Shown here piece after piece: positions 1-64,000 of a stretch of 64,000 nucleotides of DNA. The position numbers and the translations under genes were made by a program. The stretch covers positions 932,001-996,000 of the forward strand of contig OZ249436.1 in assembly GCA_965235115.1 (NCBI GenBank), in the 5' to 3' direction. Origin of the DNA: Laetmonice hystrix (lineage: Eukaryota). Numbering within the stretch: the first letter of the stretch is position 1; the number at the start of each line of letters is the position of its first letter. The notes under the pieces are model-generated. The model saw only the letters and a program-made list of their open reading frames with translations. It had not been told where the DNA came from and did not search any database.

Positions 1-500
1 CGTCGTATAGCAAGCTTACAGTAAGGTGGTGGGCCCGAGTTGTAAGGTGTTTGTGTGGGCCTACAGTGAGTTGTAAGGTGTTTGTGTGGGCCTACAGTGA
101 GTTGTAAGGTGTTTGTGTGGGCGTCGTATAGCAAGGTTACAGTGAGGTGGTGGGCCCGAGTTGTAAGGTGTTTGTGTGGGCCTACAGTGAGTTGTAAGGT
201 GTTTGTGTGGGCCTACAGTGAGTTGTAAGGTGTTTGTGTGGGCCTACAGTGAGTTGTAAGGTCTTTGTGTGGGCGTCGTATAGCAAGGTTACAGTGAGGT
301 GGTGGGCCCGAGTTGTAAGGTGTTTGTGTGGGCCTACAGTGAGTTGTAAGGTGTTTGTGTGGGCCTAGTACAGTGAGGTGGTGGGCCCGAGTTGTAAGGT
401 GTTTGTGTGGGCGTCGTATAGCAAGGTTACAGTGAGGTGGTGGGCCCGAGTTGTAAGGTGTTTGTGTGGGCCTACAGTGAGTTGTGTGGGCGTCGTACAG
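1..500. repeat. Minisatellite, 31-bp unit GTGAGTTGTAAGGTGTTTGTGTGGGCCTACA mixed with a longer variant; runs off the window start
   Basis: Tandem periodicity read directly. Confidence 0.95.
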
Positions 501-630
501 CAATCAGTGGAAGGATGAAGGACATCCCTGATTGACGTTAAGGTCCCGTTGTAAGGCGTCCCTCAACGGCCGCGGCACACGTCACAATCACCAACCGCGA
601 CTGGCGGAATGAAACGGGTAATGCTTCTGA

Positions 631-667
631 TGGCCGCTAGGGGGCGGGATGCTTGCCCCCTAGTGGA
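631..667. promoter_or_regulatory. Convergent pair of CTCF-like motifs
   Basis: TGGCCGCTAGGGGGCG (631-646, +) and TGCCCCCTAGTGGA (654-667, reverse match) fit the CCRCYAGRKGGCR consensus; binding not shown. Confidence 0.45.
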
Positions 668-1072
668 GGTCATAGAAAGCCCACAATCGCTCACACAATG
701 TGCCATGGTCCACGCTAAGTTAATCGGAGATGACAACGAGCGCACAAATATATAATTTTATATCTAATATTATAATATTATGGTTTATTGCGTAGCCAAG
801 TTAGACCCTGTAGGTTACTTAGTATCTGTACGTTGTTTCGTATTCATGGAACTCTATGGAAGAACATTTTGTGAAGTTAATCCCAAGAATGGCTTAACTT
901 ACTATCTAGCCTTGATTTACGGTTGGGTACGTGTTATAGTGCAAGCTGCACAAACAGGGTGATCGGCCATTGTTGTAGTTTAACTGAATTCTATTCTTAA
1001 GGGCCAGTCTCCAAAAATGAGACAATGCTAGATAATTCTCACTTCTTAGCAACTGGGAATAGGCGTAAATCT

Positions 1073-1528
1073 ATGGATTGTGTTAATCTCTATACTAATT
1101 ACCTTAATCCATGGATTGTGTTAATCTCTATACTAATTACCTTAATCCATAGATTGTGTTAATCTCTATACTAATTACCTTAATCCATAGATTGTGTTAA
1201 TCTCTATACTAATTACATTAACCCATGGATTGTGTTAATCTCTATATTAATTACCTTAATCCATGGATTCTGTTAATCTCTATATTAATTACCTTAATCC
1301 ATAGATTGTGTTAATCTCTATACTAATTACCTTAATCCATGGATTGTGTTAATCTCCATATTAATTACCTTAATCCATAGATTGTGTTAATCTCTATACT
1401 AATTACATTAATCCATGGATTGTGTTAGTCTCTATACTAATTACCTTAATCCATGGATTGTGTTAGTCTCTATACTAATTACCTTAATCCATGGATTGTG
1501 TTAATCTCTATACTAATTACCTTAATCC
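1073..1528. repeat. AT-rich minisatellite, 38-bp unit, about 12 copies
   Basis: GGATTGTGTTAATCTCTATACTAATTACCTTAATCCAT repeated. Confidence 0.95.
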
Positions 1529-2267
1529 CTACCTACCTGTCGTATTCTCGAAGTGGCCGAGAATTGTCTCGAGAATTGTCGGGAGAAAAGTCCGAAAAGG
1601 TAACCGATAAGAGAACAGACCTATCAAAACACGCCATGTATCTGTCACATTTTGTATAGGACATGCTGAGCTCTTTGAAATTTGAAATTTTATGCGCTAG
1701 GGAATAGGACAGGAAAGTGGGGGATTCAACCGACACCCGAGTTATTTTGAAGCGCCAAACAAGTTTCTTCTCTCGTGTTTTTGCTTCCGTGCTTGCTAAT
1801 GGCCGATTACCGTCTTTGTGCAGCTTAAACTATGTCATGAATCGATCGGCCTATAACCTACAGCAAATGTCGGTATTTGGGAGGAACATTTGGAAACCTG
1901 CGCACGTATTAGAAAGTGAAACCTTCTAGTCGATAGTAGAAGGAGACTCCAGACATTCGGAACCTGCGCACGTATTAGAAAGTGAAACCTTCTAGTCGAT
2001 AGTAGAAGGAGACTCCAGACATTCGGAACCTGTGCACGTATTGAAAGTGAAACCTTCTATAACAAGAGTAGAAGTATAGCCAGACATGCAGGCCTATACA
2101 TGGTAAGGTCTAAAACAGATCTCGCCCTCCCGTAGTACGAAGGCCTAGAGGGTACATGCCATTTAGATTTGATAAAACCGACTGCCTACCTTCGCAATAG
2201 GTATTGCGTACATACACAATAATGTATTATGTACATATATTATGTAGTAATGTGTGCATCTGGCCAA

Positions 2268-2616
2268 TATAGGCCTACATATAGCCCCTATAGGCTTACA
2301 TACAGCCCCTATAGGCCTACATACAGCCCCTATAGGCTTACATACAGCCCCTATAGGCTTACATACAGCCCCAATAGGCCTACATACAGCCCCTATAGGC
2401 TTACATACAGCCCCTATAGGCTTACATACAGCCCCTATAGGCCTACATACAGCCCCTATAGCCCTACATACAGCCCATATAGGCTTACATACAGCCCCTA
2501 TAGGCCTACATACAGCCCCTATAGGCTTACATACAGCCCCTATAGGCCTACATACAGCCCCTATAGCCCTACATACAGCCCATATAGGCTTACATACAGC
2601 CCCTATAGGCCTACAT
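2268..2616. repeat. 21-bp minisatellite; second patch at about 2908-3018
   Basis: TATAGGCYTACATACAGCCCC repeated. Confidence 0.95.
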
Positions 2617-3016
2617 AAGCCGAAGTAGGTCACGAGATGTTGCGTTACAACGCGATAAAAGTCGGTTTTGGTGACACTTCATTATCGCTCACGCTTGTTT
2701 AGCATTGTGCCAGCCATAGGGAACGGCGACTGCCAACTTCAACTTGTGATTTCTCTGTAATTATGGTGTCCTTTGTAATGAAACGATGTCTCTTCTCCTA
2801 TGTTAAACCAATGGGAAATTTGTGACGTAACATTCGGGTGTCAACATTGACGATCCATTTGTACCTCCTATCTAGAAAATCCATAACCGTGCCGCGAGAT
2901 TTCGGCGCCCTATAGGCCTACATAAGCCCCTATAGGCCTACGTACAGCCCCTATAGGCCTACATACAGCCCCTATAGGCCTACATAAGCCCCTATAGGCC
3001 TACATACAGCCCCTAT

Positions 3017-3290
3017 AGGAATCGGTTGCCTACACTCCAGGGGATCATGCAGGAATCGGTTGCCTACACTCCAGGGGATCATGCAGGAATCGGTTACACT
3101 CCAGGGGATCATGCAGGAATCGGTTGCCTACACTCCAGGGGATCATGCAGGAATCGGTTGCCTACACTCCAGGGGATCATGCAGGAATCGGTTGCCTACA
3201 CTCCAGGGGATCATGCAGGAATCGGTTACACTCCAGAGGATCATGCAGGAATCGGTTGCCTACACTCCAGGGGATCATGCAGGAATCAGT
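3017..3290. repeat. 34/30-bp minisatellite
   Basis: GGAATCGGTTGCCTACACTCCAGGGGATCATGCA repeated. Confidence 0.95.
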
Positions 3291-4045
3291 TTCACACCCA
3301 GGAAAAAATCCGCATTGCTCAGAATATCTATATTCTGGAAATCGCAAGATGGACCAGGAAAGGACGTTTTTCGACAGGCCCATGCACAGAGGGACGTGTT
3401 GGTAAACCATTTGATTATTTTGGGCGATGATGGCAGCACAAGAGGTGGGCTTGGCGTGTTGGGGCATGTCCCCACCGAAACCGTTTAGCTGCACGTCGAT
3501 TATAATGTGACTCGAATCATGCATTGCTGATCAGTGGTGGTGGGCACGGTCACGGCCCTGTGTCTCCACCTACCGGCTGTCCTGGGTACTGAGGGGTGGG
3601 GGCGGGGGGGGGGCTGTCCATTTTAGTTTTTTAAATTTCATAACGGTGAGCTGATAGATTTTACTTTTTCATAGCAGGATAGAAAACCCACCTTCTTTTG
3701 AAAATTAAATATTTCTTTCCACCATGTTTTTATGTCATCCAATTTCCCCGCAAACATAGGCCTACGTGTATTTATTTAAATACTCGAGGTTCCCCACTGG
3801 TATTGTAATGGACCCCCCCCCCCCCATCCCGATCGGCGGTTGTGTTTCTCCGCCTCCCCATTTTGGTACGTGATCCTGACGTCAGATGGCGTGGTGGAGC
3901 GGTGGAGTCGCGGCGGGTTGGGTGGATGCGGGTAGAACCGCCAGTGGGAGGGCGTGCGGTATAATGACACCATAGGACTGACAGAGGGACGACATGTAGT
4001 ACAACTCGCTTTGACATGGCTCGCGTGACAGCCCATTCACCACTT

Positions 4046-5060
4046 GACTTGGAGACAGGCTGAGTGTAGACTTGGAGACAGGCGGAGTGTAGACTTGGAG
4101 ACAGACTGAGTATAGACTTGGAGACAGACCGAGTGTAGACTTGGAGACAGACTGAGTGTAGACTTGGAGACAGGCTGAGTGTAGACTTGGAGACAGGCTC
4201 AGTGTAGACTTGGAGACAGACTGAGTATAGACTTGAAGACAGGCTGAGTGTAGACTTGGAGACAGACTGAGTATAGACTTGGAGACTGACTGAGGTGGAC
4301 TTGGAGACAGACTGAGTATAGACTTGGAGACAGACTGAGTATAGACTTGGAGACAGACTGAGTGTAGACTTGGGGACAGACCGAGTGTAGACTTGGAGAC
4401 AGGCTCAGTATAGACTTGGAGACAGACTGAGTATAGACTTGGAGACAGACTGAGTGTAGACTTGGGGACAGACCGAGTGTAGACTTGGAGACAGGCTCAG
4501 TATAGACTTGGAGACAGACTGAGTATAGACTTGGAGACAGACTGAGTGTAGACTTGGGGACAGACCGAGTGTAGACTTGGAGACAGGCTCAGTGTAGACT
4601 TGGAGACAGACTGAGTATAGACTTGGAGACAGACTGAGTGTAGACTTGGAGACAGACCGAGTGTAGACTTGGAGACAGACTGAGTGTAGACTTGGGGACA
4701 GGCTGAGTGTAGACTTGGAGACAGACTGAGTGTAGACTTGGAGACAGACTGAGTGTAGACTTGGGGACAGACTGAGTGTAGACTTGGAGACAGGCTGAGT
4801 GTAGACTTGGAGACAGGAGTATAGACTTGGAGACAGACTGAGTATAGACTTGGAGACAGACAGAGTGTAGACTTGGAGACAGACCGAGTGTAGACTTGGA
4901 GACAGGCTGAGTGTAGACTTGGAGACAGACTGAGTATAGACTTGGAGACAGGCTGAGTGTAGACTTGGAGACAGGCTGAGTGTAGACTTGGAGACAGACT
5001 GAGTGTAGACTTGGAGACAGACTGAGTATAGACTTGGAGACAGGAGTGTAGACTTGGAGT
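4046..5060. repeat. 23-bp minisatellite, about 44 copies
   Basis: GAGTRTAGACTTGGAGACAGRCT repeated. Confidence 0.95.
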
Positions 5061-5583
5061 TACTGCGGACCGGCAGAATTCGGACACGGAGAACATGTTG
5101 GCTCAGCTGTCAACTGTCGACCCATCCACGATCCTCCCCAAATGATACTGGGTAGGACTCTTTTTCATTTATATTTCAATATGTTGATGATATCTGGTCT
5201 TTGGGTTTGGTCGTTTTCCACTGTATTCCTCATAATATTTTATATCTTCTACGACATCCATATAAACCCACAGGATTTCTTCCCATTAGATTACGAGAAT
5301 CGGGGAGCCTGATGTAGAACTAGATACCTTTCTTTAACATTCATGTAAAACTTCACAAAACTTCATAGTGAATTATGGTAATCATGTTGAAAGCGGCGTA
5401 TATTTTTTGAAGTTTGAACCTCCATCAATACGAGACTAATAATATCGTGTGATTAGTAAACATAAGCAAGTGACCGCATGTGTACATCCTACACATTGTA
5501 TGACGTAACATATAGACAACGTGACCGCGGGCTACATGGTGTCATACGTATATTGTGACCACCAGATTATTGTTGGGTGATCA

Positions 5584-6718
5584 GATCATACATCGAATAC
5601 TTGTACAACCAGGCACCCACTCAGGGTGATCAGAGTGGATGCCGCCAAGCCTAGCCCACATACTGATCATACACCAAATACTTGTACAACCAGGCACCCA
5701 CTCAGGGTGATCAGTCAGAGTGGATGCCGCCAAGCCTAGCCCACATACTGATCATACATCGAATACTTGTACAACCAGGCACCCACTCAGGGTGGTCAGT
5801 CAGAGTGGATGCCGCCAAGCCTAGCCCACATACTGATCATACATCGAATACTTGTACAACCAGGCACCCACTCAGGGTGATCAGAGTGGATGCCGCCAAG
5901 CCTAGCCCACATACTGATCATACATCGAATACTTGTACAACCAGGCACCCACTCAGGGTGGTCAGTCAGAGTGGATGCCGCCAAGCCTAGCCCACATACT
6001 GATCATACATCGAATACTTGTACAACCAGGCACCCACTCAGGGTGATCAGAGTGGATGCCGCCAAGCCTAGCCCACATACTGATCATACATCGAATACTT
6101 GTACAACCAGGCACCCACTCAGGGTGATCAGAGTGGATGCCGCCAAGCCTAGCCCACATACTGATCATACATCGAATACTTGTACAACCAGGCACCCACT
6201 CAGGGTGATCAGTCAGAGTGGATGCCGCCAAGCCTAGCCCACATACTGATCATACATCGAATACTTGTACAACCAGGCACCCACTCAGGGTGGTCAGTCA
6301 GAGTGGATGCCGCCAAGCCTAGCCCACATACTGATCATACATCGAATACTTGTACAACCAGGCACCCACTCAGGGTGATCAGAGTGGATGCCGCCAAGCC
6401 TAGCCCACATACTGATCATACATCGAATACTTGTACAACCAGGCACCCACTCAGGGTGGTCAGTCAGAGTGGATGCCGCCAAGCCTAGCCCACATACTGA
6501 TCATACATCGAATACTTGTACAACCAGGCACCCACTCAGGGTGGTCAGTCAGAGTGGATGCCGCCAAGCCTAGCCCACATACTGATCATACATCGAATAC
6601 TTGTACAACCAGGCACCCACTCAGGGTGATCAGAGTGGATGCCGCCAAGCCTAGCCCACATACTGATCATACATCGAATACTTGTACAACCAGGCACCCA
6701 CTCAGGGTGATCAGTCAG
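5584..6718. repeat. 81/85-bp minisatellite, about 14 copies
   Basis: GATCATACATCGAATACTTGTACAACCAGGCACCCACTCAGGGTG... repeated. Confidence 0.95.
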
Positions 6719-6795
6719 ATGGGGGTGGTCTGATCTAAGATGGGGGTGGTCCGGTAATTTTTTCAGCACTTGTGTATGTGTGAATCATCGAAAGA

Positions 6796-9131
6796 TCTGT
6801 CTCCGTGTATGGTTCCAGTAAATGGTCCGTCTCCGTGGATGGTTCCAGTAAATGGTCCGTCTCCGTGGATGGTTCCAGTAAATGGTCTGTCTCGGTGGAT
6901 GGTTCCAGTAAATGGTCTGTCTCGGTGGATGGTTCCAGTAAATGGTCTGTCTCGGTGGATGGTTCCAGTAAATGGTCTGTCTCCGTGGATGGTTCCAGTA
7001 AATGGTCTGTCTCCGTGGATGGTTCCAGTAAATGGTCTGTCTCCGTGGATGGTTCCAGTAAATGGTCTGTCTCCGTGGATGGTTCCAGTAAATGGTCCGT
7101 CTCCGTGGATGGTTCCAGTAAATGGTCTGTCTCCGTGGATGGTTCCAGTAAATGGTCTGTCTCCGTGGATGGTTCCAGTAAATGGTCTGTCTCCGTGGGT
7201 GGTTCCAGTAAATGGTCCGTCTCCGTGGATGGTTCCAGTAAATGGTCTGTCTCCGTGGATGGTTCCAGTAAATGGTTTGTCTCCGTGGATGGTTCCAGTA
7301 AATGGTTTGTCTCCGTGGATGGTTCCAGTAAATGGTCTGTCTCCGTGGATGGTTCCAGTAAATGGTCTGTCTCCGTGGATGGTTCCAGTAAATGGTCTGT
7401 CTCCGTGGATGGTTCCAGTAAATGGTCTGTCTCCGTGGATGGTTCCAGTAAATGGTTTGTCCCCGTGGATGGTTCCAGTAAATGGTTTGTCTCCGTGGAT
7501 GGTTCCAGTAAATGGTCTGTCTCCGTGGATGGTTCCAGTAAATGGTCTGTCTCGGTGGATGGTTCCAGTAAATGGTCTGTCTCGGTGGATGGTTCCAGTA
7601 AATGGTCTGTCTCGGTGGATGGTTCCAGTAAATGGTCTGTCTCGGTGGATGGTTCCAGTAAATGGTCTGTCTCGGTGGATGGTTCCAGTAAATGGTCTGT
7701 CTCGGTGGATGGTTCCAGTAAATGGTCTGTCTCGGTGGATGGTTCCAGTAAATGGTCTGTCTCGGTGGATGGTTCCAGTAAATGGTCCGTCTCCGTGGAT
7801 GGTTCCAGTAAATGGTCCGTCTCCGTGGATGGTTCCAGTAAATGGTCTGTCTCCGTGGATGGTTCCAGTAAATGGTCTGTCTCCGTGGATGGTTCCAGTA
7901 AATGGTCTGTCTCCGTGGGTGGTTCCAGTAAATGGTCCGTCTCCGTGGATGGTTCCAGTAAATGGTCTGTCTCCGTGGATGGTTCCAGTAAATGGTCTGT
8001 CTCCGTGGATGGTTCCAGTAAATGGTCTGTCTCCGTGGATGGTTCCAGTAAATGGTCTGTCTCGGTGGATGGTTCCAGTAAATGGTCTGTCTCGGTGGAT
8101 GGTTCCAATAAATGGTCTGTCTCCGTGGATGGTTCCAGTAAATGGTCTGTCTCCGTGGATGGTTCCAGTAAATGGTCTGTCTCGGTGGATGGTTCCAGTA
8201 AATGGTCTGTCTCCGTGGATGGTTCCAGTAAATGGTCTGTCTCCGTGTATGGTTCCAGTAAATGGTCTGTCTCCGTGGATGGTTCCAGTAAATGGTCTGT
8301 CTCCGTGGATGGTTCCAGTAAATGGTCTGTCTCCGTGGATGGTTCCAGTAAATGGTCTGTCTCCGTGGATGGTTCCAGTAAATGGTTTGTCTCCGTGGAT
8401 GGTTCCAGTAAATGGTCCGTCTCCGTGGATGGTTCCAGTAAATGGTCTGTCTCCGTGGATGGTTCCAGTAAATGGTCTGTCTCGGTGGATGGTTCCAGTA
8501 AATGGTCCGTCTCCGTGGATGGTTCCAGTAAATGGTCTGTCTCCGTGGATGGTTCCAGTAAATGGTCTGTCTCGGTGGATGGTTCCAGTAAATGGTCTGT
8601 CTCGGTGGATGGTTCCAGTAAATGGTCTGTCTCGGTGGAGATGGTTCCAGTAAATGGTCTGTCTCGGTGGATGGTTCCAGTAAATGGTCTGTCTCGGTGG
8701 ATGGTTCCAGTAAATGGTCTGTCTCGGTGGATGGTTCCAGTAAATGGTCTGTCTCGGTTGATGGTTCCAGTAAATGGTCCGTCTCCGTGGATGGTTCCAG
8801 TAAATGGTCTGTCTCGGTGGATGGTTCCAGTAAATGGTCCGTCTCCGTGAATGGTTCCAGTAAATGGTCTGTCTCCGTGGATGGTTCCAGTAAATGGTCT
8901 GTCTCCGTGGATGGTTCCAGTAAATGGTCTGTCTCCGTGGATGGTTCCAGTAAATGGTCTGTCTCCGTGGATGGTTCCAGTAAATGGTCTGTCTCCGTGG
9001 ATGGTTCCAGTAAATGGTCTGTCTCGGTGGATGGTTCCAGTAAATGGTCTGTCTCCGTGGATGGTTCCAGTAAATGGTCTGTCTCGGTGGATGGTTCCAG
9101 TAAATGGTCTGTCTCCGTGGATGGTTCCAGT
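6796..9131. repeat. 30-bp minisatellite, about 78 copies
   Basis: GGTTCCAGTAAATGGTCTGTCTCSGTGGAT repeated. Confidence 0.97.
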
Positions 9132-9210
9132 GGCTTACTCTGTGATAATTAGGTTTGTACTCAATGACTCAATCATCATGAGAACATATAGAGAACCATG
9201 TACCATCACC

Positions 9211-9835
9211 GGAGGAGGGGGAGGGCAGACACCGGGGGGGCAGACACCGGGGGAGGGGGAGGGTAGACACCGGGGGAGGGGGAGGGCAGACACCGGGGGA
9301 GGGGGAAGGTAGACACCGGGGGAGGGGGAGGGTAAACACGGGGGGAGGGGGAGGGTAGACACCGGGGGGAGGGGGAGGGTAGACACCGGGGGAGGGGAGG
9401 GCAGACACCGGGGGAGGGGGAGGGCAGACACCGGGGGAGGGGGAGGGTAGACACCGGGGGAGGGGGAGGGTAGACACCGGGGGAGGGGGAGGGTAGACAC
9501 GGGGGGAGGGGGAGGGTAGACACCGGGGGGAGGGGGAGGGTAGACACCGGGGGAGGAGGAGGGTAGACACCGGGGGAGGGGGAGGGCAGACACCGGGGGA
9601 GGGGGAGGGTAGACACCGGGGGAGGGGGAGGGCAGACACCGGGGGAGGGGGAGGGTAGACACCGGGGGAGGGGGAGGGTAGACACCGGGGGAGGGGGAGG
9701 GTAGACACCGGGGGAGGGGGAGGGCAGACACCGGGGGAGGGGGAGGGTAGACACCGGGGGAGGGGGAGGGTAGACACCGGGGAGGGGGAGGGTAGACACC
9801 GGGGGGGAGGGTAGACACCGGGGGGGGGGAGGGTA
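9211..9835 (+). repeat. G-rich 23-bp minisatellite with G-quadruplex-forming potential
   Basis: GGGGGAGGGGGAGGGYAGACACC repeated; three G-runs per unit. Confidence 0.9.
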
Positions 9836-10514
9836 CACACTATGCCCCGTCACCCCACTGGACGATGGTCGCCGGTCCACCGTGGGGGGCGGTGGACCGG
9901 TAAGTTAATTAATATAATAAAGCGAGAGAGATTATTAAACGATTATTAAACGAAGGTTGGTAGTAGTATTCATATGATAAAATTGTGTAACTTTAAAGCC
10001 TGACAGATCACGGGGCGAAAGCAATTCAATAATTATATACTTATACTATTATTGTGTTCATCGTGTTGGAGGGAGGTGGTTCGTGTGTTTGTGACACATA
10101 TAATCAAGAAGTACACTGAGGGTATACAAGTAATATATAATGTTTTGCCCTTTTCCCGAAACTCTATCATTTTAGACGGGTAATTTTCTCATTATGCCCG
10201 CCAGGGTGCGCCAGGGTCAGGTTTGTGGAGGGGGTTGTGCCAATGTATACACAAGAATTGGTCCGTTCAACGTTAATTGATGTTGTGCAGGGATGCCAAT
10301 TCTGTCAGCTTATTCCACAGACTTCAAATTATCCGTCCAACTCACGCCAGTCTCTTTTATATTCTCCAACAAATTATGCATTTGTTTAGTTGATTTTTTT
10401 CAGCTTTATATGAAGATGGAATAATGCGATTTGGTTTCCTTTCGTTGTGAATTTCTTTCTTTCCTGGCATGACTTGATACAACTTTAGAAAAAGTTCTTT
10501 CTAACCAACCCTGG

Positions 10515-12066
10515 GGGCGGAGTTTGTGGGTAGACGGTCTGTGTCATTGTGTGGAGTTTGTGGGTAGACGGTCTGTGTCATTGTGCGGAGTTTGTGGGTA
10601 GACGGTCTGTGTCATTGTGCGGAGTTTGTGGGTAGACGGTCTGTATCATTGTGCGGAGTTTGTGGGTAGACGGTCTGTGTCATTGTGCGGAGTTTGTGGG
10701 TAGACGGCCTGTGTCATTGTGCGGAGTTTGTGGGTAGACGGTCTGTGTAATCGGGCGGAGTTTGTGGGTAGACGGTCTATGTCATTGTGTGGAGTTTGTG
10801 GGTAGACGGTCTGTGTCATTGTGCGGAGTTTGTGGGTAGACGGTCTGTGTAATCGGGCGGAGTTTGTGGGTAGACGGTCTATGTCATTGTGTGGAGTTTG
10901 TGGGTAGACGGTCTGTGTCATTGTGCGGAGTTTGTGGGTAGACGGTCTATGTCATTGTGCGGAGTTTGTGCGTAGACGGTCTGTGTCATTGTGCGGAGTT
11001 TGTGGGTAGACGGTCTATGTAATCGGGCGGAGTTTGTGGGTAGACGGTCTGTGTCATTGTGTGGAGTTTGTGGGTAGACGGTCTGTGTCATTGTGCGGAG
11101 TTTGTGGGTAGACGGTCTATGTCATTGTGCGGAGTTTGTGGGTAGACGGTCTGTGTCATTGTGCGGAGTTTGTGGGTAGACGGTCTGTGTAATCGGGCGG
11201 AGTTTGTGGGTAGACGGTCTGTGTCATTATGCGGAGTTTGTGAGTAGACGGTCTATGTCATTATGCGAAGTTTGTGGGTAGACGGCCTGTGTCATTATGC
11301 GGAGTTTGTGGGTAGACGGTCTGTGTAATCGGGCGGAGTTTGTGGGTAGACGGTCTATGTCATTATGCCGAGTTTGTGGGTAGACGGTCTGTGTAATCGG
11401 GCGGAGTTTGTGGGTAGACGGTCTATGTCATTGTGTGGAGTTTGTGGGTAGACGGTCTGTGTCATTGTGCGGAGTTTGTGGGTAGACGGTCTATGTCATT
11501 GTGCGGAGTTTGTGGGTAGACGGTCTGTGTCATTGTGCGGAGTTTGTGGGTAGACGGTCTGTGTAATCGGGCGGAGTTTGTGGGTAGACGGTCTGTGTCA
11601 TTGTGTGGAGTTTGTGGGTAGACGGTCTGTGTCATTGTGCGGAGTTTGTGGGTAGACGGTCTATGTCATTGTGCGGAGTTTGTGGGTAGACGGTCTGTGT
11701 CATTGTGCGGAGTTTGTGGGTAGACGGTCTGTGTAATCGGGCGGAGTTTGTGGGTAGACGGTCTGTGTCATTATGCGGAGTTTGTGAGTAGACGGTCTAT
11801 GTCATTATGCGAAGTTTGTGGGTAGACGGCCTGTGTCATTATGCGGAGTTTGTGGGTAGACGGTCTGTGTAATCGGGCGGAGTTTGTGGGTAGACGGTAT
11901 GTGTCATTGTGCGGAGTTTGTGGGTAGACGGTCTGTGTCATTGTGTGGAGTTTGTGGGTAGAGGGTCTGTGTAATCGGGCGGAGTTTGTGGGTAGACGGT
12001 CTGTGTAATCGGGCGGAGTTTGTGGGTAGACGGTCTGTGTCATTATGCGGAGTTTGTGAGTAGATA
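10515..12066. repeat. 34-bp minisatellite, about 45 copies
   Basis: GCGGAGTTTGTGGGTAGACGGTCTGTGTCATTGT repeated. Confidence 0.95.
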
Positions 12067-12324
12067 GTCTGTATAATGAACTTAGAGAATGTTACAATCG
12101 GTTGACTGTATCCACGGTCCGGTCGGAAACTTAATACATTCAAATCTAAGCTTGTAACGAATGGTTCAGTGATTTCTGCTCTCATTTGAACCCTGGAGGA
12201 ATTAAATATATTACCGACTACACGGCTATACACTCCCTGACCAGGACCACAGTGCGGGGGACTGTGACGTAATGAATTCAAATTTCCTCTTGATATTCCT
12301 TTTATATAAAACCTGCACCCCAGA

Positions 12325-12497
12325 TAAGTGCGTGCGCTGATCTAAGTTCGTGCGCTGATCTAAGTGCGTGCGCTGATCTAAGTGCGTGCGCTGATCTAAG
12401 TGCGTGCGCTGATCTAAGTGCGTGCGCTGATCTAAGTGCGCGCGCTGATCTAAGTGCGTGCGCTGATCTAAGTGCGTGTGCTGATCTAAGTGCGTGC
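12325..12497. repeat. 18-bp minisatellite
   Basis: TAAGTGCGTGCGCTGATC repeated. Confidence 0.95.
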
Positions 12498-13292
12498 AAT
12501 GATATTCTCAGGTCCGATAAACGAATCAAGAACGTTCTAACAAAGGTTTGTTCGGAGGCAGGTATACTTAACCTTTTACCTGTCAGACCCAAGAAGGTGG
12601 CTGGAGAATCAGTCTTACGGAGCCCTTTCCGACATGCCCGGTTATCAAAAATTTAACTTTTTTAATTTATTCTATTTGATTCTAACAATGTCCAATGTAT
12701 GCAATGTCCTTGTTTTCACCAACGGGAAGTGACATTAGTTGGAATCTATGAATGGCGTCCTTGTGTAAAACCCCTGAAGCCATATGTGTGCAAGGTTCTA
12801 TCTAGGGATATTATAATAAGTGTAAGGTAAGATGGGCTGTTACGTCAGGCTCCATTAGGCACCGAGTTATTTCTGACAGATTCTCCTGGCTCTGTGGGAG
12901 AGCTTCAGCCCCACGATAGAATTCGCTGGATTTACCTACATGCGCCTCTGGGGCCTGTTGCATAAACAACAAAGATCAAAATTTGATCTTTTAAAACTTT
13001 TTATGCAACGGCTACTGTCGTTGTTCATGGAAAATTTAATTTTCCATGTTCGTTCGTTGTCACAGATTACATATCACTTACGGCCCAAATAGGAACAAAT
13101 AGGAACATGCACGCCACCTCACTCGTTAGCTTACTACACCAGTAACATAAAGTAGGCCTAGGCCTATCGAAGAGGGGCATCAAGCAGTCATATTTCTTTA
13201 TTTAAACTTACGCTGGCGTGTTTGTCTTTCGATTAACCGCTGGTTCGGCAAGTGTCACGGGGACATTCGCCATATAACTTCTCGAAAGAAAT

Positions 13293-13761
13293 TAGCCTGG
13301 TCCCCGGTGCCTACCATACGCATCCGCTTGATGTTAGGCCCGGTGATGGCTAACAGAAAGCTGTAAAACGGAAGTGGTGATCTCCAAGCACTTCCGCCTC
13401 GGAGCTAAGCACTTCCGCCTCCGGTCCGTTGGTCAGCGTTAACAGAGTGATTGACTTCTGCTTGGAGCGTGGCCGGGCGTGGCCAACAATAGCAACATGC
13501 CCCTGCGTATGCAGACCGTAGCAGGTGTGGGGACTGCTGACGCTATGTTTACATCCAGAAAAGCGAGGACATTTAACACTTGTATTTTAAAGGGATTGAC
13601 GAAAATATTTGTGTCTTGTTGGAGAAATACGGAGGGTACGGAACTATACCTCGTTTGCGTCCATGTTTTCGATCGGCCAATCACAACGCTTGCTTCGATT
13701 GGCCATCACCAGGCTCTATATACGTAGTGTATACGTAGTGTTTAGACCGGGGACCAGGCTA
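13293..13761. mobile_element. Non-autonomous DNA transposon (MITE) with TAG...CTA ends, Academ-like
   Basis: Perfect 16-bp TIRs TAGCCTGGTCCCCGGT (13293) and ACCGGGGACCAGGCTA (13746-13761); both flanks contain AAGAAAT (degenerate TSD). Confidence 0.6.
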
Positions 13762-13892
13762 GAGAAGAAATAGGCCTAGTTCGGCAAGCGGTGCCTGTAG
13801 TCCCCTGCGGCTTACCCAGGCTCCCGTGCAGGATCTGTGAGCGTTCATTTCAGGGCGCGAATGTGAGCGTGCCTTGTCAGAGCAGAGCGAGC

Positions 13893-13933
13893 TAGCCTGG
13901 TCCCCTGCCTACCAGAACCTGAGGATCAGGGTA
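13893..13933. mobile_element. 41-bp mini-element of the same TAGCCTGGTCCC family with a perfect 9-bp TSD
   Basis: AGAGCGAGC|TAGCCTGGTCCCC...GGATCAGGGTA|AGAGCGAGC. Confidence 0.6.
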
Positions 13934-15279
13934 AGAGCGAGCGTGTCAGAGCCGGGAACCAGCTTAATTGGCGGGCAGAGATAGGCCTATCCAGCCATTC
14001 GGGACTCCCTCGGGCATATGACGTCACTTCCTGCTATTCGAATATACCCTCGGGTGGAATAGCAGCCATGTTTGGCAACCAGATACACGGCCAAATGGAG
14101 GTGTGTAGCGAGGCACTGAGTGAACCGTCATATCTCATCGAGCCAGGAAGTAGTGCATTATTGACACCTGCTCCTTCGGCGTTGTATGTGCAAATATAAA
14201 TTTCTGGTATGAAGGGGAACTTTTTGAAGAAGAAAAATGAATCACCCAATTTACCTAAATGGGCGTCAATACGGTAATTTATCAAATTCTGGGAAGCAAT
14301 ATGGCCGTGCCCATGTACGACACTGGCCCGACACATGGTAGGACTACTTGTAATCATGTTGTAATTTAAGTTGTATCATGACATGATACTATTGTAATAT
14401 TGCCCACTGACTTCGGGGAAAGCATTGTAGGCCTATTTTAGTTGCTTCCATGCCTGATGCAGACAAAATATACTGCAAGTATTGCCATGCTGTGGAGAGT
14501 CCCGGCTAAATGTACCCGCGATGCAATGCTCAAAATGGCACCTATTTCACCCGAGGCTACTTTCGAAGATATGGCCGAGGATTCCCGAATGCTATCCAGC
14601 ATGCCGTGCGGCGTTAGTTTCAGGTATCGCCACACTGATTACCCCAATGAGACATTAGAGGCAATGAACAAAAAAATAAAACGTCATAGATGATGTGACA
14701 GATATAGGCCTACAATTATGTAGGTCTACAATACACGCACATAACCCACTTCTGACGCCTTGTGACAATAACCCCACGCACAGACGTGTAATACGACACC
14801 ACGGTAACTTGCCTATAAATAGAGACCGCGCGCGTCAATTTTCACGGAGTGTATCATATCGGCAGACTTATTATGGTCTACCACCTTTATTTTTAGCATC
14901 ACCTGGAGGCCAACTGTGAAACTGTAGTTTAAGGTTTCTTTAATTATAACTAGTACATGCACAGACCTGTAACGCCGTGTTGGCTTGTTGTGTAGATCTT
15001 CCTCCGCACAGAACATAGTTCCTCACATTATACCCCGATGTGGGGGGGGGGGGGGCATATTGTGCAGAAGGGTAGAACAAACAATTTCGTGCAGAGGGGG
15101 AGGAAAACATATTTTGTGCAGAGTATAGTCGAATGTTGGTGACTGATCTCCGTCGGCCTTTGGATGAGGAAGGTGTCCGAGCATGCCTGAGGCGCCACCT
15201 GGTGGTAATGTACTACCCTGGTGAACGGCAGCCATGTTTCAGCTGTCGGAGTGGTAGGAGGCGGCTGATTGGTGGGATG

Positions 15280-18200
15280 GCAAGGGTTGTGGTGGTCATA
15301 CCGTGTGGTCATTCCAAGGGTTGTGGTGGTCATACCGTGTGGTCATTCCAAGGGTTGTGGTGGTCATACCGTGTGGTCATTCCAAGGGTTGCGGTGGTCA
15401 TACCGTGTGGTCATTCCAAGGGTTGTGGTGGTCATACCGTGTGGTCATTCCAAGGGTTGTGGTGGTCATACCGTGTGGTCATTCCAAGGGTTGTGGTGGT
15501 CATACCGTGTGGTCATTCCAAGGGTTGTGGTGGTCACACCGTGTGGTCATTCCAAGGGTTGTGGTGGTCATACCGTGTGGTCATTCCAAGGGTTGCGGTG
15601 GTCATACCGTGTGGTCATTGCAAGGGTTGTGGTGGTCATACCGTGTGGTCATTGCAAGGGTTGTGGTGGTCATACCGTGTGGTCATTGCAAGGGTTGTGG
15701 TGGTCATACCGTGTGGTCATTCCAAGGGTTGTGGTGGTCATACCGTGTGGTCATTCCAAGGGTTGTGGTGGTCGTACCGTGTGGTCATTCCAAGGGTTGT
15801 GGTGGTCATACCGTGTGGTCATTCCAAGGGTTGTGGTGGTCATACCGTGTGGTCATTGCAAGGGTTGTGGTGGTCATACCGTGTGGTCATTGCAAGGGTT
15901 GTGGTGGTCATACCGTGTGGTCATTGCAAGGGTTGTGGTGGTCATACCGTGTGGTCATTCCAAGGGTTGTGGTGGTCATACCGTGTGGTCATTCCAAGGG
16001 TTGCGGTGGTCATACCGTGTGGTCATTGCAAGGGTTGTGGTGGTCATACCGTGTGGTCATTGCAAGGGTTGTGGTGGTCATACCGTGTGGTCATTGCAAG
16101 GGTTGTGGTGGTCATACCGTGTGGTCATTGCAAGGGTTGTGGTGGTCATACCGTGTGGTCATTCCAAGGGTTGTGGTGGTCACACCGTGTGGTCATTCCA
16201 AGGGTTGTGGTGGTCATACCGTGTGGTCATTCCAAGGGTTGTGGTGGTCATACCGTGTGGTCATTGCAAGGGTTGTGGTGGTCATACCGTGTGGTCATTG
16301 CAAGGGTTGTGGTGGTCATACCGTGTGGTCATTCCAAGGGTTGTGGTGGTCATACCGTGTGGTCATTGCAAGGGTTGTGGTGGTCATACCGTGTGGTCAT
16401 TCCAAGGGTTGTGGTGGTCATACCGTGTGGTCATTGCAAGGGTTGTGGTGGTCATACCGTGTGGTCATTGCAAGGGTTGTGGTGGTCATACCGTGTGGTC
16501 ATTCCAAGGGTTGTGGTGGTCATACCGTGTGGTCATTCCAAGGGTTGTGGTGGTCATACCGTGTGGTCATTGCAAGGGTTGTGGTGGTCATACCGTGTGG
16601 TCATTGCAAGGGTTGTGGTGGTCATACCGTGTGGTCATTGCAAGGGTTGTGGTGGTCATACCGTGTGGTCATTGCAAGGGTTGTGGTGGTCATACCGTGT
16701 GGTCATTCCAAGGGTTGTGGTGGTCATACCGTGTGGTCATTGCAAGGGTTGTGGTGGTCATACCGTGTGGTCATTCCAAGGGTTGTGGTGGTCATACCGT
16801 GTGGTCATTGCAAGGGTTGTGGTGGTCATACCGTGTGGTCATTGCAAGGGTTGTGGTGGTCATACCGTGTGGTCATTCCAAGGGTTGTGGTGGTCATACC
16901 GTGTGGTCATTCCAAGGGTTGTGGTGGTCATACCGTGTGGTCATTGCAAGGGTTGTGGTGGTCATACCGTGTGGTCATTCCAAGGGTTGTGGTGGTCATA
17001 CCTTGTGGTCATTCCAAGGGTTGTGGTGGTCATACCGTGTGGTCATTGCAAGAGTTGTGGTGGTCATACCGTGTGGTCATTGCAAGGGTTGTGGTGGTCA
17101 TACCGTGTGGTCATTCCAAGGGTTGTGGTGGTCATACCGTGTGGTCATTGCAAGGGTTGTGGTGGTCATACCGTGTGGTCATTGCAAGGGTTGTGGTGGT
17201 CATACCGTGTGGTCATTGCAAGGGTTGTGGTGGTCATACCGTGTGGTCATTCCAAGGGTTGTGGTGGTCATACCGTGTGGTCATTGCAAGGGTTGTGGTG
17301 GTCATACCGTGTGGTCATTGCAAGGGTTGTGGTGGTCATACCGTGTGGTCATTGCAAGGGTTGTGGTGGTCATACCGTGTGGTCATTCCAAGGGTTGTGG
17401 TGGTCATACCGTGTGGTCATTGCAAGGGTTGTGGTGGTCATACCGTGTGGTCATTCCAAGGGTTGTGGTGGTCATACCGTGTGGTCATTCCAAGGGTTGT
17501 GGTGGTCATACCGTGTGGTCATTGCAAGAGTTGTGGTGGTCATACCGTGTGGTCATTGCAAGGGTTGTGGTGGTCATACCCTGTGGTCATTCCAAGGGTT
17601 GTGGTGGTCATACCGTGTGGTCATTCCAAGGGTTGTGGTGGTCATACCGTGTGGTCATTGCAAGGGTTGTGGTGGTCATACCGTGTGGTCATTCCAAGGG
17701 TTGTGGTGGTCATACCTTGTGGTCATTCCAAGGGTTGTGGTGGTCATACCGTGTGGTCATTCCAAGGGTTGTGGTGGTCATACCGTGTGGTCATTCCAAG
17801 GGTTGTGGTGGTCATACCTTGTGGTCATTCCAAGGGTTGTGGTGGTCATACCGTGTGGTCATTCCAAGGGTTGTGGTGGTCATACCGTGTGGTCATTCCA
17901 AGGGTTGTGGTGGTCATACCGTGTGGTCATTCCAAGGGTTGTGGTGGTCATACCGTGTGGTCATTCCAAGGGTTGTGGTGGTCATACCGTGTGGTCATTC
18001 CAAGGGTTGTGGTGGTCATACCGTGTGGTCATTCCAAGGGTTGTGGTGGTCATACCGTGTGGTCATTGCAAGGGTTGTGGTGGTCATACCGTGTGGTCAT
18101 TCCAAGGGTTGTGGTGGTCATACCGTGTGGTCATTCCAAGGGTTGTGGTGGTCATACCGTGTGGTCATTCCAAGGGTTGTGGTGGTCATACCGTGTGGTC

Positions 18201-18476
18201 ATTGCAAGGGTTGTGGTGGTCATACCGTGTGGTCATTCCAAGGGTTGTGGTGGTCATACCGTGTGGTCATTCCAAGGGTTGTGGTGGTCATACCGTGTGG
18301 TCATTGCAAGGGTTGTGGTGGTCATACCGTGTGGTCATTCCAAGGGTTGTGGTGGTCATACCGTGTGGTCATTGCAAGGGTTGTGGTGGTCATACCGTGT
18401 GGTCATTCCAAGGGTTGCGGTGGTCATACCGTGTGGTCATTTCAAGGGTTGTGGTGGTCGTACCGTGTGGTCATTT
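15280..18476. repeat. 34-bp minisatellite, about 94 copies
   Basis: CAAGGGTTGTGGTGGTCATACCGTGTGGTCATTS repeated; explains the three ORFs over 1000 aa. Confidence 0.97.
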
Positions 18477-19057
18477 GACCTTGTGTGGGGGAGGGTAGGT
18501 GTTGTAGATTGGGCGGGTAGGCGTGAATCCATCCACGGGGCAGTCAATGCGTATGGCAACTGCCCCCTCCCCCGGTTGGATCCGCCACTAAGGGGTTCCT
18601 GGAGGATTGCACTTTAAACAAATTGTTTTAGGGGTTATGTTGTACTATAGAGGTAAGTCTTTATTACAGAGCCCTGATGGGGACATGAAAAAAACAATCG
18701 TTTCAGAGAAAAAGTTTTGGGGTAGCCTAACCTCGTATAACGACTTAGTGACGTCATTAACGCGTTATTATGACTTAATGACGTCACTAAATCGTTGCGA
18801 GTTAATCGCGTTCGTTTCAGAGAATTTTTTGCTGGTGATCTCTCTATGCCCCCAACAGCTAGGGCTTCATAGGGCCTACTAAATAAATAATTCCAGAAAA
18901 CTTCGGGCGGGGTATAACTAGAATGTGTCTTCTCGTCTACTATTGAGTAGTGCCCCCTACCGGTAAAGATGCTGACTATGACAAGGTTGGGATTAGTCGT
19001 ACCGTAACGGGAGTAAGTGTGGGCGGTGTAAGGCGAGGTTCAATCTCTGCAGGCATT

Positions 19058-19180
19058 TCCTATCTGGGCCTGCATCCTATCTGGGCCTGCATCCTATCTG
19101 GGCCTGCATCCTATCTGGGCCTGCATCCTATCTGGGCCTGCATCCTATCTGGGCCGGCATCCTATCTGGGCCTGCATCCT
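19058..19180. repeat. 17-bp minisatellite
   Basis: CCTATCTGGGCCTGCAT repeated. Confidence 0.95.
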
Positions 19181-19523
19181 AAGTGCTCTGATGTGTCATT
19201 CCACCAATCTGACCTAAGGAAGCCAGAGGCGGCAGGAAGAAACGACATCAGATTGGGCTATTGTTGGCACTGTTGACACACAATACCACCTAGTGTTTAT
19301 TACGCCCACTCGTTTAGCTCTTATTAACTTACAGGGCTAAAATTCCACGCTTTAATTTAATCTCCCATTTATCCATTATATTTCCCAATCGTACAGTGAA
19401 GAGTCCGTCAGCAATGAGAGATTATTATTGACTAATATATTGGTATTGAGTTTTCCCTTTTAGCTGTAAATGTGTGGGTGTATATTAAAGTTGTATTTGC
19501 AGTAAGCTTAAATCTTTTTACCA

Positions 19524-20220
19524 TGTTGCATACACTATTAGCCTCTCCAGTTAATCACCAAGTATTCTCCTAATGTTGCATACACTATTAGCTTCTCCGG
19601 TTAATCACCAAGTATTCTCCTAATGTTGCATACACTATTAGCTTCTCCAGTTAATCACCGAGTATTCTCCTAATGTTGCATACACTATTAGCTTCTCCAG
19701 TTAATCACCAAGTATTCTCCTAATGTTGCATACACTATTAGCTTCTCCAGTTAATCACCAAGGATTCTCCTAATGTTGCATACACTATTAGCTTCTCCAG
19801 TTAATCACCAAGTATTCTCCTAATGTTGCATACACTATTAGCTTCTCCAGTTAATCACCAAGTATTCTCCTAATGTTGCATACACTATTAGCTTCTCCAG
19901 TTAATCACCAAGGATTCTCCTAATGTTGCATACACTATTAGCTTCTCCAGTTAATCACCAAGTATTCTCCTAATGTTGCATACACTATTAGCTTCTCCAG
20001 TTAATCACCAAGGATTCTCCTAATGTTGCATACACTATTAGCTTCTCCGGTTAATCACCAAGTATTCTCCTAATGTTGCATACACTATTAGCTTCTCCGG
20101 TTAATCACCAAGTATTCTCCTAATGTTGCATACACTATTAGCTTCTCCAGTTAATCACCAAGGATTCTCCTAATGTTGCATACACTATTAGCTTCTCCAG
20201 TGAATCACCAAGGATTCTCC
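19524..20220. repeat. 50-bp minisatellite, about 14 copies
   Basis: TAATGTTGCATACACTATTAGCTTCTCCAGTTAATCACCAAGTATTCTCC repeated. Confidence 0.95.
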
Positions 20221-20306
20221 TTTACCCGTATGATGCACCTCGAGCCGACAACGGTTCAAAAAGAAACCTACCTGCCGTGCGTACAGACACTGAAACAGGA
20301 GGCACA

Positions 20307-20380
20307 CAGTTACTTGCCACAGAGTCGGTGTTTTCTCCAGGCACCCCGGTTTCCTTCACAAGTATAATTATTGACCCCTC
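20307..20380 (+). mobile_element. Possible SINE central-domain fragment (V-domain-like)
   Basis: CAGTTACTTGCCACAGAGTCGGTGTTTTCTCCAGGCACCCCGGTTTCCTTCAC resembles the recalled GGTTTTCTCCGGGTACTCCGGTTTCCTCC core; not database-checked. Confidence 0.4.
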
Positions 20381-20975
20381 GTAAGAATATGGTCATCCAT
20401 AAATTGTAACCACTGTGATCATACGTAAGAATATGGTCATCCATAAATTGTAACCACTGTGATCATCCGTAAGAATATGGTCATCCATAAATTGTAACCA
20501 CTGTGATCATAGGTAAGAATATGGTCATCCATAAATTGTAACCATTGTGATCATACGTAAGAATATGGTCATCCATAAATTGTAACCACTGTGATCATAC
20601 GTAAGAATATGGTCATCCATAAATTGTAACCACTGTGATCATACGTAAGAATATGGTCATCCATAAATTGTAACCACTGTGATCATATAAGAATATGGTC
20701 ATCCATAAATTGTAACCATTGTGATCATACGTAAGAATATGGTCATCCATAAATTGTAACCACTGTGATCATACGTAAGAATATGGTCATCCATAAATTG
20801 TAACCACTGTGATCATACGTAAGAATATGGTCATCCATAAATTGTAACCACTGTGATCATACGTAAGAATATGGTCATCCATAAATTGTAACCACTGTGA
20901 TCATACGTAAGAATATGGTCATCCATAAATTGTAACCACTGTGATCATACGTAAGAATATGGTCATCCATAAATT
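20380..20975. repeat. 44-bp minisatellite, about 13 copies
   Basis: CGTAAGAATATGGTCATCCATAAATTGTAACCACTGTGATCATA repeated. Confidence 0.95.
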
Positions 20976-21019
20976 CCTCCTCGTCAGTAGGCCGACGTAT
21001 CAAAGCAGTCAGACAATTT

Positions 21020-21322
21020 TCTGAGTACACAAACTACATGTACACAAACTAACTTAGATCCATGGACTCTATGAGAAACAGAACAAACCCACTGTCTGAG
21101 TACACAAACTACATGTACACAAACTAACTTAGATCCATGGACTCTATGAGAAACAGAACAAACCCACTGTCTGAGTACACAAACTACATGTACACAAACT
21201 AACTTAGATCCATGGACTCTATGAGAAACAGAACAAACCCACTGTCTGAGTACACAAACTACATGTACACAAACTAGCTTAGATCCATGGACTCTATGAG
21301 AAACAGAACAAACCCACTGTCT
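21020..21322. repeat. 75-bp tandem repeat, 4 copies
   Basis: CTGAGTACACAAACTACATG... repeated. Confidence 0.95.
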
Positions 21323-21409
21323 TCTTATGGCAGAATCACGAGAAAACTTGTGTACACTGTGGCCGGAGTTGTTACAAATCTTTACCGCACCAAAATAAAC
21401 CATTTTGTA

Positions 21410-21688
21410 CTGTGGCCGAAAAGTACAAACATTCTCAGCTGGAAGATTTGGATCCTCGGGTCAACAGGTCTCGCTACTCGAGTCACAGATTTCGGTACTC
21501 GGGTCCAATGTCCCGAGTAGCGAAATCTGCGAGCCGAGTAGCAACATTGGACCCGAGTACCGAAATCTGCGAGCCGAGGATCGATATCGACGAACCGAGT
21601 TAAGTAGCAACATCTGACCGGAGTAGGAACATTTGTGACCCGAGTATCAAAATCCCCCAGCCGAGAATGTTGTACTTTTCGGCCACAG
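21410..21688. mobile_element. Fold-back MITE flanked by TA (Tc1/mariner-type TSD)
   Basis: TA|CTGTGGCCGAAAAGTACAA...TTGTACTTTTCGGCCACAG|TA, plus inner inverted arms AGATTTCGGTACTCGGGTCCAATGT / ACATTGGACCCGAGTACCGAAATCT. Confidence 0.75.
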
Positions 21689-21957
21689 TAATTTTGAGAG
21701 ATTGGCATACGTATAATGGTGATGGTATAGGTGTACATCAACTGTAACACTACTCAGTCTGTTACCACCGTGTTCTGACGCTGACGTCACGGTCTTGGCG
21801 GGAGTGTGGGGACTTGACTGGATCTCGGGTTACAGATAAACTAATTGCCATGCGGGAGACCGTCGCGGAGGCCATGCGGAATGTCTTGAGAGGCTCCTGG
21901 TAGAGATTTTTGATCTCCAGGTAGTGTTATGGTTTACATAGAATTTAAAGCCCTATC

Positions 21958-22180
21958 TACGGTGGGTACCCACCGTAATCTAGGTCAGGTCGTGACCTAG
22001 ATTACGGTGGGTACCCACCGTAATCTAGGTCAGGTCGTGACCTAGATTACGGTGGGTACCCACCGTAATCTAGGTCAGGTCGTGACCCAGATTACGGTGG
22101 GTACCCACCGTAATCTGGGTCAGGTCGTGACCCAGATTACGGTGGGTACCCACCGTAATCTGGGTCAGGTCGTGACCCAG
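21958..22180. repeat. 45-bp tandem repeat built on a 40-bp perfect palindrome
   Basis: TGACCTAGATTACGGTGGGTACCCACCGTAATCTAGGTCA plus a GGTCG linker, about 5 copies. Confidence 0.9.
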
Positions 22181-22414
22181 GGTGAGATAAGGAGGAGGGA
22201 GGAGCTAGTGGGCTTGGAGCCGCCACTCTGCACTAGATTTTGCACTACCATCACCCCCTTCAGCTGAGTGATTGACAGCTCACTCTAGAATTTTAAACCT
22301 AACGTGTCCCCCCCCCCTGGATCCGCCACTGGGTCTCAACACACCACCAGATCAATGGCGGCAAGCTTGATAGCTTCAGCAGGATTTCTAGTTTGTAAAA
22401 ACTGGGTTTCCTTG

Positions 22415-22908
22415 GACCCATGGATGGGGTCTGGCCTGAGGCCCATTTATTGGTGCTTGAGACCCTTTGATGGGAGAGATAGGACCTGCGACCCATGGAT
22501 GGGGTCTGGCCTGAGGCCCATTTATTGGTGTTAATGCTTGAGACCCTTTGATGGGAGAGATAGGACCTGCGACCCATGGATGGGGTCTGGCCTGAGGCCC
22601 ATTTATTGGTGTTAGCCTTGAGACCCTTTGATGGGAGAGATAGGACCTGCGATCCATGGATTTATTGGTGTTAGCCTTGAGACCGTTTGATGGGAGAGAT
22701 AGGACCTGCGATCCATGGATTTATTGGTGTTAGGCTTGAGACCCTTTGATGGGAGAGATAGGACCTGCGATCCATGGATTTATTGGTGTTAGCCTTGAGA
22801 CCGTTTGATGGGAGAGATAGGACCTGCGATCCATGGATTTATTGGTGTTAGCCTTGAGACCGTTTGATGGGAGAGATAGGACCTGCGATCCATGGATGGG
22901 GTCTGGCC
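22415..22908. repeat. Compound repeat of roughly 60-75 bp
   Basis: GAGACCSTTTGATGGGAGAGATAGGACCTGCGAYCCATGGAT repeated. Confidence 0.9.
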
Positions 22909-23627
22909 TTTTTTAGCGCGCTTGTTGCCAATGTGCAGCACCTACGACGTTGGTTATTTCCAGCACCCCCCGGGTCCAGTTTCTGGGTACGCTACTGGAC
23001 CTGCCATCCATAGATACGGGGCCGCCTACAAGGGACACAGAGGCCACTTTGCAATGTACTACTACCTGCAGTAGGCCTGTGGATAATGAAACTCGTGCGA
23101 CAAAACCACGTAATGATAGTTTGAAAAAGAAACGACGATTTTTTAAAACAGTTTAGGCTTGTATCTAAAGCAGGCGGACAGACAGTTGTCTTTGCCATCC
23201 ACGTGGCAGGAAGTCGCTGCGCCGTGGATGCTGCCCAGCGTGGCCGTCCTAGTGTGCTGTTCACTCGCTGTGTGGCGCTGTGCGGCCCGAGTACAGCAGC
23301 TGGTGCCTGGGTCGGGCAGGCATGGCTGAATGGTGACCACTGTCTGTAACGATGGGCACCAGTTGGCAGGGAGACTGGCCGCTGTTACCAGTGGTCACTG
23401 AGCGGTCATTACACGACCACGCACAGACAGGCGCTGTCCTGCTCGTATCATAAGGTTGTAGACTTTGACCGGATGGGAACGCAATGATACAGAGATAATA
23501 CAATGTATTCTTCATCACAACTGGTTCTTAGAAATGTGGGAGTTGACCAGCCCAGGCATGGAGTCAATGTCCCGAGCTTTGTCTTACGTCAGACTTAGGT
23601 GAGTAGTAGTATTGAATCAAGTTTTTA

Positions 23628-24628
23628 CATCATGTTCATCTTGTTCAGTGTCATCAAGTTCAGTGTCATCATGTTCAGTGTCATCATGTTCAGTGTCATC
23701 AAGTTCGGTGTCATCAAGTTCAGTGTCATCATGTTCAGTGTCATCATGTTCAGTGCCATCAAGCTCAGTGTCATCATGTTCAGTGTCATCAAGTTCAGTG
23801 TCATCATGCTCAGTGTCATCAAGTTCAGTGTCATCATGTTCAGTGTCATCAAGTTCAGTGTCATCATGTTCAGTGTCATCATGTTCAGTGTCATCATGTT
23901 CAGTGCCATCATGTTCAGTGTCATCATGTTCAGTGTCATCATGTTCAGTGTCATCATGTTCAGTGTCATCATGCTCAGTGTCATCATGTTCAGTGCCATC
24001 ATGTTCAGTGTCATCATGTTCAGTGTCATCATGTTCAGTGTCATCATGTTCAGTGTCATCATGCTCAGTGTCATCAAGTTCAGTGTCATCATGCTCAGTG
24101 TCATCAAGTTCAGTGTCATCATGTTCAGTGTCATCAAGTTCAGTGTCATCATGTTCAGTGTCATCATGCTCAGTGTCATCAAGTTCAGTGTCATCATGTT
24201 CAGTGTCATCAAGTTCAGTGTCATCATGCTCAGTGTCATCAAGTTCAGTGTCATCATGTTCAGTGTCATCAAGTTCAGTGTCATCATGCTCAGTGTCATC
24301 AAGTTCAGTGTCATCATGTTCAGTGTCATCATGTTCAGTGTCATCATGCTCAGTGTCATCATGTTCAGTGTCATCATGTCCAGTGTCATCATGTTCAGTG
24401 TCATCATGCTCAGTGTCATCAAGTTCAGTGTCATCATGTTCAGTGTCATCATGTTCAGTGTCATCAAGCTCAGTGTCATGCTCAGTGTCATCAAGTTCAG
24501 TGTCATCATGTTCAGTGTCATCATGCTCAGTGTCATCAAGTTGGTGTCATCATGTTCAGTGTCATCATGTTCGTTCAGTGTCATCAAGCTCAGTACCATC
24601 ATGTTCAGTGTCATCAAGTTGGTGTCAT
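23628..24628. repeat. 15-bp minisatellite
   Basis: TCAGTGTCATCAWGY repeated. Confidence 0.95.
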
Positions 24629-24779
24629 GGAGAGGACAAGTTGTCATATTATCCCAGGCGATCTCGAGAAAGATCTTTTCGTTCAGTTCATGACTGCAAC
24701 AGAAACTGTATGACTTGTGATATACGACCGTCTTGGTCTGATTGACGGGAGAATATGAAAGGACGTTACGACAAGTTAC

Positions 24780-25258
24780 CACTCACTCACTCATTCACTC
24801 CCAGGCTCACTCACTCACTCATTCACTCCCAGGCTCACTCACTCACTCATTCAATCCCCGGCTCACTCACTCACTCATTCACTCCCCGGCTTACTCACTC
24901 ACTTACTCATTCACTCCCAGGCTCACTCACTCACTCATTCACTCCCCGGCTCACTCACTCACTCACTCACTCCCCGGCTCACTCACTCACTCATTCACTC
25001 CCCGGCTCACTCACTCACTCATTCACTCCCAGGCTCACTCACTCACTCATTCACTCCCAGGCTCACTCACTCACTTACTCATTCACTCCCAGGCTCACTC
25101 ACTCACTCATTCACTCCCCGGCTCACTCACTCACTCACTCACTCCCCGGCTCACTCACTCACTCATTCACTCCCCGGCTCACTCACTCACTCATTCCCCC
25201 ACTCACTCACTCATTCACTCACTCCCCTAATCACTCATTTACGTACTCACTCACTCCG
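24780..25258. repeat. (ACTC)n-derived compound microsatellite
   Basis: CACTCACTCATTCACTCCCMGG repeated. Confidence 0.9.
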
Positions 25259-25974
25259 CGTCAGTATAATTTTCACGCATGTTGTATGAACTTTCCTGTC
25301 AGTTCAGGTTCAACAACAGTGAACTGAAAGTTTCACAGATGTAGTCGTATGACTTTTACGTGACATATAGACCATAATTGTATTGAGGATTTGCGTGATG
25401 TAGGGACGCATTGTATTGAGGATTTGCGTGATGTAGGGACGCATTATGTAACTTTTATATAAGAAAAAAATACCTCCATACTCCTGATTGATACTAAATA
25501 GCATAAGTGGCAAATAAATTACTGACGTAACAAGTGAAGAAAACCAGGCAGTCAGGGTTACATGCGTGCCATGTAAGGGTTACATGCGTGCCAAGGGTTA
25601 CATGTGTGCCATGGGTATTAAAGGTGTGATTGTATTATATTATAATTATATCATAGACCAAGGATGGAAGCCGCGAGCATAGAAAGATCTCCTCTCTCTC
25701 TCTCTCCCCCTCTCTCTCTTTCTCTCTCTATCTCTCTATATCATTCTCTGTCTCTCTCTCGCTCTCTCTGTCTCTGTCTCTCTCTCGTTCCACTTTTTTG
25801 ACATCTTTTGCTTCGTCCTATAAATAGAGAACTATGAAGGAATGCGCCGATGGTTAGGTGTGGCCGATACACGAGTGTCGCACCATCTGGGCCCCGCCAG
25901 ACTGGATACATTCAGTGTGGCCTTCCACGACAAGCCTGCTGCCATCGGGCCATGTTAAAACATGTTACCACTCC

Positions 25975-26240
25975 ACCGGCCGAGCCCTGCGCCGGCCTAC
26001 CGTCTACCGGCCCAGCCCCGCGCCGGTCTACTGTCCACCGGCCCAGCCCCGCGCCGGTCTACTGTCCACCGGCCCAGCCCCGCGCCGGTCTACCGTCTAC
26101 CGGCTCAGCCCCTCGCCGGTCTACTGTCCACCGGCCCAGCCCTGCGCCGGCCTACCGTCTACCGGCCCACCGGTCGCATGCAGTCAGCACGCCGGTCTAC
26201 GGTCTACCGGCCCACCGGCCGCATGCAGTCAGCACGCCGG
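25975..26240. repeat. GC-rich degenerate tandem repeat, unit about 30 bp
   Basis: CCGGCCCAGCCCCGCGCCGGTCTACTGTCCA repeated. Confidence 0.85.
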
Positions 26241-27012
26241 TGTCCCATACAGTTCAGTCCCGTGATAGACGGTGGGCCGGACCTTTGTGTACATGATAGT
26301 CCGGGGAAGGAGACCAAACCAAATTGTCTGTGCACAACAGATCCTCCCCTGTTGACATATTTATGTTCTAAATTTCAAATAATCACCCTGATTTATCCTA
26401 ACACATTCCTAAACCGATCCTTCTCCCTGGTAAGGGGACCGAACTAATGGTGGGGTCCAGTTTACGTCTGACACCGGTACCCTGTCAGTCCGTCCACCGG
26501 CAGCAGTTGGGGGTTGACCATGGCCGCTAGGTGTCGCCCTGTCTACGGGTGCCGTCCGTGTGTCTGGTATACACTGGTCTGGGACAGACATACCACGACA
26601 TGGATTTCTCCAAATGTCCCCTCAGAATGCCGACAGTACAATGTTACATTCTACACGCGCTACTCGAGCTCGATACCTTGCTATATAAGGTCATATGTCC
26701 ATGTCCAGCCGTACGTACTTTTTACAGTGCCTTACGGACTTTTTACAGTGCGGGTCGTTTAAATAGTTCAAGAAATTGTTTAGGTTTTCATGCAACAGCA
26801 TGTTTGGAAATATGTGTCATGTTTCACCATCATGAACTCCTCAAGCTCTAGGTCTAGGGACATGCATAACAAAAATTATTTTAAAAATTATTTGATAAAA
26901 CTATATTTTATTTTTATTTACCGCTTCTCTGTGTTTCTTTTCAATCTTTATCTGGTTCAGAAATAAACGGTGTTTAATGGATTAGCAATAACAGGACAAC
27001 TATAGATGTACA

Positions 27013-27742
27013 GCAGTTCATCATTTAATGACAACATAACTGATTACATAGCGTATATATTTTATTCAATGTTAGCAGTTCATCATTTAATGACAACATA
27101 ACTGATTACATAGCGTGTATATTTTATTCAATGTTAGCAGTTCATCATTTAATGACAACATGATTACAAAGATATTGTATTCAATGTTAGCAGTTCATCA
27201 TTTAATGACAACATAACTGATTACATAGCGTATATATTTTATTCAATGTTAGCAGTTCATCATTTAATGACAACATAACTGATTACATAGCGTGTATATT
27301 TTATTCAATGTTAGCAGTTCATCATTTAATGACAACATGATTACAAAGATATTGTATTCAATGTTAGCAGTTCATCATTTAATGACAACATGATTACAAA
27401 GATATTGTATTCAAAGATATTGTATTGAATGTTAGCAGTTCATTATTTAATGACAACATGATTACAAAGATATTGTATTCAATGTTAGCAGTTCATTATT
27501 TAATGACAACATGATTACAAAGATATTGTATTCAATGTTAGCAGTTCATTATTTAATGACAACATGATTACAAAGATATTGTATTCAATGTTAGCAGTTC
27601 ATTATTTAATGACAACATGATTACAAAGATATTGTATTCAATGTTAGCAGTTCATCATTTAATGACAACATGATTACAGAGATATTGTATTCAATGTTAG
27701 CAGTTCATCATTGACAACATGATTACAAAGATATTTAATGTT
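27013..27742. repeat. AT-rich repeat of about 55-60 bp ending at the pyrimidine tract of rhomboid coding exon 1
   Basis: AATGTTAGCAGTTCATCATTTAATGACAACAT... repeated. Confidence 0.9.
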
Positions 27743-27763
27743 GCCTGTTTGCTGTTTGTCCAG

Positions 27764-27994
27764 ATGAGCAGTAAGAGACGTCGAAGTTTTAAGATCGCTG
27801 TCCACTGTCGAGACCGTGATATCATCAGTGAGACTGACTTTCACCTGGACACTGACAGACCGACACTGTTAGAGAAGATGGTTCGACGGATTGCCAAGGA
27901 GTTTCTGACAGACGAACGGGACCGCCAGTATTACGCTGACCACTACACGTGCTGCCCTCCTCCCATCTTCATCCCGGCCGTCACCCTCATCGAG
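27764..27994 (+). CDS. rho: Rhomboid intramembrane serine protease, coding exon 1
   Basis: cag|ATG MSSKRRRSF...RQYYADHYTCCPPPIFIPAVTLIE|gtcagt; CCPPP is typical of rho/RHBDL3-type rhomboids; 231 nt, phase 0. The ATG may be the start or internal. Confidence 0.93.
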
Positions 27995-30900
27995 GTCAGT
28001 TCATAGGGGGTATTACCACATGGTATAACACCCCCACGGGCGTAGGGGTTAGGGTTAGATCACATGGGCCTAAGTACGTGGGAGGGTTAGGGTTAAGGTT
28101 ATTTCCATAAGTAAAGATTATAAAAAGAATTGTGAGCAAATGTTTTTTCTTTTCAATAGTGTTGTCACCATATGTCTTGTCAGCATAATTATGTCTTGTG
28201 AACATTTGTCTTGTGAGCATTTGTCGTGTGAACATTTGTCTTGTGAACATTTGTCTTTTGAATATTTGTCGCAATTTGGTCATTCAGAGTCAGCTTTGGT
28301 CAGTCAGAAAAACAGTAGGCTTTTAGATACATGTGTATAGAGTCAGCTTTGGTCATTCAGAAAAACAGTAGACTTTTCGATACATGTGTATAGAGTGAGC
28401 TCTGCTGGAACTGGGAGGAAGGTATAATTTCGATCCCTGGTTTGACATCAGTAAAATGTATGGAGACAGCGATCTGTCTGGGCCACGAAGGTCACATCAG
28501 GCGGGTTGCAACTAGATCAAGGTCAAATGAAGGACACGGAGATCATGATAGATATTAGCCTACCAGGATCACTACGAACTTCTCAGTGTCGTAGAGAGGC
28601 CTGGTTTTAAAACGTTTACCTCAAAAACAAACGTTATGCAGGAATGTCTAGGTTAAGTCTGTATTAATATATGGGGAGTTGGTCCTCTCTGTATCTGCTG
28701 GTAATTGTAATAACGTGCAACGAGAACTGGTCATCAACGCAAAGTTAGAGTTAATACAAGGAAAGGTCTGCATCAAAATGAAATCCACACTTATAGAGAA
28801 TATGAAAGGATATTTAGGTCCAGCGCTAGACGTCTGGGGTTGTGCTGGAGTTGCTAGTAGCAACCGTCGCCAGGGGCAACGAGAGGCTTTTGTGGTCAGA
28901 GAGATAAGGATGTCGTCTATATGAGCGACCGTGGACAGGGGCTTGTGATCCTTCGACTGGAACTGTTTGATGTTGCTCCGTGCATCCCTCACTTCCTTCT
29001 TGTGCTCAGTTAACGGCCCAAAACAGTGTTTCTATACTGATATCATTATTGTACCTTTATTATGACTTTATAATTGACTTTTTATATAATTTCTATAATT
29101 TTGTTTCGAATTTTATTTCAGTTTTATATTTAATGAAATATTATAAAAGAAATTGCTATAAGACTTAAATTCTTGTGTATTTTTAAGTCCGTTTAGTGAG
29201 CTCCTATGACTGACAAGGAAGGCGGGTGATGGGAAAGTTACAGTAAATATGTTGTTCTGAAGATCCTCAAGCTCTGCCGACCTCATTGCGTTCTCTATCA
29301 CTGACATTCTCATCACAAGAAGTTTCCTGGATGGTCAGTGCGGTTCCGTGGCCTTCATCTGTCTTCATCCCCACTCCAGGCAATATGGGCGCGGATACTT
29401 AAATAGATTATGTAATTTAAAGAGAAGAAAAGTGAATCCTAGCGGTAAATCATGAATATCTTTGTCTCGCCCAACTTTTGGTTTGAATTAAATTATAACC
29501 GAAATGTAGGTTATGAAGTTAGCACATCGATTAGAGAGATACACGTGGCACTGGTGAGTGAGAAATTACTTCCGCGTGTGAGGTCATACAGGGGTCATAG
29601 GAGAACATTGCCATGGTAACCGAGTGTTGAGCAATGACCCTGGAACCTACTTCCGTCAGGTGACAAGACAATAAGTCGTGTCTGACCTTGGGTCCTATCG
29701 TGTCTGACCTTGGGTCCTATCCCTGTGCCCGGACCACTCAGACGGGACCTCCCATTCATTAGACTATCGCAGCAGGCGTTTACAGTGACGTTACCATGGT
29801 TACGGACCGGCAACCTGGTCCACGAGGTGCTCGATGACAAGGTAATTCTGATAAGTAATCGACTAAAGTTTGATACTAGGTGCAGCAGGCCGCGCGGGGC
29901 ATGCTGGGATCCCGGATCTGGGCGTCTTAAATACACAGTCGGCCATGTTCGGCACTTGTCGGGACACGATCAGCCACATCCGTACCCTGCGACCTCGTCT
30001 CGGGAAACCGACGGCAGAGGGCACTGCAGGGTATCAACATGGAGCAAGTGGAGACAATCAACTGGGAGGGGGGGGGGGGGGGGCTGGGGGGGGGGGCTGG
30101 GGGGGACGTCTCTAGCTCATGCGATCTAGACAATGCCACGGAGTATTCTTACATCTCTGTCAATATTTGTCTAGTGAGACAACGTGGTATCGAACCAAAT
30201 TTGTCATCAAAATAATAAAGTACAACTAACCATACAAATGTATATATATAAAAAAAAGAAATATTTCCGAGAAAGGTGACGAAGTTTGTGAAGTGGTGCT
30301 AAGGAACCACGATGTTGTAGCGTTAGCCCATCCCAGAAATGGGATCATGTGGTTTAGAAAACCTTTAAATTAGGCTCAAGTCAGTGAACTGCCGTGACGT
30401 CGCGCGTAAGAATATAGATATAGAATCCCTACGGACGTATCACTCCCACACCATAGCGTTACGGAAACGGAAGTCCTTCAACCGGACTATTCGGCAGCCT
30501 ACTGACTTGATCTGAGGTCTGACAGTGTGTGAGAGGGAAGACTCCAAGGTCTGCCCATGATGGTGACAAGGGAGCGAGTTGCAGTAATTCACTTATATAA
30601 ACTCAGGGTTAAAAAGTACTGGGATGAATAACTTATAAGTGAACGCGCAAACGGAGGAGAACCTGAGTGTTTTTGTAATCGAGAAGGATGCTCATAAATC
30701 TTTCACACTGCTTTAATATATCCGTCTTCACCATCTGGTGCAGCCGCAGGATCTGGTGCAGTCTGAGCTGGTCAGTGAGGTCCATCAGCCTGCCGTCATT
30801 ACAGCCCATTCCCGATGTGAAATGAGCAAAAAGTGTGGAATGCAAAAGTGGCAGCAGTGCCAACAGGGACAGGAACAGGAACGTCATCGTTCAATGAACT

Positions 30901-31029
30901 GCAATATGCTCAATCTTACGACTTTATTGAAGAAGTTATTGATGTTCTTTGAGTTCACTATATCTGAGGGGTTCTGATTGACCAGCCAATGAGAGGACAT
31001 AAGGACTTGTTGTGTAGACTAGTTGAGGT

Positions 31030-32206
31030 CCGCCTGTTGCAGGTGGGTTGTGCATGAACTCTGCCTGTTGCAGGTGGGTTGTGCATGAACTCTGCCTGTT
31101 GCAGGTGGGTTGTGCATGAACTCTGCCTGTTGCAGGTGGGTTGTGCCTGAACTCTGCCTGTTGCAGGTGGGTTGTGCCTGAACTTTGCCTGTTGCAGGTG
31201 GTTGTGCATGAATTCTGCCTGTTGCAGGTGGGTTGTGCATGAACTCTGCCTGTTGCAGGTGGGTTGTGCCTGAACTCTGCCTGTTGCAGGTGGGTTCTGT
31301 ATAAACCAACACGGTTTACTTCCTATATCGCAGGTGGGCCCTGTTCGATCTAACTCTGTTGCAGGTGGGTGCCTATATACTAAAAAGGCATGCCTGTACT
31401 TGCAGGTGGGCCGTGATAGTCTTTGCCTGTTGTAGCTGGGTCAATATGAACTCACAGGGTGTGCCTGTTGCAGGTGGGCCCTGATAGTCTTTGCCTGTTG
31501 TAGGTGGGTCACTATGAACTCACAGGGTGTGCCTGTTGCAGGTGGGCCCTGATAGTCTTTGCCTGTTGTAGGTGGGTCACTATGAACTGACAGGGTACTG
31601 TGCCTGTTGCAGGTGGGCCGTGATAGTCTTTGCCTGTTGTAGGTGGGTCACTATGAACTGACAGGGTGTGCCTGTTGCAGGTGGGCCCTGATAGTCTTTG
31701 CCTGTTGTAGGTGGGTCACTATGAACTGACAGGGTGTGCCTGTTGCAGGTGGGCCCTGATAGTCTTTGCCTGTTGTAGGTGGGTCTCTATGAACTGACAG
31801 GGTGTGCCTGTTGCAGGTGGGCCGTGATAGTCTTGCCTGTTGTAGGTGGGTCACTATGAACTGACAGGGTGTGCCTGTTGCAGGTGGGCCCTGATAGTCT
31901 TTGCCTGTTGTAGGTGGGTCACTATGAACTGACAGGGTGTGCCTGTTGCAGGTGGGCCCTGATAGTCTTTGCCTGTTGTAGGTGGGTCACTATGAACTGA
32001 CAGGGTGTGCCTGTTGCAGGTGGGCCGTGATAGTCTTTGCCTGTTGTAGGTGGGTCTCTATGAACTGACAGGGTGTGCCTGTTGCAGGTGGGCCGTGATA
32101 GTCTTTGCCTGTTGTAGGTGGGTCACTATGAACTGACAGGGTGTGCCTGTTGCAGGTGGGCCCTGATAGCCTTGCCTGTTGTAGGTGGGTCTCTATGAAC
32201 TGACAG
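31030..32206 (+). repeat. Compound minisatellite (31-bp and about 68-bp units) carrying about 30 acceptor-like CCTGTTGYAG|GTGGG motifs
   Basis: Resembles the true exon-2 acceptor CTGTTACAG|GTTGGG at 32215-32229. Confidence 0.9.
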
Positions 32207-32223
32207 GTCTCTGACTGTTACAG

Positions 32224-32366
32224 GTTGGGTTTTTCATCTACTACTGTCTGGAGGCAGGAGATATCAGCCCGGCTGGCCCGATTCCTGCCAACAGCATGTT
32301 CATCTATCGCCCTGACAAGAGGATCGAAATCTGGCGGTTCTTCTTCTACATGCTCATACACGCTGG
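32224..32366 (+). CDS. rho: Rhomboid coding exon 2
   Basis: cag|VGFFIYYCLEAGDISPAGPIPANSMFIYRPDKRIEIWRFFFYMLIHAG|gtgagt; WR motif; 143 nt; missed by the ORF track. Confidence 0.95.
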
Positions 32367-35300
32367 GTGAGTACATACCTTCTACATGCTCATACACGCT
32401 GGGTGAGTGCATACCTTCTACATGCTCATACACGCTGGGTGAGTACCTTCTACATGCTCATACACGCTGGGTGAGTACCTTCTACATGCTCATACACGCT
32501 GGGTGAGTACATGCTCATACACGCTGGGTGAGTACATGCTCATACACGCTGGGTGAGTACATACTCATACACGCTGGGTGAGTACCTTCTACATGCTCAT
32601 ACACGCTGGGTGAGTACCTTCTACATGCTCATACACGCTGGGTGAGTACCTTCTACATGCTCATACACGCTGGGTGAGTACCTTCTACATGCTCATACAC
32701 GCTGGGTAAGTACCTTCTACATGCTCATACACGCTGGGTGAGTACCTTCTACATGCTCATACACGCTGGGTAAGTACCTTCTACATGCTCATACACGCTG
32801 GGTGAGTACATGCTCATACACGCTGGGTGAGTACATACTCATACACGCTGGGTGAGTACCTTCTACATGCTCATACACGCTGGGTGAGTACCTTCTACAT
32901 GCTCATACACGCTGGGTGAGTACCTTCTACATGCTCATACACGCTGGGTGAGTGCATACCTTCTACATGCTTATACACGCTGGGTGAGTACATGCTCATA
33001 CACGCTGGGTGAGTACATGCTCATACACGCTGGGTGAGTACATGCTCATACACGCTGGGTGAGTACATGCTCATACACGCTGGGTGAGTACATACTCATA
33101 CACGCTGGGTGAGTACATGCTCATACACGCTGGGTGAGTACCTACCTTCTACATGCTCATACACGCTGGGTGAGTACCTACCTTCTACATGCTCATACAC
33201 GCTGGGTGAGTACCTACCTTCTACATGCTCATACACGCTGGGTGAGTACCTACCTTCTACATGCTCATACACGCTGGGTGAGTACATACCTTCTACATGC
33301 TCATACACGCTGGGTGAGTACCTTCTACATGCTCATACACGCTGGGTGAGTACCTTCTACATGCTCATACACGCTGGGTGAGTACCTTCTACATGCTCAT
33401 ACACGCTGGGTGAGTACCTTCTACATGCTCATACACGCTGGGTGAGTGCATACCTTCTACATGCTTATACACGCTGGGTGAGTACATGCTCATACACGCT
33501 GGGTGAGTACATGCTCATACACGCTGGGTGAGTACATGCTCATACACGCTGGGTGAGTACATGCTCATACACGCTGGGTGAGTGCATACCTTCTACATGC
33601 TCATACACGCTGGGTGAGTACATGCCTTCTACATGCTCATACACGCTGGGTGAGTACCTTTTACATGCTCATACACGCTGGGTGAGTACCTTCTACATGC
33701 TCATACACGCTGGGTGAGTACCTTCTACATACTCATACACGCTGGGTGAGTACCTTCTACATGCTCATACACGCTGGGTGAGTACCTTCTACATGCTCAT
33801 ACACGCTGGGTGAGTACCTTCTACATGCTCATACACGCTGGGTGAGTACCTTCTACATGCTCATACACGCTGGGTGAGTACCTTCTACATGCTCATACAC
33901 GCTGGGTGAGTACATGCTCATACACGCTGGGTGAGTACATGCTCATACACGCTGGGTGAGTACATGCTCATACACGCTGGGTGAGTACATGCTCATACAC
34001 GCTGGGTGAGTACATGCTCATACACGCTGGGTGAGTGCATACCTTCTACATGCTCATACACGCTGGGTGAGTACATGCTCATACACGCTGGGTGAGTGCA
34101 TACCTTCTACATGCTCATACACGCTGGGTGAGTGCATACCTTCTACATGCTCATACACGCTGGGTGAGTGCATACCTTCTACATGCTCATACACGCTGGG
34201 TAAGTACCTTCTACATGCTCATACACGCTGGGTGAGTACCTTCTACATGCTCATACACGCTGGGTGAGTACCTTCTACATGCTCATACACGCTGGGTGAG
34301 TACATGCTCATACACGCTGGGTGAGTACATGCTCATACACGCTGGGTGAGTACCTTCTACATGCTCATACACGCTGGGTGAGTACCTTCTACATGCTCAT
34401 ACACGCTGGGTGAGTACCTTCTACATGCTCATACACGCTGGGTGAGTACCTTCTACATGCTCATACACGCTGGGTGAGTACATGCTCATACACGCTGGGT
34501 GAGTACATGCTCATACACGCTGGGTGAGTACCTTCTACATGCTCATACACGCTGGGTGAGTACCTTCTACATGCTCATACACGCTGGGTGAGTACCTTCT
34601 ACATGCTCATACACGCTGGGTGAGTACCTTCTACATGCTCATACACGCTGGGTGAGTACATGCTCATACACGCTGGGTGAGTACATGCTCATACACGCTG
34701 GGTGAGTACCTTCTACATGCTCATACACGCTGGGTGAGTACCTTCTACATGCTCATACACGCTGGGTGAGTACATGCTCATACACGCTGGGTGAGTACCT
34801 TCTACATGCTCATACACGCTGGGTGAGTACCTTCTACATGCTCATACACGCTGGGTGAGTACATGCTCATACACGCTGGGTGAGTGCATACCTTCTACAT
34901 GCTCATACACGCTGGGTGAGTACCTTCTACATGCTCATACACGCTGGGTGAGTACCTTCTACATGCTCATACACGCTGGGTGAGTACCTTCTACATGCTC
35001 ATACACGCTGGGTGAGTGCATACCTTCTACATGCTCATACACGCTGGGTGAGTGCATACCTTCTACATGCTCATACACGCTGGGTGAGTGCATACCTTCT
35101 ACATGCTCATACACGCTGGGTGAGTACATGCCTTCTACATGCTCATACACGCTGGGTGAGTGCATACCTTCTACATGCTCATACACGCTGGGTAAGTGCA
35201 TACCTTCTACATGCTCATACACGCTGGGTGAGTGCATACCTTCTACATGCTCACACACGCTGGGTGAGTGCATACCTTCTACATGCTCATACACGCTGGG

Positions 35301-36760
35301 TGAGTACCGTCTACATGCTCATACACGCTGGGTGAGTACCTTCTACATGCTCATACACGCTGGGTGAGTGCATACCTTCTACATGCTCATACACGCTGGG
35401 TGAGTGCATACCTTCTACATGCTCATACACGCTGGGTGAGTACATGCTCATACACGCTGGGTGAGTACATGCCTTCTACATGCTCATACACGCTGGGTGA
35501 GTGCATACCTTCTACATGCTCATACACGCTGGGTGAGTGCATACCTTCTACATGCTCATACACGCTGGGTGAGTACATGCTCATACACGCTGGGTGAGTG
35601 CATACCTTCTACATGCTCATACACGCTGGGTGAGTACATGCTCATACACGCTGGGTGAGTGCATACCTTCTACATGCTCATACACGCTGGGTGAGTGCAT
35701 ACCTTCTACATGCTCATACACGCTGGGTGAGTGCATACCTTCTACATGCTCATACACGCTGGGTGAGTGCATACCTTCTACATGCTCATACACGCTGGGT
35801 GAGTACATGCTCATACACGCTGGGTAAGTGCATACCTTCTACATGCTCATACACGCTGGGTGAGTACCTTCTACATGCTCATACACGCTGGGTGAGTGCA
35901 TACCTTCTACATGCTCATACACGCTGGGTGAGTGAATACCTTCTACATGCTCATACACGCTGGGTGAGTACATGCTCATACACGCTGGGTGAGTACCTTC
36001 TACATGCTCATACACGCTGGGTGAGTACATGCTCATACACGCTGGGTGAGTACCTTCTACATGCTCATACACGCTGGGTGAGTGAATACCTTCTACATGC
36101 TCATACACGCTGGGTGAGTACATGCTCATACACGCTGGGTGAGTGCATACCTTCTACATGCTCATACACGCTGGGTGAGTACCTTCTACATGCTCATACA
36201 CGCTGGGTGAGTGCATACCTTCTACATGCTCATACACGCTGGGTGAGTACCTTCTACATGCTCATACACGCTGGGTGAGTACATGCTCATACACGCTGGG
36301 TGAGTGCATACCTTCTACATGCTCATACACGCTGGGTGAGTGCATACCTTCTACATGCTCATACACGCTGGGTGAGTACATGCTCATACACGCTGGGTGA
36401 GTACATGCTCATACACGCTGGGTGAGTACATGCTCATACACGCTGGGTGAGTACATGCTCATACACGCTGGGTGAGTACATGCTCATACACGCTGGGTGA
36501 GTGCATACCTTCTACATGCTCATACACGCTGGGTGAGTACATGCTCATACACGCTGGGTGAGTACATGCTCATACACGCTGGGTGAGTGCATACCTTCTA
36601 CATGCTCATACACGCTGGTTGAGTACATACCTTCTACATGCTCATACACGCTGGGTGAGTACCTTCTACATGCTCATACACGCTGGGTGAGTGCATACCT
36701 TCTACATGCTCATACACGCTGGGTGAGTACATGCTCATACACGCTGGGTGAGTGCATACC
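32344..36760 (+). repeat. Minisatellite (25/32/36-bp units, about 140 copies) made from the exon-2 donor junction
   Basis: TTCTACATGCTCATACACGCTGG|GTGAGT repeated; the first copy is the exon end. Confidence 0.97.
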
Positions 36761-37767
36761 TCGCCACCAGGTGGCATGACGATCTAAGGGCACCCACCAT
36801 TAGAATATCCAATGGGTACTCGAGCTTTTGCCCAGCCATTTGTTGTTGTTTCCTTTAATTGCCTTGTTGCCATATGGCTACATACACTTCAAACGCCCCC
36901 TGGCACCAAATTATAAGTCCCAGATGTCAGTTGACATTTAATTCACAAAGTAACCACCAGGGTGGTTCTAAGGTACAATACTGCCATCTAGCGGCAATGC
37001 GCAATATTACGACCATCCCAAGGACATGTCATGGCCGTCACCATCTAGAAAGCCGGCACAAACTGAGTACCTTTTTTTCAAGATATTTCTATATTCCAAC
37101 GAGTGCTGAAATAAAATGATCTTTGTATTTGTTTAGAGTAATAGACATAGAAAGTAATGAAATAGGTAATAATATGTGGAACAGGTTATGATAATCTTAG
37201 TTCAATGATATATATATTATGTAGCCAAATGGCTACATTGCCAAGTGCATAATCAGTTCATATAATCTGTTAGGCCTATTATATAGTTTGAATTTGTAAA
37301 GTTTGTGTAAAGTGTATTAGTATTAGTATTATTAGTATTATAGAAGAGATGTGATGATAGAAATAAAGAGTTGAGTCACAGTTATATGCATGTTGTATTG
37401 TTTTCCAGACTCAAATTGGATACCTGTACTTGGCAATGTAGCCAAATGGCTACAAACCCTATTTTCAAAAATTAGGTCAGCCCCCCCAATTTGAGTGTAC
37501 TTTTGTATTTCCACTGCATATCCACACCGTTTGGTGAGTTTATGGATTTTTTCTTCCAAGCAAAGGCATGTTGCCAATTAAAGGGTTAAAATTATTTTTT
37601 GCAATATTGTTCCTGCAAGTCGCAAAAGAGAAAGTTGATATATTATGTCCTTATAGAATTTTCTTTATTTCACCCCTGTCCCCGTATTCATTTGGAAACA
37701 CTCCAGGTATTCTACTGGCGCTTTCTAAGGAAGAAATAAACGCATTGTGGCTGTGGAAGTCGCTCAT

Positions 37768-38129
37768 TCCTGGTAATCACAACCATCCCCAGTCTGCAAA
37801 AAGTTAAATTATTCCTGGTAATCACAACCATCCCCAGTCTGCAAAAAGTTAAATTATTCCTGGTAATCACAACCATCCCCAGTCTGCAAAAGGTTACATT
37901 TTTTCTGGTAATCACAACCATCCCCAGTCTGCAAAAAGTTAAATTATTTCTGGTAATCACAACCATCCCCAGTCTGCAAAAAGTTAAATTATTTCTGGTA
38001 ATCACAACCATCCCCAGTCTGCAAAAAGTTAAATTATTCCTGGTAATCACAACCATCCCCAGTCTGCAAAAGGTTACATTTTTTCTGGTAATCACAACCA
38101 TCCCCAGTCTGCAAAAAGTTAAATTATTC
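37768..38129. repeat. 45-bp minisatellite, 8 copies
   Basis: CTGGTAATCACAACCATCCCCAGTCTGCAAAAAGTTAAATTATTY repeated. Confidence 0.95.
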
Positions 38130-38608
38130 TTAATCTTCTTGATATAATAAGTCCCCAATTCAAGTTGTCAGTAATGATGGTGACCTATGTATATTTCTTT
38201 GGGGAAACTTGTATATAATTGTAGCGGGGCAGAGTGGGCAGAGATCTCTGCGGACATTTCTCTCTCCCGACATTGTGAGGTTAGTGCATGGCAATGATAT
38301 AGGCTACTAGTGACAGCCAAATGTAGTACAGCGCGAGAGAAAACTCCATCAGCATAGGAGGTTTGTCCTTTTCGGCCACCGTACGAACGATGTCGGGGTT
38401 GCGGCGGCGGCGCGGCGGCGGCGCGGCAGGCCGCCGCTGGTATCGTCCACCTGGCCACATGTCGTGACTGTAAAATAATTACGGACACGTTTACCACACG
38501 CCAGGTGACCGCATCACATGGTGCCGTATACACCTCCATGTAACTTTGAGAACCCATTTCCTAGCCCGGCCAACTATGTGTTACAACCTTCCGTTCTGAG
38601 ATACTAGT

Positions 38609-39068
38609 CTTGTGTTGCTGTTGTTCAATGTTTAGGTGGGTGCACCTGTCAAATCGTCTGGTTCTATAATAAGCTAACCTTGTGTTGCTGTTGTTCAATG
38701 TTTAGGTGGGTGCACCTGTCAAATCGTCTGGTTCTATAATAAGCTAACCTTGTGTTGTTGTTTGTCAATGTTTAGGTGGGTGCGCCTGTCAAATCGTCTG
38801 GCTCTATAATATGCTAACCTTGTGTTGCTGTTTTTGAATGTTTAGGTGGGTGCACCTGTCAAATCGTCTGGCTCTATAATATGCTAACCTTGTGTTGCTG
38901 TTTTTGAATGTTTAGGTGGGTGCACCTGTCAAATCGTCTGGCTCTATAATAACCTAACCTTGTGTTGTTTTATTGAATGTTTAGGTGGGTGCGCCTGTCA
39001 AATCGTCTGGCTCTATAATATGCTAACCTTGTGTTGTTGTTTTTGAATGTTTAGGTGGGTGCACCTGT
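38609..39068 (+). repeat. 70-bp repeat, 7 copies, made from the exon-3 acceptor (branch point, tract and AG)
   Basis: GCTAACCTTGTGTTG...AATGTTTAG|GTGGGTGCACCTGT repeated; the last copy is the functional acceptor. Confidence 0.95.
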
Positions 39069-39167
39069 TTTTCAACATGCTCGTCCAGTTATTGGTTGGG
39101 ATACCATTGGAGATGGTGCACGGCTCCTGTCGGATTGGTACTGTGTATATGGCCGGAGTACTAGCAG
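39055..39167 (+). CDS. rho: Rhomboid coding exon 3
   Basis: tag|[39 protein letters not shown]|gtagat; HxxxN motif; 113 nt. Confidence 0.95.
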
Positions 39168-39524
39168 GTAGATCTCATCACATTTTCTATATCTTTCTAC
39201 TTGTTTCTAATGGTGTTTTCAGCCGGGGAAATCTAAGGTAACTTAGACATCACGGGTGGTTTATCATACGCAGTGTGTAAATACTAAGCTATTTTCATTC
39301 GCATTGAATTCATTAGATTATAAATTTGGTGATTATATAGAATTTGATGCTATCATATTATTACTATCTTTTGTTCCATGATTCCCCCATTTGTTTAGTA
39401 TTTTGTCGACCCGGGGTCCGTTTCACAAACAATGGTGCCATTTCCCCACCAGGACCATTGGCGACGCCTGTTATTGAAACGGACCACAATAGGCGTTATC
39501 ATGTATATGATACCATGGTTACAG

Positions 39525-39625
39525 GGTCACTGGGTACGTCCGTGTTTGACAAGGACGTGTTTCTGGTCGGTGCCTCTGGTGGGGTCTACGCCCTCCTGGC
39601 CGCCCACCTCGCCAATATCCTCCTG
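39525..39625 (+). CDS. rho: Rhomboid coding exon 4 (catalytic Ser)
   Basis: cag|[35 protein letters not shown]|gtgagt; GASGG motif; 101 nt. Confidence 0.97.
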
Positions 39626-39875
39626 GTGAGTAGCGCCCCCTACCGGGGCATCCAGTAACCTCAACTTGACCTCGATCAGACCCCGGTTATAATTAGTCAC
39701 CTGAGGGAGCTGTGGTGTAACGATATGGGTCTAACAGATAGACCAGACATAACTTCCAAAATAAAGACTTTTTATAAACCCTCACTTGTCTATTTTTGCT
39801 GGATCCATCCCTAACAACCTAGGCTATTTAAAGGATGCGCAACCTGGCCAAGCCAGTAGACGTCTACGTACATAG

Positions 39876-40171
39876 CAAGGGCGTAGGACGTACAGGAGGG
39901 GGCAGGGGGGCCATCCCCCCACTTTGAAATGAGGGGGGCCGGATTATGTCCCCCCCCCTTTTGACTCAGGAAAAGCATGTTGTAGTAGACCTCAAAGATC
40001 GAAATCAAGGAATCAAAAACGCATAAATACCCTCAGAATTTTGATCTCCAAATGACAGGAAATAGCGTTTTTGGCCGCCTAAATTTAAAAGACCCCGCTG
40101 GTTAGCGCCCGCGGGCTGAGGCCCCCCCCCCCACACACACACACACTTTCAAAGACTTTCCTACGCCCCTG
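39876..40171. mobile_element. MITE with CARGGGCGTAGGA TIRs and a 5-bp TSD CATAG (hAT-like)
   Basis: CATAG|CAAGGGCGTAGGA...TCCTACGCCCCTG|CATAG. Confidence 0.7.
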
Positions 40172-40339
40172 CATAGTCTTGTGGGCATTCCGAATAACAC
40201 TCAACATCACTCTTACAAGATGTAGCCTATACGGGACCTATCTCTGCGTTTACAGTGTAGAAATCTATGTCTATAAGGACCCAATTGCTTGGTAATAATC
40301 ACCTTGGCCTTTCATGTATGTTTTTTAATGTTTCTGCAG

Positions 40340-40394
40340 AATTATTCTGAAATGGAGCTGGGAATCTTGAAGCTTGTTGCTGTTTTCATCATAG
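40340..40394 (+). CDS. rho: Rhomboid coding exon 5
   Basis: ctgcag|NYSEMELGILKLVAVFII G|gtaaag; 55 nt, phases fit both neighbours. Confidence 0.9.
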
Positions 40395-40519
40395 GTAAAG
40401 GACTGACTTGGTATAAATTCTAATCTAGTTCTAATTCTAACCTTCCGGGTTGATGTTACTAACGCTTGGTAGTACTCTTGGTGTCTATGATAATAAATAA
40501 CGACCCTAATAGAATTAAC

Positions 40520-40712
40520 TTATTATCTTAACTTATCTTATCCTATCGTTATCTTATCTTATCCTATCGTTATCTTATCTTATCTTATCGTTATCTTATC
40601 TTATTTCATCGTTATCTTATCTTATCTTCTCGTTATCTTATCTTATTTCATCGTTATCTTATCTTATTTCATCGTTATCTTATCTTATCTTCTCGTTATC
40701 TTATCGTTATCT
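40520..40712. repeat. (TTATC)n degenerate microsatellite
   Basis: Read directly. Confidence 0.9.
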
Positions 40713-40772
40713 GTACCTGAATGTGTCTTTCACTAGCAGATGTATCACATAAACCGATTGTTTTTGTTCCAG

Positions 40773-41002
40773 CGTCCGCCGACGTTGGTTTCGCGATTTG
40801 GGACCGGTACACGGGCGACGACGCGACGCCACCTGTCGGCTATGTGGCGCATATCATGGGGGCGTTGGCTGGACTGACGATCGGCCTTTTGGTTCTGAAA
40901 AACTTTGAACAAAAACTCCACGTGCAGATCATGTGGTGGGTGGCCCTAGGTGTGTACACGGTTTGTACAGTGTTCGCCATTCTATGGAACATATTCTATT
41001 AG
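40773..41002 (+). CDS. rho: Rhomboid terminal coding exon 6 (catalytic His)
   Basis: ccag|CG SADVGFAIWDRY...VGYVAHIMGALAGLTIG...WNIFY*; spliced CDS 873 nt = 290 aa plus stop. Confidence 0.97.
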
Positions 41003-42234
41003 ATAAATACACAGATAATACTCAAGTGGCTGGCATCACGAAACTCTCCGAGCATGGCAATATGGGGCTAGATCTATAAATAGAGACCTCTCGTACCCGC
41101 GCTGGACGTGGACATGCACAGAGTCAGGCATAGCAAACATTGCGTAGGTTTTTATAACGGAAAGGCAGTCAATTCGTGAGACAGACACGATGAGAAGCAG
41201 TTGGTTGGAGCGGCGTGGACAACGTCTGTCGGGGAGATTGAACTGCTCCTATTCTGACCTGAACTGACCTGAATATATCGGTTTGTCTGAAGTTCTGTAT
41301 GCTGAAATCTCTAGTCGATCTCTACAGGTCAGGACTGAACCCCCGGGGACCAAGTAGGGCGGTCATCTCCGATATCAGTTCGAGGATTTTAAGGCAATTT
41401 TGAGGCTGGTATCAAATGAAACGTGAGCGGACATAACCTCGGTATTTTGCCTTAAATCATGTTCTGTATGAAGGTCTAGATCTATCGGGAATTCCTGACA
41501 AGTTGTGATTGGGTAAAGGTCTAAAGGTCGCGGATAACGCTACATGCCCCTGACCAGACATGTGTCCGTCAGTGAGTGACGGTTGTGATGACGGCCTGTT
41601 GGACAGGGCCCGTACCTCAACGTTTTCTTTATTCTGAGTGAAGACAATCATTTCATCTGTCATCAGCACCATAAACTCATACCCATTACCACCGCCCCGT
41701 CTTGGTGAACCCCACCTTTACCTGCTTGAAGATCGCACCGGTTGCTGACCCCATCTTGAATTAAAAAAAACAACATTTTCATAATTATTTGACTGAGCCT
41801 AATACTAATAGCCTGTTTATATTGTTTATAAAAGACCAGCTGCTTTTGTTAAAATTTCACATTTTTAACATTTTCATTCATTTCATCACTACATATCAGC
41901 CTAGTATGTCTGCTGTAATAATACGGTATCGATCTAAAGGGACGTTTGTTTCACTTGAAGTATTAGGAAACTTTTAATTTCTCCTCAAAGTTGAATATGA
42001 AAAAAAAATCCGTGAGGTTCTGTGAACAGATAATACGCAGCAACTATTCTGGCTAATTAGGTACAAACAAGCCAGGCACGCAATTAAGGCATTGAGTGTT
42101 TTAATTTGTCTAACAGGATCGAGCGATTTCCACGTGTATATAGTCATAGAATCATAATGTACATGGTATCCACGGGATGGCGTAGATGAACTCGGTAAGG
42201 TTGGCTGCAACATGATTATCTGATTAACTTTCAT

Positions 42235-42602
42235 GGTTACACGTGGAGTTACACGTGGAGTTACACGTGGAGTTACACGTGGAGTTACACGTGGAGTTAC
42301 ACGTGGAGTTACACGTGGGTTACACTCGGAGTGGTGTGATTGGTAAGTGATTACACGTGGAGTTACACGTGGGTTACACTTGGGTTACAGTCGGAGTGGT
42401 GTGATTGGTAAGTGGTTACACGTGGAGTTACACGTGGGTTACACTCGGAGTGGTGTGATTGGTTACACGTGGAGTTACACGTGGGTTACACTTGGAATGG
42501 TGTGATTGGTGATTATAGTATGGGTCACGTGGAATGGTCTGAATGCTTACAATAATCTGGGTTAAACGTGTATAGTTTTACACGTGGGTTACACGCGGAG
42601 TG
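42235..42602. repeat. GTTACACGTGGA-based repeat rich in CACGTG
   Basis: 12-bp tandem units followed by degenerate longer units. Confidence 0.85.
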
Positions 42603-42771
42603 GTGTGTACGGTATACAACATAGACGCTGTATAAATTGTGAAATAAATGACATAATTTATTTCTGTGTGTTAAGTGTGTTTATATCCAAGGAACTTCAG
42701 ATCCGTGAAGCCTAACGGTGAATCCGGCTTCGATATCGTTTTTTTTTATACAGGAGTCAATAACAGAGCAG

Positions 42772-42799
42772 AGGAGAGAGGGAGAGACAGAGAGAGAGC

Positions 42800-42848
<49 letters not shown>

Positions 42849-42870
42849 GGAAAGAGACAGAGAGAGAGAA
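42772..42870. repeat. (GA)n microsatellite
   Basis: Read directly. Confidence 0.95.
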
Positions 42871-43530
42871 CAAAAGAAAATAAAGAAAAAAAAAGAAAAA
42901 GTGAACTTGGTCTTAGTCGACTAGATACGCTCATCCTACCGTTTGAAGATCTGGACTTTGCCACAGAACTTTGCCACAGATCGACCCACTGACGGGGAAC
43001 GGGTTGTATTGCTACATCCCTTTGGAAGAGTCATGTCGCACTTTTCTCAGCCTTGCACCCTCCCGGCTCCAAGTGGACACTAAGTGACTCATCATACTGT
43101 CAGTGTTTGACCATCAGCACGTGTTGCCAGACTACGACCGAACGTGGACCCATGCAAGCTCCTTCTGACCCATCAGCCAGTTCATGGGAGACAGACCCGA
43201 GTCTATCTAAGCGATGCTTACAGACGTGACCGTTCATTGTACATGAAGGAGTAAAAGTTTTAATAGCAACTAATGCAATGTTTGCCCCTGACAGCATGGA
43301 TGACTTGGTTAGACATTCCTTTCCACGGACGGCCGAAGATTGCCGAAAGGACTCGAACGAGAATGAGAGAGATTCAAACAAAATATTCTCCTAAAAAAAC
43401 AGAGAAAAAAAACAGAGAAATTCATGTTTGTAGGCCAGCTTCCGTCACACTCGTTATTCGACAACCGAATCATTTCTATTCTATCACCAGAACTGTTCCG
43501 TAATATTGAAATCTCTACACATCTTGAGAT

Positions 43531-43677
43531 TTACTTTTGAAGTGCCATGGTAGCCATGTAGTATGCGCGGAGAAGATGTGCAACAACCTGACCGTATTCC
43601 AACATGTCGTTAGCAACCGTATCCAACGAACCGGGCCGGCCTCGTTCTGGTAACCCCAGAATGGACGCTTTTAAGTC
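43531..43677 (-). CDS. GRL101: GRL101-like GPCR, putative terminal exon (kinase-like tail, part 3)
   Basis: ttgcag|DLKASILGLPERGRPGSLDTVANDMLEYGQVVAHLLRAYYMATMALQK*; phase 0 matches the previous exon. Confidence 0.65.
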   Translation of the reverse strand, partial: DLKASILGLPERGRPGSLDTVANDMLEYGQVVAHLLRAYYMATMALQK

Positions 43678-44282
43678 CTGCAACGAGCGGAAGGTGGGTC
43701 TATAGGCACATACGATGGTCTGGATTTTATAGCCGGCGGGGTTAGGGGTGGACCTACTTAAATAGCCTATAACCCCCCCCCCCCAAAAAAAAAAAGAATT
43801 CTCGGTTTCTGGTTCGTGCGCGCGTCACCTCAGATGCCGCGCATCAGTGGTTTTTTTTACTTATCCTCACCTTGGATGGCTGTGTGAATTATGCTGCCAT
43901 CTAGCGGTAAGGCTTGAAACTAACCATGGATATTCCATTAAGATCCATTAACACTGCAACGGAAGTGTGTTGTATTCAAAGCGATGACAGCCAAGGTCAT
44001 GGTCCTTGTTTATGAGTTCATTTTACACGATAATTCTTATGAGGCTTGCCATTTTAGCCAGCTGTCACCCCAAAAAAAATCTTTAAAAAAAAAAACCAAA
44101 AAAAAAAACGCGTCACCGCACCACTTTTGAAATGTTCTTGAGACCAGAAACCGGGAAAAATTTGTTTGGCCTAAGCTAGCGCGGGAGATCTGGTTAATGT
44201 ATATGATTGTAGGGTACAAAGAATCCCTATCGAAGAAACCCTTTTGGAGTCCCTTCTGAAATGCGGGTCTACCTCAGCTTAC

Positions 44283-44482
44283 CTTGGTATCCAGTTCAAT
44301 CGTTTCTATGGTAACCCGACCAAGTCGGAGTCCGTCGGCGTGGATGTCCCGGATGACCTGCGCCACCTGGTGAGAGATTGTGTAGAGGACTGTGACGTCA
44401 CGCACGGCGTCTGCTCGCACACGGAGGTATTTGTCGAGCGTCTCGCGACCCTTACTGTCCGCCTCGTTCGAACATATCTTCA
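44283..44482 (-). CDS. GRL101: GRL101-like GPCR, C-terminal exon (kinase-like tail, part 2)
   Basis: ctcag|TG KICSNEADSKGRETLDKYL...HQVAQVIRDIHADGLRLGRVTIETIELDTK|gtaagc; 200 nt, phase 1 to 0. Confidence 0.7.
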
Positions 44483-44496
44483 CTGAGTAATAAATA

Positions 44497-46423
44497 TTTA
44501 GAGAAGATCACCAGTATGATATCATGTGTTGGGGTGTGTTTAGAGAAGATCACCAGTATGATATCATGTGATGGGGTGTGTTTAGAGAAGATCACCAGTA
44601 TATCATGTGTTGGGGTGTGTTTAGAGAAGATCACCAGTATGATATCATGTGTTGGGGTGTGTTTAGAGAAGATCACCAGTATGATATCATGTGATGGGGT
44701 GTGTTTAGAGAAGATCACCAGTATATCATGTGTTGGGGTGTGTTTAGAGAAGATCACCAGTATGATATCATGTGATGGTGTGTGTTTAGAGAAGATCACC
44801 AGTATGATATCATGTGTTGGGGTGTGTTTAGAGAAGATCACCACTATGATATCATGTGTTGGGGTGTGTTTAGAGAAGATCACCACTATGATATCATGTG
44901 TTGGGGTGTGTTTAGAGAAGATCACCAGTATGATATCATGTGTTGGGGTGTGTTTAGAGAAGATCACCAGTATGATATGTGTTGGGGTGTGTTTAGAGAA
45001 GATCACCAGTATGATATCATGTGTTGGGGTGTGTTTAGAGAAGATCACCAGTATGATATGTGTTGGGGTGTGTTTAGAGAAGATCACCAGTATGATATCA
45101 TGTGTTGGGGTGTGTTTAGAGAAGATCACCAGTATGATATCATGTGTTGGGGTGTGTTTAGAGAAGATCACCAGTATGATATGTGTTGGGGTGTGTTTAG
45201 AGAAGATCACCAGTATGATATCATGTGTTAGGGTGTGTTTAGAGAAGATCACCAGTATGATATGTGTTGGGGTGTGTTTAGAGAAGATCACCAGTATGAT
45301 ATCATGTGTTAGGGTGTGTTTAGAGAAGATCACCAGTATGATATCATGTGTTGGGGTGTGTTTAGAGAAGATCACCAGTATGATATCATGTGTTGGGGTG
45401 TGTTTAGAGAAGATCACCAGTATGATATCATGTGTTGGGGTGTGTTTAGAGAAGATCACCAGTATGATATCATGTGTTGGGGTGTGTTTAGAGAAGATCA
45501 CCAGTATGATATCATGTGTTGGGGTGTGTTTAGAGAAGATCATCAGTATGATATCATGTGTTGGGGTGTGTTTAGAGAAGATCACCAGTATGATATCATG
45601 TGTTGGGGTGTGTTTAGAGAAGATCACCAGTATGATATCATGTGATGGGGTGTGTTTAGAGAAGATCACCAGTATGATATCATGTGTTGGGGTGTGTTTA
45701 GAGAAGATCACCAGTATGATATCATGTGTTGGGGTGTGTTTAGAGAAGATCACCAGTATGATATCATGTGTTGGGGTGTGTTTAGAGAAGATCACCAGTA
45801 TGATTGTGTGTGTTGGGGTGTGTTTAGAGAAGATCACCAGTATGATATCATGTGTTGGGGTGTGTTTAGAGAAGATCACCAGTATGATATCATGTGTTGG
45901 GGTGTATTTATAAGAAGATCACCAGTATGATATCATGTGTTGGGGTGTGTTTAGAGAAGATCACCAGTATGATATCATGTGTTGGGGTGTGTTTAGAGAA
46001 GATCACCAGTATGATATCATGTGTTGGGGTGTGTTTAGAGAAGATCACCAGTATGATATCATGTGATGGGGTGTGTTTAGAGAAGACCACCAGTATGATA
46101 TCATGTGTTAGGGTGTGTTTAGAGAAGATCACCAGTATGATATCATGTGTTGGGGTGTGTTTAGAGAAGATCACCAGTATGATATCATGTGTTGGGGTGT
46201 GTTTAGAGAAGATCACCAGTATGATATCATGTGTTGGGGTGTGTTTAGAGAAGATCACCAGTATGATATCATGTGTTGGGGTGTGTTTAGAGAAGATCAC
46301 CAGTATGATATCATGTGTTGGGGTGTGTTTAGAGAAGATCACCAGTATGATATCATGTGTTGGGGGGTGTTTAGAGAAGATCACCAGTATGATTGTGTGT
46401 GTTGGGGTGTATTTAGAGAAGAT
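44497..46423. repeat. 42/39-bp minisatellite, about 46 copies, abutting a GPCR acceptor
   Basis: TTTAGAGAAGATCACCAGTATGATATCATGTGTTGGGGTGTG repeated. Confidence 0.97.
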
Positions 46424-46498
46424 TAAGAGGAAGAGCCTTGGACTAGAAAAAGAATTCATTCAGAATTCATTTGAAACTTTGCTTATCCAACTCAATAG

Positions 46499-48695
46499 TG
46501 GATTACAAATGAAATACTTGAGCAAATTCATGATAAGGATTACTTTTTAAGGAAGGCTAAAGAGACAGGCAACATGGATGACTGGAACATAGCTCGTAGG
46601 CTTAAAAACCGAGTAATAAATCTTGTTAGGTATTCCAAAGCAGACTATATTAAGAGTAATCTAGAAACATACAAAGACGATGCCAAAAAGTACTGGAGAA
46701 CCATCAAAAGTGTTCTGCCTGATGGAAAAAATAATGCTAACAGTGTAATCAAACTTAAGGACGAGACTGGAGAAGATGTTGAAAACTGTAGAACTGCCGC
46801 ATTTATAAACCAGTTCTTTGTTTCTATAGGACCTAAGTTAGCAAAACCCCTCAATGCTAAATGGACCTATTATGGACCCTCTTTAGACCAAACCTTTGAA
46901 CTCAAACCAATAACAAATGAATACACCAAAAAGTTAGTAAAGGCTATTAACACGAACAAGTCATCTGCTATTACAAACTTATCATCCCAAATATTAAAAG
47001 ATGCCTTTAGTGCTCTAGTCCCCGAATTAACTCATCTGCTCAACCTATCTTTAACCACCAATGTTATACCTCAAGCTTGGAAAGTTGCTAAGGTAGTGCC
47101 TCTGCCGAAAGACGGAAACTCTGAAGATGTAAATAATTGGAGACCCATATCTCTTTTGCCGCTACCTGGCAAACTCTTGGAAAAATCGGTACATACTCAA
47201 CTTATGGAACACCTTACTTCCAAAAATATTCTGGATAAAAATCAAGGAGGTTTCAGGAAAGGTTTCTCCACCACTTCAACAATAGCAAAACTTACTGATG
47301 ATATTTACTCCGCAATGAATAATTCCGAACTAACACTGGCAGTATTTATAGATTTTAAAAAAGCATTTGACACACTAGACCACGATATCCTGCTTATGAA
47401 AATGAAACATCTGGGTTTAAAGGACAATGCAGTTCAATGGTTCAAGAATTACCTACATGGCAGGACACAATTTACAGTAGCCAATGATATAACATCAAAC
47501 TCACTACCTATCACATGTGGAGTACCCCAAGGTTCCATACTGGGACCCCTACTTTTCCTGTGCTACATAAACGATCTGTCATCAGCTATTAAATCATCTA
47601 AACACAAGTTGTACGCTGACGACACTGCTGTTCATCAGTCAGGACCTGACATTAATACTATAAAATATAAATTGCAACATGACCTTAATTCTATTTCCAA
47701 ATGGTGTGATGAGAACCGTCTCACAATCAATGCAAAGAAAACAAAGGTCATGATTTTTGGCACACATCAGAAGCTTAAGAGGACTCAAGACCCTGAACTG
47801 AAAATTGGCGATTCAAAGCTAGATGTAGTACAGGAGTACAAGTACCTAGGTGTAACGTTGGATAAAACACTATCTTTTGTAAAGCATACCAAAAATGTTA
47901 TAAAAACAGCTAGCCAAAAACTCTATCTTTTGAACAAATTACGTCCTTACCTCACTGACTCTGCCTGTCTCCAAGTTTACAAATCCATGGTCCTTCCGTA
48001 TATAGAATATGGTGATGTCTTATATAGTTGTACGAACGTTAAACTACTGGACAAATTGCAACGTATTCAGAACAGAGGACTCAAATTGTGTTTTAGACTA
48101 CCTCAAACAACTGGTACCCTGGACATCCACCGAAAGGCCAAACTAAATTTCCTAACAGACAGGAGAGACTCTCATCTATTAAATGTAATGTTCCATCGAA
48201 GCAATGACCCAGACTATGTTGACAATAGAGAAATCCATACCAGGTTACATGACTATGTAACTCTGGTAGTACAACGCCCTAAGAACGCTTCATTCACTAA
48301 AAGTGTTTGTTACAGAGGAGGGAACATTTGGAATAACCTAGATCCCGTTGATAAACAGATGACAACTATAGAACGCTTTAAGTTTAGACAAAAGTCGGTC
48401 TTAAAGAGTAAACTGGCATAAGCCCTTTATTTTCCCGTAAAATAGATAATCGCCACATGCAGAATCACCTACTCGTAGTTAAGATATCATCTCATTACCA
48501 TCTCATTTTCTCTCATTAACCCACAAGTAGGTACCCATATATTACTTCTTAGCGTCATCTTGTATAAAAATATAATGTGTAAAGTTGATAAATTGTAACC
48601 TTTCTTGGACTGGGCGGTTTTGAAAACCGGTATCCCACATGTACCGAAAATCTCTCAGTATAAATAAATGAATGAAAAAAAAAAGAAAAAAAAAA
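46499..48695 (+). mobile_element. 5'-truncated non-LTR retrotransposon (CR1/L2-group LINE), antisense within a GPCR intron
   Basis: Open frame from WITNEILEQ (46499) to the stop at 48421; 3' UTR ending AATAAATGAATG plus an A-rich tail (about 48663-48695). Confidence 0.9.
46574..48421 (+). CDS. LINE ORF2 reverse transcriptase domain (endonuclease missing)
   Basis: Motifs NWRPISLL, NQGGFRKG, DFKKAFD, GVPQGSILGPLLF, YADD, YKYLGV. Confidence 0.95.
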   Translation: MDDWNIARRLKNRVINLVRYSKADYIKSNLETYKDDAKKYWRTIKSVLPDGKNNANSVIKLKDETGEDVENCRTAAFINQFFVSIGPKLAKPLNAKWTYYGPSLDQTFELKPITNEYTKKLVKAINTNKSSAITNLSSQILKDAFSALVPELTHLLNLSLTTNVIPQAWKVAKVVPLPKDGNSEDVNNWRPISLLPLPGKLLEKSVHTQLMEHLTSKNILDKNQGGFRKGFSTTSTIAKLTDDIYSAMNNSELTLAVFIDFKKAFDTLDHDILLMKMKHLGLKDNAVQWFKNYLHGRTQFTVANDITSNSLPITCGVPQGSILGPLLFLCYINDLSSAIKSSKHKLYADDTAVHQSGPDINTIKYKLQHDLNSISKWCDENRLTINAKKTKVMIFGTHQKLKRTQDPELKIGDSKLDVVQEYKYLGVTLDKTLSFVKHTKNVIKTASQKLYLLNKLRPYLTDSACLQVYKSMVLPYIEYGDVLYSCTNVKLLDKLQRIQNRGLKLCFRLPQTTGTLDIHRKAKLNFLTDRRDSHLLNVMFHRSNDPDYVDNREIHTRLHDYVTLVVQRPKNASFTKSVCYRGGNIWNNLDPVDKQMTTIERFKFRQKSVLKSKLA

Positions 48696-48704
48696 GTACG
48701 ATAC

Positions 48705-48774
48705 CTTGTACTCGCTTTCCTTGCCAGCCGGTGCAGCCAACGATACTGGGTTCTATCTGGGATGCTTTCTGCCA
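48705..48774 (-). CDS. GRL101: GRL101-like GPCR, small exon (tail part 1)
   Basis: atatag|WQKASQIEPSIVGCTGWQGKRVQ G|gtatcg; 70 nt, phase 0 to 1, bridging the phase mismatch between 49807 and 44482. Confidence 0.55.
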
Positions 48775-48999
48775 CTATATCAAAGACAATGGTGAGATAT
48801 CATTTTATTTGACTGAGCTTGTAATCCTAGGAAGGTTGTTCCGTTTGTGTCTACCTAGGATGACCTTTACGACGAGTGGGCCGGTTGTAAGTAGTATATG
48901 ACAAGAGTCCAAAGAGGCAGGCGATCACCCAACATTGAATCGTAACGTTTACACAAAGTCGCTCTTCAAGCCTCATTTTTGTTTAAAATCGCCGTTTCT

Positions 49000-49827
49000 G
49001 AGACTTACCGGGAACTGTAATGTTAGGAGACTCACCGGGAACTGTAATGTTAGGAGACTCACCGGAAACTGTAATGTTAGGAGACTCACCGGAAACTGTA
49101 ATGTTAGGAGACTCACCGAGAACTGTAATGTTAGGAGACTCATCGGGAACTCTAATGTTAGGAGACTCACCGGAAACTGTAATGTTAGGAGACTCACCGG
49201 AAACTGTAATGTTAGGAGACTCACCGGAAACTGTAATGTTAGGAGACTCACCGGGAACTCTAATGTTAGGAGACTCATCGGGAACTCTAATGTTAGGAGA
49301 CTCACCGGGAACTCTAATGTTAGGAGACTTACCGGGAACTGTAATGTTAGGAGACTCACCGGGAACTGTAATGTTAGGAGACTCACCGGGAACTGTAATG
49401 TTAGGAGACTCACTCGGAACTGTAATGTTAGGAGACTCACCGGGAACTGTAATGTTAGGAGACTTACCGATAACTGTAATGTTATGAGACTCACCGATAA
49501 CTGTAATGTTAGGAGACTCACCGGGAACTGTAATGTTAGGAGACTCACCGGGAACTGTAATGTTAGGAGACTTACCGGGAACTGTAATGTTAGGAGACTC
49601 ACCGGGAACTGCAATGTTAGGAGACTCACCGGGAACTGTAATGTTAGGAGACTCACTCACCGGGAACTGTAATGTTAGGAGACTCACTCACCGGGAACTG
49701 TAATGTTAGGAGACTCACCGGGAACTGTAATGTTAGGAGAACTGTAATGTTAGGAGACTCACCGAGAACTCTAATGTTAGGAGAACTGTAATGTTAGGAG
49801 ACTCACCGGGAACTGTAATGTTAGGAG
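49000..49827 (-). repeat. 27-bp minisatellite, about 30 copies, made from the TM7-exon donor
   Basis: Minus-strand unit CTCCTAACATTACAGTTCCCG|GTGAGT. Confidence 0.95.
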
Positions 49828-49931
49828 GGTATACAGGAAAGGGTTGAGCGCCGAGTTCACAGGAAGGATGAAGACTACCGTCCAGGCATACACCACACCA
49901 GGCACCCGCACGTCAAGTAAAGCCATCAGAC
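49807..49931 (-). CDS. GRL101: GRL101-like GPCR, TM7 exon
   Basis: tttcag|GT LMALLDVRVPGVVYAWTVVFILPVNSALNPFLYTLLTLQFP|gtgagt; NSxxNPxxY motif; missed by the ORF track. Confidence 0.92.
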
Positions 49932-50117
49932 CTGAAACGGTATCACGTTATGATTGTGACGTCATCATCAAGCAGCAGACATGGGACCACGGGAGACGTC
50001 ACAGTTATTGTGACATCATCAGCCAGCAGAAGTACGACGTCATGGGATGTTAAGATGATTTTTACTCCATCACTACAGGAAGCAGAACATAGAGTCTACC
50101 AATTTTCACTATTATGT

Positions 50118-52294
50118 AGGCTCTCCACTAAGGCGATCATCCGATAAAGCGACAAGCCGATCTTTGCTGTCATCGGATGGAAATCGCTTGGGTGAAGCGA
50201 ACGAACGATATTGAACCGAAAGGCGTCTCCACTGCCTGCTCCACTAAGGCGATCATCCGATAAATCGGAAAGATAAAAATCGCTTGGTGAAGCGAACGAA
50301 CGATACTGAACCGAAAGGCGTCTCCACTGCCCGCCGCGAACATTATCGTTTATCGTTATCGGTGTACCCAATAGCCGCGTCCCCTGGGAACTACTCTGGG
50401 GTTACCCAGCTGCAATTTTGCAGAGGTGGCCAAATATGGCTGTCAAATATGTGGTTACAATTTCAAGAAATTCGGAGACATCAACTTTTTTGCCATTGGT
50501 TCAACATGGAATGACCCACCTGCGAATGTCAAAAAAATGGCTGTATTCATGATACATTAAAGACTGGAAGGAAAGCTAGCACATTACTGATTTTTTTGTC
50601 AACTGTACATATTGTATGTCCTTATTATTTGAAAAAAGTTTGGAGACTGTGCTCTCAATCCCTTTTGTGTGACAATTTTTCATATGTGGGGCCTGATACC
50701 ATATTTTTCATTTTTTTTGCCATTTTTGATAGGACTTCATTAAAAATCTAATCAAAGTTCGAAACTTGTAATATATTTTCTTAAAAGAACTCCCCACAGA
50801 CTATCCATGTGCCAAATTTGAAATAAAAATATTGAAAACTAACTTTTTTAGAGCACTTTAAACTTTCAGAAATATCCATCTCCTCCAAAAAGTCGGATAT
50901 CACTATGCTTAAGGTCAAAGAACTAGGAATTTTTAGCATAAATGAACCATTTTGGATTATGATTATATAGCCTGTAAGCATTCCCTGAAAGTTTTGTGAA
51001 GATCTATAAAGAATTAAAGAAAATATGCCTTTTCAAATGGGAAAAACCCTGTTGCACAGCTAAATATTTTAGGTAAAAATTGGCCAAAACGCCATTTTGG
51101 CACCACTCGTACAGAAACAATATTCCCAGGATGAACCTGTTGTCTTGCATATACCTACCAAGGACAGTAAGTTAATAAAATATGGGAATACTCACTCTTA
51201 TAATTGTGCTGTTATAGGTCCTCAAAATCGGCACAAAAATAAGAGAAACTTAGGTCTGGAAAGGGTCCAAGGGGTGAACAATTTAAAAAGCCATATCTCG
51301 AAAACTATTTGGAGTACAGAAATAAAATTTTGCATTGCCCCATGAATTGGATCAAAGTATTTATGAGTAAAATTTCTTTAAAATCTAAAATCTAATTTAT
51401 CTTCGTCGATGTTGGCGGGGAGGGAAGAGCCAGTGATGGGGGGGGGGGGGGGGTTCAGATCTGGCGCCAATCCACATTCCATGATTATATGAATGGTCCA
51501 ACAAAATTCAGTATTTTTCGGCGCGAAATCGAAATGATATCAAGAAATGTGGATAAAGTGATCCTCGCTGGAGTTGTACTTCACAACTATTGTCGGCGCT
51601 ACCCCGTAGACCTGTACGCCACTGCACAATCTGGACTGACATCGGGCCCCTCCCTTGATGGTTCCGCTCTGATGGCCCATCTCTTCCTTTTTTATGTGCT
51701 ACAGATGCTGCAGTTCGATTTCGAATATTTTTTTTACGCTTTCCATATTCGGTAATGATCGTCTTTCCTTGCACATTTCTTGCTGTTCGAACCATCTTGT
51801 CACGCGGTCATATTTTGTATTGCCGGAAGAAGAATTGTGTCACGTGACATACTTTTAGCGACACCTACAGGTCCTTGCACACACCACTTAGCTGACAAGA
51901 CTAGGCCTAGTGGAAACTGAAGCGAACGCGCCGATCAGCCGATTCAGAACCGAGAACATTAAACAAGTTTAATGTTATCGGTTGGCGGAGCGATCGTGAA
52001 CCGACCTTCAGGCGACCGGGCGATGCTCAACCGAGAACCATCTCCACTAAGGCGAAGTTCGGCTCATGCAGGCGATCTAGAAGCAAACTTTTTCGCTCCT
52101 GTTATCGCTTCAGATTTCGGCTTAGTGGAGACGGGTTTTGCAGTTTAATGTTATCGGTTGGCGAAGCGATCTTCAATCGATCTTCAGGCGACCGGGCGAA
52201 CCTCAACCGAGAACCATCTCCACTAAGGCGATCTAGAAGCGAACTTTTTCGCCCCTGTTATCGCTTCAGATATCGGCTTAGTGGAGAGGGGGCA
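50118..52294. mobile_element. Degenerate PIF/Harbinger DNA transposon relic with an AT-rich interruption (about 50400-51390)
   Basis: Repeated TCTCCACTAAGGCGAT motifs, inverted at the right end (CGGCTTAGTGGAGA) and followed by TTA; transposase fragments FVDVGGEGRASDGG (about 51402-51443) and FSIFRREIEMISRNVDKVILAGVVLHNYCR (about 51507-51596). Confidence 0.7.
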
Positions 52295-52371
52295 TTATGA
52301 TGCGAAACAAAATCAAAGTAGAGGAGTCTACCGTTTTTCAAAATCATGCCGTTCTCCTGTAGCCTACTCAC

Positions 52372-53913
52372 CCATCGTGTTGATCGGGACCCAGCAACAG
52401 AAGTCGACAAACACCAGAAACGTCATTTTGCGTGCTCTCTTCATCTCGCGACCTTTTTGCGCCTGCGATCCCACATTTTTGATTGACTTGTACATCAGGG
52501 TATATGCTCCCCACATGAGTAGGAATATGGTAAAATTGAGCGCGTGGAATATGATGAAAGAATACTCCCATCCAGGGGAGATGTCGGGTGTAATATAGAG
52601 CGCCACACAGACCCCTGACCGCGCGTAAAACTGACCTTTGAAGTACTCGCTTGGCATCATGGGAATGACAAAGAGCATGACGACAGTTGCCCACACTGTC
52701 GCCATGACGACACGCGCTGAGTTCAGCGTTAGATGGTGGGTGGAGAATGGAAAGAGGAGTTTGTGCATGCGATCGCAGGTAACGACGAATAAAGTCAGGA
52801 CTGAGGTTTCACTGGAGACTGCCGAGAGAAATCCTAAAACTTGGCACGTCCAGCTGAGCCGCCATGACGTAGCGTTTTCGATGTACTGACCGCGGTAACG
52901 TGCATCCACCACTCCGATCACTAACATGTAGAACCCCATGAGGAGATCGGCCAGCGCTAGGTTCTTGATGAGATAATTAGGGACGACCAAGTCAAACACG
53001 TGTGTACTTCTCCACGTCAGTACGAACACGTTACCAATGATAGAAATACAGGCTAGGATCCAGATAAAAGCCCTCAGGACCTGGTGACTCATCAGATCCT
53101 CACAGGAAGAAACCTCGTCTTGTTTGGGGAGACATGCAGACGGCGGTAGTGACACAAAACAACAAAACATGTAGTCATCACTCTCAAGATACCGCAGGCC
53201 GCGTAAGTTCTCCAAGTCTCTCTTCAAGAAGTCGATGATCACATTCCGACTCATGTTCAAGTGTTCTAGGTTAGAAAGACCATGAAAAGCGCCATGTTCT
53301 AGGAGTGAGATGTCATTATTTGATATATCCAGGTGAGTTAGACTTTGGAGACGTTTAAAGGTTCCTGACTTTATTACTGTCAGTTGCATGTCACTGAAGT
53401 CCAGTCGGGGCAAACTGACCAGAGACTGGAGAGAGTCGTGAGAGATGAACATTAATGGGTTTCCATCGAGATGTAGCTCATTGAGTTGTCCTAACCCGCT
53501 AAAAACGTCATCCGTTAGAACCCGGATGTCATTCCAGGAGATATCGAGACGCTTCAGGTTGTACTGGGACGCGAAGGGACAGCATGACAGATTATAAATA
53601 CCATTCCAAGACAGACCCAGTTCAATGAGGAAATAAAACGATCGAAAAGTATCATCTGTGATTGTACTCACAGCATTACCAGACAAGTTTAGAGCTCGGG
53701 CAGCTACTGAGACTGACGAAGGTACCCGAACCAATCCGACCTGTGTACACGTGTACGTAAGGCTGTGACATTGGCAACCTTGAGGGCACTCAAGGTCACA
53801 GTAAAGTTCATCGTCACCATGATGACAGTGACGTATGCCATCACAGCGTTGACGGGCAGTTACACAGTTCATGGATCCGCGACACCGTATCATTCCAGGA
53901 CAGGCGTAGGAAT
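52372..53913 (-). CDS. GRL101: GRL101-like GPCR, large exon: last LDLa, LRRNT, LRRs, hinge and TM1-TM6
   Basis: ttag|AT...CDGIRHCHHGDDELYC, LxxLDLSxN-type repeats, SSCEDLM hinge, NLALADLLMG, CDR, CWVP G|gtgagt; 1542 nt. Confidence 0.96.
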
Positions 53914-54080
53914 CTAAGGTGGAGAATGAACTATTATTACTATTATTTAGCACACAAAACTGAGGCAGTTGTCTGAGGGCAGTTTGTCTGGGGAAATTGA
54001 CCTATGAAGGAGAGAGCTGATAATTTTTGATAAGTAAATTGATCTGTTTTGTCTGATTCCGCTTAGATGTGCTAGCTTAC

Positions 54081-54197
54081 AGCAGTCACGTTCGTCCTCG
54101 CCGTTCGGACAGTCAGCGGCGCCGTCACAGACCTTGTAGGCGGCCACGCAGTAACTGGACGGGCACTTGGCCTGTCCCGCGGGACACTGGAAGCCTT
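54081..54197 (-). CDS. GRL101: GRL101-like GPCR, LDLa exon
   Basis: ttgtag|AA GFQCPAGQAKCPSSYCVAAYKVCDGAADCPNGEDERDC T|gtaagc; 117 nt, phase 1-1. Confidence 0.93.
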
Positions 54198-57100
54198 CTA
54201 CAACATCGGACACAAAATTATACCGTGATTTACACTGGAAGTCTTCTACAACATCAGACACAAAATTATACGGTGATGTCATGAACCCTGGAAGTTTTCT
54301 ACAACATCAGACACAGAATTATACGGTGATGGACACTGGAAGTCTTCTACAACATCAGACACAGAATTATACGGTGATGTCATGAACCCTGGAAGTTTTC
54401 TACAACATCAGACACAGAATTATACGGTGATGGACACTGGAAGTCTTCTACAACATCAGACACAAAATTATACGGTGATGGACACTGGAAGTCTTCTACA
54501 ACATCAGACACAGAATTATACCGTGATTTACACTGGAAGTCTTCTACAACATCAGACACAAAGTTATACGGTGATGGACACTGGAAGTCTGCTACAACAT
54601 CAGACACAAAGTTATACGGTGATGGACACTGGAAGTCTGCTACAACATCAGACACAAAATTATACCGTGATTTACACTGGAAGTCTTCTACAACATCGGA
54701 CACAAAATTATACGGTGATGGACACTGGAAGTCTTCTGCAACATCAGACACAAAATTATACGGTGATGGACACTGGAAGTCTTCTACAACATCAGACACA
54801 AAATTATACGGTGATGGACACTGGAAGTCTTCTACAACATGAGACACAAAATTATACGGTGATGGACACTGGAAGTCTTCTACAACATCAGACACAAAAT
54901 TATACGGTGATGGACACTGGAAGTCTTCTACAACATCAGACACAAAATTATACGGTGATGGACACTGGAAGTCTTCTACAACATCAGACACAAAATTATA
55001 CGGTGATGGACACTGGAAGTCTTCTACAACATCAGACACAAAATTATACGGTGATGGACACTGGAAGTCTGCTACAACATCAGACACAGAATTATACGGT
55101 CATGGACACTGGAAGTCTTCTACAACATCAGACACAAAATTATACGGTGATGGACACTGGAAGTCTTCTACAACATCAGACACAAAATTATACGGTGATG
55201 TCATGGACACTGGAAGTCTTCTACAACATCAGACACAGAATTATACGGTGATGGACACTGGAAGTCTTCTACAACATCAGACACAGAATTATACGGTGAT
55301 GGACACTGGAAGTCTTCTACAACATCAGACACAGAATTATACGGTGATGGACACTGGAAGTCTGCTACAACATCAGACACAGAATTATACGGTGATGGAC
55401 ACTGGAAGTCTGCTACAACATCAGACACAGAATTATACGGTGATGTCATGGACACTGGAAGTCTTCTACAACATCAGACACAGAATTATACGGTGATGGA
55501 CACTGGAAGTCTGCTACAACATCAGACACAGAATTATACGGTGATGGACACTGGAAGTCTGCTACAACATCAGACACAGAATTATACGGTGGTGGACACT
55601 GGAAGTCTGCTACAACATCAGACACAGAATTATACGGTGATGGACACTGGAAGTCTGCTACAACATCAGACACAAAGTTATACGGTGATGGACACTGGAA
55701 GTCTTCTACAACATCATACACAAAATTATACGATGATGGACACTGGAAGTCTTCTACAACATCAGACACAGAATTATACGGTGATGGACACTGGAAGTCT
55801 GCTACAACATCAGACACAAAATTATACGGTGATGGACACTGGAAGTCTTCTACAACATCAGACACAAAATTATACGGTGATGGACACTGGAAGTCTTCTA
55901 CAACATCAGACACAAAATTATACCGTGATTTACACTGGAAGTCTTCTACAACATCAGACACAGAATTATACGGTGATGGACACTGGAAGTCTTCTACAAC
56001 ATCAGACACAAAATTATACGGTGATGGACACTGGAAGTCTTCTACAACATCAGACACAAAATTATACGGTGATGGACACTGGAAGTCTTCTACAACATCA
56101 GACACAAAATTATACGGTGATGGACACTGGAAGTCTTCTACAACATCAGACACAAAATTATACCGTGATTTACACTGGAAGTCTTCTACAACATCAGACA
56201 CAGAATTATACGGTGATGGACACTGGAAGTCTTCTACAACATCAGACACAAAATTATACGGTGATGGACACTGGAAGTCTTCTACAACATCAGACACAGA
56301 ATTATACGGTGATGGACACTGGAAGTCTGCTACAACATCAGACACAGAATTATACGGTGATGGACACTGGAAGTCTTCTACAACATCGGACACAGAATTA
56401 TACCGTGATTTACACTGGAAGTCTTCTACAACATCAGACACAAAATTATACGGTGATGGACACTGGAAGTCTTCTACAACATGAGACACAAATTTTATAC
56501 GGTGATGGACACTGGAAGTCTTCTACAACATCAGACACAAATTTTATACGGTGATGGACACTGGAAGTCTTCTACAACATCAGACACAAAATTATACGGT
56601 GATGTCATGAACCCTGGAAGTTTTCTACAACATCAGACACAAAGTTATACGGTGATGGACACTGGAATTCTTCTACAACATCAGACACAGAATTATACCG
56701 TGATTTACACTGGAAGTCTTCTACAACATCAGACACAAAATTATACGGTGATGTCATGAACCCTGGAAGTTTTCTACAACATCAGACACAAAATTATACG
56801 GTGATGGACACTGGAAGTCTTCTACAACATCAGACACAAAATTATACGGTGATGGACACTGGAAGTCTTCTACAACATCAGACACAGAATTATACCGTGA
56901 TTTACACTGGAAGTCTTCTACAACATCAGACACAGAATTATACGGTGATGGACACTGGAAGTCTTCTACAACATCAGACACAGAATTATACCGTGATTTA
57001 CACTGGAAGTCTTCTACAACATCAGACACAAAATTATACGGTGATGGACACTGGAAGTCTTCTACAACATCAGACACAGAATTATACGGTGATGGACACT

Positions 57101-60100
57101 GGAAGTCTTCTACAACATCAGACACAGAATTATACGGTGATGGACACTGGACGTCTTCTACAACATCAGACACAGAATTATACGGTGATGGACACTGGAA
57201 GTCTTCTACAACATCAGACACAAAATTATACGGTGATGGACACTGGAAGTCTTCTACAACATCAGACACAGAATTATACGGTGATGGACACTGGAAGTCT
57301 TCTACAACATCAGACACAGAATTATACGGTGATGGACACTGGAAGTCTTCTACAACATCAGACACAAAATTATACGGTGATGGACACTGGAAGTCTTCTA
57401 CAACATCAGACACAGAATTATACGGTGATGGACACTGGAAGTCTTCTACAACATCAGACACAGAATTATACGGTGATGGACACTGGAAGTCTGCTACAAC
57501 ATCAGACACAGAATTATACGGTGATGGACACTGGAAGTCTGCTACAACATCAGACACAGAATTATACGGTGATGTCATGGACACTGGAAGTCTTCTACAA
57601 CATCAGACACAGAATTATACGGTGATGGACACTGGAAGTCTGCTACAACATCAGACACAGAATTATACGGTGATGGACACTGGAAGTCTGCTACAACATC
57701 AGACACAGAATTATACGGTGGTGGACACTGGAAGTCTGCTACAACATCAGACACAGAATTATACGGTGATGGACACTGGAAGTCTGCTACAACATCAGAC
57801 ACAAAGTTATACGGTGATGGACACTGGAAGTCTTCTACAACATCATACACAAAATTATACGATGATGGACACTGGAAGTCTTCTACAACATCAGACACAG
57901 AATTATACGGTGATGGACACTGGAAGTCTGCTACAACATCAGACACAAAATTATACGGTGATGGACACTGGAAGTCTTCTACAACATCAGACACAAAATT
58001 ATACGGTGATGGACACTGGAAGTCTTCTACAACATCAGACACAAAATTATACCGTGATTTACACTGGAAGTCTTCTACAACATCAGACACAGAATTATAC
58101 GGTGATGGACACTGGAAGTCTTCTACAACATCAGACACAAAATTATACGGTGATGGACACTGGAAGTCTTCTACAACATCAGACACAAAATTATACGGTG
58201 ATGGACACTGGAAGTCTTCTACAACATCAGACACAAAATTATACGGTGATGGACACTGGAAGTCTTCTACAACATCAGACACAAAATTATACCGTGATTT
58301 ACACTGGAAGTCTTCTACAACATCAGACACAGAATTATACGGTGATGGACACTGGAAGTCTTCTACAACATCAGACACAAAATTATACGGTGATGGACAC
58401 TGGAAGTCTTCTACAACATCAGACACAGAATTATACGGTGATGGACACTGGAAGTCTGCTACAACATCAGACACAGAATTATACGGTGATGGACACTGGA
58501 AGTCTTCTACAACATCGGACACAGAATTATACCGTGATTTACACTGGAAGTCTTCTACAACATCAGACACAAAATTATACGGTGATGGACACTGGAAGTC
58601 TTCTACAACATGAGACACAAATTTTATACGGTGATGGACACTGGAAGTCTTCTACAACATCAGACACAAATTTTATACGGTGATGGACACTGGAAGTCTT
58701 CTACAACATCAGACACAAAATTATACGGTGATGTCATGAACCCTGGAAGTTTTCTACAACATCAGACACAAAGTTATACGGTGATGGACACTGGAATTCT
58801 TCTACAACATCAGACACAGAATTATACCGTGATTTACACTGGAAGTCTTCTACAACATCAGACACAAAATTATACGGTGATGTCATGAACCCTGGAAGTT
58901 TTCTACAACATCAGACACAAAATTATACGGTGATGGACACTGGAAGTCTTCTACAACATCAGACACAAAATTATACGGTGATGGACACTGGAAGTCTTCT
59001 ACAACATCAGACACAGAATTATACCGTGATTTACACTGGAAGTCTTCTACAACATCAGACACAGAATTATACGGTGATGGACACTGGAAGTCTTCTACAA
59101 CATCAGACACAGAATTATACCGTGATTTACACTGGAAGTCTTCTACAACATCAGACACAAAATTATACGGTGATGGACACTGGAAGTCTTCTACAACATC
59201 AGACACAGAATTATACGGTGATGGACACTGGAAGTCTTCTACAACATCAGACACAGAATTATACGGTGATGGACACTGGACGTCTTCTACAACATCAGAC
59301 ACAGAATTATACGGTGATGGACACTGGAAGTCTTCTACAACATCAGACACAAAATTATACGGTGATGGACACTGGAAGTCTTCTACAACATCAGACACAG
59401 AATTATACGGTGATGGACACTGGAAGTCTTCTACAACATCAGACACAGAATTATACGGTGATGGACACTGGAAGTCTTCTACAACATCAGACACAAAATT
59501 ATACGGTGATGGACACTGGAAGTCTTCTACAACATCAGACACAGAATTATACGGTGATGGACACTGGAAGTCTTCTACAACATCAGACACAGAATTATAC
59601 GGTGATGGACACTGGAAGTCTTCTACAACATCAGACACAAAATTATACGGTGATGGACACTGGAAGTCTTCTACAACATCAGACACAAAATTATACGGTG
59701 ATGGACACTGGAAGTCTTCTACAACATCAGACACAAAATTATACGGTGATGGACACTGGAAGTCTTCTACAACATGAGACACAAATTTTATACGGTGATG
59801 GACACTGGAAGTCTTCTACAACATCAGACACAAATTTTATACGGTGATGGACACTGGAAGTCTTCTACAACATCAGACACAAAATTATACGGTGATGTCA
59901 TGAACCCTGGAAGTTTTCTACAACATCAGACACAAAGTTATACGGTGATGGACACTGGAATTCTTCTACAACATCAGACACAGAATTATACCGTGATTTA
60001 CACTGGAAGTCTTCTACAACATCAGACACAAAATTATACGGTGATGTCATGAACCCTGGAAGTTTTCTACAACATCAGACACAAAGTTATACGGTGATGG

Positions 60101-62591
60101 ACACTGGAAGTCTTCTACAACATCAGACACAGAATTATACCGTGATTTACACTGGAAGTCTTCTACAACATCAGACACAGAATTATACCGTGATTTACAC
60201 TGGAAGTCTTCTACAACATCAGACACAGAATTATACCGTGATTTACACTGGAAGTCTTCTACAACATCAGACACAGAATTATACGGTGATGGACACTGGA
60301 AGTCTTCTACAACATCAGACACAGAATTATACGGTGATGGACACTGGAAGTCTTCTACAACATCAGACACAAAATTATACGGTGATGGACACTGGAAGTC
60401 TTCTACAACATCAGACACAAAATTATACGGTGATGGACACTGGAAGTCTTCTACAACATCAGACACAAAATTATACCGTGATTTACACTGGAAGTCTTCT
60501 ACAACATCAGACACAGAATTATACGGTGATGGACACTGGAAGTCTTCTACAACATCAGACACAAAATTATACGGTGATGGACACTGGAAGTCTTCTACAA
60601 CATCAGACACAGAATTATACGGTGATGGACACTGGAAGTCTGCTACAACATCAGACACAGAATTATACGGTGATGGACACTGGAAGTCTTCTACAACATC
60701 GGACACAGAATTATACCGTGATTTACACTGGAAGTCTTCTACAACATCAGACACAAAATTATACGGTGATGGACACTGGAAGTCTTCTACAACATGAGAC
60801 ACAAATTTTATACGGTGATGGACACTGGAAGTCTTCTACAACATCAGACACAAATTTTATACGGTGATGGACACTGGAAGTCTTCTACAACATCAGACAC
60901 AAAATTATACGGTGATGTCATGAACCCTGGAAGTTTTCTACAACATCAGACACAAAGTTATACGGTGATGGACACTGGAATTCTTCTACAACATCAGACA
61001 CAGAATTATACCGTGATTTACACTGGAAGTCTTCTACAACATCAGACACAAAATTATACGGTGATGTCATGAACCCTGGAAGTTTTCTACAACATCAGAC
61101 ACAAAATTATACGGTGATGGACACTGGAAGTCTTCTACAACATCAGACACAAAATTATACGGTGATGGACACTGGAAGTCTTCTACAACATCAGACACAG
61201 AATTATACCGTGATTTACACTGGAAGTCTTCTACAACATCAGACACAGAATTATACGGTGATGGACACTGGAAGTCTTCTACAACATCAGACACAGAATT
61301 ATACCGTGATTTACACTGGAAGTCTTCTACAACATCAGACACAAAATTATACGGTGATGGACACTGGAAGTCTTCTACAACATCAGACACAGAATTATAC
61401 GGTGATGGACACTGGAAGTCTTCTACAACATCAGACACAGAATTATACGGTGATGGACACTGGACGTCTTCTACAACATCAGACACAGAATTATACGGTG
61501 ATGGACACTGGAAGTCTTCTACAACATCAGACACAAAATTATACGGTGATGGACACTGGAAGTCTTCTACAACATCAGACACAGAATTATACGGTGATGG
61601 ACACTGGAAGTCTTCTACAACATCAGACACAGAATTATACGGTGATGGACACTGGAAGTCTTCTACAACATCAGACACAAAATTATACGGTGATGGACAC
61701 TGGAAGTCTTCTACAACATCAGACACAGAATTATACGGTGATGGACACTGGAAGTCTTCTACAACATCAGACACAGAATTATACGGTGATGGACACTGGA
61801 AGTCTTCTACAACATCAGACACAAAATTATACGGTGATGGACACTGGAAGTCTTCTACAACATCAGACACAAAATTATACGGTGATGGACACTGGAAGTC
61901 TTCTACAACATCAGACACAAAATTATACGGTGATGGACACTGGAAGTCTTCTACAACATGAGACACAAATTTTATACGGTGATGGACACTGGAAGTCTTC
62001 TACAACATCAGACACAAATTTTATACGGTGATGGACACTGGAAGTCTTCTACAACATCAGACACAAAATTATACGGTGATGTCATGAACCCTGGAAGTTT
62101 TCTACAACATCAGACACAAAGTTATACGGTGATGGACACTGGAATTCTTCTACAACATCAGACACAGAATTATACCGTGATTTACACTGGAAGTCTTCTA
62201 CAACATCAGACACAAAATTATACGGTGATGTCATGAACCCTGGAAGTTTTCTACAACATCAGACACAAAGTTATACGGTGATGGACACTGGAAGTCTTCT
62301 ACAACATCAGACACAGAATTATACCGTGATTTACACTGGAAGTCTTCTACAACATCAGACACAGAATTATACCGTGATTTACACTGGAAGTCTTCTACAA
62401 CATCAGACACAGAATTATACCGTGATTTACACTGGAAGTCTTCTACAACATCAGACACAGAATTATACGGTGATGGACACTGGAAGTCTTCTACAACATC
62501 AGACACAGAATTATACGGTGATGGACACTGGAAGTCTTCTACAACATCGGACACAAAATTATACGGTGACACTGGAGGTCTTCTACAACAT
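54183..62591 (-). repeat. 48-bp minisatellite, about 175 copies, made from the LDLa-exon acceptor; fills almost the whole intron
   Basis: Minus-strand unit CATCACCGTATAATTYTGTGTCTGATGTTGTAG|AAGACTTCCAGTGTC. Confidence 0.97.
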
Positions 62592-62608
62592 ATATGTAAG
62601 ATACTGAC

Positions 62609-62893
62609 CGCAGTTCTCGAGGTGACCAGCGTCCCGGCATCCCAGGATGACTCCATAACGGTCACTGTCATATAAACACCTCCAGTCCTCCGGGTAACGC
62701 TGTGTGTTCTTACATCGAACCGTCTCCGACCCTGGAGAAGGTGGTCGCCTGGAGGACGCCAGAGACACACACATACCTTTATCTTCGTCCTCCTTGTGAG
62801 TTCCGGGACAGTCGACTATGACGTCACAGCGTCGGTCCAATGATATACACGTGCCATCATAACACTGGAAGGTGTGGTCCATGGAACACGTAT
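62609..62893 (-). CDS. GRL101: GRL101-like GPCR, LDLa exon
   Basis: ctcag|AT TCSMDHTFQCYDGTCISLDRRCDVIVDCPG...CLYDSDRYGVILGCRDAGHLENC G|gtcagt; 285 nt, phase 1-1. Confidence 0.92.
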
Positions 62894-63074
62894 CTGAGAG
62901 TAGGAATAAAGACGTTACAATTATGTAGCTTTTATTCTCTAACTGACACACTGACTGCAAAGTGAGTTGACCAGGCAATCCGATAGTGTCACATTATACA
63001 CCTTAAGATTTTCTTACTTTTCTCGCTGAAAGAATAAAAATCGGAATGAAAGAAATCAGCTTGAGGTTAGGTTA

Positions 63075-63628
63075 TACTGAAACAACCCAACAGTTGAACG
63101 GAGTGAGACGTCAAATAATATACCGAAACAACCCAACAGTTGAACGGAGTGAGACGTCAAATAATATACCGAAACAACCCAACAGTTGAACGGAGTGAGA
63201 CATCAAATAATATACCGAAACAACCCAACAGTTGAACGGAGTGAGACGTCAAATAATATACCCAAACAACCCAACAGTTGAACGGAGTGAGACGTCAAAT
63301 AATATACCCAAACAACCCAACAGTTGAACGGAGTGAGACGTCAAATAATATACCCAAACAACCCAACAGTTGAACGGAGTAAGACGTCAAATAATATACC
63401 GAAACAACCCAACAGTTGAACGGAGTGGGACGTCAAATAATATACCGAAACAACCCAACAGTTGAACGGAGTGAGACGTCAAATAATATACCGAAACAAC
63501 CCAACAGTTGAACGGAGTGAGACGTCAAATAATATACCGAAACAACCCAACAGTTGAACGGAGTGAGACGTCAAATAATATACCGAAACAACCCAACAGT
63601 TGAACGGAGTGAGACGTCAAATAATATA
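63075..63628. repeat. 46-bp minisatellite, about 12 copies
   Basis: GAAACAACCCAACAGTTGAACGGAGTGAGACGTCAAATAATATACC repeated. Confidence 0.95.
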
Positions 63629-63778
63629 TTTCGTCAGAGAATACTATTTCCCAATTAAAAGATTATGGTAGGGGCCTAGTACATTTTGTCTGAAACCATG
63701 TGAACCTCCAAGCCACTGAAAGTATCCCCTGTGACTTTGGACCAGAATTCCAGTTCTGTGTTGAGGAGGTGTACTCAC

Positions 63779-63895
63779 CACAGGCCACTTCGTCCGAGGA
63801 GTCTGCGCAGTGAGGCCAAAGGTCACAGCGGTCCTCGCCCCGTATACATACAGCATCCGCACACCGGAACTCGGCGTCTGTACAGTTCGGGAACG
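63779..63895 (-). CDS. GRL101: GRL101-like GPCR, LDLa exon; the gene continues beyond the window
   Basis: ttgcag|CG FPNCTDAEFRCADAVCIRGEDRCDLWPHCADSSDEVAC G|gtgagt; 117 nt, phase 1-1; missed by the ORF track. Confidence 0.92.
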
Positions 63896-64000
63896 CTGCA
63901 AGCGTTCACATCCATACATTATCTACACATAGCGTCCGCACACCGGAACTCGGCGTCTGTAACGTTACAGTTCGTGAACGCTACAACCGTTCACATCCAT

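Follow-up and report, generated by a model that had tools for sequence, protein, structure and literature searches.

The window, i.e., the whole stretch of 64,000 nucleotides analysed here, contains two genes on opposite strands: (i) a rhomboid protease gene (+) and (ii) a gene for a GRL101-like LDLa/LRR GPCR (-), the latter identified by its homologues (Table 1). Both gene models were built from homologues. Joining the rhomboid exons via their exon-adjacent splice sites yields an open frame of 290 aa, which aligns end to end with residues 60-354 of Capitella P0121 (74.5 % identity); no exons upstream of exon 1 were found by tblastn. DNA contigs of four runs over 38900-42200 (one small run covering only 41021-41939) hold no intron-skipping joints. 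The GPCR model, likewise joined via exon-adjacent sites, has an open frame of 666 aa and shares 40 % identity with a spider GRL101 and 75 % with P0001; the acceptor of its large exon (..CACCTTAG|AT at 53914/53913) was picked by frame.

Table 1. Exons, splice sites and tandem arrays of the two genes (window positions; reverse-strand exons are given in their reading direction)
Feature	Position	Strand	Evidence
Rhomboid exon 1, up to homology limit	27764..27994	+	tblastn with Capitella and Lineus rhomboids
Rhomboid exon 1 donor, GAG|GTCAGT	27994/27995	+	junction read in sequence
Acceptor-like array, 31-nt x 8.6, unit ..CTGTTGCAG|GTGGGTTGTG..	31032..31296	+	TRF and sequence
68-nt x 11.9 array, two acceptor-like half-units (CAG|GTGGGCC and TAG|GTGGGTC)	31400..32207	+	TRF and sequence
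Rhomboid exon-2 acceptor AG	32222-32223	+	sequence
Rhomboid exon 2, 3' end ..WRFFFYMLIHAG, donor CTGG|GTGAGT	32224..32366	+	homologues and sequence
Exon-2 donor array	32343..36757	+	TRF and sequence
45-nt x 8.1 array in intron 2, not junction-derived	37766..38129	+	TRF
Exon-3 acceptor array, 70-nt unit	38609..39068	+	TRF and sequence
Rhomboid exon 3	39055..39167	+	Pfam Rhomboid E=5.8e-10; tblastn
Rhomboid exon 4	39525-39625	+	homologues
Rhomboid exon 5	40340-40394	+	homologues
21-nt array in intron 5, 60 nt from exon-6 acceptor	40523-40712	+	TRF
Rhomboid exon 6, with stop	40773-41002	+	homologues
85-nt duplication, 1.9 copies, cut by window end	63845..64000	-	TRF and sequence
LDLa exon A	63877-63779	-	Pfam Ldl_recept_a E=1.5e-7
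46-nt x 12 intronic array, not junction-derived	63073..63628	-	TRF
LDLa exon B	62893-62777	-	homologues, Pfam search
LDLa-C acceptor array, 48-nt unit	54182..62591	-	TRF and sequence
LDLa exon C (EGFQCPAGQAKCPSSYCV..ERDC)	54197-54081	-	Pfam Ldl_recept_a E=1e-9
GPCR large exon (LDLa remnant, LRRs, TM1-6)	53913-52372	-	Pfam LRR_8 and 7tm_1
GPCR TM7 exon (..NSALNPFLYTLLTLQFP)	49931-49807	-	tblastn with GRL101-like proteins
TM7 donor-type array, 27-nt unit	49000..49839	-	TRF and sequence

Reading of the sequence bears out the preliminary description in that both genes carry arrays of their own splice junctions. The unit of the exon-2 donor array comprises the final 24 nt of rhomboid exon 2 and the first 8-12 nt of the intron (GTGAGTAC(ATAC)) and occurs in variants of 25, 32 and 36 nt (spacings of 32, 36 and 25 nt found 50, 46 and 45 times, respectively). 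As counted from the assembly, there are 142 anchor copies (ACACGCTGG) including the authentic one, of which 141 are followed by an intact GTRAGT (136 GTGAGT, 5 GTAAGT). At the other end of this intron, the exon-3 acceptor unit consists of ~55 nt of the intron 3' end (..GAATGTTTAG) and the first 14-15 nt of exon 3 (GTGGGTGCACCTGT), providing seven acceptor sites with the authentic one counted. Together, these junction copies make up 72 % of the 6,688 nt of rhomboid intron 2. The acceptor-like copies reported before exon 2 were also recovered: the two arrays at 31032-31296 and 31400-32207 carry CAG|GTGGG and TAG|GTGGG units and run towards the exon-2 acceptor, the second one stopping 16 nt short of its AG. 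From its sequence, the true exon-2 acceptor region looks like a diverged final copy of this second array.

In the GPCR gene, the LDLa-C unit comprises 32 nt of intron (..TCTGATGTTGTAG) and the first 16 nt of exon C. The array contains multi-kb internal duplications and, by an assembly-based count, 173 TGTTGTAG sites including the authentic one; it occupies 97.8 % of an intron of 8,579 nt, and the last 12 intron bases show 0-6 variants per 173 copies. The TM7 unit consists of 18 nt of exon (CTAACATTACAGTTCCCG) and 9 nt of putative intron (GTGAGTCTC), with 29 GTRAGT sites including the exon-adjacent one. The earlier counts of about 140, 7, about 30 and about 175 copies thereby become 142, 7, 29 and 173 for the exon-2 donor, exon-3 acceptor, TM7 and LDLa-C arrays, respectively. 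The duplicated acceptor noticed at the window edge is likewise present, its 85-nt unit including the exon-A acceptor and ~33 nt of the exon, with a decoy exon start at 63956. Neither junction of LDLa exon B has an array, the closest one ending ~180 nt off.

Two points of the preliminary description did not hold. Two further arrays had been placed within about 20 nt of acceptors; besides the one at 31400-32207, no array end comes closer to an acceptor than 60 nt (40712 to 40772), the next one being 179 nt away. Furthermore, the assignment of the TM7 site as a donor could not be confirmed: tblastn with GRL101-like proteins found no exon downstream of TM7, and reading through the site leads to a stop after 10 codons (17 after NPxxY). 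The site is treated here as a predicted donor.

All units combine an exon edge with a splice signal and are in register with the real junction. Translation of the decoys agrees with the earlier claim that the exon-adjacent copy alone keeps either reading frame open, one in-frame decoy of LDLa exon C excepted. Splicing at the second or third exon-2 donor copy would lead to a stop at rhomboid codon 126, and all six exon-3 acceptor decoys would lead to one at codon 136. The first TM7 decoy adds 44 nt and brings stops, the decoy of LDLa exon A causes a stop after 11 codons, and stops arise from the second LDLa-C decoy (+101 nt) onwards. The exception is the nearest LDLa-C decoy, which lies 48 nt upstream. 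Its last 12 intron bases are identical to those of the authentic site, and it is in frame. Exon definition alone would not silence this acceptor.

The arrays are mirage-type minisatellites, i.e., tandem copies of each gene's own splice junctions. Their units are arranged head-to-tail and are of minisatellite size (~10-160 bp; TRF periods of 25-36, 27, 48, 70 and 85 nt). Each unit joins an exon edge to the adjacent intron edge, splice signal included, and the terminal copy holds the authentic junction, as judged against homology-based exon ends and with a putative donor in the case of TM7.

Could such arrays, or their sizes, result from mis-assembly of repetitive reads? The large near-identical internal blocks of the 48-nt array would fit this explanation, the copy numbers of the 4.4-kb and 8.4-kb arrays were counted from the assembly sequence, and for one amphioxus mirage the cited part of PMC3087553 mentions mis-assembly in the draft genome. 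However, the final copies of the 70-nt array are present in contigs of three DNA runs at a summed k-mer depth of ~10x single copy, the exon-2 donor array contains structured variants (25/32/36-nt units), the chromosome is assembled from telomere to telomere, and similar arrays exist at many independent loci. An assembly artefact is hardly likely at all.

The integrity of the decoys (141 of 142 donors; the nearly invariant intron ends of the LDLa-C copies) might also suggest that the arrays are kept for a function, e.g., as U1 or U2AF binding sites aiding definition of the adjoining exon, for recursive removal of long introns via AG|GTGGGT units, or for tunable unproductive splicing. Once joined to an upstream exon, the acceptor-type AG|GTGGGT of the rhomboid gene would indeed remake a donor, and of a type used by human F7 (UGG/gugggu; cited part of PMC1557585). 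Against this, high homogeneity is not confined to the splice signals but covers the entire units, a pattern that young or concertedly evolving arrays would be expected to show. Furthermore, the AG of the LDLa unit is not followed by GT, and mirages sampled elsewhere in the genome come in every size and at the frequency predicted by chance. Retention for function appears very unlikely.

For comparison with the remaining genome, 64 kinase-gene loci (289,007 bases) with 59 arrays and 168 independently defined exon ends served as an independent sample. Arrays account for 7.1 % of these loci versus 55.6 % of the window; the chromosome carrying the latter (C1) is flanked by telomere repeats on either side, at a distance of 0.93 Mb from the window start in one case. 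At least 7 of the 59 sampled arrays are mirages (located on C2, C7, C8, C13 and C29), three of them within a single 5.2-kb locus ~1.1 Mb from a contig start. Given 400-575 junction ends in the sampled loci (our own estimate), 3.6-5.1 mirages would be expected, so that the observed number fits uniform seeding. Microhomologies were found at duplication joints (AGTACCC in L047, GAGTCACTGCC in L064). Rejected as mirages were coding arrays inside exons (poly-Q or His-rich; L015, two in L018, L026) and arrays lying 30-110 nt off a junction or without a visible adjoining exon (two in L013, L028, L029, L036, L042, L044, L051 and the acceptor side of L058).

Alternatively, junctions may be preferred seeds, with tandem duplications arising more often in their DNA, if only in array-dense subtelomeric chromatin, on account of either its sequence (GT-rich donors, AG|GTGGG) or transcription- or splicing-coupled damage. 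Within the window, four arrays span a junction, as compared to 0.42-0.48 expected from shuffled placement (P 0.0004-0.0008), 0.59 from a seeding null on the array-collapsed gene region (P 0.002) and 1.09 on the array-collapsed whole window (P 0.022), amounting to 4-7 times the expectation for uniform seeding. Array ends fall within -80..+25 nt of a junction in 5 of 20 arrays (1.8-3.3 expected, P 0.03-0.23), and 5 of the 14 gene-region arrays end at a junction. These tests are all post hoc, the window having drawn attention by looking extreme. In the independent sample, no enrichment was found: array ends lie within the same distance at 4 of the 168 kinase-exon ends versus 4.70 expected from 2,105 control positions displaced into flanking sequence by 200-1400 nt, and two arrays span an end versus 1.49 expected. 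A first screen of the ends in a genome-search table (40 donor and 37 acceptor ends) had returned no spanning arrays; the local-HMM screen is the fuller one.

GTGAGT or GTGGGT is present in 11 of 40 array units of the window versus 1.2 in length-matched non-array controls. This excess, chosen after the data had been seen, was not replicated in the independent sample (4/59 versus 2.4; 104 of 500 control draws as high), and the motif idea was discarded. GTRAGT occurs in 7 of the 59 sampled arrays versus 2.6 (7 of 500 control draws as high), a mild excess, but three to four of these seven arrays are mirages themselves. Genome-wide, phased arrays of GGTGAGT, AGGTGAGT and AGGTAAGT number 7,552, 687 and 1,018, compared to 7,506, 1,280 and 926 for the reversed motifs; in sum, phased donor motifs (9,257 matches) are not commoner than their reversed controls (9,712).

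Nucleation of repeats at splice junctions, as proposed in the preliminary description, is weakly supported: the excess in the window (P 0.002-0.02) stands against the kinase-exon ends and the phased motifs. A lack of enrichment had been named there as speaking against nucleation; the independent sample comes close to it, while the window excess remains. Overall, preferred seeding is considered unlikely. Since three mirages share one 5.2-kb locus near another contig start, array-dense regions may still hold a real junction preference which would escape detection in an array-poor sample. One may go further and speculate that in array-dense subtelomeric chromatin preferred seeding makes splice-site copies a main motor of intron growth and that AG|GTGGGT units are removed by recursive splicing. 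If so, introns consisting to 72-98 % of their own junctions would be the outcome and hundreds of perfect decoys would be harmless, but this combination is distinctly unlikely.

The reading favoured here, to which we assign a probability of roughly 0.6, is that these mirage-type minisatellites arose from chance duplications straddling a junction, are tolerated, and are frequent owing to a very high rate of minisatellite formation in this genome. A segment of 25-85 nt, by chance lying across an exon-intron boundary, would have undergone tandem duplication, with slippage or template switching at short microhomologies as the probable mechanism, and the resulting pair may have grown into arrays of up to ~170 copies by unequal exchange or slippage. 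Such arrays could persist because the exon-adjacent copy (first donor or last acceptor) would still yield a normal mRNA; all other copies but one would introduce a stop codon into the message. The frequency of mirages would mainly reflect the formation rate of minisatellites, which appears to be highest in this subtelomeric stretch, and would not require that repeats are specially attracted to splice sites.

With 140-170 identical splice sites beside the authentic one, the two genes put models of splice-site choice to an extreme natural test. Upstream-first scanning competes with exon definition as an explanation of donor choice; the acceptor case, in which the last copy would win, is far less known. 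The arrays also illustrate that whole introns can gain kilobases from copies of their own boundaries. A true junction preference in array-dense regions would bear on intron expansion and origin, although the independent sample shows none.

The preliminary description knew of no account of this phenomenon as a genome-wide system; the phenomenon itself has been described before, in amphioxus (PMC3087553) and human (PMC1557585). Tandem duplications of exon-intron boundaries were named mirages in amphioxus, where a link to intron gain was proposed (PMC3087553); the genes concerned in the cited parts of these studies are Adh3, TnC, the globins BflGb6 and BflGb9, and PGBD5 (PMC3087553, PMC3902484). 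As in amphioxus, minisatellite units extend across the boundary at both 5' and 3' junctions, AG or GT signals are kept in most copies, and the authentic copy lies at the edge of the cluster. Different from amphioxus, the best named relatives are annelid and mollusc proteins rather than cephalochordate ones, decoys number 141 and 172 versus 3-6 units in the globin mirages (PMC3087553, PMC3902484), and the arrays constitute 72-98 % of whole introns. Undisturbed regular splicing (by RT-PCR; PMC3087553) and length polymorphism are reported for amphioxus mirages, whereas the present ones are known from the sequence of one assembly.

Boundary minisatellites in human genes comprise the 37-bp VNTR in F7 IVS7, IFI6 (6-16), CBS IVS13, LMNB2 and PDGF (PMC1557585). 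The F7 minisatellite offers 5-9 identical donors, of which the most upstream alone is used, and the same preference normally applies to LMNB2 and PDGF (PMC1557585). The rhomboid exon-2 array resembles the human minisatellites in that its first unit spans the exon-donor boundary, with pseudo-donors of identical sequence downstream of the authentic one. However, the human cases in the cited part of PMC1557585 are all donors with 5-25 copies, whereas here arrays are found at acceptors as often as at donors, and the acceptor ones would require the last rather than the first copy to be chosen. Duplication of splice-site sequence is also shared with the Rogers model, in which introns are gained when exon segments containing AG|GT are tandemly duplicated (cited in PMC3087553). 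Unlike in this model, the present junctions pre-exist, splitting conserved motifs (HAG|WVHLFFN; LDLa module starts), and the arrays lengthen old introns instead of creating new ones. The literature searched contained no genome-wide study of boundary-spanning repeats, which is weak evidence for the absence of one. While the phenomenon itself is rare and known, its occurrence in a lophotrochozoan-like genome and its very high copy number are new, adding to amphioxus and a small number of human genes a genome in which mirages look common.

The window is eukaryotic and contains two intact multi-exon genes, encoding a rhomboid protease and a GRL101-like receptor (GPCR), whose exon ends were set by tblastn with homologues together with splice signals read in the sequence. 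Joined at the exon-adjacent sites, the rhomboid model forms a 290-aa open frame aligning end-to-end with its Capitella homologue P0121 (74.5 % identity, residues 60–354), and the GPCR model a 666-aa open frame, for which identity is 40 % with a spider GRL101 (603 alignment columns) and 75 % with the homologue P0001. Since both joined models are long open frames aligning to homologues, both genes look functional at the sequence level. The last rhomboid exon shares 84 % identity with Capitella teleta and 72–79 % with several molluscs and a nemertean. Homology with rhomboid relatives revealed no exon in positions 1–27700, i.e., N-terminal rhomboid exons, if present there, were not found; this segment carries about 25 arrays.

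Tandem Repeats Finder yielded 101 rows for the window, merging into 41 arrays that cover 55.6 % of it. The central claim of the preliminary description, i.e., that arrays are built from the genes' own splice junctions, is borne out by direct reading and site counts (see the table). In the exon-2 donor array of the rhomboid gene, 141 of 142 anchors are followed by the donor motif GTRAGT (spacings of 32, 36 and 25 nt). The two arrays upstream of the exon-2 acceptor (CAG/GTTGGG) stop 16 nt short of it, and the acceptor reads like a diverged final copy. Two further arrays said to end within about 20 nt of acceptors were not found, the nearest ones lying 60 and 179 nt off. At the TM7 exon end, the array of GTRAGT copies is present as described, but its role as donor is presumed, no downstream exon having been found; read-through would meet a stop 10 codons beyond the site and 17 after NPxxY. 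Calculated from coordinates, arrays take up 97.8 % of the GPCR intron that separates LDLa exons B and C (8,394 of 8,579 nt), and in rhomboid intron 2 their share is 72 % (4,837 of 6,688 nt). In the former, the 48-nt array harbours multi-kb stretches that are duplicated exactly, with identical ORF strings recurring at distances of about 2,129 and 2,184 nt; this reflects either a higher-order organisation of the repeat or an effect of the assembly.

Genes, junction-derived arrays and telomere repeats. Unprefixed coordinates refer to the window; G000, genome; C1, contig carrying the window; L012 etc., kinase-gene loci sampled elsewhere (local coordinates); a slash marks the exon-intron boundary.
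Feature	Location	Unit and copies	Remarks
Rhomboid protease gene			+ strand; Pfam Rhomboid on three exons
GRL101-like receptor gene			- strand; LDLa modules, leucine-rich repeats, rhodopsin-type 7TM region
Arrays before rhomboid exon 2	31032-31296 and 31400-32207		units of CAG/GTGGG and TAG/GTGGG type
Rhomboid exon 2 end, donor array	32343-36757	last 24 exon + 8-12 intron bases	..CATACACGCTGG/GTGAGTAC
Rhomboid exon 3 start, acceptor array	38609-39068	70 nt; boundary x 7	..GAATGTTTAG/GTGGGTGCACCTGT
TM7 exon end, presumed donor array	49839-49000	27 nt (18 exon + 9 intron bases); 29 GTRAGT sites	..ACAGTTCCCG/GTGAGTCTC
LDLa exon C start, acceptor array	54182-62591	48 nt (32 intron + 16 exon bases) x 173	..GATGTTGTAG/AAGGCTTCCAGTGTCC
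LDLa exon A acceptor	63845-64000	acceptor + about 33 exon bases, duplicated once	window edge
Kringle-exon acceptor	L012:225-695	157 nt x 3
Donor	L027:596-1148	56 nt x 9.9	exon supported solely by open frame
Donor	L047:1734-1900	59 nt x 2.8
Donor	L061:3085-3405	85 nt x 3.8
Pkinase_C-exon acceptor	L064:905-1433	53 nt x 10
Acceptor	L064:3073-3473	58 nt x 7
Donor	L064:4061-5170	79 nt x 14	open frame only
Telomere arrays	G000:C1:113-1605 and C1:73766455-73767551	hexamer	both ends of 73.8-Mb C1

The exon-adjacent copy had been described as always the one giving the conserved frame, which largely agrees with the modelled use of decoys (array copies of a splice site other than the exon-adjacent one). 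Stops arise at codon 126 with the second or third copy of the rhomboid exon-2 donor, at codon 136 with any of the six exon-3 acceptor decoys, with the first TM7 decoy, with the LDLa-A decoy, and from the second LDLa-C decoy onward. The nearest LDLa-C decoy (+48 nt), however, preserves the frame and would lengthen the protein by 16 residues.

Whether arrays coincide with junctions more often than by chance depends on the null applied. When array positions were shuffled, 0.42–0.48 arrays were expected to overlap an exon edge by 8–40 nt, versus 4 observed (P 0.0004–0.0008). A seeding null, better suited to the origin of repeats, first reduces every array to a single unit and then determines how often a seed of such length would straddle any of the 20 known junction ends; here, the 4 spanning arrays compare with 0.59 expected in 27.7–64 kb (P 0.002) and, for the entire window, with 1.09 (P 0.022). 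With a looser window of -80 to +25 nt, 5 of the 20 junction ends were matched versus 1.8–3.3 expected (P 0.03–0.23). Thus, by some nulls only, the window holds more junction arrays than chance, and all of these tests are post hoc, because it was the extreme look of the window that drew attention to it. Among array units, 11 of 40 carry GTGAGT or GTGGGT on one strand versus 1.2 in length-matched non-array controls (6 of the 11 away from known junctions); this motif was picked post hoc, and the excess did not recur among 59 arrays from other parts of the genome.

Protein-kinase exons from the 627-Mb genome (35 contigs) served as an unbiased junction set. The 64 sampled loci (30 from a Pfam PF00069 search plus 34 further regions; 289,007 bases) contain 61 arrays with 7.1 % coverage, one eighth of that of the window. 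Using 14 full-length kinase domains, a local HMM was constructed that gave 114 exon matches, of which 88 with an undetermined 3' end and 80 with an undetermined 5' end inside the kinase domain provided 168 ends. Array ends fell within -80 to +25 nt of 4 of these versus 4.70 expected from the same windows shifted 200–1400 nt into the flanks (59 matches at 2,105 control positions), and 2 spanning arrays were found versus 1.49 expected; hence, arrays are not enriched at junctions in this independent sample. The proposed nucleation of repeat birth at splice junctions draws on the excess of spanning arrays in the window, but is not reflected at the sampled junctions elsewhere. On C4 (G000:C4:25253376-25298170), a kinase-exon match recurs nine times in nearly identical form on the same strand, about every 5.55 kb, as a tandem gene-scale repeat.

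Mirages, i.e., minisatellite-type tandem duplications whose unit spans an exon-intron boundary with the authentic junction as terminal copy, are nevertheless common in the sampled loci. Three screens, (i) by position (10 flagged), (ii) by GTRAGT motif (7 flagged) and (iii) by Pfam scan of 143 ORFs crossing array edges, followed by reading of the flagged cases, revealed junction-spanning units in 7 of 59 arrays with a period of at least 12. Five further arrays (L041, L048, L054, L057, L058) begin or stop at most about 6 nt from a splice site. These counts are lower bounds, since arrays beside exons without recognisable domain would escape the screens. Uniform seeding predicts 3.6–5.1 spanning arrays in the sample, if 400–575 junction ends are present (our estimate). 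Three of the mirages lie inside one PKC-like kinase gene, in a 5.2-kb stretch located 1.10 Mb into C8 (L064, G000:C8:1100766-1106005), and this cluster also speaks for a true junction preference, which we nonetheless regard as unlikely. One short intron of this gene consists almost entirely of acceptor copies. The other sampled mirages are located in chromosome interiors, for contigs of known size.

Triplets of donor words at 12–45 nt spacing were counted genome-wide as a marker of arrays carrying the word in phase, with the reversed pattern as control. Counts for GGTGAGT (7,552 vs 7,506 reversed), AGGTGAGT (687 vs 1,280) and AGGTAAGT (1,018 vs 926) gave no sign of donors as favoured seeds, although large arrays dominate these counts, so that a small share of junction-derived arrays would go unnoticed.

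The decoys show no erosion, with a single mutated donor among 142 and, for the LDLa unit, variation at the last 12 intron bases confined to 0–6 of 173 copies. Since whole units are equally uniform, this shows youth or concerted evolution rather than selection on splice signals. Over the final copies of the 70-nt array, summed depth in DNA contigs was about 440–560 versus about 45, so this repeat is present in the raw data. That the arrays are functional, or an assembly artefact, is considered even less probable than a junction preference. A 21-nt unit (40523-40712) reached about 70x single-copy summed k-mer depth in three DNA runs and is therefore abundant elsewhere in the genome. Downstream of the TM7 exon, an intact 640-aa open frame with an RVT_1 domain (46499-48421, + strand; E=2.8e-39) represents a LINE-like element; about 75 nt separate it from a preceding 42-nt x 46 array (44497-46423), out of which one frame extends in the direction of the RVT_1 frame.

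The contig is assembled telomere to telomere, and its terminal repeats place the window, which occupies C1:932,001-996,000, in a subtelomeric position, 0.93 Mb into 73.8 Mb. The most economical account, to which we assign a probability of about 0.6, combines near-uniform duplication and tolerance with a mirage number set by the local minisatellite rate. Tandem duplications would arise roughly uniformly across non-coding DNA and exon edges, those straddling junctions would be tolerated by still leaving normal mRNA available, and mirage number would track how fast minisatellites form locally, a rate that is extreme in this subtelomeric stretch. The presumed selection of the last among 173 near-identical acceptors represents the most interesting experimental question here.

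Neither a genome-wide study nor any report from outside the chordates was found in the literature, which is weak evidence of absence. Junction arrays as such have been described before. According to PMC3087553, amphioxus mirages occur at 5' and 3' boundaries alike, leave splicing undisturbed by RT-PCR and undergo concerted evolution; its authors tie them to Rogers-type intron gain and cite a mirage in Adh3 (Canestro 2002) and other amphioxus loci, to which PMC3902484 adds TnC and PGBD5. In human F7, IFI6, CBS, LMNB2 and PDGF, the first unit of a minisatellite lies across the exon-donor boundary, and upstream-first donor choice was shown for F7 (PMC1557585). The window arrays are of this known kind, in a new lineage and at unusual scale.

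Follow-up and report, generated by a model that had tools for sequence, protein, structure and literature searches.

The receptor gene and its predicted exons

The window analysed here comprises 64,000 nucleotides of Laetmonice hystrix contig OZ249436.1 (assembly GCA_965235115.1, positions 932,001 to 996,000) and carries on its minus strand a gene that, judged from its sequence, is a GRL101-like or type C2 LGR, with multiple LDLa repeats, leucine-rich repeats (LRRs) and a rhodopsin-type seven-transmembrane domain (7TM). A first-pass annotation had placed the gene in the same class, as the 7tm_1, LRR_8 and LDLa matches given below bear out. The following features were read in the window:

43531..43677, minus strand: last coding exon, with β8, the DFG-equivalent region, a short form of the activation segment, αF (retaining the equivalents of Asp220 and Gly225) and the stop codon TAA
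44283..44482, minus strand: exon with the hinge, αD, αE (His158-equivalent), a degenerate catalytic loop (LGR replaces HRD) and β7
48705..48774, minus strand: linker exon of 70 nt, a prediction, leading from phase 0 to phase 1; the least certain part
49807..49931, minus strand: TM7 exon, with NSALNPFLY and the start of helix 8
52372..53913, minus strand: large exon, with LDLa, LRR N-cap, LRRs, hinge and TM1-TM6, from Pfam scores and the acceptor as read
54080..54190 (approximate), minus strand: LDLa exon, cysteine pattern recognised by eye, the 5′ end merging with a 48-bp array
62612..62893 (approximate), minus strand: two LDLa-like units recognised by eye; the Pfam scan covered part of this region, without an LDLa match
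63779..63895 (approximate), minus strand: LDLa exon (Ldl_recept_a, E = 1.2e-7)

By Pfam, the 7TM is a rhodopsin-type domain of the LGR kind (7tm_1, E = 4e-18), preceded by leucine-rich repeats in six stretches (LRR_8, E = 7e-41) and by an LDLa domain in the large exon (Ldl_recept_a, E = 0.0013). About five LDLa units lie inside the window, two of them scored by Pfam (one below the cut-off) and three recognised by eye, and the receptor gene likely continues past the end of the 64-kb window. A Pfam Big_2 match (E = 0.035) was discarded as chance. The CWxP and NPxxY motifs of the 7TM are intact, with DRM at the DRY position; its identity to the 7TM of Biomphalaria GRL101 is 47%, and its named matches were GRL101(-like) or uncharacterised LRR-7TM proteins. 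In a 7TM tree of 21 rows the divergent window copy formed a long branch (end branch 1.73) at a polytomy shared with Biomphalaria GRL101, Glandiceps and chelicerates, and the tree failed to separate gain of the tail from its loss.

The first-pass annotation had proposed three exons after TM7 encoding about 140 residues, and the predicted gene model agrees with it: four exons are joined by GT-AG introns of phases 1, 0, 1, 0, all phase-compatible, and the reading frame after NPFLY stays open for the 146 residues of the predicted spliced tail, which contains all of the peptides quoted earlier. The inclusion of exon 48774-48705, the weakest part of the model, rests on phase, exon-candidate scoring and linker length. 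This exon is phase-compatible, without homology support, and is the sole one outside a retroelement among the 14 top-scoring of 236 candidate exon definitions (46424-48999). With it, the linker (measured from NPxxY to the conserved His) is 79 residues long, and without it 54, as compared with 79-160 in 30 relatives. Skipping of the linker exon by direct joining of 49807 to 44482 had been said to give an immediate stop; this holds for AG 44484, but a second AG at 44479, which had been overlooked, makes an in-frame skip possible. Read-through of the TM7 donor leads to a stop 17 residues past NPFLY.

Three sequencing runs, in the form of contigs, covered the 605-nt intron at approximately exon depth, with no joint at the intron ends, and so behave as DNA. 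Within exon 44482-44283 two variants only were found (in one DNA run), both synonymous in the predicted frame, which is weak evidence. The donor of this exon appears to be a conserved intron position, because seven of eight homologue records end or diverge with Val (GT-N) at the column of the window's donor after β7; these records were hand-picked and are mostly fragments, and the position was deduced from protein ends. A metagenome scan for homologue DNA that would show intron positions, run with one homologue, returned 215 pattern matches, none of which was confirmed.

Kinase ancestry of the cytoplasmic tail

We built a profile (HMM) from nine homologue tails that were picked by 7TM similarity alone, with the window sequence kept out. 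Among the 2403 six-frame ORFs of the window, the one containing exon 44482-44283 ranked first (E = 1.7e-5) and the one containing exon 43677-43531 second (E = 0.36, not significant alone), and the spliced tail of the window scored 29.2 bits as opposed to at most 7.0 in 1000 shuffles. With an HMM of 30 tails, from which the isoform P0003 and the aberrant model P0023 were excluded, the two exons reached E = 4e-7 and 4e-4 and the spliced tail 43.4 versus 7.9 bits, figures that are partly circular since 21 of the 30 tails came from a profile holding the window exons. For exon 44480-44283 alone, a word-index search yielded 81 candidates, none at E ≤ 10, and Pkinase clusters came up at 0.93 among its ESM Atlas features.

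Protein kinases made up all 60 of the matches listed when the tail profile was compared with PDB sequences, the pseudokinase VRK3 being the best (E = 1.4e-10), and alignment of the 30 tails to 14 kinase domains with hhalign gave 97.5% (E = 6e-12). That match is confined to kinase columns 83-197, and within it about 19 columns of the activation segment are missing. The Glandiceps tail was recognised by Pfam as PK_Tyr_Ser-Thr (E = 2e-5), as were, at E ≤ 0.05, six of 32 alignment members. Single sequences from the window were less informative: its tail alone scored 5.2 bits against the kinase HMM (1 of 1000 shuffles higher, not significant), neither tail exon matched PDB sequences, and the Pfam scan of the window gave no kinase match. 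A PDB search with alignment A2 returned mostly GPCRs, because this profile included TM5-7, and a word-index search with A2 gave six matches, namely three tail-bearing receptors, two kinases and a Mnemiopsis receptor that matched through its 7TM and is without the module.

Structure prediction was performed on the full module of an abalone relative and, for the window, on a single exon. The AlphaFold model of the abalone tail (pLDDT 80) has a helix-helix-hairpin-helix arrangement, and the exon 44480-44283 model reached pLDDT 81; for the abalone model (VIA) and for the window exon alike, kinase folds were 50 of the 50 matches listed. The best match of the abalone model had Z 10.2 (rmsd 2.6, 96 aligned) and the window exon was colinear with LRRK2 1951-2004 at Z 6.4 (rmsd 1.2, 54 residues), values of 6 to 10 being near the range that the structure-comparison tool calls common. 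RNase L, PAN3 and JAK2 JH2 were among the structural matches listed for the abalone model. With Foldseek, neither model reached a match at E ≤ 0.001.

As judged from the profiles and predicted structures, the tail is of protein-kinase-fold ancestry. It corresponds to about 100 residues that lead from the hinge/αD through αE and a catalytic loop that is dead to β7-β8 and αF, and neither profile nor HMM comparison found an N-lobe, HRD, APE or αG-αI in it; the N-lobe is considered unmatched because no homologue domain match to the kinase HMM begins before position 71 of 265. By the same evidence the module is a kinase C-lobe core and not a complete two-lobed pseudokinase domain. The earlier view of a much shortened domain without catalytic residues agrees with these comparisons, while "GPCR-pseudokinase fusion" was right as to the kinase-derived tail and overstated as to its extent.

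Residues and distribution of the module in relatives

Residues in the 30 relatives were counted by HMM column. The window has L-G-R at the HRD positions, and among the relatives the Asp position is D in one and the Arg position R in none; at the catalytic-loop Asn position the window has T, and 12 of 30 relatives have Asn. At the DFG-Asp position 19 of 30 carry D or E, yet there is no DFG there. The His158-equivalent and the αD Leu are kept in all 30, and the Asp220-equivalent is D in 24; the window keeps the His, Asp, Gly and αD Leu of the module. The accessible text of PMC1821047 places H158 and D220 in a conserved hydrogen-bond network of kinases. In αF, 19 of 30 relatives have E or D at the position of the Trp and 18 of 30 have K or R at that of Tyr229, whereas αF of the window is less charged (L, A, H at those positions). 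The window tail is without the PPxGY motif common among relatives, and the protein stops 24 residues past the αF Asp. These columns uphold most of the earlier reading of the tail: ETLDKYL is αD by both profile and structure comparison, αE is followed by a catalytic loop that has lost HRD and N, the profile alignment puts the LKASILGL region at the β8/DFG position, and αF is where it had been assigned.

The first-pass annotation had regarded such a tail as unusual for a class-A LGR and had proposed a survey of homologue C-termini. The module was found on 10 of 16 7TM relatives; the receptors go under names like "uncharacterized" or "GRL101-like" because most copies of the module score below the Pfam cut-off. 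The bearers are chelicerates (arachnids), a millipede, molluscs, hemichordates (acorn worms) and a crinoid, and all tails of 7TM-bearing matches are at most 335 residues long. From these sequences the module appears as a trait of a bilaterian-wide receptor subfamily, not a peculiarity of the Laetmonice hystrix genome. Identity was compared in eight of nine pairs, one having been dropped. Core, linker and 7TM were 68, 19 and 69% identical between scorpion and spider, 49, 3 and 65% between scorpion and millipede, and 38, 28 and 65% between two hemichordates. In arthropods the core is thus nearly as conserved as the 7TM, from which we consider a selected docking module likely.

A proposed docking module and its relation to known systems

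We think it reasonably probable that the gene encodes a GRL101-like receptor whose catalytically dead C-lobe core folds by itself and serves as a tethered docking module and not as an enzyme. Ligand binding to the LDLa-LRR-7TM receptor would lead to G-protein signalling, by extension from an orphan family, and predicted splicing would append a linker of about 45 residues and the module, which profile and predicted structure identify as the hinge-αD-αE-loop-β7-β8-αF part of a protein-kinase fold. Such a module would be expected to hold no ATP in the usual cleft and to transfer no phosphate, and the earlier suggestion of a scaffold seems right in light of the lost catalytic parts. It may be a stabilised mini-domain kept by selection, as the His158/Asp220 pair is retained and relatives mostly have charged residues at the αF positions that αG-αI usually bury. 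By analogy to MAP kinases, in which the docking site includes the β7-β8 turn and the αD-αE loop (PMC10691213, available text), it could recruit a cytosolic partner, most plausibly via its αD/αE/β7-β8 surface, and that partner would provide a second output or a regulatory input beside the G protein. More tentatively, and with somewhat less than even confidence, these receptors may form an undescribed bilaterian-wide class-A GPCR subfamily that uses half a kinase as an autonomous docking domain and thereby a G-protein-independent LGR output, perhaps derived by trimming from an LGR-pseudokinase fusion more than 500 million years old and lost in some snail GRL101s.

The module might instead act in cis, packing on the cytoplasmic face and gating access of G protein, GRK or arrestin, or serving folding or surface export, with no separate partner. 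Its constant placement 79-160 residues past NPxxY on a variable linker and the way its conservation tracks the 7TM in arthropods would suit such a role; we nevertheless consider it unlikely, as the linker is poorly conserved and varies two-fold in length, and the module tail is missing from six of the 16 close 7TM relatives, among them Biomphalaria GRL101. This absence also speaks against the docking module, since GRL101-like receptors can evidently work without one.

Dimerisation or oligomerisation of the receptor, in which αF or the terminal helix would stand in for αG-αI contacts, is improbable. The missing C-lobe helices would leave the αF face free and the abalone model has a long terminal helix, but the αF face is mostly charged in relatives, which fits solvent exposure, and the terminal helix of the window is short, ending at the 24th residue past the αF Asp. 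A homodimer prediction for the abalone module, made without an alignment, scored 0.02 and counts neither way.

We also see little likelihood that the module, real in the family, is decaying or mostly spliced out in Laetmonice hystrix. The long branch, the loss of PPxGY, the short read-through and skip forms, and the large introns, which are full of repeats and include a retroelement lying about 9 nt from the donor of the linker exon, point in that direction, whereas the open frames, canonical splice sites, retained His, Asp, Gly and αD Leu, the confidence of the fold predicted for the window exon (pLDDT 81) and the synonymy of both variants point away from it. Least probable is an N-lobe remnant, private to this lineage, that might still touch nucleotide: GWQGKRVQVKI, formerly read as β2-β3, does form across an exon junction a WxGxxVxVK pattern that we take to resemble TKL-group β2-β3, but the pattern was picked after the fact, its VQVK (the β3 Lys candidate) occurs in the window only and in none of the 30 homologue tails, no homologue has an N-lobe domain match, there is no glycine loop, αC or β4, and its site about 14 residues before αD is that expected of β5 and the hinge.

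The module places a kinase-derived element on rhodopsin-class LGRs of arthropods, molluscs, hemichordates and an echinoderm, and suggests that selection can act on a minimal kinase C-lobe as a domain in its own right. It offers a 100-residue target for how orphan GRL101-like receptors signal, including those of ticks, mites and farmed molluscs, and truncated gene models used in deorphanising experiments may omit part of the receptor. GRL101 receptors are orphans for which an IGF receptor role has been proposed (PMC8286064, PMC7357564). The published GRL101/LGR accounts, in their accessible portions, treat only the ectodomain and 7TM, and PMC4079206 left the C-terminal tail of LGRs out of account as "poorly conserved". 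In the mainly open-access literature no report of a kinase-like tail of GRL101 or LGR5 came to light, and the word "kinase" is absent from the available text of supplement file 1 of PMC8286064.

The gene resembles GRL101 and the other type C2 LGRs (Lymnaea GRL101, arthropod LGR5) in its LDLa repeats, LRRs and rhodopsin-type 7TM; Biomphalaria GRL101 differs in having a 71-residue tail without a match to the module. With the pseudokinases VRK3, JAK JH2, RNase L and PAN3 the module shares a kinase fold with catalytic residues lost, but these keep both lobes, which the module does not; VRK3 stands out by sequence only, the structural search giving it no special place. The GPCR-TK, GPCR-TKL/K and GPCR-PIPK fusions likewise have a 7TM followed, within a single chain, by a cytoplasmic domain of kinase fold. 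According to the accessible text of PMC12716839, they occur in choanoflagellates, sponges, oomycetes and amoebozoans, with GPCR-TKs found among metazoans in sponges only, and no GPCR-kinase fusion has so far been functionally characterised. Those fusions join recognisable kinase domains to other 7TM families, whereas here, where profile and residue comparison found no full TK or TKL domain behind the 7TM of the window, a bilaterian LGR carries what appears to be a dead C-lobe core only.

Gene model and genomic surroundings

The window region is minisatellite-rich animal DNA, and the three sequence runs that cover its GRL101-like receptor gene behave as DNA. The predicted gene consists of the following exons.

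Upstream of the large exon, as far as the window end, minus strand: further LDLa exons
53913-52372, minus strand: large exon with LDLa, LRRs and TM1-6 (Pfam LRR_8, E 7e-41; 7tm_1, E 4e-18)
49931-49807, minus strand: TM7 exon
48774-48705, minus strand: linker exon, 70 nt
44482-44283, minus strand: tail exon, 66 aa
43677-43531, minus strand: last tail exon

Joined in a script, these exons have GT-AG introns of compatible phase throughout and a single open frame, with a predicted 146-aa tail after NPFLY; every peptide quoted in the first-pass annotation lies in this frame. Read-through at the TM7 donor gives a stop after 17 aa and, as that annotation had stated, splicing 49807 straight to 44482 stops immediately, so that omission of the 70-nt exon through use of the first AG ends the frame at once. 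A second AG at 44479, 5 nt into the 44482-44283 exon, would permit a frame-preserving skip. Because this skip would shorten the distance from NPxxY to the conserved core His from 79 to 54 aa, compared with 79-160 aa in a set of 30 homologue tails, the 70-nt exon is likely to be real; it is the weakest element of the predicted model.

Repeats and a neighbouring gene surround these exons.

63073-63628: intron-filling minisatellite array, 46-bp unit
54182-62591: intron-filling minisatellite array, 48-bp unit, beginning at an exon edge
49000-49827: 27-bp tandem array, repeating the TM7 exon end plus its splice donor ~30 times
46430-48695, plus strand: non-LTR retroelement inside the 4.2-kb intron, with a 640-aa frame free of stops (Pfam RVT_1, E 3e-39)
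44497-46423: intron-filling minisatellite array, 42-bp unit, beginning at an exon edge
43800-44160: dispersed element of high copy number, its ends resembling inverted repeats, in the last intron of the receptor gene
40721-41002, plus strand: final exon of a gene of the rhomboid family (Pfam, E 0.0035), convergent (tail-to-tail) with the receptor gene

The retroelement has AATAAA and a poly-A that stops ~9 nt from the donor of the linker exon; it seems recent and truncated at its 5' end. The 8.4-kb array at 54182-62591 repeats an LDLa exon start, and the element at 43800-44160 is MITE-like (summed contig depth up to ~90,000 vs ~50). The first extra copy in the 27-bp array is broken and yields a stop, so a downstream donor, if used, would give a tail-less receptor.

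Kinase derivation of the tail

By sequence, the window tail alone had no significant likeness to kinases (against a kinase HMM, 1 of 1000 shuffles scored higher), and its single exons matched no PDB sequence. The family tail profile matched only protein kinases among the 60 PDB sequences listed (best VRK3, E 1.4e-10), and profile-profile alignment of the tails with 14 kinase domains gave 97.5% across kinase columns 83-197 (αD to αF), with ~19 activation-segment columns missing. Structure comparison, as the first-pass annotation had advised for its proposed GPCR-pseudokinase fusion, returned kinase folds throughout the matches listed, weakly in Foldseek. The AlphaFold model of the abalone tail, the closest to that of the window (pLDDT 80; helices 60-66, 72-91 and 130-166, strands 104-108 and 114-119), had kinase folds as 50 of the 50 VIA matches listed (best Z 10.2, rmsd 2.6, 96 residues), and all its listed Foldseek matches were kinases (best E 0.036). 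The window's own 66-aa exon (pLDDT 81) likewise gave 50/50 kinases among the matches listed, being colinear with LRRK2 1951-2004 (rmsd 1.2, 54 residues), and one weak kinase row in Foldseek. The VIA Z values of both models are modest taken singly; the basis of the assignment is the family profile and the uniformity of the matches, and we are highly confident both in the existence of the module and in its kinase origin. A weak alignment of the profile to the end of the thyrotropin-receptor tail, where αD-αE would lie, falls in part on a His tag and is probably due to chance.

Distribution and conservation

Of 2403 six-frame window ORFs, the two relevant ones took first place (E 1.7e-5) and second place (E 0.36) when scored with an HMM of nine homologue tails built without the window; the same HMM gave the spliced tail 29.2 bits vs <=7.0 for 1000 shuffles. 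A search with the window 7TM alone found 16 long LRR-7TM proteins, and the survey of homologue C-termini called for at first pass placed a related tail on 10 of them, three of the ten being isoforms or sister-species copies from Dermacentor. When 1.84 billion representatives were searched with a profile, 1182 matched at E<=0.001; the best 150 comprised 146 new proteins, 22 with an LGR-type 7TM, and the remainder, not all classified, include short same-tail fragments and kinases. Named carriers are arthropods (scorpion, spiders, ticks, mites, sea spider, millipede), molluscs (abalones, scallop, clam) and deuterostomes (three hemichordates, a crinoid). Among the tails compared, the module was absent from Biomphalaria GRL101, two Bulinus paralogues, one short Glandiceps model, two unnamed proteins and a Mnemiopsis receptor. 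In the 7TM tree the window is a long branch at a fork shared with Biomphalaria GRL101, Glandiceps and chelicerates, and a single gain with loss of the tail is not separated from alternatives. In seven of eight homologue records picked by hand, the sequence stops or diverges with a Val at the exact column of the window's post-β7 donor, which suggests, from protein records, a shared intron there.

Tick, scorpion and millipede members (P0002, P0004, P0006, P0174) reach 2500-2700 aa. Those of tick and scorpion carry apextrin-C, F5/8 and CUB domains ahead of the LDLa repeats, with a C-type lectin in ticks; the tail module thus stays constant across ectodomains that differ greatly.

Identities for the core (hinge/αD to αF), the linker between NPxxY and core, and the 7TM were 68/19/69% for scorpion-spider, 49/3/65% for scorpion-millipede and 38/28/65% for hemichordates: core conservation in arthropods almost equals that of the 7TM and is far above the linker, and is weaker in hemichordates. 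Counted by HMM column in the 30 relatives, the His158 equivalent and the αD Leu are invariant (30/30 each), and the Asp220 equivalent and the αF Gly occur in 24/30 each. At the three HRD positions the relatives have L or H, then G (26/30), then a variable residue (D in 1/30); the window has L-G-R, which, together with the αD-αF extent only, bears out the earlier claim of lost catalytic residues and a shortened domain. Glycine loop, αC, APE and αG-αI were not found in the module. In whole kinases certain αF positions pack against helices that the module lacks; in the relatives these positions are mostly charged (Trp position E/D in 19/30, Tyr229 K/R in 18/30). In the kinase core, His158 and Asp220 take part in a conserved network of hydrogen bonds (PMC1821047).

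Proposed role and relation to known systems

By analogy with its family, a ligand would bind the LDLa/LRR ectodomain and the intact-looking 7TM would signal through G proteins. The module, tethered to the receptor, is unable to form an ATP cleft and is therefore likely to offer a binding surface. Among the elements it retains are two that give the docking site of MAP kinases its shape, the αD-αE loop and the turn between β7 and β8 (PMC10691213), and for this reason we favor, with some reserve, a partner-docking module. Action by cis-gating or trafficking is doubtful, though the best placed of the alternatives to docking, and dimerisation is improbable. Equally improbable is that the module is decaying or spliced out in Laetmonice hystrix; the window keeps the His158 equivalent, αD Leu, Asp220 equivalent and αF Gly (four of four). 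An N-lobe remnant touching nucleotide is very improbable; the β2-β3 motif (GWQGKRVQVKI) proposed at first pass is found in the window and in 0/30 relatives, at the place of β5 and the hinge, and for these reasons we do not count it among the features of the family.

Our literature search found no description of a kinase-like GRL101/LGR tail, and look-ups for the truncated form and for similar sequence gave no match. None is mentioned in the available portions of PMC8286064 and its supplements, PMC7357564, PMC11863921, PMC3971589 and PMC12297450 (in the last, 'kinase' occurs 0 times); LGR tails have been set aside as poorly conserved (PMC4079206, in the part available). GPCR-kinase fusions are recorded in oomycetes, amoebozoans, choanoflagellates and sponges, and the accessible text of PMC12716839 places no GPCR-TKs among Metazoa beyond sponges. 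The kinase-derived LGR tail is real and conserved. In architecture the window gene matches the GRL101-like type C2 LGRs, whereas its tail belongs neither with active kinases nor with complete pseudokinases, and the receptor stands apart from the GPCR-TK/TKLs.

Follow-up and report, generated by a model that had tools for sequence, protein, structure and literature searches.

A 48-bp acceptor-type mirage minisatellite of about 174 units in an intron of a predicted GRL101-like receptor gene of Laetmonice hystrix

The window, a 64,000-nucleotide stretch of Laetmonice hystrix DNA, contains an 8,411-nt intron (62608-54198, minus strand) between two exons of a receptor gene, designated B and C, that is made up nearly entirely of a 48-bp minisatellite whose units each carry a copy of the intron's own 3' splice site. 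The array is a mirage, a known kind of structure, and what is unusual is its size for an array of the acceptor type. It is probably a tolerated minisatellite by-product, most likely neutral, in which splicing occurs at the last copy, as would be expected under exon definition. A preliminary description of this DNA implied that the configuration is rare; it is instead a named phenomenon and is frequent in this genome.

Array structure

The minisatellite was identified by TRF at 54182-62591, with a period of 48, 173.5 copies and 93 % matches, and is the largest array in the window, in which TRF returned 101 rows and locus-specific minisatellites are abundant. The features of the array and its intron are:

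54182-62591, minus strand: acceptor-type mirage minisatellite, 48-bp unit, 173.5 copies (TRF and unit parsing)
54182-62591, minus strand: within the 48-bp unit, candidate branch A at about -21 (predicted from the sequence), weak pyrimidine tract and TAG
54198-62608, minus strand: intron B-C, 8,411 nt, phase 1, GT...AG (canonical sites)
62539-62582, minus strand: first unit, 44 nt, AG 70 nt from the donor, last 25 nt identical to the true acceptor
58171-62538, minus strand: exact higher-order duplication, two base-identical 2,184-bp blocks (45 units)
55317-59574, minus strand: second exact higher-order duplication, two base-identical 2,129-bp blocks (44 units)
54198-54245, minus strand: last unit, bearing the true acceptor

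The donor GT is at 62608, the true acceptor AG at 54199-54198, and exon C starts at 54197. The first piece of the intron is 26 nt long and consists of exactly 17 unique nt after the donor, as had been estimated in the preliminary description, followed by 9 nt of unit end. Parsing gave 147 units of 48 nt, fifteen of 53 nt, ten of 49 nt and one of 44 nt, each combining 33 nt that copy the end of the intron with 15 nt that copy the start of the exon, and the array boundary lies 15-16 nt into exon C, so that the repeat unit spans the intron/exon boundary. The earlier estimate of about 175 copies of the 3' splice site compares well with the 174 counted, the true one included, and the 48-bp length with 15 nt of exon start was also correct; the "T-rich tract" said to be in the unit is weak and interrupted by G. 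Two unit types account for 81 of 173 units, and the first and last units are each unique. The boundary-spanning unit, the retained splice signal and the homogenised core with divergent edge units are those of a mirage. A dispersed element is not indicated: the unit matched this locus alone in a genome search that skips simple repeats (46 matches, C1:986100-994539). The premature polyadenylation signals AATAAA and ATTAAA do not occur in the array.

Host gene

The exons and introns of the host gene in the window are:

63779-63895, minus strand: exon A, 117 nt, LDLa
62609-62893, minus strand: exon B, 285 nt, LDLa module and second Cys-rich module
54081-54197, minus strand: exon C, 117 nt, one complete LDLa (Pfam PF00057, E 2e-10), phase 1-1
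53914-54080, minus strand: intron C-D, 167 nt
52372-53913, minus strand: exon D, 1,542 nt, LDLa, LRRs and most of the 7TM
49807-49931, minus strand: exon E, TM7 with NPxxY
48705-48774, minus strand: probable small tail exon, 70 nt, phase 0-1 (from frame and canonical sites)
44283-44482, minus strand: tail exon, aligning to the C-terminal tail of large GRL101-like proteins
43531-43677, minus strand: last coding exon with stop

Pfam domains PF00057 (LDLa), PF13855 (LRR) and PF00001 (7TM) are found in the gene, which by these domains and its homologues is classed as a GRL101-like LDLa-LRR-7TM receptor. The available part of PMC8286064 describes a GRL101-like LGR as having several LDLa repeats, LRRs and a rhodopsin-type 7TM, an architecture that the host gene shares; within it, the gene resembles the longer form, which has CUB and C-type lectin domains and an extended tail. 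Among longer proteins, the closest relatives are GRL101-like receptors (36-41 % identity); no protein found is closer, and the assignment is one of architecture and homology. CUB, C-type lectin and LDLa exons are located in the 10 kb upstream, beyond the window. When eleven exons, the first in the lectin region and the last carrying the stop, were joined at canonical AG/GT sites, 1,003 codons free of internal stops were obtained; this model excludes the CUB and first lectin exons. Its tail can be aligned with those of four homologues. In exon D, 12 codons differ between the assembly and the reads of two runs (a small sample), of which 7 are silent, 5 are missense and none is a stop, and both read-derived indels are intronic. 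The gene appears functional from these sequence features; the possibility of a pseudogene, raised in the preliminary description, was checked against this model, which is intact with a single terminal stop. Three read runs were used, which behave as DNA, as intron C-D is covered and no joints are present.

Judged by frame and homology, the true acceptor is the last copy of the array, which abuts the complete exon C. Only the last AG yields the LDLa exon in frame without added repeat, and the homologue alignment is continuous, with an exon-B-like module joined directly to the exon C domain in a homologue (residues 1338-1380, then 1378-1416).

Acceptor copies and reading frame

The B-C intron contains 174 TGYAG acceptors including the true one (173 TAG and 1 CAG), leaving 173 decoys, and all 173 decoy units end in YAG. 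The exon start at the true site, AAGGC, occurs in 0 of 173 decoys, which begin with AAGAC (136), CAGAC (20), AAAAC (12) or AAGAA (5). The earlier contrast of AAGGC with AAGAC stands for the true copy, and was too general for the decoys, AAGAC being present in 79 % of them and not in all. Sixteen of the 174 acceptors are in frame with exon C, and two are both in frame and stop-free, these being the true site and the decoy closest to it (+48 nt; AG at 54247-54246), use of which would add 16 residues in frame, including one extra Cys. This in-frame, stop-free extension had been foreseen in the preliminary description, although the unit translated there was the consensus, whereas the nearest unit is a variant. 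Units with a 5-nt insertion shift the frame as had been stated, the second unit upstream being 53 nt long; the ten 49-nt units also shift it and had been overlooked. The stop-free 48-nt unit is unremarkable, because, among 10 acceptor arrays examined, 3 had a nearest decoy that kept the frame and met no stop.

Acceptor choice

Acceptors were scored with a rough matrix made from 62 heuristically called sites. The true acceptor scored 5.5 bits against a decoy median of 6.1, and intrinsic strength was rejected as the selector at exon C, with 100 of 173 decoys scoring at least as high as the true site; at least three decoys did so in 8 of 10 acceptor arrays. Masking of the decoys by RNA structure was likewise rejected. 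Six units folded worse than shuffled sequences (z +2.04, 198 of 200 shuffles as good), and over the last 30 nt 160 of 173 decoys were predicted to be at least as open as the true site. If the full receptor is spliced, 173 near-identical AGs are passed over, close to the 174 or so of the preliminary description, and sequence strength cannot explain the choice.

The best GT in the array scored 1.7 bits, compared with 2.9 bits for the 5th percentile of 68 real donors. The array is therefore without a credible donor, and the true acceptor has one 117 nt downstream (GTAAGC, 5.0 bits, between the 10th percentile and the median). As no GT in the array reaches the 5th donor percentile, only the last three to four decoys are within normal exon length of a donor, at +48, +101, +149 and perhaps +202 nt, and all but +48 lead to stops. 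Exon C is typical in length (117 nt), as 55 of 59 called LDLa exons measured 99-177 nt. A downstream 5' site acts in an enhancer-like manner in exon definition (PMC8724738). If exon definition picks the AG nearest to a donor and a full exon body, only these last decoys would compete, and the 173 decoys would be unequal competitors in a contest limited to the last few copies. In experiments with duplicated splice sites, Reed and Maniatis (1986) reportedly found that the outer site is used when the inner one has a truncated exon.

Several observations speak against this account. The exon B donor (GTCAGT at 62608) is strong at 9.2 bits, near the median of real donors, and the decoys +118 and +166 nt from it resemble the acceptors of an ordinary short intron; 20 of 52 donor-to-acceptor gaps were below 230 nt, the shortest 113 nt. 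Early decoys are transcribed 8 kb before the true site and would be favoured by intron definition, and the exon C donor is only moderate. A 5'-to-3' scan accounts for the use of a first donor and not of a last acceptor, and the experimental work considered is on donors in mammals.

Assembled length

The junction of exon B, donor and array was found in all three DNA runs, and the unique contig stops at the array edge. The runs are from one sample and study on record, yet they show three different sets of differences. The ratio of array-contig depth to flank depth, observed against expected, was 50 and 67.5 (run X1), 89 and 95 and also 50 and 57 (run X2), and 37 and 57 (run X3). This is 65-94 % of the assembled count across runs, or about 110-165 units, where contigs collapse the array and their depth is a rough guide and no copy number. 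The depth points to an array that is not mainly an assembly artefact, so that the much shorter intron considered in the preliminary description is not indicated by the reads. The base-identical 2.1-2.2-kb blocks would represent recent unequal exchanges, and duplications made in assembly are less likely. It is unlikely that the assembly overstates the length through duplication of one or both 2.1-kb blocks, leaving a true array of about 85-130 units. The 100 % identity of the 2,184- and 2,129-bp blocks, and a depth ratio below expectation in four of four comparisons, agree with such an overstatement; however, deletion of both blocks would give 49 % of the assembled count, below the range observed, and a shorter second allele would account for the shortfall. 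The mirage finding stands even at 85 units.

Comparison with known systems

The term "mirages" was introduced for tandem copies of exon-intron boundaries in amphioxus Adh3, and further cases are troponin C, the globins BflGb6 and BflGb9, and PGBD5, with regular splicing undisturbed as judged by RT-PCR, according to the available parts of PMC3087553 and PMC3902484, where Canestro et al. 2002 is cited for amphioxus mirages. As described there, these arrays resemble the 48-bp array in that copies of intron end and exon start lie in the intron with AG retained, the authentic site is the one that adjoins the whole exon, the edge units differ from a homogenised core, and several occur per genome. 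BflGb6 is also acceptor-type, and has 3-6 units of 150-160 bp compared with about 174 of 48 bp here; unlike the BflGb6 mirage as there described, the 48-bp array fills its whole intron. Normal splicing was demonstrated by RT-PCR in amphioxus, whereas use of the terminal site here is predicted from the sequence.

A precedent in scale is the VNTR in intron 18 of human ABCA7, with a 25-bp unit, 12 to about 427 units and up to 10.7 kb, for which the accessible text reports retention of one unit and a link of length to disease and exon skipping (PMC5954066). Each of its units contains the flanking exon's splice site, as here, but it is donor-type with the first copy authentic, whereas the 48-bp array is acceptor-type with the last copy authentic, and it is disease-linked, whereas no phenotype is known for the 48-bp array. 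The available sections of PMC1557585 describe donor-type arrays of 5-20 units in human F7 (the IVS7 37-bp VNTR), CBS, LMNB2 and PDGF. In F7, LMNB2 and PDGF the authentic site alone is used, and extra F7 units left the choice unchanged; the pseudo-sites of such arrays are normally silent and become functional once the authentic site is lost. Some use of neighbouring pseudo-sites occurs in the human 6-16, CBS and ABCA7 arrays (PMC1557585, PMC5954066). F7-type arrays are similar to the 48-bp array in having identical pseudo-sites and a choice that depends on position beside the exon, although the oriented scanning described for them does not by itself explain the skipping of 173 upstream acceptors. 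No acceptor-type array of more than 100 units was found in the limited literature searched, the mechanistic papers found on repeated splice sites concern donor arrays only, and the available text of PMC12783039 and PMC10078293 holds nothing on repeated acceptors.

Other boundary-spanning arrays

The host gene has six boundary-spanning arrays, four acceptor-type (64 bp x 17, 41 bp x 6, about 79 bp x 14-17 and 48 bp x 174) and two donor-type (32 bp x 47, and 27 bp with 27 donor copies). Two of the others lie in the window:

49000-49827, minus strand: donor-type mirage after exon E, 27-bp unit, 27 GTRAGT copies
63845-64000, minus strand: end of an acceptor-type mirage at exon A, unit of about 79 bp, 13-16 decoys (TRF and site scoring)

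The mirage at exon A continues into the upstream neighbouring stretch (positions 1-1130 of that stretch). Its true site is CAG and its common decoys are TAG, and 0 of 13 decoys match or exceed the score of the true site; intrinsic site strength may help acceptor choice at exon A.

A survey was made of 30 of 150 listed LDLa matches elsewhere in the genome, merged into 22 stretches totalling 77.5 kb. Its 81 exon groups gave 68 acceptors and 71 donors above the score cut-offs, the remainder being dropped, and these splice sites are heuristic calls, two of them corrected by eye. Six of the 68 acceptors and three of the 71 donors were within arrays. Of 27 arrays in these 77.5 kb of other LDLa loci, nine cross a splice site and terminate within an exon, where 2.1 were expected by shifting (P 0.0002) and 2.5-2.8 expected with arrays collapsed to one unit (P ~0.0004); across three nulls the expectation was 2.1-2.8 (P ~0.0002-0.0005). 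The roughly three-fold excess of arrays on splice junctions is suggestive only, as only four gene regions supplied the nine arrays and the splice sites were called heuristically.

Proposed origin and alternative explanations

The array would have begun with duplication of a 48-bp segment across the boundary of intron and exon C, followed by expansion through slippage and unequal exchange, with recent steps of about 2.1-2.2 kb, as suggested by the two base-identical block pairs. Its spread was presumably confined to the intron because copies in the exon would break the protein. U1 at the exon C donor, 117 nt downstream, together with enhancers in the full exon body, would most likely define exon C, and 3' splice-site factors would then be recruited to the nearest upstream acceptor, the last AG. 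A decoy, with only 15 nt of exon and no partner donor, would never be defined as an exon start. Transcripts with premature stops are removed by nonsense-mediated decay, an established pathway, and rare use of decoys other than the nearest would be expected to end in this way. The array itself would have no function.

Leaky choice is possible but doubtful, with the nearest decoy used in a real minority of transcripts (16 residues, placing an unpaired Cys before the LDLa), or exon C skipped with array growth. The +48 product is in frame, stop-free and gives a 165-nt exon in the normal range, exon C (117 nt) is frame-neutral if skipped, and the available text on ABCA7 (one-unit retention, length-dependent skipping of the next exon; PMC5954066) and on CBS (two pseudo-sites used; PMC1557585) offers parallels. 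However, the authentic site alone is used in the F7, LMNB2, PDGF and amphioxus cases, as far as described in the available parts of PMC1557585, PMC3087553 and PMC3902484, and in-frame nearest decoys in 3 of 10 acceptor arrays are about what chance would give from unit lengths, with no sign of selection. Leakage would be compatible with a tolerated by-product, as a side effect. It is improbable that the exon B donor is instead paired by intron definition with an early decoy (+70, +118 or +166 nt), whereby about 8.3 kb of repeat would be retained, the transcript degraded and the output of the allele lowered. Short introns are common in this genome, the +70 acceptor equals the true one over 25 nt and the early decoys all lead to stops; yet the reading frame is unbroken and its changes tend to be silent, the array junctions are in all three runs (again one sample and study on record), and five further arrays in the same gene would compound the loss.

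An array that is coding, as a long repeat exon extending the ectodomain, or that lies in a pseudogene, is very improbable. Read in the exon frame, the 48-nt unit has no stop, but 26 of 173 units are not multiples of three, a stop-free frame is available from 2 of 174 acceptors, homologues join the exon-B-like module straight to the exon C domain, and the 1,003 codons are unbroken. Recursive (stepwise) splicing through the array is scarcely credible and was rejected: the intron is long and its AGs are regularly spaced, but AGGT occurs 0 times in its 8,411 nt, so that AG/GT ratchet points are absent throughout, and the bases after the AGs are AAG, CAG or AAA.

Two further ideas, both improbable, are that minisatellites are born on splice junctions via a linked mutational process, or that the 174-unit array is a length-tunable splicing rheostat. 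If the former is true, the three-fold excess on junctions would reflect a splicing- or transcription-linked mutational process; if the latter, copy number would set exon C extension (16 residues), skipping or loss by decay, and thereby receptor dose or ligand binding between alleles.

Conclusions

Normal splicing of the receptor is likely to be intact despite the array, because no decoy has a usable donor after it, as would apply under exon definition, and a minor +48 or exon-C-skipped product is plausible, though not expected. The array is a practical trap for gene prediction and for short-read junction mapping. Its 173 decoys, many of which equal or exceed the true site in score and precede it in transcription by up to 8 kb, would make it a clean natural experiment for weighing exon definition against first-come intron definition, in an invertebrate with many short introns.

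Mirages in the remainder of the receptor gene

Mirages, here minisatellites that span an exon-intron boundary and so carry extra unit copies (decoys) of the splice site, were also found at other exons of the GRL101-like receptor gene and in L039, the 10 kb upstream of the part of this gene lying in the window.

L039 7206-8289 (G000:C1:1003206-1004289): acceptor-type mirage, 64 bp x 16.9, preceding the C-type lectin exon of the receptor gene
L039 5539-7039: donor-type mirage, 32 bp x 47, following the same exon
L039 1277-1513: acceptor-type mirage, 41 bp x 5.8, preceding an LDLa exon
Window 49000-49827: donor-type mirage, 3' of the TM7 exon of the receptor gene

The C-type lectin exon thus has arrays on both sides; none of the 16 decoys of the 64-bp mirage scores below the true acceptor, and the 32-bp mirage contains 45 copies of GGTGAGT. 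Read-through at the mirage behind TM7 would reach a stop about nine codons on, with loss of the long C-terminal tail. This tail (window 43531-44482) comprises about 140 aa and is common to long GRL101-like proteins, with which the receptor shares 25-36% identity from TM6 to the tail. The tested portion gave no match in a Pfam search, and by eye the tail looks like a degenerate kinase-like segment. An apparent decayed LINE reverse-transcriptase fragment was noted, also by eye, on the plus strand at window ~46450-48500, within an intron of the gene.

Other arrays and read runs

Window 32343-36730 and 37766-38129: arrays, with a motif in their units that is either donor-like (GGTGAGT on the plus strand) or acceptor-like (TTGCAG on the minus strand)

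These arrays are possibly mirages of a gene other than the receptor. The three DNA read runs X1-X3 showed 0, 6 and 13 differences from the assembly in the main contig over window 52300-54300, forming three distinct sets; the runs are recorded as one sample, yet these sets exceed the expectation for one diploid.

An in-frame acceptor array

L038 (G000:C29:19861369-19864479), another locus of the genome: acceptor-type array, 21 bp, extending past the locus end

Within the portion seen, the array continuing past the locus end, all 20 decoys are in frame and stop-free, and the true-site sequence is identical in 19 of them. As a possible source of an in-frame isoform ladder, the 21-bp array is a stronger candidate than the 48-bp array of intron B-C.
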